Shown piece by piece: positions 1 to 61,341 of a stretch of 61,341 nt of DNA. This DNA is from Dimorphilus gyrociliatus (taxonomy: Eukaryota; Animalia; Annelida): the NCBI GenBank assembly GCA_904063045.1, contig CAJFCJ010000065.1, positions 1 through 61,341 on the forward strand. The letters run 5' to 3'. Under the pieces are notes generated by a model that was not told where the DNA came from, did no database searches, and worked only from the letters and a program-made list of their open reading frames with translations. A program made the position numbers and the translations under genes. Position 1 is the stretch's first letter. Each line of letters begins with the position of its first letter.

Positions 1-785
1 AGTATACAGAAGAATTGGATACAAGTCATTATCTTGCTACAATTCAAATTGTGGAAGTACAGACGAATTGCAAAAGTTCATCTATACGGATGATAGTTGA
101 GTTAAAAAATGTACAACATTGCCATCTGATAGTTGTAATTTCTTTTCAGATTCAAAAAGACAATTGGCATTTACTCACTCTTGCGTTAATGGTCCAATTT
201 TCAATGATGTAAAATTTAAATCAATAAAAACCAATCACATTACCAACTTTGAAAGCAATAGAAATGCATAATTGACAAAGGTTTTTTTTTAGCTTGTTGC
301 CAATGTTTAAATTTTCATACTCTTAACAATATTAATGAGTCAGCTAAAGTTAAAACTAAAACACTACATTGAAAGCGAATAACAAAGTATGATCATAAGT
401 TGATATTTAATCATCTTAAGCCTATCAATATAATCATCAATATAATCTAACCCTTTATAGAGGAGAGTAACCAGTCTCTAAATAGGCTAGATATCAGTTT
501 GGCTGATACTATCACCATAAAATCGAGAAAGTCTTCCCCATCTGATCAGTATTCTATTAACTCAATGAGCTCCATTCCTTTTAGTTTTCTTCCCTTTACA
601 TTACAACCAAATGGATTTTTGAAAGTTCAATTTGAAGTAACTACTAGAAGAAAGAGAGATGTTCAGCAGACATCAGATGTTTTACCTTTGTCTGAGACAA
701 GAGTAAAAGCATTTCCGATATCAACTGGTATGAATATAAATCATTCTTAGCAGTCTGATATTACATTGATACTATTCTTTAGAAT

Positions 786-1370
786 ACGACAGAAAATGGC
801 CCAACTGAGACAGAAAACGGCCACAAAATTTTTGAACCTAAAATATATAAAACAAGAAATGAAAGTGTGTTTATTTGAACAATTGAATATAAATAAAGTT
901 CAGAACACTTTTCTAGAACTTCTGAGGAAGTCATCTCATGGTTTTCAAATCTTTTTCAAATTGAAAATATTTTATTTTGCAGGTTCTTATAAAGCTTTCT
1001 TTGTTATCTTAATATCTTCTTTTCTGATAACATTCTTTGATATGCTGCTATAAGATCAGCTTTCCTTCTCAATTCATCTATCACAGAATAAAATGTTCAA
1101 CTGATTGTGAAATCCCTCAACATCATTATTTGTTCTTATTGCACATTGATAGATAGACCATCTTTTTGGTGAACAAACATCATTCATAATCCAAGTTCAA
1201 AATAATCAATGAAATCAGCAAGTTTATCAATTGATTTAAGGTAATCCTTAATTTTGATAAACTCTATTTCAACTTTTACAATATTTCCCATAATTGCAAA
1301 AGGAAGCAGAACATTTTCAGCAATTCATTTTTCAACAGAGCCTGTATGCTGTTGTGTGTCAGTATGAGTC
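786..1370 (-). mobile_element. Degenerate Mutator (MULE) transposase 3' remnant with terminal repeat
   Basis: The minus strand near 1100-1170 reads RWSIYQCAIRTNNDVEGFHNQLN, the MULE catalytic-Glu motif RTNNxxEGxH. Tandem gacagaaaa(t/c)ggcc(c)a units at 788-827 resemble the termini of other MULE/MITE copies in the window. Stops and frameshifts are present. Confidence 0.7.
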
Positions 1371-1872
1371 CGTGAGAATGTATGTAAGAAGGAAGGAGTG
1401 AGTGCCTATCATGTGTCTAGGTCAGGAGATCCAAGCTCATATTTTTTTTCTTTGTAGAAAGGAAGTTTTACAAAAGAGAAAATAAAGTTTTTGAAGATTT
1501 TTTCTGTTAAAAATATTAATATGAAAAAACATGAAAAATTCACTGATAAGTTTTTAATCTATTAATCAAATATGATTTTTTTTATTGAATTTAATTTTAT
1601 TGAGGTTATCTCTTTAACAAGATATGACAGAATTAAGGAAATTTTACAGATTAAATTAAATCAGGAAGGAAATTATTTCTTTGTCCGAATTTAATGCATT
1701 TTTCTTCTTTCTTGTTCTTTTAACTCTCCTAAACTAACATATAAACATACACTAATACTCATACTTTTATACTGCCTATTGTTCAGCAACCTTTTTACTA
1801 AATCATATTCAAACATTTCAATGAATCAATTACAAAATTAACTTTTCAGATAGGTTTTCTACAAAGATTTTT

Positions 1873-1875
<3 letters not shown>

Positions 1876-1905
<30 letters not shown>
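1876..1905. repeat. (TA)n microsatellite
   Basis: Direct reading. Similar tracts lie at ~12678-12700, ~24940-24961 and ~33915-33937. Confidence 0.9.
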
Positions 1906-1908
<3 letters not shown>

Positions 1909-1984
1909 TATCTTTGAAAATTTGCTCATATTATAAAGACAAAATAAATTAATTTATCAATGTGAATGTTAACAGATAATCTAT

Positions 1985-2560
1985 GAATAATAATTGGGAA
2001 AATATTGAAAAGTTTTCCTAGTTTGGAAACTGTAGATTTGAGCAGAAATGTAAAAATTAATAAAAAGGGACTATTGAGTATTTGTCAAGGGTTAAAAAAA
2101 TCATCAACCTCTTTAAGAAGTTTAATCTTTTGTGGGTGTAAATTTATACATTTTACCCAATGGAAATCAATTAGCTCATTAAAATAAGATAATTACATTT
2201 TTTAGAAAGATTTAATGTGATTTTTAATAACATAACAGACAGAAACTAATTCAATTATGTAAAGAATTAAACAGTTTTAACATATCTTAATTTTGCATAT
2301 TGTAATTTTTCTGCTATAGAATGTAAAGAATTGGGATACTTTTTATTGAATTTATCAAAATTAGAACAGATCATTTTAAGTGGTAAATAAATGGGTGATA
2401 AGTTAGCATTCATCTAGTAATGTACTTGTACAATCATCAAAAACACTGACAAAGTGTGCATTTGCTGATTGCAATCTAACTAAAGAGCAATGTATTTATA
2501 TTGCATGTGTTCTGAAAAAAATGTGACAATATCCACTTCATAGATTTGAATTTCAATACA
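1985..2560 (+). pseudogene. Ribonuclease-inhibitor/NLR-type LRR gene fragment
   Basis: ORF 2005-2187 (LETVDLSRN...LLSICQGLKKSSTSLRSLIFCGC) and downstream broken frames (LEQIILSG, TKCAFADCNL) match the LxxLxLxxN/C repeat and the paralog at 23603-24026. Several stops and frameshifts. Confidence 0.6.
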
Positions 2561-3479
2561 AATATGGGTGATGGAAATATTATTACGCACCAATTACATA
2601 TCCTAATGGATAAACATTTAAAATAAACAGGAAATGCAATTGCTTATTTCCCAATCCTATATAAAGATGTAGTTGTTCCTAATCATAGTAGTCATTTGTG
2701 TGTCATAACTTGCTGATGCGTCTCTTTGGTATTGATGTCTAAAACATAGTTTTTACACTTTTATTATTATTTGTGAGTACTTTGATAAACTGGCAATTGT
2801 TTGGAAAGGATCAATACAGTTTTATCGGGCCAGAAATTTCTAGAATTTCAATATAACATAATAACAATTGATTTTTCTCAAGTAACCTTAAAATAAGGAA
2901 GATATGATTTGATAAAATACTTTAGATAAGTGCAAAATGTGTCTTATTAATTGTAAAAACAAAACTGGCAAATTCAAAATGAAAATTGTCACCACTTTGA
3001 AGGAAATATCTGATCATCTGCTTGTTAGATGAGTTATCTTTTAATCTTGTATCTACACAGTTTCTTCTGTAGTCATAGACATATTCGTTTCAAAGAACAA
3101 TCAATAAATAATATATGCTAAAATTACATGTTGTGTTGAAATGTTAGGCCTTGTAGAAGAATATGTAAATTGTTTAAAATATTCATTCAATTCTTGCTAA
3201 ATGCTCCCATGACATTCAAGAAAGATTGATTTAGGTTGGAGCCGTATTATACAATTAACAATCTTGCAAATATCAGTTTTTAATAAAATGATGATAAAAT
3301 GATGCCCAGAACATCTTTACATACCCCAACACATTTTTTTCTTAGTATGTTTTTTTCTCAAGCCCATCCATTTCTATTATTAATACGAAATTTTGAAAAT
3401 CCCACAATTGGAATATTTTAACCTGAAAATTCAAATATTCTTTTTTCCCTGTTTTTTCATCTTTTTAAGACAAGATTTT

Positions 3480-3860
3480 TTATAAACATCAATAAGGGAA
3501 GCTTCCTTATTTAATTCATTAACCAATTGGTAAAAAGATCTGATTATGGTAATGTGATATAGTCTATCAAATCAGAATGTCTGTTTGTTGCTTTCATTTC
3601 ATGCTCAGTTAAATTGAAGATTGTTGGTACAGTAGTAGAATGAAGGAAAGGTATTTCTGATATCTTTTTTAATGTTGTCCTCCCATTATTCACATTTGAT
3701 TGATAAGCTTTACTGTATCCCAAACTCTAAAAATAAATCTAGCTCATTTAATTTGTAGCCAAATTAAAAAATTTATCTCAACTGAATCTTTCGATAGAGT
3801 GCCACAACATTTCAGCCCATTTTAAGGCATGCATACTGTGCACTTAGAAATAATAACAAT
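3480..3860 (-). mobile_element. Possible THAP-domain remnant (decayed DNA transposon gene)
   Basis: The minus strand gives KCCG...WLQIK and ...FLHSTTVPTIF, resembling the THAP N-terminal Cys and C-terminal AVPTIF motifs. The central CxxHF motif is not clearly seen. Confidence 0.35.
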
Positions 3861-5822
3861 GATATTTCAACTTTAGATATATTTGAACTTTAGAAAGGCT
3901 TCTATTTTGTAGCAATTATAATACAGAAACGTTTATAGGAATTTTAAATGGGAATTTGGAAAGACTTTTATTTAGTAGAATTAGATTCCAGAATTTTAGA
4001 AAGACCTTTATTTTGTAGGAAATAGATTTTTTGATCATAACAGATTGTTCAACTATGGAATTAACAAAGGAACAAACAGTATAGAAAAAATGCATGTCAA
4101 ACTTATTATATCCTATTCAAAAACAGATGAGGCAGGCATGTTTTTGCAGTGCCGCATGTTGGTGTACTGCTCTTGCAGGATCTGGACAGTTGACCCCATT
4201 AGGACAGTTAACCTCTATAGTCACTTACTTGATTTTTGAGTGTTGGTATGCAATATCTTTCTTAACCCCATGGTGGAGTAAGTGTAGAAAAATACTACTA
4301 AAACCATTCAGAAACAGATACCAAAGACTAAGTTTGATGAAGCAGTAGCCTTAAAATCAAATCGGAAAAAAATAGAGAAGAATCACCAACATAGAGAAAT
4401 AATGGAAAAATTCAACAGATTTAGAGAAAAAGCACAGTTGAAAATAGTCCTGAAAAAGAAAATACAGAGAAGTAAAGAAGTAATGGATGATGTATATTCA
4501 CAAGTTGATATTGTCATTAAGTCAAGAATTACAATGCAAATATCATAAGAAAAACTAAAAATCAATTTAAGATTATTAAAAAAAATTGGACAGTTGAGTC
4601 ATCTCAATGTGAAATGATCACAGACGTCAACCAATCCAAAGTGCAATGGAAAGGCCTCAGTCTGACGAAGCTACCTTATTGATCGTAGCAATTCCTTCTG
4701 CCAGGTAAGTACGCTTTTCATGGGTTCACACCTTGAGTATTATTTTAACTTTTGTATCTAGAGATGGCGCAGGGTAGATACAAAATTAATAGAAGAGTTC
4801 AATTTGTGACTTTTTCTCTTTTTAATATATGAACACTGTCTTTGAGAATTAGATATTCAATGGCATATTTTCTACTTAGATTCACATGATGTAACAGAAA
4901 CATTAATGGAATGTCTAAATCAAATTATGATAAATTGGGTTACACAGGAATAGAACAGTAGGTGTTTATATACTTTCAGGTTTATCCCTGATATTCAATC
5001 ATCACCTTGGTGAATTTTGTCTATTTCTTTACTAACAGTAAGTCATAAGGTTCAATATTTAGGAGGATTTATTGAGATACACCTTGGCCATACCTTATCT
5101 ATAATGGATCCTAGCTCTGACTAATTGAAATATAATTCAACCATCTATTATTGGGCTTTCTTACATAGATTTTTAGGTAAGATTGTTATTAGCTGTGTAG
5201 AATAATATAATTAAAGCATAAAATATAATGAAAGCTGTAGATCAGGCGTAGATGACTTTGATACAGACACACCTTGCTTTATCAACAATACCAATACAGT
5301 TGACAACATGGTAAAGTACACACAGCTGTCAAAGCATCTATTGACTTTTCTACTCCATTTTAAGCATAACTCTGAAGCACTACCAAATATAGGTCTTATG
5401 GTGAGAGAAAGACTATAAGCTATATGATGTAAATCTTTCACAATAAATTTGAATTAAACCAACTATAACTTTATTAATAAACCCTCACCATGAGCCATAA
5501 GACTTAATCTGAAAGCCACTATTATAGCCACAAGGTAATGTTATAGCAATTTTATACCTCATTGAGTACAGTTTTACCATCAACAGGTATGGTTTCACTC
5601 CCAAAAAATGAGCACTTTTTTATAAGCTTTGTTTGATTTTTTTTATTCTGTCTATTAACTTTTAGTATATTTAACCTCTTACCCTCTTTTTACTGTTCAA
5701 CACCTATCCAGTCGTTAATATTTTAATAACTTATACTATTCAAATTAGTTCTTAACAGTAATGTATTACTTATTAACATTATGCAAAACAGAGAGAATAG
5801 AATAATTCAAAAAAAGTCTGTT

Positions 5823-6666
5823 TTAGTCTTGCTCCTTTTTCTTTTTTTGTTTATAATTCCATATGCGGCCAATTTGAGAGAATCCTATTATTGCCACTAA
5901 AATGTTGAACAAAGGTAAACTTAAAGCTGCCGGAGATATAAGTAGGGAATGTCTTGCCCAGATGCATCCTGCAAAACCAGATAGGTAACACATTGTCTAT
6001 CTTATAATTAATCAGTTGATGACAAAAAGAGGTTTGGTTTGACATTCATAACTTCTTATAAAGTGGACAACAGGAGTGTATGGACACCGTAAATTTTGAT
6101 AGGCCAACTTTTAATTAATGGTTATGGTATTTTCTATAAAAAATATATTAGGTATAAACATACCTAACTGCTGTTTTAAAGAAATTTATATAAAATGGCA
6201 AGTTGAACCTATTATTAAACACTAAAAAAATAAAAAAAGTAATCTTTTTTCATCGTGAAAAGATTTTTAATATTTGGCCTATAAAAATTTGAGGTGTTCC
6301 AACGTACCTGTTGTTTACTTTATAACCACGCGAAAAAATGAAAATACCTATTGCAGCCAGGGAAACAGATTGGGGGAGGCTCAAATATTCAGCTGGTCGG
6401 GCATAGTCAGCTAGACCAGCTATAACTAACCCCTGTAAATACAATCAAAGTTTTATTACAGTAAATAATGTTTATTTAACCATTGTATACCCATTTGAAA
6501 GTTGGTGCCCAATAAAATGTTATTTTTGGACCTGAAATTACATATTGTTAATAACATCATATTCAAAATTATTCTTTCTACCTGATTCATGCTTCCGAAA
6601 CGGTTGTAATCTCCGTGGAACGAATTTACCAATGTTATTTATCAATGATCTATATACCTTTGCCAT
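5823..6666 (-). CDS. MPC2: Mitochondrial pyruvate carrier 2-like protein, 4 exons (6666-6582, 6531-6491, 6432-6348, 5968-5823), 118 aa
   Basis: Hand-spliced at GT-AG introns with compatible phases: MAKVYRSLINNIGKFVPRRLQPFRKHES-GPKITFYWAPTFKW-GLVIAGLADYARPAEYLSLPQSVSLAAI-GCIWARHSLLISPAALSLPLFNILVAIIGFSQIGRIWNYKQKKKKEQD*. It matches the MPC2 family motifs (GPxTxFFWAPxxKWGLVxAGLAD, IWxRYS). Confidence 0.88.
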
Positions 6667-7932
6667 TTTGTTCAACCGGTCACTATTGATTTTGTTCAAG
6701 TTTGAGACCGGTTGATCAAAATGTGGTCTAGTTTTTTTAGTCTATTCAGACATTCAGGATTGAGAAAAAGAAATTGCCAGAAGATTGGCAAGTTGTAGTT
6801 CTACTACTACAATAAGTCAGGACGCTTTCAATAAAATTTATCAAGAGAAGAGACACTTAATGGTGCAAATTCCATAATGGCTTCATCTAATCTGGGCAAA
6901 GAATTTATTTCCTACAAAATAGAGTTCTTTTTGTAAATCAAAATTTACAGGTGTACATTTTTTTATAAAGTCCACTTTATTCAGGAGATTAAAAAAATAA
7001 CCATTATTGATTTGAGATAAAAACCAATACATTATTAAGCATAGCTTGTTATAGATTGGAAATCAGACAACCTTTTTCTCAAGGTTGTCTGGTGTTCACG
7101 TAAACCAAATATGTAAAACCCTAGGAAAGATGTTGTTGAAAACGGCAATGATTTTACTCTAATCATAACCTTAAGACCTAACATTAAAACTAACCCTAAA
7201 CCTAACCCTGCCAACAACTAACTTCACCCATCAATGTAAACTTTAAAGCTCCATAAAGCGGAAACCACTAGGCCAATTTGGCTCAAATTCCGTACAGTGG
7301 TTCAACTCGTTGATATTTGTAAAAGATTTCAAGTTAATCAGAGATAATTGAATTTTTCTATATTTAGATTGTCAGCAATCTAAGCCTCTGGATTGGCAAA
7401 CCCTAACCTCATGACCTAAACCTTTAATTAGGAGCCATCTATGTTTGCTATACATCTTGATCTCATGCCAAATATTTTGAACATTATCTATGAACTTTAA
7501 TGCTTATTAAAAAAAAACCTGATAAAAAAAGATTAATTAGATTTTTGTTTCTCGAAATTGTTTTAGCTCAATTATGGTTAATTGGCTGGTGAGTTCTCTT
7601 CTTCCTTTCCCATAGTATACATTTAATGCCATTTTCCTTATGTAGAATCAATCACTGTTCTTTCTCTGTTGAGTACTGTTAGATAGATGACATTTACTTT
7701 CATAATGAAAGTAAAACAGGAAGTTTAAAAGTTGTTGTTTGTACTTTGTTGTATTGTAATTGTAAGAATTTCTGCTTCTTCAGAACAGTATTTGTCCTTT
7801 CTAATTATTTATCAACTTACCAAAGTACTCAAACAAATAGAAAATGAGTTTCTAGTTCTAAACAAACAAGTTTAAACAACAGGCTGACATGTTGAAGATG
7901 ATGTGCCACTTTACTTCCCATGACATTAGGAG

Positions 7933-10349
7933 TTGTGGCTTCCACTAGTGATGACTGTAATGGTGATCTGTGGCTGCATCCACTCAATAACAGTTCCGAA
8001 ACCATCCTACCAAGGTGCACATGTTACAAGTGCAAACATTACCTTAACATTTAAACCACCATTATACTTTTGTTCTAACCAACTACCAAGCCAGGCATTT
8101 GATCTAGCAGATGAGCCAACTTGTAATATAGAATCACAAGAAACCAAGACAATTACAGCTGATATCTATGAATTGAACTTGGAAGAAATTGAAACAAGAG
8201 CAGTAAAATGTCAAGTGTATCTAAGAACTAATTTTTACACTTACTATTTCTTTGGAGCAAAGAAGAGGAGAATTGTTAACTCAGTTGTCAAAGTAACTCA
8301 TGATCAATGTAGACAGATGGTAAAAGACAAACAATCTTTTCAAGGAAAACCTGTAATGGTGAAAAGAAACACTTGGATCCACCAAGATCAGTTTCCTGCT
8401 GCCTACACATGGCCAACAACTACCAAGGTGCTGGAATACACCACAATTATCCAGTTTGGCAAAGCATATTGGCAACCTCCTAATATGAAAATTACAACTA
8501 ATCTGGACTACCTGGAAGATTGTTTACCAGGGCAGTCCTATTGTGAAACAGAAGAGGCAATTATTGTCTTTAGGAACCTCAAGAATAATTACACACTTGG
8601 GCAACAATCACCATGGATAAAAATTAGCAACAGAATTAGTTGTATCAAATTTGCTGGTCACTATTCTTGTCCAGGGTATTCTATTCTGGACATCCCTTAT
8701 CAAGATAAGTTTATTGATGGAATTGGTGGTCCTGGAACAAAAGTACTAGTACCACTGGAGGAACAGAGTTTAATACAGGAAACAAGCAAGGAACACCTAT
8801 ACAATTTGCTACAATATCAGAAGATTGGCAAAAATGAAGAAAAACGACTATTAAACTATCCCAATAAAGTTAAAGAACAAATTATACTATACAAGCGAAA
8901 CAACCCCTTACCAAGTCTTAACCAATGGTACAGAGAAACAAACACAAAGTATAAACTAATGAGAAATAAAGGCACACTCAAGGAAGTTGTGATATATCAT
9001 CTACAACAACCCATTAGTCCATCTTACTGGGAGCTGGATAACTATTATATCCAAGAAATGCTGCAAGCAGTCAATTGGACAAGGGCAACAAGACAATCTG
9101 TCACGATTTCAAAATATGTATACAGTGAGAAAAGAATCAAAAAGAAGGTATTACCAACATTGGGCATATGGTATAAAGGACCACCAGCCAGAGAATTTAA
9201 GATTACCTATGAAGGAATTTATTTTACTCTACACATGAGAATGGCTAAAAAAGCAGATGAAGAAGGAAGCAAAACTGAAACATAAGATAAGTAAAAACCC
9301 ATACCACAAATTCCCATTGGAAATGAGAGAAGCTGCCCAAACATCTACCTTACTACATGGTATTGATTCAAATTTTAAGAATTTAAAAAAGTTTACCCAA
9401 CAGCTGTCAAGTCTTCTCTGCAATCAATTTGTTCAAAGAAGCAGAATGATGGCATTACTAGCAAATTTGGATCCTCAATTGACCACAGTGTTAACAAATG
9501 AGTTGGGAATGCACAGTAGTCAGATGGGAGAATTAGCTATAATTAAACAATGTTCACCAATAGCCTCAACAGAAGTAGTTTGTGACTTAAGCATGATAAA
9601 AAAGAATAACAAATGTTCTCAATTTTTACTTGTCACCATGAACAACCTGCTTTTCCAAGTAGAACCAGTTACTCATGTTTTACAGCAAGTCAATCCTGAA
9701 GAGATTACCTATAATGAGTGTAAGTCTAACAAGTTATTCTACAAAACAACTCACAACCCATTAAATCCTATAAGAAACCAACCAATGAAAGACAAAACGT
9801 ATGTGTATTATTCAGAAAGAGGATGCAGATTTCACACTGTGTCTGCAAAATCCATGCAGTTACATATCCACAATCACCTTTCTGAACCAAAAATTGAAAT
9901 TGCCAGATTAGCTGATCTACTCCACCATGGGGTAAAGAAGGATATTGCATACCAGCACTCAAAAATTAAGCAAGTTATCAGTTCACTGGAACAGAAGCAG
10001 GCAAGGTATGATAACATGGTCACTGTTGTACCCAACAGAGAAAAATGGCATTGTACCCAATTTATCTGGAATTAAAAAGTTTTTCCATAGTTGGTACTAT
10101 AAACCTGGGAAAACACTTTATGTTATCATACGAAATATTTGTTTGAGTATTGTAGTGTCAATGGTATGTATCATCATTTTCAACTATATTATTGGAAGAA
10201 GAAAACAAAGAGAAGAAATTGCTACCCCAAGTGAGAGCACAGATAACTCTCCTGAAAACCCAAAACTAATGAAACAAAGTTGTAGCTTTAGTCAACATCA
10301 AACTAATGAAGAAGAACAACCACCTGTAATTCTCATTAAATCAAGATGA
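7933..10349 (+). pseudogene. Envelope glycoprotein, class III (gB-like) fusion protein, ~800 codons, two frameshifts (~9245-9257 and ~10035-10050)
   Basis: N-terminal hydrophobic signal (LWLPLVMTVMVICGCIHS), YFC-x16-C, aromatic loops YTYYFFG and AYTWP, C-x17-P-x17-G-x7-C (CNQFVQRSRMMALLANLDP...MGELAIIKQC), C-terminal TM (VIIRNICLSIVVSMVCIIIFNYII) followed by a basic stop-transfer RRK and a cytoplasmic tail. Confidence 0.8.
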
Positions 10350-10365
10350 AGGGACTCATCTTCAC

Positions 10366-10379
10366 AAAGAAGGGGGAAG
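10366..10379 (+). other. Polypurine tract
   Basis: aaagaagggggaag lies 17 nt after the env stop and is separated by one T from TGTAC at 10381. Confidence 0.8.
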
Positions 10380-10380
10380 T

Positions 10381-11015
10381 TGTACAACTTTGGTTATATT
10401 TTACATGCTTGAACTCTATTATTTTATGCAACATATACATGTACATCTTAAAACCTACACAAGAAAATGCTATAACATTGGCCAAACATAAGTCTGATTA
10501 GTCAGCTTGAAGATTCATCTTTAATTACCAATAAAGGTTTGGCCAAGTTATAATTTAATTAACTTGCCTAGGGTGTGGCCAAGTTATAATTCAATTAACC
10601 TTCCTAAATGTTGAACCTTGTAACATCCTGTTACTAAAGATAAATATGAACTACACATTTCGGCAACTGTAAAGTGATGATTGGATGTCAGAGACAAACC
10701 TCAAAGTATATAAATCCTCATTATTCTCATTTGGCATGCAGCTTCCATCTGGACCCAAGGACCTGGGAAAATCATCTGGAAACAACCTCCACTGGAACCA
10801 TCCATCTACTCCTCAACATTAGAAGACAGTTTGGTAATTTGGCAACCTGCTTTTACAAACTATCTACTCTGCTATCGAACTCTCATATTGTTACTTGCTT
10901 AAGTATTATTATTGCGAATAAACCATTTTAATTTAAACATTTGTTTAAAGGTTCGAGTAGAACCAGTATTGTTATAACTTGCAAACGCATAGATTTTGCC
11001 AGCAAGAGCAGTACA
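10381..11015 (+). repeat. 3' LTR (635 bp) of the env-bearing element
   Basis: Starts TGTAC and ends GTACA. It has an internal ~36-bp direct repeat (ggccaagttataatt(t/c)aattaac, ~10540-10600), a TATA-like tatataaa at ~10707 and AATAAA at ~10916. The right end is inferred from the terminal inverted repeat, since no second LTR is available for comparison. Confidence 0.65.
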
Positions 11016-11430
11016 TTATCAACACTGTTGCTTTGATGAAAGCATTGGTTTTATTGTTGGTAAAGCTATTGGAAATAATCCACATTTGGAAGATATTACT
11101 TTGGAAGATAATTAATTTAGATTAAATGTTGTAAAAGAAATATTTCAGAATATAAAAGACAATTGGTCCAATTTGAAAGCACTTACCCTCTCAAAATGTT
11201 TCCTTGATGGCAGTATTGGTGTGGTTATGGGTGAAGGTCTTGATAGTAATACACATTTGGAAAAATTACTTTTGACAATATAATTAATTGAGTCAGATGT
11301 TGGGCAAAAGGCACTTTGAAATATTAGTGACAATTGTTCTAATCTGATTCTATGCTTACTATTTGCTGATGACAACTGTGTTTTACTTTCTGGTAAAGGA
11401 ATTGGTTGCATTCTTCATTTTGGATAACTG
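11016..11430 (+). pseudogene. RI-type LRR gene remnant (5'-truncated copy)
   Basis: Broken frames read CCFDESIGFIVGKAIGNNPHLEDITLEDN and NLKALTLSKCFLDGSIGVVMGEGLDSNTHLEKLLL. The upstream part survives only in the right-arm context. Confidence 0.6.
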
Positions 11431-12555
11431 TATTTACAAAAAAAATACAATTAGATCAGATATTAAAATAGAAATATGTCAATAATTTAAAGACAACTGA
11501 TGGAATTTGTAGACTGAACCTTGAACCTCAAAATGTTATCAGTTGCTTTCTAATCTTATTATTCATATGTAGCAATTAGTTCTATTCTACCATTGATGAA
11601 TAGTAGGGGATAAAAATTGGTCTCTGCCCATTTGCATTAGTAGACTTGAGCATTAGTGACCTACTTTTATGTGGTTGTGAGCAAACAATTTGATGAAAAT
11701 ACAGTATATTTATTATTCTAGAGAAAATTGGTATTAGCCAAAACCTCTCCTCAACTGTACTTTGTTGTATAGTAATTGTCAGAATATTTTTGCACATGAG
11801 AACTGTATTTATCCTTTCTAATCATTTATCAATTTGCTAATGTGCTCACCCAAATCTAAGCTTAAATTTAAAATTACTAAACTTTAGAATGCATTCTGTT
11901 CTGAACAATACAGTTAGTTAGTCAGCATTTTACAGTTAGAGAACTTTCTAGTTCATGTTTATTTTTAGTAACAAGATGCTACATGAACCAAAACATAAAC
12001 ATTCATTTTAATGAATTAATCTTTTAAAAAATTTTCTCAATAAATAAATAAAAATTTATTTCTAAATACAAATACTTTTAAATTGGAAGAAAATACTTTT
12101 TTATATTTTCTGTTTAAAGCGACAGCTAGTAGTAATTAAATAAAAAGATATCTACAAATATTCAAGATTTATATATTTGTGTTCAATGACTTTTAAAAAT
12201 ACAAAAACATTTTGTAATTTTTTTAAATTTCTTTCATTTTCAATTTTATTTTATTAAAGAGAGAAATATAAACAAAGTTATTATAATAAAATTTTCAATT
12301 CTTCCATTATATATTTTCCATAATTTTCTAAATCAGAGTAAATATGATTATTATTTAAAATAAATTTTAAATTTTTAGATTCTATACTAAAGCCAATTGT
12401 CAGTCTTTTATTATCTGCAACTTTTTTCTGAAATAAAAGAAAAATTTGTAAAAAAATAACAGGCAAATGTTTTGTAATGAATTTTATATTTTTTTACGTA
12501 TTTGAATATTTGTAGATTGAAATTATTAAATGAAATAAAACAATTATGTAAATTA

Positions 12556-14673
12556 GGTGCAGTGACATTTCGGCCCAGGACATTTTGGCCCACTTTGGGA
12601 CATTTCCGCCCAAAATATTTCACCCCATGTTAGAAAAATAACAAGAAAAAACATGTAATTTTCAATTGCAGTTCCACATATATATATATATATATATATA
12701 AATCATTCAAAAAATTTGAAACATTTTCATATTACCAGTTTTCTTTTTTTCAAAAGTATATTTTACTTTTTTTTGAAATTTCCTTTTCCTGTTGTGAAAA
12801 AAGTAGAGGGTATATTTGTTTTCTTGCATTTCATCCTAGTTTTGATAGAAACCACAGCATGAATTTTAAAAATTGTTGGAAGTGTGGATTGAGGTTCCAC
12901 TGGACTCAAAGAAAATTCAGATGCAAGTTGTGCAGACATTTTTATCATGCAAAATGTTCAAAAAGTAAGTGTATTCTATTAAACTTTCCAATGTTTAATG
13001 CTATATCATTTATATATTAAGATACAGATTATTGCTCTGATTGTCATGATGTCAGGAGAAGACAATTATTTATTAAATTGAAGAAAATAGATAATTATCA
13101 TCAGAGTGAAATTCTTCAAGAAAGTGATATTGATATGGAATCTTCCATGGATTATGCAAGTGAAAGCAACACAAATCAGGTAATTTCAATGCTTAAAAAA
13201 TATTAATATCTCACTCTAAATTATTTTTGACAGCTGAGACTCTCTTTTGACTTTAATTCAACTGAATCATCAAATATTGAAAAAGAGGTGAATCTTCCTG
13301 ATAATAGGCAAGATATGAGAGATATGAGAGTTGACATCAGTGATGAAACTTCATTTGAGATGGATGAGCAGTGTAACATTATGGAAACTGAAACAGATGA
13401 ATTCAAAATTGTTGTTGGTGGAAGTACCAAAGGTAAAGACTTACTTCTACACAAAAATTGTTCATATTCCATGAAAAGAAAAACTGAGAGTTCAATTACC
13501 TGGAGATGTACTCAAAGATATGCTAAAAATCCTTGTACTGCATACATAATACAAAAAGGATCAAATTTCATTGTAAAAAATGGAAACCATCTTCATAAGT
13601 TGTATAAAAATCTGGAAAATGTTCTTCAATCAAGAATGGATTTGAAAGAAATGGCAAATTGTGACAATGACAAAACTGGTAAAAGAATAGCAGAAGATAT
13701 TATTCTTAAATTTAAAGATAATATTGAAGACTTACCAGAATTAGAATCACTAAGAAGAAAAGCTTCCAGATATAAAGAGAATAGAAGACCAAAGCATCCT
13801 AGAGATTTACACTTTGAAATCAATCTAGATGAAATTCCAATGGATTTCTTATTGAAAGATATAAAAGAAAAGAAAAATCAATGTATTATATTTGGTACAA
13901 ATCATCAAATAGAATTACTTGAATGTTGTAAAATTTGGTTCATTGATGCAACTTTTAAAGTTGTTAGAGATCCATTTTATCAACTCTTTTCAATTCATGG
14001 ATTCTTGAAAAAACATGATGAATATCAGCAGGTTCCATTGATTTATGTTCTGATGAGTAGCAAAAAGAAAAACTGCTATATTGCTGTTCTTCAGGTTTGA
14101 AATTTTTCAATATGATATTCACTTTTAATTTAACTCCTTATAAATGAACACAGGAGATAAGAAAATTACTGAATGATAAAACACCCAGGAAATGTGTTCT
14201 TGATTTTGAAAAGGCTATATGGATGGCACTTAAAGACCAGTTTCCTAATTCTGACCTTCAAGGATGCTCTTTTCATTTCAAGCAAGCAATTTTGAGAAAC
14301 ATTCAGGTAGATTAAACAATACTGCAAACAATTAAATATTCATAGAAAATTTTTTGTTAGAAACTTGGATACATTAATGATTATAAAGAAAATGAATATA
14401 AAGGGAAAATGTTACAAAAATTGATGTGTTTGGCCTATCTTCCAGCAAAATTTATTGAACAAAAGTTTTTTCAAATAAAAGAAGAACTTTGTGAAAAGAA
14501 ATTGTTTTCAGATTTGCTTGATTATATTGAAGAAACATTTATTAAAATTATTGTGAGAACAAACAATCATGTTGAGGCATGGCATTCCAGGCTTAACAAA
14601 AACTTGAACATGGATGAGAACTTGTATTCCCTCATAAAAGAATTAAGAAGAGAAGCTGAGTTAGTAGAGATCT
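12556..14673 (+). mobile_element. Mutator/Phantom element family B, 3'-truncated (left-arm copy)
   Basis: The 5' TIR GGTGCAGTGACATTTCGGCCC... at 12556 matches the end of the copy at 47113-49013. Homology to that copy stops at 14673, where BEL/Pao sequence begins. No 3' TIR. Confidence 0.88.
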
Positions 14674-14687
14674 ACTGGAATTCTTAA
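12859..14687 (+). pseudogene. PHD-FLYWCH-MULE transposase, 5 exons (12859-12964, 13022-13179, 13234-14094, 14154-14306, 14361-14687), truncated
   Basis: C4HC3 PHD (CWKC...CKLCRHFYHAKC...CSDC), FLYWCH-like WRC...CTA...H-x-H, IDATFK, LDFEKA...GCSFH and RTNNHVEAWH. It lacks 13 codons before RTNN and has no normal C-terminus. Confidence 0.85.
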
Positions 14688-15621
14688 TAAACAATAACAA
14701 AAGATCATAAAAGATTTTAATAATAATTATTTTTATCTAACATTGAAAATTTTGAATCATTGAACCCCATTTCAACTGTTCCAATAAGATTTAAAGGTAC
14801 ATTATCATTTGTTACAAACAATTTTTTTTGATAATTGTAATTGTAGCCTATAGAGACAAAATGTCCTTTAAAGAAAAATCTCTTAATTTTGTCAATTTAT
14901 CAGCCAGATTATTCTCTGTGGGTACATATTCCCATTGATAATCCTCAGTATGATTAAGAATTTTCTTGACTCTTTCTCTCTTGAATTGTACTAAAGGGAT
15001 ATCATTTCCATTAGGGCTGTAATTGCATGCGAACACCACTCTGAATTTCTTGTGTTTACTCTGAACTCCATGATGAGGGATGTAATTTACTATGTTAACG
15101 CCCTTTGGTTTGGGGATTGCAACCGCTTCATTCAAATATTTGTAAATTTTCTTGTCATATTTCCATTCTAAAACAGGGTTATTCTTAAAGGCTTTCAGCT
15201 GCTGTAATAGACAATTTTCCTCCATCTTCCTTGGGCAGAATTCTTTTCTTTGTCTATTAACAATAGTGCTATAATTTTATCATCTTTGATTACTGTCTCC
15301 TTTTCAAACAGTTTTGAAAGCACTTCATCTGCTATTGATATTTTTGTTTCTTTGTTCTGTGGGTTTTTAACTGCAATATTGCAGTTAACTTGCACTTTAG
15401 CATTGTTGCCAGCCTAGCTTGTTTTTTACCAAAGTCATCCCATTATCCAAATTTTTCGAATCTGTGTGGTGTAATAACGAATAATAATTATTGCCCACTA
15501 CCAAACCCACTCCTTCATTTTGAAATTGAGGGATTTCGATATTTCCATGTTTAAATTTTTGCTGGTTTACTCTTGGCAAATGTTCAATGCCATTTGCCTC
15601 GATCTAACAACCATTTATATT

Positions 15622-15812
15622 GGGGTCGGGTGTGAACGTACCTGGGTGCGAACGTACCCGGGTGCGAACGTACCCTGGGCGGGTGCGAACGTACCCTGGG
15701 CGGGTGCGAACGTACCCTGGGCGGGTGCGAACGTACCCTGGGCGGGTGCGAACGTACCCTGGGCGGGTGCGAACGTACCTGGGTACGTTCGCACCCTATT
15801 TTTATATTTATT
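15622..15812 (+). repeat. Left TIR of MULE A: tandem 20-bp units plus a 15-bp-stem hairpin
   Basis: Repeated gggtgcgaacgtaccctgggc; hairpin gggtgcgaacgtacc-tg-ggtacgttcgcaccc at 15765-15796. Confidence 0.9.
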
Positions 15813-16301
15813 TTATTTTTGAATTTTTGAATAAACATGTACATTGACACCCTTTTTTCCTTCTGTTCCTTCATTATATATTTGTTAATATATTGATTTG
15901 ATAGAATGCAGATATTAAATAGAATACATATCCCATCAATATTAAATTACTACTTTAAAAGAAAATGTTGTTGAAAGTGAAATAGCAGCCATTTTAATAG
16001 TGATAGTTTTATTAAATAAACTTTCACTTGGAATATTTATCCTTGCAAAAGTAAAGCTATATTTACTGAATAAATTTGGACAAAGTTCTTCTTGGAAGCT
16101 TCAACAGAAGTGAGTATTTATATCTAATCATTGAGATTGTTGATTCATGATATTTTGATGTAATATACTATCTTCAATTGTGAAAAAGCTGAATATTTTT
16201 CATAAATAAAATTTCAGCCATTTTGAATATTTGGAAAGGAAATTTATTGATAACTGGAAATATTTTTAGATAACCATCTACATTTGATTGAAGATTAAAA
16301 A

Positions 16302-18203
16302 ATGGCTTTCAAATGTCACAATTGTCATTCAACAATTTATGGAAGGCAAAAATATTTGAAATGCAGCCTTTGTAAGAATCTTATTCATAGGAAATGCACA
16401 GGTATGTAACTCTTTAATCAGCTTTCATGTAATTATATTTTTTAACATATTCTTATAGAAACACATAACATACCAATTTGCAAACCTTGTAACAAAAGAA
16501 AATGTACTGTCATGCTCAAGAAGTTAACTAATCTGGAAATTCATCAATTCAAAGTAAATTCTGAAGAAAGCTTTATTGATGAAAGAAATAAGATTGCTGC
16601 AGTTGAGGAATCAATATTGGAGGATGAAAATCATGTTCTTTCAGAATGCCAATCAATGGACCTAGACTCTTTGGAGGAAGTTGAAGAGAATGCTGAAGAA
16701 TATTGTGAATCATCCACAAAAAGTGATTTTGAGATTGTAAAAGGAGGAAGTAGAAAGGGACATGACATTTTACTGAATGATGGATATTCTTTTGTTGTTA
16801 AACATAAAACACCATCAAGTACTATTTGGGTGTGCAGTGTGAGAAGTAAGAAGAAAAGATGTGTGGCCAGAATAAGACAAAATGGAAATTTATTTCTCAA
16901 AGGCAATTTGGAACATAATCACAACAGAAAAAAGAATTTAGAAGTGGATATTAAAGTGAAAACAGATTTGAAAATTGTTTGCAGAAGTGATAATCAAACA
17001 TCTGGAAGAAGCATTGCTGAAAAAGTTCTTCTATCCTATGAACCCAATGCAACTTGTCTTCCTGATATCAACTATTTGAAGAGAATGGCAAACTCAAATA
17101 GACAAAAGTTTAGGCCAGTGGAACCTAAAGTGTACAACTTTAATTTAGATGAAACATTTTTGCCTGATGAATTTTTGCAGAAAGATATTTGTGAAAATGG
17201 AGAAAGAATTTTAATCTTTGCAACAAACCATCAGCTGAATTTATTATCAAAATCCAACTGTTGGTACATTGATGGTACTTTCAAGATTGTAAAAGAACCA
17301 TTTTATCAACTTGTCACTATTCACTCATTTGTTAAGAAGAGTGGTGATATGAAGCAAGTTCCTCTTGTTTTTATTTTTCTGACTTCAAAGCATACCAAAG
17401 CATACTTACAAGCATTTCAAGTAAATATTTCATATTATCTCTTCAAAAGTGATGATAAATAAAGTTGCTTTTTTGTAGCATATCAACAATCTTATCAATG
17501 ATTTTCATCCAAAAAGAATTACAATGGATTTTGAAAAAGGACTATGGAAAGCATTATCAAAAGTATATCCCCTCACTGAATTTCAAGGTTGTGTATTTCA
17601 TTTCACACAAGCAGTATACAGGAAAATACAAGTCAGTTACATTCAAATATATATAACATTATCTATTAAATAACTTATATTATTGAATAGGCTCTTGGCT
17701 ATGTAAAGAAATACAAAGAAAAAGGAAATGATTGGAAAGATTTCAGAAAATTGATGGCTCTGCCATTCTTGCCAGCACATATTATTCAACCAACATTTGA
17801 CAGCATAAATGCAGAACTTTGTGAAAAAAATAGATTTTTGGACCTGCTGCAATACTTCCAAACAAACTGGATCAAAAATAAATTATGGAAACCAAATAAC
17901 TGGTCAGTTTTTGGTTTGTCTATTAGGACCAATAATGATTGTGAAGGATGGCATCAAAGAATGAATAGTAAGCTGCCTGCTAAAGGTTCTTTTTACATGC
18001 TGGTTGATGAGCTAAAAAAAGAGTCTGAGTTGATTGCAGTTTATGAGAAATTACTGTCAGAAAAAAGGATTTACAAACATCAAAAGAAAAAGTATATTGA
18101 CATCCAAAAGAAAATTTTTGATTTATGGGATGATTTCAAGTTGAACAAATTGACATCAATTGATCTATTAATGCAGACATCCCATATCTACTCTCCAGCA
18201 TAA
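16302..18203 (+). CDS. PHD-FLYWCH-MULE transposase, 4 exons (16302-16401, 16459-17420, 17479-17631, 17691-18203), 575 aa
   Basis: All introns are GT-AG with compatible phases and the spliced frame has no stop. PHD CHNC..CSLCKNLIHRKC..CKPC; FLYWCH-like WVC..CVA..HNH; catalytic YIDGTFK, MDFEKG..GCVFH, RTNNDCEGWH. Confidence 0.9.
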
Positions 18204-18307
18204 ATATCATTTGTCAAGCTTTATTGTTTTTTAGTATAATATTTAGTCTTTTAAATACATACTTTTAGATTTATAGCTAAATCTTTTATTCAAAAATTCA
18301 AAAATAA

Positions 18308-18414
18308 AATAAATATAAAAATAGGGTGCGAACGTACCTGGGTACGTTCGCACCCGCCCAGGGTACGTTCGCACCCGGGTACGTTCACACCCAGGTACGT
18401 TCGCACCCCAACTC
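18308..18414 (-). repeat. Right TIR of MULE A (fewer tandem units)
   Basis: Reverse complement of the left TIR with fewer units; hairpin at 18324-18355. Confidence 0.9.
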
Positions 18415-18657
18415 ATTTATATTCAACTGATATAAGTCTGCAGTACGTCGAATTACTCAGAGTCCATTTATTATTAGATCTGTTTGTGCAATAGGCTTTA
18501 TTCACCACTTCTTCATTAAATCATTTCTTACTAGCATGATGTCTGATCCAGTATCTCCTATTACAACCAAGTTTTGTTGTTTAGTGTTAACCTTAATGTT
18601 AACCATATTCGCCAATTTTGCTCTGTCCTCTACCACCAGTAAAGTGTTTTCTACCTT

Positions 18658-19452
18658 TCAACAGTTATGTAAAGCAGGATGGACTTGTTGTTGGCACCTG
18701 TCACAAGGTTTTTTGGTACAATTCCTTGCTTTGGGGCCAAGCCTTAAGCAGTTTAAACATCTATTCAACTTGGTTAATTTCTCTTTTCTCACAAATTTGC
18801 TGTCCCTTTCAAATTCCAGACACTCCAACATCCTATGTCGTCGTTCACAATAATAGCAAATTATTCTCCCAGTCTGAAGATCTTTACCTTTACCATCAAA
18901 TCTATGGGCGGATTTTGATGAGCTAGAGATCAGAGAATATTGCAGATAAACCGCCCTGCTTTGTTGAGACTCTAAGAATTGAATTAACTCTTTCTCTGGT
19001 TCATATTCATTTGTGCCTATTTTACTTTTGGTTCTTTTAACCCACAGTTCCTTTAGAGAATCTGTAAAGTTTCCCACTGCTACCTCAACCATTGGTTGGA
19101 CTTGTTCCGCGCCCAACAATTTTATTACACTCCACATATATTCTGCAAGATTTACTAAGGTGTCACCAGCACCTATATCCAGTTTCCCATAGCAGTGGAT
19201 TCTGTTGACCATCTCCTCATATTTGTCTATTCTATTAAAGTGATGATCTAATCTTTCTAAAGCTGATTCAAACCTTCCACTTGGGTGGGAAGCATATTCT
19301 TCTATTTGGCTCTTGAATGACTCCTTTTTGAGTAAATTCTTAAGAGGGGGGCTTTTTGATGTAACAATCTTGAAACTAACCCTAACCCTGCCTTTTAATT
19401 GAGATGGCAATATAGAATCTTCAAAATCATCAGAGTTTATATTGCTCGCCAT
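18658..19452 (-). CDS. BEL/Pao gag-like ORF (264 aa)
   Basis: Triple zinc knuckle typical of BEL/Pao: CYYCERRHRMLEC, CLNCLRLGPKARNC (His lost) and CDRCQQQVHPALH. A stop precedes the protease region. Confidence 0.8.
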   Translation of the reverse strand: MASNINSDDFEDSILPSQLKGRVRVSFKIVTSKSPPLKNLLKKESFKSQIEEYASHPSGRFESALERLDHHFNRIDKYEEMVNRIHCYGKLDIGAGDTLVNLAEYMWSVIKLLGAEQVQPMVEVAVGNFTDSLKELWVKRTKSKIGTNEYEPEKELIQFLESQQSRAVYLQYSLISSSSKSAHRFDGKGKDLQTGRIICYYCERRHRMLECLEFERDSKFVRKEKLTKLNRCLNCLRLGPKARNCTKKPCDRCQQQVHPALHNC

Positions 19453-19649
19453 TTTTAATTTTCAAAATTTTTTCAATGGTCAAACATTCTATCTTCCAAA
19501 TGGTTATAAATACCTTTGGTTCTTGATTATTGAAATATTCTTTTCTACTGGACAATTCCCAGCAATTCTTAACTCCCAATGGTTAAGATATTCTCAACTT
19601 TCGAATGTGAGGAACAATTTAAATTCTCCTTTCTGAATCGTCCCAAAAA

Positions 19650-19906
19650 TGTAAAACTAATTCAAAATTTGTCTTATCGAGAACTTCGTCTTGTCTTTAC
19701 TTTTGAATAAAGTAGGAAAAGGACTTTATTTTAATAGTTACTGTGAAACATATATCTTAACAATATATATTACGACGGTAAAGACAATTCAGCTACTGAA
19801 CATACACCAAGGGCCACCTGGCGGGATTCTTACAACATTATGTTTAAAAGATACATCGGCCCTCTGCCGGCTATTACAAACGTTACTTATCGTATCTTAT
19901 TCAACA
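19650..19906 (-). repeat. 5' LTR of BEL/Pao element (257 bp)
   Basis: TGT...ACA bounds on the minus strand, AATAAA inside, about 200 bp upstream of gag. No recognisable canonical PBS. Confidence 0.65.
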
Positions 19907-19989
19907 TTATCTAATCAGAATAGAATAGAAAGCTAAAAATAATTGAAAATTTGAAACAATGAAATTCATTTTACTTTGGAAAAGAGAAC

Positions 19990-21942
19990 ATGACTTTGTT
20001 AATCAATGCCCTGTTCTGTTAGTAGTTTTTTAAAGAGTTTCTATTTAATTTATGCATGTCTTTTTAATTTTAAATAGTGTTAACATTAGTTGAGTGCAAC
20101 TTTTCTCGATTTGTTTGTCCCTTAAACTCTGAATTGAAGCCTATTGATGGTGCCTTTGCTGACCCCAGTTATTGTGGAACTTACTATAATTGTATCAATG
20201 GTACAGCTCATCCTCAACAATGTCCTCCTGGACTTTTATTTACTCTCCTCTTAACCAATTGTAAATATACTATGTGTGTGGAACCACATATTGCTGATTG
20301 TCCAGGAGATAATTCATCAATGATTATAGAATCTAAGGAATCTAATGAATGTTCAACAGATGTTGATGTTGTAAATAACTTTGATAAATTATGTTATATG
20401 AAAAATTCTGAGTGTGAAGATAATCGAATTGGGACATACCCTAACAAAAATGACTGTAGACAATATTATCATTGTTTTAATGGTGTTGCATGGCCTCAGC
20501 AATGTCCACAAGGTTACTTTTTCAGTCCATCTTTAAACATTCGAGATTGTGCAACAAAAGTGTGCGTTACAGCTGATGAATCTAACTGCCCTGTAGCAGG
20601 AGAATGGTCCCAATGGTCTAGGTGGAGTGAATGTAATCCATTTTGTGGAGATGGTCTACGAACTCGTACAAGAACTTGTACAAACCCTGCTCCAACAAAT
20701 GGCGGTGCTGATTGTCCAGGAAATTCAATTGATGTTTTATTATGCACAAATCCTCCATGCAATTCAAATAAAAAACCAGCATTTATGGTCTCAATGACAA
20801 GATCTACTTCATTACCATTGGGAAGATTGGTATGGAATAAAGTAAATCATGATAATGGTGATTTATTCAATACAACTACAAATTCATTAAACATAAAAAG
20901 AAATGGTTTATATTTCCTATCATCTACTGCAACAACACCTCTATCTTCAAATATAGACTTTTTAATGAAAACAAATGATTTAGGATCTAATATTGCTCTC
21001 TTTCAAGAAAATAGTTACCATAGTGATACTTTTAGCATAGGTGGAATATATTCATTAACTTCTCTGTCAAAACCTAACCAAGATATTGGAAGTATGACTG
21101 AGATTGTTAGTAGTGAAAATGGCTGTCAAACATCATGGAGTGGCTTTTTCTATGAAACAAACAATGCATTCTTAATTGGAAGAGGAACTGATTATACAAA
21201 TGTCAATAGTACAATTCCCCTTAATATTATTGTTACACTAAGGGGCGTGGCTATAAATACTGCTAAAACTGAATTAACCATATCAACAGATGGATGGTAT
21301 TTTATTCATTTTGGTACAGGTTTTAAAGATGGCAGAGATTGTTTAGTTGGTGTAGTAGTTAATGATGATCCATTACCTTCTTCAAGACATGTAGTTAAAT
21401 CTAATTTTATGTCAAGAAATAATCATGGGTCGAGAGGAATTCTTATTAAATTAAACAAAAATGATAAAATGTCATTAAAATTATTTAGAGGTTATTCAAG
21501 GTCAGCATATTTATATACATATCTATCTGGTTTTAAATTGAGTGCAACTGAACAAAGTCCAGCATTTTATGCATATAGAACTCGAAGTTTGTTCGTATCA
21601 AGAAGGGAACGGATTGATTATCAACAAATTGAACTTGACACAAACTCTGGCTGGAATCCAGGACAGAAAGCTTATAAAGTTGCAATTTCCGGTTTATATT
21701 ATATTGATGTATCAGTTGGAACATTTTCAGGATTGCAAACTGTAATATCAATTATGGTTAATGATGAAGAGAAATTGGGTATGCAAAGATTAAGATATCG
21801 AAGATATAGTGAAAGTATGAGCAGAGGAGGATTGTTAAAGTTAGAACAAGGTGATACTTTATCAGTTGAGACAATTAACGATGTCTTCAGCTCAACATGG
21901 AAATTGACATCAATAACTCTTTTTTATGTTTCATCCTCATAA
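19990..21942 (+). CDS. Secreted chitin-binding type 2 (x2) - TSP1 - C1q-like (x3) protein; exons 19990-20017 and 20078-21942
   Basis: A 60-nt GT-AG intron gives the signal peptide MTLLINALFLLTLVEC. Two peritrophin-A patterns (C..YYNC..QQCPPGLLF; C..YYHC..QQCPQGYFF), TSP1 WSQWSRWSEC..CG.G.RTRTRTC, and three gC1q-like blocks (PAF...NGLYF; NAF...DGWYF; PAF...SGLYY...L.L..GD). Confidence 0.88.
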
Positions 21943-22107
21943 TCAATTATCATTTTTTTCACATGTTTTTTGAGTACAATTGATTGAATATGAACTTGCC
22001 TATACTATCCAATCAAACATTACAACTAGTCTCTGGACATATCATGTTACAATTCACAACATTAGTAGGATTTAATCACACAAGTCATTATTGGCATAAG
22101 ATAAATT

Positions 22108-22314
22108 GGGACCGGTCGAAAACGGCCATAAATGAAATATTTGAAAGTTAGATTTCAGCCTGGGAAATGGTTAGGAGGAATAAGATAACTGTTGATATGT
22201 TCTTAGGAGGGTCCCATCTAAGGGTTAGGGGTATTCAAAAAGGTTTGACAAAAACAAGGGCTGGGTTAGGGTTAGGGTAAAACCATAGATTTATGGCCGT
22301 TTTCTACCACATCC
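22108..22314 (+). mobile_element. 207-bp Mutator-type MITE carrying GGGTTAGGGTTAGGG
   Basis: TIR core gaaaacggccataaat / atttatggccgttttc; GG...CC ends; TSD agataaatt at 22099-22107 and 22315-22323. Mirror copy at 27103-27309. Confidence 0.85.
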
Positions 22315-23049
22315 AGATAAATTGATCTGAACAATATTGGTCATTAGGCATTTGATGGATGGGAGAATATCATCTTTGCATGATATTCTTGATTTCTTAC
22401 ATGAAGATATATTCGAATTATATCTACATTCTTAGGACTTTATTCTATAGAGAGAATACTTATCATTTACTATTTAAAATGCTTGATTTCTTGTAATCGA
22501 CACATTTAATGTTTAAATTATAATATCAGTAATCTTTGTATCAACTTTCACATAATCTTGAGTTAACTAGGCCTAAACAAGATTATCTAACTTCTACTTA
22601 TAATCCCAGCTTTTGACCTTTCAATGTGATAAAACATTGAGAACAATGGAAATTTGAGAGTTTTTGATGAGCAGTATATAAAAATTGATAAGTTTTCTCA
22701 CAAAGAATATAACAAACATATTTTCAATATTTTTCATAGGAAGATTGTTACTGCAATGAAGAAAAGTTCTTTCTCTTATTTCAATTTTTAATCTTTTCAC
22801 TTATTATTAGAATATTAGGTTATTCTACCTTTTCCATCTCTCATACTCATCTGGCAGCAAGGTCTCTCCAATATTTAATGTTAATATATGTGGTGAAATT
22901 TCGCTTTGATTCCAATTAATTTTTTTGAAATGACTCGTTGATGAAAAGACACTCTTGTTAAATGATTGAATTTTTCAATTCACTATTTTCAAGATAATCA
23001 AAGGTTTTATATTATTGAAAGAACAGTGAAGAGATTAGTTCAAAGACAA

Positions 23050-23290
23050 AAGTATTGATAAGTCTAAATATCAATATGAATTATTATGACATATCAAAAT
23101 GATTGATTAATGCATCATTGATCCCTTTCCAAATTTCTTTTGTGAATCTTGAGATAAGCAGGCTTGACCTACTTTTTGCATAGGGGAGAGTGACTGTTAA
23201 TCGTTGATGCCAGGACTCTACATCATATGTTTTTATTCTTTTCAGTAAATGATATAATATTCATTAAACAATTTTCCATTTCAAATCCGT
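23050..23290 (-). mobile_element. Small MULE transposase remnant
   Basis: The minus strand reads TYDVESWHQRL, resembling the TNNxxExWHxRL motif. Confidence 0.4.
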
Positions 23291-23299
23291 ATAGAAATT

Positions 23300-23600
23300 C
23301 ACCTGCACCTGATAAAATCAGTTGTGTGCAGACTGTTATGGGATCTTGCATTGTCATGTTGTAAAATAATCTGTTTTCCAGGCCTTATCCAATACAGTCT
23401 CCTTTCCTGATAAGCCTGTCAACTGCTTCTTTATTGTGATCTGTTAGAGCTGTCTTTGGATGACCAGATCTTGGCAAGTCTTGAAAATTTTTTCTTCCTT
23501 TTTTTATTTTGATAGCCCACCTTCTTACTGAAGCTTCACTTTAAGTTTCTTTAAGTAACGCAAACATACTGACATACATTCACTGACTCATGCTAGCACA
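23300..23600 (-). mobile_element. Mariner transposase remnant
   Basis: The minus strand reads SVRRWAIKIKKGRKNFQDLPRSGHPKTALTDHNKEAVDRLIR (mariner HTH-linker RSGRP) and LQHDNARSH. Heavily deleted. Confidence 0.65.
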
Positions 23601-23602
23601 TA

Positions 23603-24026
23603 ATGTGTAAACATTCTATTCGTCTAATACAGAACATTGTTTTGTCAAATTTTCAAACTTTTTTTTTTGTTCTTCATTTAAATCGCACCCACGAAAAGAA
23701 AAATTCTGCCAAGTTTGTGATGATATTTGAAGTCCTTCACAAATATTCAAAAATCCATTTTTCATATTTCTATTCTCCGATAGTTCAATTGTTTCAATTG
23801 CTGAACAATGTTTCAGCAAATTCCCAATATCTGTACTTTGTTCTTCATTTAATTGACAGTTATATAATTGCAGATTTTTCAAACTGTTTGATGACATTTG
23901 AAGTCCTTTACAAATATTGGAAAATCCATTTTCCTTATCTTTATTCAGAGATAGATTTTGAAGTTGATTTATATCCATATTGTTTACTTTAAGTTTTTGT
24001 TCTACATTGCTGACAGCAGAATTCAT
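23603..24026 (-). pseudogene. RI/NLR-type LRR fragment (136 aa)
   Basis: Alternating LxxLxLxxN/C repeats (LKNLQLYNCQLNEEQ, IETIELSENRNM); it ends against the mariner remnant. No NACHT exon was found. Confidence 0.6.
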
Positions 24027-25416
24027 CTTTTTTCATTTTGTAATTGTTAAATTTATACAAAACAATAGGTATGTTGAGAAGGTAGTATTTTTGGACATTT
24101 TCTCATCAAGTATTATAAGCAAATTAAACATTAAAGTCAGTACAAGTCACAGATAGGAATATTGTTGCCGCCATTTTGAATCTAACCTGTTTTTTCTATA
24201 TTCATTTTCTCTACTTGGAAAAATTCTATGTTTTGTGTTTCTTTAGTGAAATTTCTAACTTTTTATCAAAAACATGTAAAGAATTTTTTTATTATAAACA
24301 TCTGCATTAATAACGACATGGCATGAATGTGGCAATGCAGATGAGCACAGTCAAACACCCAGTTAAGTGACGCTAGCAAGGTATAAAAGAGAGTGAATGT
24401 AATAGAATGGTGTGAGAGACCAAGAGAAAATCAAATACAATTTGTACGAAATTCTTAGGAATTTCGTGCTATAAGCAAAAAACAAAATCTTATAAATAAC
24501 CTATAGATGTCTTAGTATCCTACTGGTATCAACTGGCCCCTCATAAATTTAAATTGTGTTATATAACCAAACAAATTTCTAATTGAACATTTGAAATATA
24601 CTGTATTCAGAGATATATGATTCCCTACCTATGAAGTGACTCTCTTTTCATTCCCACCATCAGTGTAATTGACAGACATAGCGACTAGATTGCTCAAGAT
24701 AGATCAATTATAATAACCACAGGTTATAGATTATACACTAAAAAAGCTATTAATAAGTGTCTCATAATCATAACCACAAAGAAAATTCAATATATTAAAA
24801 CACCTTTTAAATATGAAAAGTTAAAAATAATAACTGAATTATTGAGATTTGAGTAGAGGACCAAAAAAATTAAAAAAATCCATTTTGGAACATTTTAGTA
24901 AAATATATCCGACAGTTTTAATATATAATAATACATAAATATATATATATATATATATATATTTTGATAAATTAACAAAGGTCAAGGTCAAAGATAGGTC
25001 ATTTTATGATTTCTATTAAAACTACTTTAGCATCTGTGTAAACAAAAAAGAAAAAATTGGTTATCTTTAATACAATGTCAATTGATTTTCTTAAGAATTG
25101 AAAAACTTTCAAATTGAAGCAGGAAGAATTGGAAAATTTTTAATAAACATATCTAAACTAATTTTTATTCCTCTTTATATCATTTTTGGGAAATGGTAAT
25201 AAAAAGAAATACAAATGAATTGTGATCGTATTAAGAATTTTTTATCTCAATTTCTATTATCCTTTTGTCGTTTCATAATTAACATAATATATTAGTATTG
25301 AATATTTTTGCTTTTCTGCTTGGTAACCAACTTTCTGAATATAATTATCTAAGTATAAATAGTCAAGACTCAGTTTGATATATTTTCACACTCCAAAACC
25401 AACTGTCACAGCAAAT

Positions 25417-26049
25417 ATGTTATTGACAATTTTCATCTACTTTTGTAAGTTTTGTATAATAAATAATTTTGGTCTTGAAATTTTATTTTTCTTACTTTTA
25501 AAATTAAATTTTGCAGTTTTCCCTTCTGGAATCACTACACAGAATCCACTTGAAGACTGCAAACATATGTCTGAAAGTGAAGTTTCCAATGGGGTTAGTG
25601 AATACTATAATCTTGGATATTATTCAGGTGGATACACACCAAATACTGTGGAATGTGAGCGCCTTAGCTCACCAAAAACAAACCCCTACTTTCTTGTCAA
25701 AGTCATAGCTACAGACATGGAGGAGTCTCCAGGCTGTTTGGATGATGTTGCCGCAATATATAATGGCTCTACTGGAAACCTTGTCCGCAAGTGGTGTGGT
25801 CATATGGCAAACTTTTCATTCGAAATCAGTGGATCACATGATATTTTCTTCTATTTTAAGGCTGATTCTGACAGTCATGTTGGAAGAGGTACAAAATTTG
25901 AAATTATTGTACCCCAGAGTAGACTGCAACAGACCGAATCATCTGGTATAAACTTACCAATTATCCTTGGTGGGGGAATTGGAGGTTTTGCTGGTTTTAT
26001 TGGCTTTGCTTGCATGATATGGTGTATATGTAAATGGTGTTGCTTGTAA
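25417..26049 (+). CDS. Single CUB-domain type I membrane protein; exons 25417-25444 and 25517-26049
   Basis: A 72-nt gtaagt...ttgcag intron gives the signal peptide MLLTIFIYFFFPSGITT. CUB motifs YTPNTVEC, C..D...IYNG...KWCG, FFYFKADS; TM ILGGGIGGFAGFIGFACMIW; tail CICKWCCL*. Confidence 0.8.
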   Translation: MLLTIFIYFCKFCIINNFGLEILFFLLLKLNFAVFPSGITTQNPLEDCKHMSESEVSNGVSEYYNLGYYSGGYTPNTVECERLSSPKTNPYFLVKVIATDMEESPGCLDDVAAIYNGSTGNLVRKWCGHMANFSFEISGSHDIFFYFKADSDSHVGRGTKFEIIVPQSRLQQTESSGINLPIILGGGIGGFAGFIGFACMIWCICKWCCL

Positions 26050-26273
26050 AAACTAGCTCTCTATCAAACTATTTCACTTTTAAAAAGAATCATCAATAAA
26101 CTTGTGCACTTTAGTTCGATATAGTTGCTTTTTAAAAACCATAGACTTAATTACTTTTATTTAGAATTATATTAAGGCCTGAAAAAGCTATAATTCAATT
26201 AACTTTTGTATGAATATCATCTATTTGCAAATACTTATTCGGGAACTTGAATTTCTATTTGAAAGTGTACTTT

Positions 26274-26380
26274 GGGGATGCGACAGAAAATGTCCACAAA
26301 TCAGTGCTTTTACCCTAACCCTAACCCAGCCCTTGGCTGTATCTAACTTTTTCCATTAGCCCTGACCCAAGATTCAATGG
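26274..26380 (-). mobile_element. Partial TTAGGG-bearing MITE
   Basis: gacagaaaatgtcc terminus followed by ccctaaccctaacccagcccttg, shared with 22108-22314. Confidence 0.6.
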
Positions 26381-26515
26381 AGTTAAGAAATCATATCAAT
26401 AGTTGTAGGTAATGGTCTGCTCAGGTTGTTGGATTATCCTTTAAATCCAATATTTAATAATAAACCCATTGTATTTTGAACACTGCCAAAAATAAAAATT
26501 TCTGTTAAAATAATG

Positions 26516-26805
26516 GCAAAGTAGCTTTTTCTATATTTGTTCAAATTTAGAAAATGTCCCATTGTCTAGATTTTTCAAGAATTAAAATTACCAACAGAAC
26601 GTAATCCACTAGTTATTGTTATTTAAATTGTTATTTTCATTATATGCTTTGATGTATTAAACGTCATTGTAAAAGGATTATATCCAGTTTTTCGAAATTT
26701 GAAGAAATGACTAATAGCTTTTTTTTGGCAATGAGCCATTATAGATATTTCCAGTTAAATTGAGTACTTTTTTTCAACAAATTCATATAGAAAAAGCTAC
26801 TTTGC
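26516..26805. mobile_element. ~290-bp MITE with 21-bp TIRs
   Basis: gcaaagtagctttttctatat (26516-26536) and atatagaaaaagctactttgc (26785-26805). No TSD recognised. Confidence 0.7.
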
Positions 26806-27474
26806 TTTTGGGATTATAAGTAGAAGTTAGATAATCTTGTTTAGGCCTAGTTAACTCAAGATTATGTGAAAGTTGATACAAAGATTACTGATATTATAAT
26901 TTAAACGTTAAATGTGTCGATTACAAGAAATCAAGCATTTTAAATAGTAAATGATAAGTATTCTCTCTATAGAATAAAGTCCTAAGAATGTAGATATAAT
27001 TCGAATATATCTTCATGTAAGAAATCAAGAATATCATGCAAAGATGATATTCTCCCATCCATCAAATGCCTAATGACCAATATTGTTCAGATCAATTTAT
27101 CTGGATGTGGTAGAAAACGGCCATAAATCTATGGTTTTACCCTAACCCTAACCCAGCCCTTGTTTTTGTCAAACCTTTTTGAATACCCCTAACCCTTAGA
27201 TGGGACCCTCCTAAGAACATATCAACAGTTATCTTATTCCTCCTAACCATTTCCCAGGCTGAAATCTAACTTTCAAATATTTCATTTATGGCCGTTTTCG
27301 ACCGGTCCCAATTTATCTTATGCCAATAATGACTTGTGTGATTAAATCCTACTAATGTTGTGAATTGTAACATGATATGTCCAGAGACTAGTTGTAATGT
27401 TTGATTGGATAGTATAGGCAAGTTCATATTCAATCAATTGTACTCAAAAAACATGTGAAAAAAATGATAATTGA

Positions 27475-29427
27475 TTATGAGGATGAAACATAAAAAAGAG
27501 TTATTGATGTCAATTTCCATGTTGAGCTGAAGACATCGTTAATTGTCTCAACTGATAAAGTATCACCTTGTTCTAACTTTAACAATCCTCCTCTGCTCAT
27601 ACTTTCACTATATCTTCGATATCTTAATCTTTGCATACCCAATTTCTCTTCATCATTAACCATAATTGATATTACAGTTTGCAATCCTGAAAATGTTCCA
27701 ACTGATACATCAATATAATATAAACCGGAAATTGCAACTTTATAAGCTTTCTGTCCTGGATTCCAGCCAGAGTTTGTGTCAAGTTCAATTTGTTGATAAT
27801 CAATCCGTTCCCTTCTTGATACGAACAAACTTCGAGTTCTATATGCATAAAATGCTGGACTTTGTTCAGTTGCACTCAATTTAAAACCAGATAGATATGT
27901 ATATAAATATGCTGACCTTGAATAACCTCTAAATAATTTTAATGACATTTTATCATTTTTGTTTAATTTAATAAGAATTCCTCTCGACCCATGATTATTT
28001 CTTGACATAAAATTAGATTTAACTACATGTCTTGAAGAAGGTAATGGATCATCATTAACTACTACACCAACTAAACAATCTCTGCCATCTTTAAAACCTG
28101 TACCAAAATGAATAAAATACCATCCATCTGTTGATATGGTTAATTCAGTTTTAGCAGTATTTATAGCCACGCCCCTTAGTGTAACAATAATATTAAGGGG
28201 AATTGTACTATTGACATTTGTATAATCAGTTCCTCTTCCAATTAAGAATGCATTGTTTGTTTCATAGAAAAAGCCACTCCATGATGTTTGACAGCCATTT
28301 TCACTACTAACAATCTCAGTCATACTTCCAATATCTTGGTTAGGTTTTGACAGAGAAGTTAATGAATATATTCCACCTATGCTAAAAGTATCACTATGGT
28401 AACTATTTTCTTGAAAGAGAGCAATATTAGATCCTAAATCATTTGTTTTCATTAAAAAGTCTATATTTGAAGATAGAGGTGTTGTTGCAGTAGATGATAG
28501 GAAATATAAACCATTTCTTTTTATGTTTAATGAATTTGTAGTTGTATTGAATAAATCACCATTATCATGATTTACTTTATTCCATACCAATCTTCCCAAT
28601 GGTAATGAAGTAGATCTTGTCATTGAGACCATAAATGCTGGTTTTTTATTTGAATTGCATGGAGGATTTGTGCATAATAAAACATCAATTGAATTTCCTG
28701 GACAATCAGCACCGCCATTTGTTGGAGCAGGGTTTGTACAAGTTCTTGTACGAGTTCGTAGACCATCTCCACAAAATGGATTACATTCACTCCACCTAGA
28801 CCATTGGGACCATTCTCCTGCTACAGGGCAGTTAGATTCATCAGCTGTAACGCACACTTTTGTTGCACAATCTCGAATGTTTAAAGATGGACTGAAAAAG
28901 TAACCTTGTGGACATTGCTGAGGCCATGCAACACCATTAAAACAATGATAATATTGTCTACAGTCATTTTTGTTAGGGTATGTCCCAATTCGATTATCTT
29001 CACACTCAGAATTTTTCATATAACATAATTTATCAAAGTTATTTACAACATCAACATCTGTTGAACATTCATTAGATTCCTTAGATTCTATAATCATTGA
29101 TGAATTATCTCCTGGACAATCAGCAATATGTGGTTCCACACACATAGTATATTTACAATTGGTTAAGAGGAGAGTAAATAAAAGTCCAGGAGGACATTGT
29201 TGAGGATGAGCTGTACCATTGATACAATTATAGTAAGTTCCACAATAACTGGGGTCAGCAAAGGCACCATCAATAGGCTTCAATTCAGAGTTTAAGGGAC
29301 AAACAAATCGAGAAAAGTTGCACTCAACTAATGTTAACACTATTTAAAATTAAAAAGACATGCATAAATTAAATAGAAACTCTTTAAAAAACTACTAACA
29401 GAACAGGGCATTGATTAACAAAGTCAT
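27475..29427 (-). CDS. Second copy of the ChtBD2x2-TSP1-C1qx3 gene
   Basis: The 621-aa ORF is identical to 20077-21942 in the ORF track, with a mirrored signal-peptide exon. Confidence 0.88.
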
Positions 29428-29510
29428 GTTCTCTTTTCCAAAGTAAAATGAATTTCATTGTTTCAAATTTTCAATTATTTTTAGCTTTCTATTCTATTCT
29501 GATTAGATAA

Positions 29511-31941
29511 TGTTGAATAAGATACGATAAGTAACGTTTGTAATAGCCGGCAGAGGGCCGATGTATCTTTTAAACATAATGTTGTAAGAATCCCGCCAGG
29601 TGGCCCTTGGTGTATGTTCAGTAGCTGAATTGTCTTTACCGTCGTAATATATATTGTTAAGATATATGTTTCACAGTAACTATTAAAATAAAGTCCTTTT
29701 CCTACTTTATTCAAAAGTAAAGACAAGACGAAGTTCTCGATAAGACAAATTTTGAATTAGTTTTACATTTTTGGGACGATTCAGAAAGGAGAATTTAAAT
29801 TGTTCCTCACATTCGAAAGTTGAGAATATCTTAACCATTGGGAGTTAAGAATTGCTGGGAATTGTCCAGTAGAAAAGAATATTTCAATAATCAAGAACCA
29901 AAGGTATTTATAACCATTTGGAAGATAGAATGTTTGACCATTGAAAAAATTTTGAAAATTAAAAATGGCGAGCAATATAAACTCTGATGATTTTGAAGAT
30001 TCTATATTGCCATCTCAATTAAAAGGCAGGGTTAGGGTTAGTTTCAAGATTGTTACATCAAAAAGCCCCCCTCTTAAGAATTTACTCAAAAAGGAGTCAT
30101 TCAAGAGCCAAATAGAAGAATATGCTTCCCACCCAAGTGGAAGGTTTGAATCAGCTTTAGAAAGATTAGATCATCACTTTAATAGAATAGACAAATATGA
30201 GGAGATGGTCAACAGAATCCACTGCTATGGGAAACTGGATATAGGTGCTGGTGACACCTTAGTAAATCTTGCAGAATATATGTGGAGTGTAATAAAATTG
30301 TTGGGCGCGGAACAAGTCCAACCAATGGTTGAGGTAGCAGTGGGAAACTTTACAGATTCTCTAAAGGAACTGTGGGTTAAAAGAACCAAAAGTAAAATAG
30401 GCACAAATGAATATGAACCAGAGAAAGAGTTAATTCAATTCTTAGAGTCTCAACAAAGCAGGGCGGTTTATCTGCAATATTCTCTGATCTCTAGCTCATC
30501 AAAATCCGCCCATAGATTTGATGGTAAAGGTAAAGATCTTCAGACTGGGAGAATAATTTGCTATTATTGTGAACGACGACATAGGATGTTGGAGTGTCTG
30601 GAATTTGAAAGGGACAGCAAATTTGTGAGAAAAGAGAAATTAACCAAGTTGAATAGATGTTTAAACTGCTTAAGGCTTGGCCCCAAAGCAAGGAATTGTA
30701 CCAAAAAACCTTGTGACAGGTGCCAACAACAAGTCCATCCTGCTTTACATAACTGTTGAAAGGTAGAAAACACTTTACTGGTGGTAGAGGACAGAGCAAA
30801 ATTGGCGAATATGGTTAACATTAAGGTTAACACTAAACAACAAAACTTGGTTGTAATAGGAGATACTGGATCAGACATCATGCTAGTAAGAAATGATTTA
30901 ATGAAGAAGTGGTGAATAAAGCCTATTGCACAAACAGATCTAATAATAAATGGACTCTGAGTAATTCGACGTACTGCAGACTTATATCAGTTGAATATAA
31001 ATGGTTGTTAGATCGAGGCAAATGGCATTGAACATTTGCCAAGAGTAAACCAGCAAAAATTTAAACATGGAAATATCGAAATCCCTCAATTTCAAAATGA
31101 AGGAGTGGGTTTGGTAGTGGGCAATAATTATTATTCGTTATTACACCACACAGATTCGAAAAATTTGGATAATGGGATGACTTTGGTAAAAAACAAGCTA
31201 GGCTGGCAACAATGCTAAAGTGCAAGTTAACTGCAATATTGCAGTTAAAAACCCACAGAACAAAGAAACAAAAATATCAATAGCAGATGAAGTGCTTTCA
31301 AAACTGTTTGAAAAGGAGACAGTAATCAAAGATGATAAAATTATAGCACTATTGTTAATAGACAAAGAAAAGAATTCTGCCCAAGGAAGATGGAGGAAAA
31401 TTGTCTATTACAGCAGCTGAAAGCCTTTAAGAATAACCCTGTTTTAGAATGGAAATATGACAAGAAAATTTACAAATATTTGAATGAAGCGGTTGCAATC
31501 CCCAAACCAAAGGGCGTTAACATAGTAAATTACATCCCTCATCATGGAGTTCAGAGTAAACACAAGAAATTCAGAGTGGTGTTCGCATGCAATTACAGCC
31601 CTAATGGAAATGATATCCCTTTAGTACAATTCAAGAGAGAAAGAGTCAAGAAAATTCTTAATCATACTGAGGATTATCAATGGGAATATGTACCCACAGA
31701 GAATAATCTGGCTGATAAATTGACAAAATTAAGAGATTTTTCTTTAAAGGACATTTTGTCTCTATAGGCTACAATTACAATTATCAAAAAAAATTGTTTG
31801 TAACAAATGATAATGTACCTTTAAATCTTATTGGAACAGTTGAAATGGGGTTCAATGATTCAAAATTTTCAATGTTAGATAAAAATAATTATTATTAAAA
31901 TCTTTTATGATCTTTTGTTATTGTTTATTAAGAATTCCAGT
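29511..31941 (+). mobile_element. Internally deleted BEL/Pao element (uninterrupted right-arm copy)
   Basis: LTR 29511-29767, gag 29965-30759, GDTGSD protease at ~30860, RT and RNase H fragments in 31390-31767. No integrase and no 3' LTR. Confidence 0.87.
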
Positions 31942-34059
31942 AGATCTCTACTAACTCAGCTTCTCTTCTTAATTCTCTTATGAGGGAATACAAGTTCTCA
32001 TCCATGTTCAAGTTTTTGTTAAGCCTGGAATGCCATGCCTCAACATGATTGTTTGTTCTCACAATAATTTTAATAAATGTTTCTTCAATATAATCAAGCA
32101 AATCTGAAAACAATTTCTTTTCACAAAGTTCTTCTTTTATTTGAAAAAACTTTTGTTCAATAAATTTTGCTGGAAGATAGGCCAAACACATCAATTTTTG
32201 TAACATTTTCCCTTTATATTCATTTTCTTTATAATCATTAATGTATCCAAGTTTCTAACAAAAAATTTTCTATGAATATTTAATTGTTTGCAGTATTGTT
32301 TAATCTACCTGAATGTTTCTCAAAATTGCTTGCTTGAAATGAAAAGAGCATCCTTGAAGGTCAGAATTAGGAAACTGGTCTTTAAGTGCCATCCATATAG
32401 CCTTTTCAAAATCAAGAACACATTTCCTGGGTGTTTTATCATTCAGTAATTTTCTTATCTCCTGTGTTCATTTATAAGGAGTTAAATTAAAAGTGAATAT
32501 CATATTGAAAAATTTCAAACCTGAAGAACAGCAATATAGCAGTTTTTCTTTTTGCTACTCATCAGAACATAAATCAATGGAACCTGCTGATATTCATCAT
32601 GTTTTTTCAAGAATCCATGAATTGAAAAGAGTTGATAAAATGGATCTCTAACAACTTTAAAAGTTGCATCAATGAACCAAATTTTACAACATTCAAGTAA
32701 TTCTATTTGATGATTTGTACCAAATATAATACATTGATTTTTCTTTTCTTTTATATCTTTCAATAAGAAATCCATTGGAATTTCATCTAGATTGATTTCA
32801 AAGTGTAAATCTCTAGGATGCTTTGGTCTTCTATTCTCTTTATATCTGGAAGCTTTTCTTCTTAGTGATTCTAATTCTGGTAAGTCTTCAATATTATCTT
32901 TAAATTTAAGAATAATATCTTCTGCTATTCTTTTACCAGTTTTGTCATTGTCACAATTTGCCATTTCTTTCAAATCCATTCTTGATTGAAGAACATTTTC
33001 CAGATTTTTATACAACTTATGAAGATGGTTTCCATTTTTTACAATGAAATTTGATCCTTTTTGTATTATGTATGCAGTACAAGGATTTTTAGCATATCTT
33101 TGAGTACATCTCCAGGTAATTGAACTCTCAGTTTTTCTTTTCATGGAATATGAACAATTTTTGTGTAGAAGTAAGTCTTTACCTTTGGTACTTCCACCAA
33201 CAACAATTTTGAATTCATCTGTTTCAGTTTCCATAATGTTACACTGCTCATCCATCTCAAATGAAGTTTCATCACTGATGTCAACTCTCATATCTCTCAT
33301 ATCTTGCCTATTATCAGGAAGATTCACCTCTTTTTCAATATTTGATGATTCAGTTGAATTAAAGTCAAAAGAGAGTCTCAGCTGTCAAAAATAATTTAGA
33401 GTGAGATATTAATATTTTTTAAGCATTGAAATTACCTGATTTGTGTTGCTTTCACTTGCATAATCCATGGAAGATTCCATATCAATATCACTTTCTTGAA
33501 GAATTTCACTCTGATGATAATTATCTATTTTCTTCAATTTAATAAATAATTGTCTTCTCCTGACATCATGACAATCAGAGCAATAATCTGTATCTTAATA
33601 TATAAATGATATAGCATTAAACATTGGAAAGTTTAATAGAATACACTTACTTTTTGAACATTTTGCATGATAAAAATGTCTGCACAACTTGCATCTGAAT
33701 TTTCTTTGAGTCCAGTGGAACCTCAATCCACACTTCCAACAATTTTTAAAATTCATGCTGTGGTTTCTATCAAAACTAGGATGAAATGCAAGAAAACAAA
33801 TATACCCTCTACTTTTTTCACAACAGGAAAAGGAAATTTCAAAAAAAAGTAAAATATACTTTTGAAAAAAAGAAAACTGGTAATATGAAAATGTTTCAAA
33901 TTTTTTGAATGATTTATATATATATATATATATATATGTGGAACTGCAATTGAAAATTACATGTTTTTTCTTGTTATTTTTCTAACATGGGGTGAAATAT
34001 TTTGGGCGGAAATGTCCCAAAGTGGGCCAAAATGTCCTGGGCCGAAATGTCACTGCACC
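31942..34059 (-). mobile_element. Mutator/Phantom family B, truncated (right-arm copy)
   Basis: Mirror of 12556-14673, with one K/R codon difference. Confidence 0.88.
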
Positions 34060-35184
34060 TAATTTACATAATTGTTTTATTTCATTTAATAATTTCAATC
34101 TACAAATATTCAAATACGTAAAAAAATATAAAATTCATTACAAAACATTTGCCTGTTATTTTTTTACAAATTTTTCTTTTATTTCAGAAAAAAGTTGCAG
34201 ATAATAAAAGACTGACAATTGGCTTTAGTATAGAATCTAAAAATTTAAAATTTATTTTAAATAATAATCATATTTACTCTGATTTAGAAAATTATGGAAA
34301 ATATATAATGGAAGAATTGAAAATTTTATTATAATAACTTTGTTTATATTTCTCTCTTTAATAAAATAAAATTGAAAATGAAAGAAATTTAAAAAAATTA
34401 CAAAATGTTTTTGTATTTTTAAAAGTCATTGAACACAAATATATAAATCTTGAATATTTGTAGATATCTTTTTATTTAATTACTACTAGCTGTCGCTTTA
34501 AACAGAAAATATAAAAAAGTATTTTCTTCCAATTTAAAAGTATTTGTATTTAGAAATAAATTTTTATTTATTTATTGAGAAAATTTTTTAAAAGATTAAT
34601 TCATTAAAATGAATGTTTATGTTTTGGTTCATGTAGCATCTTGTTACTAAAAATAAACATGAACTAGAAAGTTCTCTAACTGTAAAATGCTGACTAACTA
34701 ACTGTATTGTTCAGAACAGAATGCATTCTAAAGTTTAGTAATTTTAAATTTAAGCTTAGATTTGGGTGAGCACATTAGCAAATTGATAAATGATTAGAAA
34801 GGATAAATACAGTTCTCATGTGCAAAAATATTCTGACAATTACTATACAACAAAGTACAGTTGAGGAGAGGTTTTGGCTAATACCAATTTTCTCTAGAAT
34901 AATAAATATACTGTATTTTCATCAAATTGTTTGCTCACAACCACATAAAAGTAGGTCACTAATGCTCAAGTCTACTAATGCAAATGGGCAGAGACCAATT
35001 TTTATCCCCTACTATTCATCAATGGTAGAATAGAACTAATTGCTACATATGAATAATAAGATTAGAAAGCAACTGATAACATTTTGAGGTTCAAGGTTCA
35101 GTCTACAAATTCCATCAGTTGTCTTTAAATTATTGACATATTTCTATTTTAATATCTGATCTAATTGTATTTTTTTTGTAAATA

Positions 35185-35870
35185 CAGTTATCCAAAATGA
35201 AGAATGCAACCAATTCCTTTACCAGAAAGTAAAACACAGTTGTCATCAGCAAATAGTAAGCATAGAATCAGATTAGAACAATTGTCACTAATATTTCAAA
35301 GTGCCTTTTGCCCAACATCTGACTCAATTAATTATATTGTCAAAAGTAATTTTTCCAAATGTGTATTACTATCAAGACCTTCACCCATAACCACACCAAT
35401 ACTGCCATCAAGGAAACATTTTGAGAGGGTAAGTGCTTTCAAATTGGACCAATTGTCTTTTATATTCTGAAATATTTCTTTTACAACATTTAATCTAAAT
35501 TAATTATCTTCCAAAGTAATATCTTCCAAATGTGGATTATTTCCAATAGCTTTACCAACAATAAAACCAATGCTTTCATCAAAGCAACAGTGTTGATAAA
35601 ATAAGTTCCTTTAAATTTGAACAGTGATCTCTTAAATTTTGAAATATTTCTCTTTTAACATTTGACCCAATTGTATTGTTATTCAAATTCAGTTCTTTCA
35701 AATGTTGATTACATTTTTTATTAAACAAGGAAGCAAAGCTAAACAATGGTACACTTTTGTAAAAGTCTTCTGTTCTTCTGAGATTGAATTCCATTGCATT
35801 CAATTTTTTGTCTGAAATTGCCTTTAGATTCAAAGTGTTTTCTCCAATGGCCAATTTCTTAAATATTTTT
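35185..35870 (-). pseudogene. RI-type LRR pseudogene crossing the outer breakpoint of the right arm
   Basis: ORF 35579-35854 (HLKELNLNNNTIG...NLKELILS) continues through a frameshift into the duplicated LRR remnant. Confidence 0.65.
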
Positions 35871-36497
35871 TAAATATGTTCTGTACAGGCACTCTTGAAT
35901 TCTGTATCTGTCTTGAAATCTTGCTCTTAGACATCTTCTTAATTTTCTTTCCACCACTAATTTTCTTACATCTAAGCTATGTATCAGATTCACTGCATTC
36001 AGCTATTTTTGTCCATTTGTTTAAAATAGAAATGGAACTAAATATTTATTTTGTTTTAAAAGTTTGATTTGAAAGAAATGAATTGTATTGCAAACTTTTT
36101 ATATTGTGTTTTGCAAAAAATTAAATGATTAAATTCAAATTTTGATTGACATGAAGATGAAATTTCTGATATAAAACCTTTGGAAATAGTTTTCAAAAAT
36201 TTCTAAAAGAGAATAATAAAAATTTGTTCTGTTTTAATATAAAAGATAAGCTAAATGAAACTGTATGTCAACCATTTCAATACCATCCTATTGTTTTTCT
36301 GTTTTAAAAAATGTTTGTTAATTCAATACTTCCGGTGTGTGACATTTTAGAATTAATTAAAAGATTGTTTCAATCAATATTTGTTCTAAACAAGTTTAAC
36401 ACTTTTTTCTATTAAAAAATGAGAATGTAAAAAAATGATAATATTTTGGAAATATATGCAAATTTTTTAATACTCTATTGATTATTTTATAGGAGAA

Positions 36498-37155
36498 TTA
36501 TAAAGATATATTACCACAGCCATATAATTCAAAGGCTAATGCTGAATAGAAACCAGTTATTGGGTGTATCCTTAGTGTATCAGCTTCAATTTTCTTGTCA
36601 AAAGTCTTTCTATTAGGTATATTCCATGTTGCTCCGACATTTCCATTGAGGATCTTTATGAAAATGAAAAACAAATTATTACTTTTCTTAAACATTAATT
36701 TTCATTTAGAACAACTTTTTCTACTTCATTTTCATCTACATAATAATTAAATTGACCTCCATTTAATGAATAAGATAATTTAAAGGTTGTAATATAATAT
36801 TGCTCATTATGACCATTGCTGCACCAACAATCTCCTCTTGTATCCATGCCATGTATATCATAAATCTCACCTGAAAAATAAATTGATTAGTAAGAATTTG
36901 TCTGGAAATTAATTTCCTTTCTCACAAACCTAAATATACTTGTACCCATGCAACTCCATAATTGACTGACATCCATGCTGTAAATACATCTTTAAGTCTG
37001 ACGTCATATGCTTTTCTACCTCCATGTGGTAAATAATCAGTAAAATATGAATTCGGAAATTTGTTTTCATTGTAAATTCCAATTTTTTTTTGTTGACAAT
37101 AATTTAATGTTAAGCAATAATTGAATAAATTGAGAATAACAGCTGCCACAAACAT
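36498..37155 (-). CDS. Secreted F5/8 type C (discoidin) domain protein, 3 or more exons
   Basis: Signal-like MFVAAVILNLFNYCLT; VRL...AWMS....WVQV; GEIYDIHGMDTRG...YYITTFKLSYS; ...TLRIHPITGFYSALAFELYGC. The 3' end is uncertain. Confidence 0.7.
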
Positions 37156-39783
37156 CCATCTTATGTTCAAGATAATTAAACAATTCATGCTAAATGTTTA
37201 AAGCAAACTTCAGATTGTTACTTTTATATTAACAATACACTTGTGTGAAATTTTCCAAGTTTTGTAAATGGTGAATCAAAAGATTAGCATAAACAATAGA
37301 GAGGAAGTACTATTGATTTATGTATTATTGTTCTTGGTATAATATAAGTATGTCAAAGTAATATTACAGGAAGTGTAGTGAAGAGTATTCAAGTAGCATT
37401 AATAATTTTCCTATAATCTTTAAATGAGTTTTTATTTTATAAAGCTCCATGTGGAGTGATATATGTTATAATATAACTTACTATTACCAAAATTATATAT
37501 TCAAAATGAATTGGACAAAAAGTTTAATATGAATATATTCACAAGAAGATTTTGAAATTATTGCATTTTGATGGAAGACTTAGGCAAGCTATAGAATTCC
37601 TGTATGTATCCTACATTAATCAAAAACTTCAATACTTGTACATTTGATTCCAAAAATTCACATTGAATTTTTCCTCCATTTTTTTATCTGGATGTGGAAA
37701 TCATTTAACCATAGAAAAACAATTATAAATAACAAATCACTGTATAAACAATACATAAAAGACTGTAGACTCTTTAATAAATCATTTGTAAATTGTCATA
37801 TTGCAGATGAGGATTCCAATGAAATATGTGTTATATCAATTAAAACTAAATGTGAACAGCCAAACAAAATTGTAAAATTTCCAATAAAAGTGTTTTGGCA
37901 AAGTATTTTAGAAAAGCATTTGCTGACAAGGGAACAAACACATACACAAATTTTGGTAGATAGGGGAAAAACTTATAAGGAGAACTTTCTAGAAGAACTT
38001 ATGGAACTTTATGAAAATTATAAAGCTAACTAGTATAACTTAGAGAAATATCAAACTCCTAATTTGATCTTGAATTTATAATAAGAATGTCAATAATTTT
38101 TTTAAATTTGTGTGATAAAAAAAATCTTTCCACCATTTTGTTGAGAAACTATTTCCTATTTCTGACTTCCAGTTTAGGTTTCTTACAGAAGATAAATCAT
38201 TCTCAATAATTTAGGTAATTAAAAACATTAATTCTATAATTTCTTATACTTTTTTGTGTTTTATAATTATTAGTTTTTGTATTATCTTGATTATTCCAAT
38301 GAGAAATTCACTTTGCTTAATTGACAATATTAAATTATTTGCTAAATTTAGATATTGAATTTTTCTTGCACAATACAATAAGTTAATTGCCTAAATGAAA
38401 TTCATTTCTAAATTTTTGTAATATACATTAAGATATTTGAAAATTATTAAACATTCCAGTTAACTCCTATTATTCCATTGAACTTATATTATTGTTAGTG
38501 AATTTGGCAATAAACTTGAATTGAATAACTCTATCTAGCTTGAAATCACATGTATCATCTGATGGTATACACTGATTATCACACAACTCTGGCCAGTTCC
38601 AGCACCTAGTTCTCAGCTTGTACTAAATCTAACATTTCACACAGTTCCCAACCTAACTTCCCAATCTTAATCTTGAAAGGAAATGAAATCCCAAATCTTC
38701 CTTGTACTGAAATTGTCTACCACAAGAAAAGGAAAAGAGTAACTAGTCAAAAAGTGGCGAAGAGGAAAAAGAAGGGTAATTCCACCATTTAAGATTTTTT
38801 CTCTGATAATCCTCCAGCATTTCCTCAACTTGAGACAGTAGGGGATGTCCAAAAGCTAGTAAAGGACATATTGGGAGAGGAGTTGAATAAATTCAAGAAA
38901 GAGATAATGGACATCAGCACTCCTTCCACAAATTAAGGTGACTCTACATCTATGATGGAAAAAATTGTAGTCCAGTTTTTACAACACCTGTCATCATCTT
39001 TTATATCAGAAAGTTTAACTATTAAATATTCATTTGGTAAACTCTCATTTGTTGAAATGAAGAATTTTGCCAATACCAGTTGTACTTTTCTGCTGTAGGG
39101 TTGTAGGTAAGTACTGGTCCACATAGAATCAAATTAGGAGTAAGCCACTTAGAAGGGAGATGTAGAATTGATGGAAAATGAATATAGCACCAAATCTTGT
39201 TCATTCAGGGCTGAATACCTGTTACTACCTTCGCCCTGCCTTTGAATCTTAGTTAGAGGAGATGCTGGTGTACACTTATGAACTATATGAGATTATATAA
39301 ATAATACTTGCTATATAGTGAAAGTGTTCAAGTAGATGTTGCCTCTAGGGTACATGATAATACCAGAATCAACCCCTTTTGTAGGCAAAAGGATAAGATT
39401 TTACATAACTAAACATGTTGACAATAAGAGCAAGTGTTTGTTTACATAAACATGATATAACAATTGACCCTCAAGGTTTTACCTACACAAAGCAATTGTT
39501 ATTTACATCAGTATTGCGTAATTTCATGACCCTTACCCTTTTTGTTGTGAACAATCCTTATCTGGGAATAAGACCCTTATTGTTGACACCAAGGACATAA
39601 ACAACTGATAAGGGAAATTATTTTAAACTTTTTGAAAAGTATAAGATAAAAATGTATAAAATAGTATATAGGTCAATTTAGAATCAAATCAAGTACAACA
39701 TTCATTGTAAAGTAGATATATAAGATATAATATGCAAAATATCATTTTGTCTTTATCCATTAAAGAATATTCTATTAAGAATT

Positions 39784-42700
39784 TTAGCATGATTGTATAA
39801 ACTTTTTGTCAATTGTATATAATATGGAATAGTGATTATCTATTGATTGCAATAAATATTCATTGGAATTTGGAAAAATTGGAAAAGAACTGAGATTGCA
39901 TTGTCTTAATGTTTCTGAATAGATTAAACTTTGACAATCTTGACTATCCATCTTGCAAATTTTATAACAGTCAATAACATTTTGTATTTGATGAATGGTT
40001 GAGTAGATGTAGGATGGCTTAATCCATTTTTGTTCATATTTTAATTGATATTTTACTGTGTAAAAAACCAGAAACAAAATATTAGATTGATTAGCTCAAG
40101 TAAAAAAACATATCTCTCTCAAACCTGGAATATTCTCAATAATTTTTTTAATTATTATGTAATAATTACAAGTAATATTTGTTTTGATTTGTGAGGAAAT
40201 TCTTAAATATTTGGCAAACACTTCCTGTTTACAAAGAAATGTAAAATTTGTAGGTTTGTCAACGCGAAGATGGTATATATTTAAAGTTGTACATAGTATT
40301 TCTATCCCATAAGATACAGCATAAACATCTAAATCAGATTGAAAGTCTACACTTTTCATTAAAAGGAAGCCAATTGCAGAAATTTGAGAATAAACTGGTA
40401 ATTCAATAAAGTAATCTTTAGTAGGATAGAAACTATTACAAATTGAATTTGAAAAGATTGTCGAAGTATCTAATGAATATATAAGATTGGCAGCAGAATG
40501 AATTGATTTATTGTTATTGACAAATTGTTTTCTACCAAAAATATAAACTTCGCAAATTTGAATTAAATGATTTCCACCAAATTTATAAAAAGATACTCTA
40601 TCGCCAATATATTCACATTTGTACAACAATTGCTTTATTTTAAAGTTGTTTGTCAAATTTGAACAAACTGATTTTTGTAAAGTTGTATCAATGATCATTT
40701 CAACTGTAACTTGAATATTTTCAAAATTTTCTGCAACAACATAGAAATATTTGAATGGGAAAGAATATGATACAAACATTAAAAGAAGATGCTAACCTTT
40801 AGGCGCTTCAAATGGAATTAGTACACCTATTTGATTTATTAAATACTGATTATCCATATAGAGTGTTATTCGTCCTACTTCATTATTATTTGTTGTTAAA
40901 GTACCCGAACATGATAAGAATCCATCAGTAAAGGCATTGTTGGCTAAACCATCTATAATCTTTATTGGATATTGAGCACTTTCTTCTTTGTCAGAAATAC
41001 TTTTAGCATTACTATTCCTATCAATATGCGCAATTGGTAAGAGAACCATATCGTTATCTACAATTTTCTGACCGTACGCTTCTACTTCAAGAATATGATA
41101 GAAGTATGTGAATTTTGGAAAAAGATGGCGAATCGACCAATTGGAAACGGCATTTTGCATTCCCATAATCTATATTCACCACCTGAAAAGTCTTCATTAT
41201 TCGTAAAACATTTTTCAGAATATAAATGATAATCCTGAATGCTAAAATCTTGATAATTCGACACTAAACCATTGATATGCCTTGCTGTATTGTAACCTGC
41301 AAATTCAAATGATAATAACTGATTAAAAGAATATTAGATTAGAGTCAAACAATACCATGCATATCTCCATTTAAAATTGCCATTTTATAAATAGTGTACT
41401 TTGAAAACATATCAATTCTTGCCCATTGTTGGAAACCTTCTTCAGAATGAAGAAACTATTGTACAGACCATCAGTTAACTTTTGAGGAGTGTATATAGAA
41501 TTATAATTTGAAGATGTCCATACTGGTTTACGATACAATATATTAATATTTTCTTCATTGGATTGTCTATATAATTGCCAAAAACTTCTATTTCACCAAT
41601 TACAAATGTCACAGGAGTAGCTCTTTGTGTTCTAAGTACAACAAATTGACCTTCGACCCCTCCTCTAGGGCACAAAAGTGAATACGAGATTTCAAAGTGG
41701 GAAATGAAACTTTCTGTATTGTCTGGATGTTCTCCACATAAACTGTATTTTAATGGGTCATATTCTAAGTATGGATTTTCATTTGTAAGTTCAATACGAA
41801 ATTGATTAGAGAGAGTGTTTTGTACCGGTAATATAAAATCAATAACAAGAACATTATAGTAAGCAAATAGATTAATTGCAATCCAATACTGCCCTCCAAT
41901 TTTCACCTGTGTAGTTTCACTTGTAAAACCATCAGTTAATATAAACAAGTCCATCTGGGAAAATTTGTAGGTAACTCCTTTCAAATAGGCTATATTGTCT
42001 ATAAATAGAAAGAAAAGAAACAATTATATCAATCATTGAAAAATGATGATAACTTTACTAGAAATTATTTCAATTTCGCATAAATGCAAAAAGTTTGTAT
42101 TTTTTGATTTAACTGTTAAACTAGAACTTCTAGATTGTTGTAGTTTGTTACATAGCACTGTTGTTGGTGAATTATTTGCCAATATGATATTATCATCAGT
42201 ACAGATATTAAAAATATTGTCCATGTAAATTTCCAATTGTTGAGTAACTAAAGGAGAAAACAATAGATTTTTATCTGCAGAGAAAAAAAATAATCAAATT
42301 ATTGACCTACTTTGCTGATTGGTTGGCCATAGAATTACTTTCTTGAGAGTATGTTGCCCTTTTAAATGAATTGTAATTATGGGTTGAAGAATGCGTAAGA
42401 GTCTCTTTAATATTGTACAAGAACCCAATGTAATTTTATTATCATGTAAACCATCTACAACATGTTTTGGATCATATAGAGAACCTTCAAAATATCCACT
42501 ATAATCAATTTTTTTAAAATTGAATGCTATATTCATTTCATTGCCATCCATATGTTCGAAACAGATTCGCCTATAGAAATTTGAATGCAAATTCACACCA
42601 TATAATTTTATAGAATTCTCATATACATCTTTTGCATAATTATCAAATTGTAAAACAGTCATTGTTTGATAATTAGTTTCAACTTTAAATTGTTGACCAA

Positions 42701-43283
42701 AACAACCATTTTCTTTCCATATCTGATGATAACACTCTTCAATTAGTGGTAATTGATTTTCATCTATTCCGCAAACTGCGTGCTTTTTATCTGAATTTTG
42801 TTATAAAAGGGAAATTTTAATGACAATGATTTAAAAATCAATTTTTTATTTTGGTTGTAAAATTTAATATTTTATTACTTTTCAAAAGAATTAATGAATA
42901 GTCAGAATTGAAAGCTAGGGATGATATTTCTTTATAAAACTGACAATTATAAGTTCCGTCATTGAGATCTTTAAATATAAATCCAAGACAATCATCAGAA
43001 TAATCAGTTAAACAAGTCTCATAGCAACGATGAATTGAATTTCCCACCATGTTCAAAATTCTTGTACCAGCTACATTTTTATTTTTGTCTAGAATAAGAC
43101 TATTGCCTGTTAAAAAAAAAATTTTAGTCATAGAGTACAAAAATTCTTCCATTTTTACTAATCTTACTATCATTGCATATTTGCTGACCATATTCCAACT
43201 GGCATAGACATCTGCCTGATGAACAATTTTCAAAACTTGAGCAGTCATTATCAATTGAACAAAAAGTTTCTATTGCTGAAACA
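39784..43283 (-). CDS. Multi-exon lectin-like protein: Cys-rich/PAN modules plus several F-type lectin (FTP)/F5-8-like domains
   Basis: Colinear minus-strand ORFs: PAN-like CYETC..C.GF...NC; FTP-like HVVDG..GSCT..ITIHL..KVILW, LTDG..YWIAINL..GQFVVLR..IGEIEVFG, LCEIEII, ILEVEAYG, QICEVYIFG; terminal PAN-like CYKIC..CQS..C. Exact exon bounds were not resolved. Confidence 0.65.
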
Positions 43284-43381
43284 GAAATATTGATAAATAT
43301 ATTTAGAAAATTTTGTATTCAATGGCTAATTGATTAATTGGTGTATTAATATTTTACATGTAATCAAATATTATTATCGAT

Positions 43382-43471
43382 AGTATTGGCAAAAAGTCCC
43401 CAGCCATCTTGTAAGACTCTGGGCTAAAATTAAAAATTTTACAAGGTGGCTGGGGACTTTTTGCCAATACT
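43382..43471. mobile_element. 90-bp hairpin MITE
   Basis: 33-bp inverted repeat with one mismatch (agtattggcaaaaagtccccagccatcttgtaa / ttacaaggtggctggggactttttgccaatact) and a 24-nt loop. Confidence 0.75.
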
Positions 43472-44469
43472 GTATGGATAGATTAACCATAGAAATTACA
43501 AACATAGGTATGTTTAACATTTTCTTTTTTAAGCTCTATATCTAAGAAATATGTCATAAGTTAAATGAGTGTTACAGGTCTAAGACAAATAGAGAATATC
43601 TTCCCTTAATAGTTTTATCTTTATAGTATTACCAGGAATACTTTTTCGTAACTTTTCTTTAAAAAGTGTTCCAATGTGCCAAAAAATAGCAACTTCAATT
43701 ACATTTGAACTTAACAAACAACACTAACCTGAAGTTTTTAATGATACAAAGAAGAAAAAGAAGATTTTCACCAAAAATGAACTTGACATAGTTAATATTC
43801 AGAGTAAAATCATCTGGAATAGTTGTTAGTTAAGGTTAAATTGCAAAATGAATATCTGAATAAAATTATTAAGTTTATTGATCAATTTTTCTTTTTGGAA
43901 TTCTGTTAAATAGTATTGTTTAATTAACAATTGAGATTAAATATTTAAATTTATACAAATACAAATAATGAATTATTGTCATAACTTACCTATTCTTTTC
44001 AAACAATAATCTTTTTATATATTTCATTGTGCTCTAAGACATTTTTTGTCATATTTAATGTTTGGTTCTTTACTGACAAAAGCTTACTAATTTTGTAAGG
44101 AGGTGGGCTTTTTATTGAGAAATAGATAATCGAGTTTTATTGAAAAAACTCCACGAATAAAATTTGTGTTTTTTTTAATATAGGCCTATAGCAATATATT
44201 TGTCAGTAAAATGATGAACCAAATGCAAACTATTAATATTTTTATTATTTTTTTATTGTGTATAAAATATGGCTGAGAAGTAAATCAAAATTTACAATTT
44301 GAATTAAATGCATAATTAGTATTTTAATGAACTACGTTGTACTTTGCTGTATTGTAATTGTAGGTCTCTCGAGCTTATCAAATTCGAATTCGTCCTCACC
44401 AATCATTTACCAATGTACCAAAGTACTTGTAGGTAAGTATGGTTTACAATAACCGCCTGAATGTGTACA

Positions 44470-44597
44470 ATATATTTATATTTAAATGAAAATTTCTTTA
44501 CTTTATGTGTTCTTTTGATTCATAGATGTTTTCTTTCAGCTTATGGACGTTTTCTTTCATGGATGTTTTGTTTCATGGACATTTTCTGTCACGTCCC
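44470..44597 (+). mobile_element. Isolated MULE 3' terminus
   Basis: Tandem (a/g)tgga(c/t)(g/a)ttttct units ending in ccc; paralogous to 52010-52121. Related arrays at 45097-45133 and 45268-45325. Confidence 0.55.
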
Positions 44598-46242
44598 GTT
44601 ATAAAGCATAATTCAGTGGATTCAACTTATTATTGAAATCTCTATTTTTGGATTATTGCAAATAATGGAATTAATTTGGTTTGGACAGGAATAGAATTCC
44701 TACTATCAGAATACAACAAAAACTGTCAGATGTTTGACAATAATGAAAAATTATGTCTGTGACCTTCATCTTTGAAAAGACTACTTTTACATGAACAAAG
44801 GGAACAAACAATATTATAATTTATAATGCACTATTTCTGCTCAGGCAATTTATGCATTTGAGAGTTACAGATTCATCACAACAGAATTAAAATTCCATCT
44901 TACCTCTGCTGAGTGAAAATAGAAAAGAAAGTTGATCTTTTCTATTTTCACAGCAGAAGATTTCCAACAATACCTGTTTTTGCTGGGGATCATAAATTTA
45001 TTTATTTTATCAAAAGTGTGAATTAAAAATCTTTTGTTACTATGAAGAGATAACTAAAAGTGTTTTGTCACTTATTAAATATTTTGTTTTTTTGTGGACA
45101 TTTTCTGTCTCTTTATGGACGTTTTCTGTCCCCTAATTTTAACTATCAAAGTCATCTTTTTTAAAGATATAATTAATTATACATATAAAAGTAATACTTT
45201 TCTATAAAGTTTTCGAAAGAAAAATTTGTTTTTTTTTTCACCATTTTTTTTAACTGTTTTAATTTTGTGGACGTTTTCTGTCTTTTGTGGATGTTTTCTG
45301 TTGTGGAGGTTTTCTGTCTGAACCACCACATGGTTATCTGCTCATGGTGCTGGGAAAGATTTTCAATATTTAGATGCATTTTATGTAGAAGTTTTGTTGA
45401 GAAAATGATAAATATAGAGATATACAGATATGGAATGTATTGAAAAATTATATTAACTACTTAAAAACAATAGAATATCCATATTAATCTTAAATTGAAA
45501 TATGATTGTTAAGCCACCACTATTAAAGCTAAACATATGTTATGGACATAATTAATATGTAAAAGAAATATGGTAAAAAACCCCAACAAGTTGGGTACAG
45601 CAGAGTAATTGGGAACAATAAAGCAGAATGTGAGAAATTAGAAAAGAGGCTTGTACAGTAGAATATTATAGAATATTAAACAAGAATGATTATTTGTTAA
45701 TGGTAGAAACAGGGGACATGTCAAGTGATGAGTAATGATTCAATACCAATGATCTAGTATCAGACTTTAACGCTAGTTATATTAAACAGCTGGGAGGGAA
45801 TCTTAAACCAAGGGAGTAAGGCAAAAGTATCAGCTGGTCAACTAAGAGGTAAGAGAGAGAGAGAGAAAAAGAAGAAAATGCTCTATAAAAGAAAAAGACA
45901 CCTGGTTTGTAGCAATCCCTAACAGCAGGGATATAACATTTAAAAACAGTATAAGTAAACTTTCTGTACTATGATTACTTGTATTCTGACACTCACATTA
46001 AAAGCAATCACGCAGGATTTAAAAGCTGCTTTGAAACTCTTAAACTATTGTTAGAACTTTTTGTTGTGCATTATAAAACAATCTACAATTTCATCCATTC
46101 ATTTTCAATATTAAATCTAAAATTTGAATAGAATCATAACTGTCATTCAATAAAAGTAATCTTAATTTGAGTTAATAGATTCATACAGTTGCAAATAGCA
46201 ATCATTGTCTGTAATTTAAGAAAACATGTTGCTGTGCATTGT

Positions 46243-46453
46243 GGGGCCAACAGAAAACGTCACCAAATGACATTTTTGAAAGCAACATTTCGGACTGAAA
46301 ATTGGTTAGGAGTCAAGTAGCTTTTGATTTATAGTTTAGGGGGGGGGGGGTTCCATCTAAGTGTTAGGAGCAATCAAAAAAGCTAAGGTGAGACAAGGGC
46401 TAGGTTAGGGTTAGGGTTAAAATGTGAAATTCGGGACAATTTCTGTCATTTCC
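46243..46453 (+). mobile_element. Diverged TTAGGG-bearing MITE
   Basis: Same internal order as 22108-22314 (tggttaggag...ccatctaag.gttagg...acaagggct.ggttagggttaggg) with acagaaa TIR cores. TSD not preserved. Confidence 0.7.
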
Positions 46454-47112
46454 TATTTTCCTATTATGACCATTAAATCTAGTATGATTTGCAACAAGGC
46501 ACCAAACTAAAATTCTATTGGCTGAGTGATATTTTTCTGAATGACGTAAACAACTGCTTGAGTATTTATAAGGAAAGTACTTGCTTAAATGATGAATAAC
46601 TCATAAGTAAAATCATTGCAAAGAGAGAGAGAGAGAGAAAGAAAGAGGGATCTATATCTTATTTCTACTGATAAATCTCAACAAACCTTTTAATTGCAAT
46701 GGAAAATGAAATAAATAAGAAATTGAAACCTTTGTTTAAATCTTCCATAAACAAAAGAACTATTGTTCAAACTACTTTCTGTAAATGGTGTTCAAGTCTA
46801 ATTGTGGAAAATAAAGCACTGGGTTTCAACTTTAAACTATGTACAAATTGCTTTCTTTTGCTTCAAAATACTGATTAAAATACAAACTGAACATATTTGA
46901 CAAATATAACAATGAATAAATAAATTTCGCAATTCTGTTTACTGTTTATTATTACTTTATTTTATTTGTACAAAATATTTTCTAATTTGAAATAAAATAT
47001 ATGTACTTTGTTGTATTGTAATTGTAGGAATTTCTGCTTTCTTCAGAACAATATTCAGAGCAATATATCCTAAATTATCTTTAACTAATTCAAAAACTGA
47101 TGAAAATAGTAT

Positions 47113-49013
47113 GGGGTCAGGACATTTCGGCCCAGGACAGTTCGGCCCACTTTTGGACATTTCGGCCCATTCTAAGGCAGTCATACTAAAGGCATTGTGT
47201 CTCACTTGAAGATAGGTTTAGTACTTATGAATTGATAAATATGACAAATATAATTTTTATTTTGTGAACATTTATGTTTATTTTTTTAATATAAAAAACA
47301 ATTTACAAATAGTAAGGAGTGTTAAGTTTAATAACTAAAATGCAGAACAAGAAATAACAAATTTTAACAGATATTTAAATCAACAAGTCTATCCAATAAT
47401 TCATCTAAACTCAATTCTCTTTCTTCAAATTTACTCCACAACTGGAATATTTTAAATTCTAAATCTTTATACTTCTTCTGTATTTTTCTCAACTTTTTTT
47501 CAGACAATAACTTTTCAAAGATCTCTACTAATTCAGCTTCTCTTTTCAATTCTTTTATGAGAGAATAAAAGTTCTCATCCATTTTCAAATTTTTGTTGAG
47601 TCTGGAATGCCATGCCTGAACATGATTGTTTGTTCTCACAATTAATTGATAAACAGACCAGAATTGAGGAGGCCAAGTACTGCTTTTAATGAATGTTACT
47701 TCTATATATTCAAGCAAATCTGTAAACAATTTCTTTGGTCTTTACTCTCTTTATATCTAGAAGCTTTTGTTCTTAATGATTCTAGTTCTGGCAAGTCTTC
47801 AATACTATCTTTAAATTTAAGGATAATATCTTCTGCTATTCTTTTACCAGTTTTTCCATTGTCACCAGTTGCCATTTCTTTTAAGTCCATTCTTGATTGA
47901 AGAACACTTTCTATGTTTTTATGCAATTTATGAAGAAGGTTTTCATTTTTTACAATGAACTTTGATCCCTTTTGTAATATGTATGCAGGACAAGGAGCTT
48001 TGGCATATCTCTGAGTACATCTCCAGGTGATTGAACTTTTGGTTTTTCTTTTTACAGAATATGAACAGTTTTTGTGTAGAAGTAAGTCTTTATTTTTTGT
48101 ACTTCCACCTACAACTATTTTGAAATCATCTCTTTCTGTTTCCATGATCTTAAATGAAGTTTCATCACTTATATCAACTCTCTTTGCCATGTCTTGTCCA
48201 TGTTCAGGAAAGTTCAACTCTTTTTCATTGTTTGGTGATTCAGGTGAATTGAAGTCAAAGGAAAGTCTTAACTGTTAAAATTTATGGTGAAATAATAATA
48301 TCTTTGAACAAATGAAATTACCTGATTTGTATTCGTTTCACTTGTATTATTCATTGATGATTCTAAATTAACAACAGTTTCATCATATTCTGGATGAATT
48401 TTACTCTGATGATAATTATCTATTTTCTTTAATTTAATAAATAATTTTTGTTTGCTGACATCATGGCAATCAGGACAATAATCTGCATCTTAATATATAG
48501 GTGATATAGCATTATACCTGAGAAAGTTAGAGAGTTTACTTACATTTTGAACACTTTGTATGATAAAAATGTCTGCACAACTTGCATCTGAATTTTCTTT
48601 GTGTCCAATGAAATCTTAGTCCACACTTCCAAAAGTTTTTCAAATTCATGTTGTAATTTCTATTGAAGCTTCTATGATAAATGAAGAAAAGAAATATGCT
48701 TTCTACTTTTTCTCAAAACAGGAAAAGGAAATTGTAAAACAATGTAAAATATACTTCAGAAATAAGGAAAACTTGTATCCATTATTCTGAAAATATTTTG
48801 AATTTTATAATAATTATTTTACATATCTGGAATTACTATATTATATTACTTATTATATTTTTAAAATTGATTTGCTTTTTCTTATTTATTGTATTTAATT
48901 CATAATTAACTCAAAAAGTCATAAAATGGGCCAAAATGTCCAAAAGTGGGCAGAACTGTCCTGGGCCGAAATGTCCTGGGCTGAAATGTCCTGGGCTGAA
49001 ATGTCACTGCACC
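47113..49013 (-). mobile_element. Mutator/Phantom family B, internally deleted non-autonomous copy (1,901 bp)
   Basis: Both TIRs present (units ggacatttcggccca); TSD aaatagtat (47104-47112) / aaataatat (49014-49022), 8/9 match; PHD and FLYWCH exons plus the C-terminus RTNNHVQAWH. The catalytic core is deleted at ~47735. Confidence 0.9.
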
Positions 49014-49406
49014 AAATAATATATCTGTTAAAGGAATATTGAGAGGATGGGTGTCACGTGATACATCATATTATTACATTATGCATCATAACTTACATTT
49101 GACAGATTTTACTAAAATTTGTAAAAGATTAGGCTATGATCATGTTTATTCAATGCACAAAAAAAATGGAAGCTGAAAATGCTAAATTCTTAATAAGAAT
49201 ATGCAAACTTGTAAATTGTAAGTAATATTTGTAATCATTTTCCATCTAATGTTTGTTATTTTCTTCTATTTATGTTAAAAGGCTTACCATTTAACTCTAA
49301 CAGTGATGGCTGGATAAAAAGAAAAGAAGCAATTGAATTGAAGTGTTTTAGAAAAAATTCTATATGTTAGATATCTTTTTTTTTTCTATTTTCACTTTCT
49401 TCTTTC

Positions 49407-51258
49407 ATGGTCCTTTATCCAACAACAGATATCTATGCAGTCAATGCTTCAAACATAGATACAAATCAAATAAACTATCTAATTTTAAGAAATAAACAAA
49501 AAAATTATCCAATACAAGGCCATTTTTCAACTAAAAACAATTTTTGTAAACATGCCAAATTTTTTATTAGAGCACCAGTAAAATACAACAAGACTTTTGG
49601 TGTGTCACTAGCATCATACTCAGATAAAATATATAAGAAAATTTTCCAAAAATTAAATTCCAGTTTATGGGTCACATGCTCCTTTCATCAACTTGACGGT
49701 TGGTATAAGATTCCTTAAAAAGTGTCTTAATATTCAACACATAAAATGTTATTTTTACAAGAAATTCAGTTAATATTAGCCAGTTCAACTAATTCTATTT
49801 GGACTAATTATTTCTTTTCACCCTTTTACAATGATAATCCAATTCACTTAAGATATTATATCAAGTCAAAAACTTATGGAATTATGCCAACAGTCTTTAC
49901 TGATACATTTCAACTATATGATTCATGCACCTTTGTTTGTGGTTTAATCAATAAGTCACTCGATGTGTATTCATGCAAAAGTATCAGATATTTTCAAAAA
50001 GTTTGTAAAAGGTCCTCATAAAAAATGACTTGTAACAAAATAGTTTGTTTGAATAGAACTTTTTTGCATTCTTTCAACATTGTACAACACCTATAAATTA
50101 TGGAGGGATATACTGTTCAATTGGTTATTCACTTTTTTTCTCAAAAAGAATGTTAATTGATGTTAACTGTGTAGAAAATATCAAAAATGGCTAGTACTTA
50201 GTGTTTTTGTTTCTTTCAGTAGTCATAATATATAGGTCTATTTTCTCCATAGTTAATGGATCAGTAATAAATGACCAAGTAAAATTTTCCATGATTCATT
50301 TGGAAGAGGATAAATCAGTGACAAAAGGAATTTTAAAAATCAAAACATTTGAAAATGAATTTTTTGCCATTTTTAATAAGTTTTCAGTTATTGTTCTCAA
50401 TGGCTTCTGTTCAAAATTGGGTTATAATTCACTCCATTCACTATCTTACCCATGGCAAATAGTTGACAAAAATGCTAGTTTTCTAAAAATGATGTGTAAT
50501 AATATAATACCAAATTGTTTTCTGTAAGTGTTGAGAATGATTGAACAAATTCATGAGACATCAGAACACATCCATCTTCTAGAGATATTTTAAACTATTC
50601 GAAACAAGATGGAAGTAAAAATGGATTGTTTTTGATTTGTTACAAGAAAAGTAAATCTATTGATACATATTGATTTTATTGATTATTAACATCATTTGAT
50701 ATGATTGCAGAATATTTTTCCACTGAAATAAAAGAGAATAAATATCAATTATATTTCCATGAAAATTTCAAATACTATAAAGTATATTCTTATCCAAAAT
50801 ACAGAAAGGAAATATGTAAGAAAAGCGGTTTTATTATTCAATATCCAATGGTTTCAAGGAATATTTCAAGGCAAATGAAACTATTTTTAAATATAAGTAA
50901 ATCTGTACTGATTGATGAAATATCCCAAAATGTTGATAATGTTTATTGTTCATATATGGAATCTGAAGGTTTAAAATATAAAAATTTCCAAAATATTTGG
51001 ATAAACTTTGAAATGAAATGTTTTACTTTGTGTTTCTTTTTTTTTGAAGATTTTCAAATATTTGAATACAATAAAGCAAATAACTGGACAAAGTATTTCT
51101 TATCATATGTCACAGATTCAATTATGACATATTATATCAATTCCAAAACATATGGCCTACTAGTAATGGCCTATGATTCTTATAGATCAATTGCCTACTT
51201 AAATTCATCAATTTTGTACTGCCACATAATTTGTGTCAATGACACTGATGGAAGATAG
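49407..51258 (+). CDS. Putative divergent extracellular protein (C-type-lectin-like / SRCR-like / C-type-lectin-like exons), possibly truncated
   Basis: Colinear ORFs with an internal repeat (WTNYFF..YYIKSKTYG..CTFVC vs WTKYFL..YYINSKTYG..CHIIC) and GILKI..FCSKLGY. The domain calls are weak. Confidence 0.35.
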
Positions 51259-51559
51259 TTGTTTTGAAGAAAGTGATTTTTTAGAGGTGTCTATAGGCTG
51301 TTTTTTTTAGAACAATCTTTCAAATTATAATTATAATTGTAAAAAAACAGAAAAAAATACCATATTTAACTTGCCAGAGTATTGAAAATTATAGCTTTGC
51401 GAACTGTATAATATTTTCTCCGAAACAAGAACTTACATTGACTCTTCTTCTTTTACCCTCAATTCACAATTTAAATGTTATCTAACCAGATTTTTTTAAT
51501 GTTACAAATTTCTAGCTTACTAATTGATAATCTGATGGTAAACTTTTTAAATTGCTTTA

Positions 51560-52121
51560 CAAAATTTAAAGGACCAGTCTACTACCAAAAAATTCAGAGT
51601 ATCTAATAAGCACATTTTTGGCTTTTAAGAAAAGAGAGGAAAAGGAACATCTGAATGATCTGGAAGGTTATCATCAAAGGCTGAATAAAATTGTTGAAGA
51701 AAATGTTTCTTTTTATTTAGTGATTGATGAGTTAAAGAGGGAGGCAGACCTGATAAATCTGTAAAAAAAGCATTTCAAATGAAAGAAAGATAATTAGACT
51801 TCAAAGGAAGATTTATACCCAAATTGAAAAAGATCTTTTCTTAATTTGGGAAAATTTTATAAAAGGTGAAATCAATGGAAAATAACTTCTGGAGCTGTGC
51901 TTTTTTTTAAAACTTGAAAAAAGTTTGTCTTTGTTTTATAGGTGTTTACAAATAATCAATACACAATTTATTTGTAAACCCAAAGCAGCATATTATAAAA
52001 AGTTTTCTGTTAATTTGTATTACATCATACATTTACATTTAAATGAAATTTGTTTTAATTTATGTTTTCTTTTGGCTCATAGATGTTTTCTTTCAGTTCA
52101 TGGACATTTTCTGTCAACCCC
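51560..52121 (+). mobile_element. MULE 3' remnant with terminal repeat
   Basis: NDLEGYHQRLNKIVEENVSFYLVIDELKREADLI (catalytic Glu region), then a TIR-like tggacattttctgtcaacccc end. Confidence 0.65.
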
Positions 52122-52628
52122 TAATTGTATTGATACCAATTGATTGAAAGGTTCCCTTACAACCTTGAAAGTTCTATCTATGAACCATATCTTAGATTTT
52201 GATAGAACTTCTAACTGCCTTGCTGTTGCTAAAACTAATATTCAAATATTTGTCACAATTCAGGGACAATATGAATGAATTTTTTCAAAGTAATTGTAGT
52301 ATAATGTTCTCAAAAAAACTGACATTACATTTACATCAATTGGCGGAATGAATTGTAGAGTTTATTAAATTATTTAAATATGCTCAGGAAGAATAAGACA
52401 GCTATTAATTTGTTCTTACGGTTTAGGAGCAATGAACTTGGGTACGAAATGGCAAGACCGGGGTTAGGGTCTTACCAAACATTTCAACACATTTTTTGTC
52501 GCATTCTTACCTAGATGTTGGATGTTCTTTGTTTTATTTTACAGTTTCAAGCTCAGTTATATCAATGAGTTATTTGAATATAACAAAGTAGGAATAACAT
52601 TGATAATATCTTGTACTTGGGCGTTTTT

Positions 52629-53606
52629 CTAATCTCGAGTTGTTTGTACTTGCAAAATACGACTAGGAACAACTATATTAATTTTTGCTGAAGAATTCAA
52701 AGATGCTTGACATTTGCCAAAAAAGAAATTTCTAATATTTTTTCTAAATGACACTTGGAATAAAATATAAATAAATAAATTTGAAGAATTATTGATAAGA
52801 TACGTATGATATAGGATGACATTTGTTGGAAATATGCCAACAGTTGCTAATATAATTGGAAACCAACTGAGTATAAATATTGTTGTAACTCCAAATAGCA
52901 TAGTTGCAATTTTAATATTTTTAATAAACAGTTTAAAATCACTTGTAATAAGGTGATTTTTCTTGAATTTTATACTCCTTGAATAAATGACTTTATAGAT
53001 CAATCCATAAATTGCATATAAAATAATGAAAGCTGAAATAAATACAAAGGAAAGAAGGTATCTATGAACTTGATAAATTATTCCAGTTACAGGAAAACAG
53101 CTATTTGATATGCAGTCATCATAGAGGTGATCATTTCTGACTTTGTACATTAGAGCATTGTATACACCAGCTGCCAATCCAGCTATGCCAATCAACATAA
53201 ACATATTCTTTATATGTTTTTTTTCAAGTCTTGTAAGAGGCCTACATATGCAAAACCACCTTTCAATAGCAACAAATAGAAAAGTAAATGAAGAAGTGAC
53301 AAGGAGAAAATGATAAAGAAACATAGTGATTTTACAAACTATGTTAGTTTTAATGAAACCCAATTCCAAAATAATAATATAAGGACCACATGTTGCACAT
53401 ATCATAACATCAATAATTGCCATACCTTTTATAAAGATATCATTAGGATTGAATGTTTTCTTGAAATCATACAAAAATAAAATAAGAACATTGGAAAATA
53501 TGCCAATGGTGATTGTAGTTAGAACAAAAATTAAAAATGATTTAAAATATATTAAATCTATTCCATCTTCGCAAAATGTTCTATTTTCCATCTTTACCAA
53601 CTGCAA
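52629..53606 (-). CDS. Intronless orphan class A (rhodopsin-like) GPCR, 325 aa
   Basis: Seven hydrophobic segments: GIFSNVL (TM1), MAIID (TM2), VAIERWFCICRP (TM3), FILSWFP (TM6), NNSSNLFIY (TM7). Confidence 0.9.
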   Translation of the reverse strand: MQLVKMENRTFCEDGIDLIYFKSFLIFVLTTITIGIFSNVLILFLYDFKKTFNPNDIFIKGMAIIDVMICATCGPYIIILELGFIKTNIVCKITMFLYHFLLVTSSFTFLFVAIERWFCICRPLTRLEKKHIKNMFMLIGIAGLAAGVYNALMYKVRNDHLYDDCISNSCFPVTGIIYQVHRYLLSFVFISAFIILYAIYGLIYKVIYSRSIKFKKNHLITSDFKLFIKNIKIATMLFGVTTIFILSWFPIILATVGIFPTNVILYHTYLINNSSNLFIYILFQVSFRKNIRNFFFGKCQASLNSSAKINIVVPSRILQVQTTRD

Positions 53607-54104
53607 ACTGCAATATGAAATTAAAGAATGTCAGACAAAGACCATTAGATACTGCAAAGTGTTTCTAAGTAAATAATATATAACCTACAGAAAGGTTTTA
53701 ATATTTTACATTGTCTAGGCAAAGTGCAGAGTATAATCGTCTTACTATGGTATTGTGTTAAATAAACCAAATGTAATTGCAGTCATCAAAGCCAGACAAC
53801 ACACAGTATAAAGAATGTTTGTTACAGAACCATTACATTTACAAAGTGAAATCTAAAATGTATTTTTTCTTTGCTATAACAAGGCTTTTTTTTGCATAAT
53901 TTATTCTATTAGAGTTGAAAGACAAAAAACATTCATCCTTGGTCAAATTTGGGATAAAAGTCAAGGTTGAAATTGGGTTTGGAAAAAAAATGAATTATTG
54001 TATTTTTTGCTGAGTGAGTCTGAACTTAATATTAGGGAAAGTAAAATGAAGCAGGTAAATACTAGGTCTGGGTTAGGGTTAGGGAAAAACTACAAAACAG
54101 TGGG

Positions 54105-54270
54105 TCTTTTCAACAACATCCATATCAAAACATTAGATCTATGGCTATTTAACAGCTCAGGTCTCAGTATTTTTGAGCCAATGTGGAGTATATGTAAAAA
54201 GAAAATAATGGCACACGTGCCAAGACATAAGAATAATCTGTGGAAGGTGTTAAAAAAGAAGTTTTTTTAA
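54105..54270 (+). mobile_element. Tc1-like transposase C-terminal remnant
   Basis: LDLWLFNSSGLSIFEPMWSICKKKI..P..KNNLWKVL resembles a degenerate WPxxSPDLNPIExxWxxLKxxV motif. Confidence 0.45.
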
Positions 54271-55852
54271 ATTTCAATATTTTAACTTTCCTAGATGAAA
54301 ATAGCGCTCTTTTTGGAGATAATATGGTATTTGTATACATACTGTATATTTGTTATCCATATTCTACTATAGAAAAGTAGCATTAAACTAGCATTGCCCA
54401 GTGCTAATAGCACTAAGAGACTGCTTCCCAAGGGTCAAGGAAAACTCATCGCTCAGAAAAGTTGTCCCCTTTTTGGGGAAAGTCATTCTCTTTTTAGGAA
54501 AAATTGTCCCCTTCTTGCAAGAGCAAGTTTTATCATTTTCAAAAAAGAAAGAGAAAAAAGTATATATAATATATTTATTGTACAATGAGAAATTTCTTTT
54601 TTGTAGTTAGCAAACTAAAGCTCTGCTTTTGGGAAAACTGGTAAATCATTCTCTATTTGTAATTTCTCTGTTTTGAGTAAGGAAATAGTCCTGATATTCA
54701 AGGCCATTCAAATTGCATTTTTCATACCAAGTTATTGAATCAGAAACTAACGATACTACTCTGGCATCAGGAGAGTGTATATCTTCAACAGGAAGCATAT
54801 GATGTCCTACAAACAACAGGTTTGTTAATACCAATGAGAAAAATAAATATCTGTAAGTTGTCTTACACTACATAGAACCTTTAAAATTTCTACACAAAAT
54901 ATCACAAATTGATTTATGGTTAAGAGGGTAAGTGTTGTTGGGTTTGTCCTACTTTTATGTTGGCTAAAGGATTCAACTAAGGGTTAGGTGGACTTTTCTC
55001 TTACCAACAATAAGACAATAGCCCAAATTTTTCGGACACACTCCAAGATCTCTTAAGGTTCTGGTTAGTTGAGATTTTAGGTACAGTTATCCGACGTAAG
55101 TATTAGGGTAAAGATTGAAAACTCATGCCTTTTTTCCTATTTTTAACCCTAATCATTATCTAAATAAACATTGTCTATTTGACTACTCAGATTTTCTTAG
55201 TGAACTGAATCAAAAACATTTTTATTATGTAAAATAATAGAAGACAAAAAGTAAGAGTATAAAGATAGAATTTTATATAGAAAGTCTTTTTCTCAAATTT
55301 AGAACGTATTGAATAAATTTTCCAAATGTATAAATATCATTAATTTCATGAAAATTTCTAAAAATTTTATACTTTTCCCAACAAACATAAAATTTCTTTT
55401 TCTTTGTCTAAAACAATGAAAAAAAATCTCGAGTTGAAAAAAAAAAAAAGAGAAATCTTTAATCATTTTTTCATTATTTTTACATGATAAATAATATTGT
55501 CCAACGTCAATAATTCTCCGAATGATACTAATTGCGAATGTAGAAAGCCGCAGGCTATTGAAATTTCTTTAATACATTGGAAATAATTGACATCCTTAAA
55601 TAAATAATATTCTATTTCATAAGAATAAGGAGGTGGTAACTTTACAAATGTTTGTATAAAGCATATATGATAATCATCATAATTATTCAAGCACAAAACA
55701 ACTATCAATATATAGACTCTTTTATAGTCATTTTTATGCAAATAGGCCTATACTTACACTCTTTTCTAACTGATATTTTAATGTCATCAATGCTTGCTTT
55801 CCTGTTGAGTAGAATTAATTAGTGTGTGTGTGTGTAAGTGTATAAAATAATT

Positions 55853-58800
55853 TTATTTGCCTAACCCTCTGTTTAGTAATTCATCTCTCTTTTCTAAAGC
55901 ATATTGATATATTGAAGATATTGTAAATATTAATGGATTTAGTACAGAATTAATAGGAACAATGAATATAACAAGTAAAACTTTAACATTATTTTCTAAT
56001 GTTAATTCTTTTAAAGTTGATAAAATAACTATTTAAAAACAAACTAAAATTGATTATTGTTGTTGTTTGTCTTGTTGTTTTTTTAAACCTAAAATTGATA
56101 GTGGAAACCAACAAATTACATTTGTAAGTATTGTTATTATAAATGATTTTTTTATTGTTCTTTTCTTAATACTGTTCTTCATGTTTAATGATTTAAAAAT
56201 TATCCTTAATAATTCAAGATTAATTATCAAAATTATTAAATTTGTTACAAATTCAAAAAAACCAAAAATGATAACTGAAAATATCCATCCAGTGAATGTT
56301 TTACCACCAATTTGAATGTTAAAACAAATTGAATATTGAGAGTAATAATCCTAAAAAAACAAAAGAAACAATTATTCAAGTCATTTTTCCATTAAAAAAA
56401 AACTTTTAACTTGGTAAAAGAAAACTGGTAAAGAACTGACAAAACAGGCAGAAATTATGATAAACAATGAAATTATGATTGAAAAATCTGATAAAATACA
56501 TTTTTGAAATGGATTTTTTATTACTATAATTCTTTCAATTGACATTATTAATAGACTAAAACTTGATATAAGTAAACCGGAAGTCATTAAAATACCGCAA
56601 AATTTACATAAAAATCCATTTTTCCAATAAATTTCATTTTCTAAATATTGATTATTATAGTAAGAATCAACAATTGAAATTATGATTAAATAGAGAGATG
56701 TAAAACAATTTCCAATTGTTAAACTACATGTAAAACTTTTTCCCTTAGCATCTGATGAAAAGTAGAAAAATGATGAACATATATTTGCAAATAGGCCTAT
56801 TAAACCACAACTCCAAAACATATATTTCAATAGATTTGAACTTAGAATATTTGAACATGTACTAAATAGTGAAGTAGATGGATGACAGATGACATTACTG
56901 CCAATTTTTGTCCAAATTAGACAACATAAACGGAAACTATTTGCGTAGAAAAATCTTAAATTTTTCATTTTTTTCAATGGAATTTCAATATTTAATGGAA
57001 ATTTTGTGTTTTTAAAATTCAATTCAAATATATTTTCTAAAAATTCTGCCTTATTTAATTCAATTATTTTAATAAAACAATTTTCAACTTTTAACACTTT
57101 AATATTTTTTGTAGATTTAAAAAATATTTCTGTTGTTAATACTGAAATTTTTGTATGTGAAATATCTAAATATAATAGAAATTCACTTGAGAAATTTGTC
57201 AATTCTACCATTGAAAATATTGGATTATGGGATACATCAATATATTGTAAAAGTTTATATTGTTCTTTAACACTAAAGAAGTTTAAATTTGATATATTAT
57301 TCAATTTTAGAGAGATATAAACAAGATTTGGAATTGACAATTTAGAATTTTTCAATTCAAAATTATTTTGAATTTTTAAAATTATTAAATTTATTAATCT
57401 ATTTTTATTGTTTATTTTAAAATTTCCATTCAAGTTAACTTTTCTAAAATAAACTGGTATTGAAATTTCTCCAATTAGTTTTTTATGATCATTTTCATTT
57501 GTTTGTAAAAGTTGACATTCTAATTCAATAATCATTGATTGTAAACAATTTTCAGGTAATTTTGATTCATTTGTACAGAAAATTTCGTCGCTACCAAATT
57601 GACAATCGACGATACCGTCGCAAACCTTTGATACATCTAAATATTTACTTTGATTTAGACACTTGAAATAACCTTGAAAGGTTAATTTATCTTTTAAAAA
57701 AATTGCACAGTTAAATTGATTTTTTTTCTTTATCTCTAATTTCATCTATGGTCTATCTACCGCAATTTGTTTCATCATCCTTAAAGAAACAATGATAAAT
57801 TCCATCGCAAAGAAAGTCGATTGAAATGCAAAATTCTTCATAAATACATTTATAAAAACCAATTTTACAAAATTTAAATTTTTCAATGACAAATCTATAA
57901 ATATTTGGAATTTTTATATGAAAATTTCCAAATGAACTAAAATGAAAATCTCTGTTTATATAAGAATTTGGATGGGTAAAATTTCTGCACATAACTTGAG
58001 ATTCATCTCTGGAAGTTAAACAATTTTGAATTTCATCACAAATCATAGTTTTTGGAAAACATGACTCATCACATTTGTATTGATTTACAAAATTACAATC
58101 TTTAAATTGAAAATATAGGAAAATATGACACAAAGCAGCAGCATCACTTAATTTTAAGGTTATAGTTATTAATACCTTGTTTATGCATTACATTTATTGC
58201 ATTGTCTGAATAGCAATTTTCATCAGATCCGTCAAAACAATTCTTTTCATTGTTACAAACAAACTTAAAGGGAATACATTGGCCATTTTCGCACATACTG
58301 AAAAGTAATAAAAGATAAATAAAGAATAAAACCTCACCATATCTCTCTATATTTTACTTATAGCCTTCTTTGCAACTTGCTCTAACTTTTGAAAAAAAAT
58401 AAAGACAACAATTAGTTTCATTGTATCTTCAAAATTGTTTTGTTTAAAACCACAAAATTGTTCATCGTAGCCATTTTTGCAATCATTCACATAATTACAA
58501 ACTAATTTGTAGCGTATACTTTGATTATCTTCATCGAAGCACTGAAATTGCTCAATTAAAGAGTTTTCATTACAATTAGATTCATCTTGCCCCGACGGAC
58601 AGTCTAGAATTCCGTTACAAACGTATAAAAAACTGATACAAATCTTATCTTTTGAACAGGGAAAACTGTGTAAACATTCAAAGTGTTTATGAAATGATGA
58701 TGAATGGAAAATATTTTCAGTTCTATTGATTTCTGTATGAGAAAAAGGAACATTTTTTAATATTTCAAAAAATTGAAAAAATTTGACAAACCAGTAACTT

Positions 58801-61225
58801 CTTGACAAACGTAAAAATCAATGTAGCTTTTAAGGCAAGAATCCGAAAAAATTGATAAACTTTTACTGTTCACTTCAAGACTAAATGTATCGTCATGAGT
58901 AAAGATTTGTTGTTTATAGACAAAATGATGATTCAAAGTAGTATGATTGATAACTTTTTCTCTTATAATGGAGTTACTCTTGTAAATGGTTAAGAATCAA
59001 AGAAAAAACTCTACATAATCAGATAATGAAATTTTACCAATAGATAACTAAATGGATAATTTCCAGTGGTAACGAATTGTCGAATGTTGTTTCTCTTTGA
59101 TGTCTTTTCAGATACAACTAAATAATTTTTTAGAAATTTTTAAAATGCAAGAAAATTTTTTGTGTTGACAGAGAAAATGTCCTCAAATAACATTGCTCCC
59201 CCAATGTATGATTGGTACTCAATTGTTGAGTATAGGGTTAGGGTAAAATCATAAAAAAATATTTCAGGACATTTTTCATCGTATCGAAAAAAATTTTTTT
59301 TTTTTTTACAAACCATGTAAAAATTTTATACTTGAAATATTTTCATAAAATTCTTGGATTGCAAAAATTAGAAATTGAAAAATAGTATATTTTTCTACTG
59401 ATGGAAAATCAGCTAAAGTCATTTGTTTCTTTTGACATAATTGACTTAGATATTGAGGTGTTACAATCTCTTTCATCTTAAATATTTGATAACATATTCC
59501 ATTAATGTTTATCATTTTTGGACGAGAGCAGTAGATTTCTAAATAATACGAAAAAAAGTAAGATATAGATTAACAAGTGGCGCCCTCTCTAGGAGAATAT
59601 TGAAAAAAATAAAGTGTACTTTGTGAATTATCCATACATTTGATAAGAAAATTCATTTTTTGAGGTTGCCATCTGTGAAAAAATTTTTCAATTTTTGTTT
59701 CCATATATTTAAATAAACAATATGATAAATCTTTAGCATTTTCTAAACAATTTAAACTATAAAATACAAAATATGTTTCATTGTATTTTATTTTTTGTGT
59801 TTGTTTTGGTAAGTTTGGATTTGAATAACTATTCTTAAAGGCAACTCTCGTAAATGATTTTGGAATAATGAATGGTTTTTTATGTTGAAAAATAGTTGTA
59901 CCATATTCAAATTTAAAATGTTTGCATAGCGTTTGTATTTCATTATCACGAATAATTAATAATTGATGAAATTCTTTGTTATCTATCAGTTTTTCTGGTT
60001 TTCCAATTATATATTTAAAATTTGAATTACTATTATTTGAATAAATTTGAAATTTTATATTGTTAAGTCTGACTATGACGTCATTTTTGAAATTTTTCTT
60101 CAATTTATTTCTATAACATTTGAACCAGGAAATGGAAATTTTTTGTTTGATTGAATGAGAAAATGAACATTGTGAATAATTGATAGCATTTTCACAATTT
60201 GCTGTAAATACATATTGGTTTTTCTTAGTTAATTGTATTGTTTTAAATTTTGTTGAATTGTTTCCATCAAATCCAAATATTGAACATATAAAATTTAATT
60301 GAGAATTAGTAATTTCAACTTGTAGCCATTTGTTTTCAAACATTATCTGAAAATAACCATAAAAATTTGAAAAATAATTGACATCTAAAGGTTTTAATGT
60401 GATATTTTTATCAGAAAATCTCATTCTGTTTAGTATATTATCATTTGCAGTACAATGTAATTCTGGATAAACCAAGTCTTTAATATCTAGAAAATTATTT
60501 TTAGAGTCTATATAAAAGTTTAAATGATTGTTGTTCTTTGTCTTTTTATTGAATCCGCTCAGGTAAAAAATCTGTAATGAAGTTGATAATTTAATGTATA
60601 TGAAATGTTTATTATTTTTTTGAACAGGTGATTTGTTTTTTTGAGTTTGGATTTAGAATTAGATGTGTTCAAGGATAATTACGAGAGAATCTGTATACTA
60701 CTCTCTATCTTCAAATCAAAATTTTCATATCAACTGTTCATTCCAATTTTACTTCTCTATATATATTCAAATCATTCAATTCAACTTTTCTCTTAGACAA
60801 GATATATGGACCAGTTTTATTCAAAAATTGATGACATATAAAATACCCTAAATTGAAATTATCAAGTGAAAAATCGTGAAATATTAATGGTAGAAAACCA
60901 AATGAACGTGACTTTAAAATAAAATATTTTTGTTTTGAATTTTCTTGAATTGTTTCAATATCTATTTTTTTTTGTTTTTTTTTAAAAAATCAATTATTTT
61001 GTTTCATTTTCTTTTACCTTTAAGCTCAGAATATGTGCAAAAACTTGATAAATTCAAATTTGAATTCAACAATTTTAAGTAATCCATTTTGAATGAATTT
61101 TGATTGAAAAATTGAATTTTGATTGTAAAGTTTAAGATTTCAATATTATTAAAAGAGTTTAAAAGTAGAAATGAAGTAGATGAACATATTGAATCTTTTA
61201 AATTTGAATTAAAGGTAACTTTCAA
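55853..61225 (-). CDS. RXFP/GRL101-like (LGR type C2) receptor: divergent N-terminal modules, 6 or more LDLa, LRRs, 7TM; 5' end may lie beyond the window
   Basis: LDLa repeats at 58347-58808 (2), ~58200-58290, 57753-58133 (2) and ~57570-57670; LRRs; hinge LCC...CSNIL; TM3 SIER. Hand-found exons 56340-56085 (..NVICWFPLSIL) and ~56030-55853 (VPINSVLNPLIFT...GLGK*). Linkage of exons above 59300 is inferred. Confidence 0.8.
59160..59285 (+). mobile_element. Degenerate MITE with a TTAGGG tract, in a putative intron
   Basis: gaaaatgtcct...aggacattttt inverted cores flank tagggttaggg. Confidence 0.45.
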
Positions 61226-61341
61226 ATTTTTTGTGTTATTTCTTAAATAAATCTTATAATTTTCCAGTTTTATTCTGACTGCAAAAAAATCTGCAAAATA
61301 TCAAAAAAAAAAAAATCCAAGTATTTTCTATATAGTTATTT

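Follow-up and report, generated by a model that had tools for sequence, protein, structure and literature searches.

Young inverted pairs with a short unique spacer were reportedly described by Katju and Lynch in 2003 among the newborn duplicates of Caenorhabditis elegans, while the gene-bearing palindromes of primate sex chromosomes (Skaletsky/Rozen 2003) are said to be maintained by arm-to-arm gene conversion. The inverted duplications that flank inversions in Drosophila reportedly arose from staggered breaks, as put forward by Ranz et al. in 2007. In the first assembly of Adineta vaga, palindromes were also observed, which were later shown to be artifacts of haplotype scaffolding (PMC8494291).

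Here, we analyzed a stretch of 61,341 nucleotides from the annelid Dimorphilus gyrociliatus (contig CAJFCJ010000065.1 of the assembly GCA_904063045.1, positions 1 to 61,341, hereafter the window), which harbors a palindrome-like pair of long inverted arms. Its layout resembles that of the C. elegans newborn duplicates, in that a local, kb-scale inverted copy seems to lie beside its source with a few kb of unduplicated DNA between them, and whole genes are carried in almost identical sequence; however, the arms here appear longer (at least 13-16 kb), and the left copy has already been struck by two or three active transposons. As in the primate palindromes, the arms are >99.9% identical, the spacer is unique, the duplicated genes belong to a multi-copy family and gene conversion is a candidate cause of the likeness, but the present structure is about 100 times smaller and tolerates unshared TE insertions; location on a sex chromosome is a feature of the primate palindromes, and nothing places the Dimorphilus palindrome on one. 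With the staggered breaks of Drosophila it shares the order of arm, inverted middle and mirrored arm, the blunt junctions and the lack of any need for pre-existing repeats. An inversion of the middle, as in Drosophila, would be a candidate event at most here, and the junction at 11015/11016 is an ordinary retroelement insertion. The palindromes of Adineta vaga likewise come from a small invertebrate whose assembly involved haplotype handling and scaffolding; they were, however, produced by the scaffolding of phased haplotypes, whereas the present structure is free of gaps, has a unique, asymmetric spacer and shows different neighbors for its two copies (PMC8494291).

Structure of the Inverted Repeat

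The left arm (11016-22608) and the right arm (26809-35599, reverse strand, 8,791 nt uninterrupted) have 8,791 bases in common with two substitutions and no indel. This identity of 99.98% over 8.8 kb is far above chance, and arms that are reverse complementary at such high identity are one mark of an inverted segmental duplication. The repeat search and the base-by-base comparison revealed that the outer segment of the left arm (11016-15621, forward strand, 4,606 nt) mirrors 30994-35599 with a coordinate sum of 46615, while the inner segment (18414-22608, forward strand, 4,195 nt) mirrors 26809-31003 with a coordinate sum of 49417, exactly as claimed in the preliminary description. One substitution is located in each segment, with A at 14638 against G at 31977 in the outer one and T at 22510 against C at 26907 in the inner one, and in structure the arms differ only by 2,792 nt inserted into the left one at 15622-18413. 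The two substitutions and the one TE insertion noticed earlier are therefore precisely what the full arm comparison returned, and since there is no indel, all microsatellite lengths are equal between the arms, including those of the TA microsatellites for which this had been stated. The window contains no N (count of 0), and in the search of the genome (77.9 Mb) the whole arm as a unit was detected at this locus only.

The spacer between the arms (22609-26808) is 4,200 nt in length, single copy in the 77.9 Mb searched, non-palindromic and without a Pfam-recognisable ORF, and the search for an internal inverted repeat within it found none. An unduplicated, non-palindromic spacer is likewise a mark of inverted segmental duplication. 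In a fold-back or mis-join, the arms would be expected to meet at a point, an adapter or a scaffold gap and to be flanked by the same sequence; here, they are separated by 4.2 kb of unique sequence without N, and the flanks differ at all four ends, the start of the spacer being unlike the reverse of its end. The inner junctions visible in the contig are blunt. Both ends of the spacer carry the 5-nt sequence GCTTT, but because this repeat is direct it is unable to prime a fold-back; no sign of priming by microhomology or fold-back is visible at these junctions, and this mechanism was rejected. No ORF crosses 22608/22609, and the only one across 26808/26809 has 32 codons. No tRNA or other RNA gene was found at the junctions, the only such gene detected being a U1 snRNA gene at 4551-4712, inside the arm of a separate palindrome described below.

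Gene Content of the Arms

Two gene copies, convergent on the spacer, were found in the arms. The left copy (19990-21942, forward strand) consists of exon 1 (19990-20017), a 60-nt GT..AG intron (20018-20077) and exon 2 (20078-21942). The right copy (27475-29427, reverse strand) is the same throughout its exons and intron and over 1.58 kb of the 5′ flank, and the two differ only by a MULE located 1.58 kb upstream of the left copy. The open 621-codon exon is the same in both arms, and the Pfam search on exon 2 returned matches to CBM_14 (2.3e-18, two stretches), TSP_1 (1e-11) and C1q (PF00386, 2.2e-17, two stretches). Exon 1, of 28 nt, provides the ATG and the signal peptide, as judged from a splice inferred from the sequence, and the predicted protein is a secreted one of 630 aa with two CBM_14, one TSP_1 and two C1q-like domains. 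These are the characters of C1q-domain secreted lectin-like proteins, with the signal peptide predicted from the 28-nt first exon. The doubling of an intact ChtBD2-TSP1-C1q gene, which had been proposed before, holds, given that the upstream 28-nt exon brings the start codon and signal peptide. The CBM_14-TSP1-C1q family comprises at least 70 loci, and three further inverted pairs were detected within it, each with both members on one contig and with equal or nearly equal scores (C74:58283/76306, C193:13451/30524 and C3:1009531/1016424).

Transposon Insertions and the Outer Edge

The insertion at 15622-18413 (forward strand) is a probable MULE-type DNA transposon with a FLYWCH ORF, the only domain recovered in the domain search, and sub-repeated terminal inverted repeats. 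Mutator-like elements are marked by such terminal repeats, a TSD of 9-11 bp and a MULE transposase. Its 10-bp TSD, CATTTATATT, is present as a direct repeat at 15612-15621 and 18414-18423, and the corresponding site of the right arm (30994-31003) is empty. The element is present in at least 18 full-length copies, with 99-100% identity and the same last base in all. An older nested MULE (12555-14673), with FLYWCH and a weak, sub-threshold match to a MULE transposase (PF10551, E=0.0017), occurs in many copies at 97% and is common to both arms (mirror copy 31942-34060).

A 5′-truncated Dingle retroelement of Ty3/gypsy type (7932-11015, forward strand; >30 copies at 99%) lies directly outside the left arm and contains an env-like ORF, a polypurine tract and a 3′ LTR (10381-11015). 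The Dingle LTR is 635 nt in length with TG..CA ends and an adjoining polypurine tract, 4-bp TSDs were observed at six of six solo LTRs, and a full copy showed PNMA-like, RVT_1, RT_RNaseH and rve matches (Pfam). The LTR ends, polypurine tract, TSDs, gag-RT-RNaseH-integrase order and downstream env-like ORF of a Ty3/gypsy LTR element are thus all present. HHpred has matched the env ORF to herpes gB (PMC7854359); phmmer against PDB gave no match and did not recover this likeness. With copies that are 99-100% alike, the MULE and Dingle families are in a current burst, as also stated for D. gyrociliatus (PMC7854359).

The outer edge of the arms, 11016/35599, had been taken as the boundary of the duplication, a claim that was not borne out. 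It is an ordinary Dingle insertion site with the 4-bp TSD TTAT, which forms the first 4 nt of the left arm: the left arm has the order 3′ LTR-TTAT-arm, an orphan piece of the assembly has flank-TTAT-5′ LTR, and the right arm has flank-TTAT-arm, the empty site (ATAA at 35596-35599). A duplication or inversion breakpoint abutting a TE end at this position was likewise rejected in favor of normal Dingle integration.

Counting a probable second Dingle insertion, three TE insertions are set against two substitutions in about 16 kb, a surprising ratio that runs counter to a simple, very young history. All of the TE insertions are found in one copy, as expected of one of two haplotypes, which is a counterpoint to a real duplication.

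Extent of the Duplicated Segment

Because the outer edge results from a later Dingle insertion, the duplicated segment is longer than the visible arms. The sequence next to the right arm, R (35600-39734, forward strand), has a second copy at C37:142035-146150, with 0 substitutions and 22 one-base deletions; this copy is on the orphan piece, which sits between N gaps, and adjoins the Dingle 5′ LTR with the flank TTAT. As judged from this match, the second copy extended at least to 39734, giving a segment of at least 12.9 kb. A probable further continuation, R2 (39824-42926, forward strand), has its second copy at C5:105682-108787, with 0 substitutions and three one-base indels, adjoining another Dingle 5′ LTR. 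The homology of the R2 copies stops at 42926|42927, and the second copy probably extended to 42926, that is, over about 16 kb (16.1 kb; right copy 26809-42926). A C71 paralogue (75-79%) runs unbroken across 39734-39824 and 42926/42927, and for this reason the right-hand context is parental. The outer neighbors are unlike, with a repeat cluster on C5, where the outer end of the copy abuts a 1.42-kb repeat, against unique sequence from 42927 onwards.

Quality of the Assembly

The assembly was obtained from pooled animals with PBcR, HaploMerger2 and SSPACE-LongRead, and local faults were observed, including an unmerged 7.2-kb contig overlap, an orphan 6.9-kb piece and retroelement copies with mismatched flanks and N gaps. 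The Dingle fragment is joined to unrelated sequence at 7931/7932 via a 5-nt overlap, GTTGT, and gap arithmetic points to a probable mis-join somewhere inside 7932-11015, which would make a chimera of the contig's left flank. The published assembly therefore appears unreliable around Dingle copies, which matters for synteny or copy-number work on these scaffolds. Low-coverage pieces of the assembly contain about one one-base indel error per 100 nt, whereas the left arm shows none against the right arm and, for lack of such errors, must have been built from several reads. A second palindrome, P2, is older; one of its arms lies on the same contig (3303-7936) and the other at C133:32776-37306. Between the P2 arms there are eight substitutions and an indel of 102 nt, and identity between the outer arms of C133 is 98.4%, so that inverted duplicates of graded age exist here.

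Origin of the Inverted Repeat

A recent palindrome, one homogenised by gene conversion and two mis-joined haplotypes had been offered as possible readings. The first two, separately or together, as a real duplication, gained from the unique arm unit, the single-copy non-palindromic spacer, the different neighbors and the clean consensus, while the topology does not fit the third. We consider it likely that this TE-rich region harbors a genuine inverted segmental duplication, either of recent origin or homogenised by gene conversion; the feature belongs to a known, ordinary kind. After removal of the TE insertions, both the inner and the outer neighbors of the two copies differ, as in paralogous and not allelic sequences. 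The evidence that both arms would lie on one DNA molecule is the continuity of the contig, without any N.

Under this real duplication, the right copy, as the parent, would have given one reversed copy at a distance of 4.2 kb, with the spacer left out of the duplication; the segment would measure at least 12.9 kb and probably 16.1 kb. The blunt inner junctions would favor a break-and-join or staggered-break event over a microhomology-primed fold-back. Subsequently, the left copy gained one MULE (10-bp TSD) and one Dingle (4-bp TSD), a second Dingle insertion being probable, and the two point differences arose, of which one is a derived change of the right arm. The visible outer limit of the arms was set by the Dingle insertion and not by the duplication, the near-identity reflects youth and/or arm-to-arm gene conversion, and the outcome is two identical, convergent and complete copies of a secreted CBM_14-TSP1-C1q gene.

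As a sub-case of the real duplication, the palindrome might be older and held near-identical by ongoing arm-to-arm gene conversion, which we regard as possible but doubtful. Point differences are removed by conversion more readily than large insertions are, and a count of three unshared TE insertions and only two substitutions over about 16 kb agrees with this, although the MULE and Dingle copies are 99-100% identical, so that a very high present rate of insertion may be explanation enough. Of the two substitutions, one lies at 98 nt from the inner edge, a place where conversion works least well; however, a sample of two has no statistical power (by chance, one or both would lie within 98 nt of an edge in ~9% of cases), and the adjacent palindrome P2 has diverged normally.

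Alternatively, the structure could be an assembly artifact, in which each haplotype would have one copy and the filled (with Dingle and MULE) and empty versions would be alleles of the pooled sample strung together via the common spacer, for example, if the 4.2-kb spacer had opposite orientations in the two haplotypes, or if one of the inner junctions were a chimeric join. The pooled animals, the haplotype merger and the long-read scaffolder would speak for this, as would the faults nearby, the leftover alternative pieces with 0 substitutions, the TE insertions all on one copy and the precedent of Adineta vaga (PMC8494291). Alleles must, however, have the same neighbors, and here the inner and outer neighbors differ. 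The spacer is unique, non-palindromic and without a repeat long enough to mislead 5-kb-plus reads, the structure is without any N, and the alternative junctions needed by the spacer inversion were found on no contig in the contig search. A missed-adapter fold-back would leave neither a 4.2-kb spacer nor a TE difference between the arms, and the consensus of the left arm is clean. On these sequence features, a haplotype mis-join is unlikely.

The inverted arms, the nested TEs and the TE ends abutting several junctions also recall a gene-carrying transposon of the foldback or pack type, in which the terminal inverted repeats are very long, but this was rejected as extremely improbable, since a single arm-spacer-arm unit was detected in the 77.9 Mb, with only the nested TEs repeated, the visible outer ends are the Dingle retroelement insertion site and not termini, the homology runs on past them, and transposase is absent except for the nested MULEs.

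Implications

The palindrome alone opens no new question. If real, the duplication would provide a cleanly dated snapshot of a compact annelid genome enlarging a big family of secreted, recognition-type genes, in which a whole-gene inverted copy is still almost identical and filled and empty transposon sites, side by side, order the later events. Near-identical inverted pairs may even be a recurrent, possibly favored route by which the CBM_14-TSP1-C1q family grows and stays uniform in this very compact genome, a suggestion that we make with little confidence. If it were true, such pairs would parallel, on a small scale and on autosomes, the sex-chromosome palindromes that conversion maintains, and the genes affected would probably serve immune recognition.

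Structure of the palindrome and its arms

Repeat search and base-by-base comparison placed the outer arm segments at 11016-15621, mirrored by 30994-35599, and the inner segments at 18414-22608, mirrored by 26809-31003, both inverted. The preliminary description had claimed near-identical mirrored arms differing by two substitutions and one transposon insertion, and this proved exact to the base: the 8,791 common bases are free of indels and differ by substitution at just two positions, 14638/31977 and 22510/26907, and the left arm carries an additional 2,792 nt, a putative MULE, at 15622-18413 with the 10-bp direct repeat CATTTATATT on either side, for which the right arm retains the corresponding unoccupied site. 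The spacer measures 4,200 nt and is single copy by assembly search, sensitive self-comparison detected no internal palindrome in it, and no N bases occur across the whole window. The searched assembly comprises 77.9 Mb in 349 pieces, with the window forming the first 61 kb of C65. The complete right arm matched this locus only, with just the nested elements recurring elsewhere, which rules out the arm being a repeat family.

A 171-nt tandem repeat occupies the outer end of each arm, which further holds an older nested MULE (12555-14673 / 31942-34060) that recurs many times in the assembly at 97%, a MITE (22103-22315 / 27102-27314) and one gene. The main exon of this gene is an open frame of 621 codons, in which a domain search of this exon identified two CBM_14, one TSP_1 and two C1q-like stretches. 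This exon has no start codon of its own; an ATG with a hydrophobic leader lies directly 5′ at 19990-20017, followed by a 60-nt GT..AG intron and an in-frame junction at 20078, so that the predicted product, with the splice deduced from sequence, would be a secreted protein of 630 aa. The doubling of an intact gene is thus borne out, with the start codon supplied by the putative upstream exon; the two copies are identical and both converge on the spacer. Further to the right, on the minus strand, lie two rhodopsin-family GPCR ORFs (7tm_1) at 52629-53606 and 56381-57745, the latter with a weak LDL-receptor class A match at its N-terminus.

Outer boundary and probable extent of the duplication

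The stretch at 7932-11015 is the 3′ part of the LTR retroelement Dingle, which has more than 30 copies at 99% in the assembly and whose full copy encodes a PNMA-like gag, RT, RNase H and integrase. Its LTR (10381-11015, 635 nt) has TG..CA ends and a polypurine tract just before it, and perfect 4-bp target duplications were found at six of six solo Dingle LTRs. The left arm reads 3′LTR|TTAT-arm, and the right-arm junction, on the opposite strand, reads flank-TTAT-arm, an empty site; the outer edge (11016/35599) is therefore ruled out as a duplication breakpoint. An identical flank-TTAT followed by the 5′LTR was obtained at C37:139238-146150, an orphan piece of 6.9 kb (L016-L017) holding the 5′ 2.8 kb of Dingle and a copy of window 35596-39734. 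This piece sits between N gaps of 101 and 2,966 nt and was apparently placed in its scaffold via the repeat alone. Its 4.1-kb flank differs from window 35596-39734 by no substitutions and 22 one-base deletions, the kind of error seen where coverage at the end of a contig is low. The 171-nt array is continuous over 35599/35600 on the right and ends at the LTR on the left. The filled and empty TTAT sites, the C37 flank match and this array pattern show that one Dingle integrated normally into the left copy, which originally ran on into the reverse of 35600-39734.

The duplicated segment probably also covers 39824-42926, whose second copy at C5:105682-108787 shows no substitutions and adjoins a Dingle 5′ LTR; this extension is held at probable because scaffold links near Dingle copies are unreliable. 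Homology of the two copies stops at 42926|42927, and a C71 paralogue (75-79%) is unbroken over 39669-43371, so the context on the right is the parental one. At its outer end the C5 copy borders a 1.42-kb repeat (C5:104264-105683, L019/L020). The same repeat forms an inverted pair on C75 (79472-80877 / 90721-92126) enclosing a stretch that resembles part of the arms at 92-96%, and its last 138 nt also occur within both arms (14856-14993 / 31622-31759).

Age and formation

Two substitutions per 8.8 kb, and still two per ~16 kb with the extensions, indicate either a very young copy or one that gene conversion has homogenised. The left arm has, at 14638, the base of other nested-MULE family copies, and the change is therefore derived in the right arm. 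Full copies of the inserted MULE's family number at least 18, with 99-100% identity, and Dingle LTRs are likewise 99-100% alike, suggesting that insertions are frequent at present. The imbalance between three insertions and two substitutions is one that conversion would explain neatly. No microhomology was found at the inner junctions (22608/22609 and 26808/26809). The 5-nt GCTTT at both spacer ends (22609-22613 and 26804-26808) is a direct repeat, which rules it out as a fold-back primer; the pair may be coincidental (probability roughly 0.2-1%) or a relic of the centre's origin. The palindrome may have arisen as an inserted inverted copy or by a staggered-break inversion.

Assembly faults and the reality of the duplication

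The published assembly of Dimorphilus gyrociliatus derives from pooled females and was produced with PacBio RS II reads, PBcR, Quiver, Pilon, HaploMerger2 and SSPACE-LongRead (PMC7854359); the active MULEs observed here, and an abundant Ty3/gypsy-type element that has an env-like ORF downstream, fit that report. Window 1-7180 is the reverse of C133:17208-24378, with one substitution and 13 one-base indels; two contig ends overlap here and were left unmerged. A 3,992-N gap in C133 (13216-17207) separates this overlap from the continuation of C133's own palindrome arm, and its size fits 756 nt, the 3,084-nt Dingle fragment and 14 nt; a mis-join of C65 within 7932-11015 is therefore probable. Junction 7931/7932 shows a 5-nt overlap, GTTGT, and was not made by integrase. 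On C37 and C5, the 'full-length' Dingle copies are interrupted by N, and the flanks of each disagree. These nearby faults leave the palindrome centre untouched. On C120, Dingle LTRs L034/L035 (77481-78116, minus; 68662-69297, plus) have a common 3′ flank, TTATACAAAATT, in opposite orientation, and one of them adjoins an N gap; the pair represents a further inverted duplicate or an artefact of scaffolding.

The preliminary description had offered a young, a converted or a mis-joined haplotype copy. A real inverted duplication is favoured with fair confidence, and a plain mis-join is disfavoured, since alleles must have common neighbours and these copies do not: one copy meets the spacer start and the other the reverse of the spacer end, and outwardly a repeat cluster follows one copy and unique sequence, beginning at 42927, the other. 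The spacer lacks a repeat able to mislead reads of at least 5 kb, and the left arm is free of the single-base errors seen in this assembly where coverage is thin, suggesting that several reads back it. An artefact could still have arisen if haplotypes differing only in the orientation of the spacer were merged, or if one of the inner junctions was joined chimerically, and the precedent in Adineta vaga (PMC8494291) is a fair warning. A missed-adapter fold-back is rejected, as it would give neither a 4.2-kb unique spacer nor a transposon difference.

A neighbouring palindrome, P2 (window 3303-7936 / C133:32776-37306, L013-L014), has 4.6-kb arms differing by eight substitutions and a 102-nt indel, a spacer of ~11.7 kb, and is older than the main palindrome; the entire C133 scaffold (48.6 kb) is palindromic, with outer arms 98.4% alike. 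Inverted duplicates of graded age therefore exist here, which speaks for a real duplication. A complete U1 snRNA gene (4551-4712, minus strand; Rfam RF00003, 91 bits) lies within the P2 arm and was duplicated along with it.

Comparison and significance

The palindrome belongs in one class with the young inverted gene duplicates of other animals, and its form resembles conversion-maintained palindromes, on a much smaller scale. Useful outcomes are the corrected anatomy, the order of events read from filled versus empty insertion sites, and the warning that the assembly around Dingle copies is unreliable. Few families are expanded in this genome, mainly immune-type genes duplicated locally (PMC7854359). 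The family of the arm gene has at least 70 loci, ~45 of them open, with the closest paralogue at 66% identity. Inverted same-contig pairs of this family were also observed at C74:58283-60079/76306-78102, C193:13451-15259/30524-32332 and C3:1009531-1011381/1016424-1018274, with equal or near-equal protein-search scores within each pair. Palindromic pairs may be recurring in the CBM_14-TSP1-C1q family.
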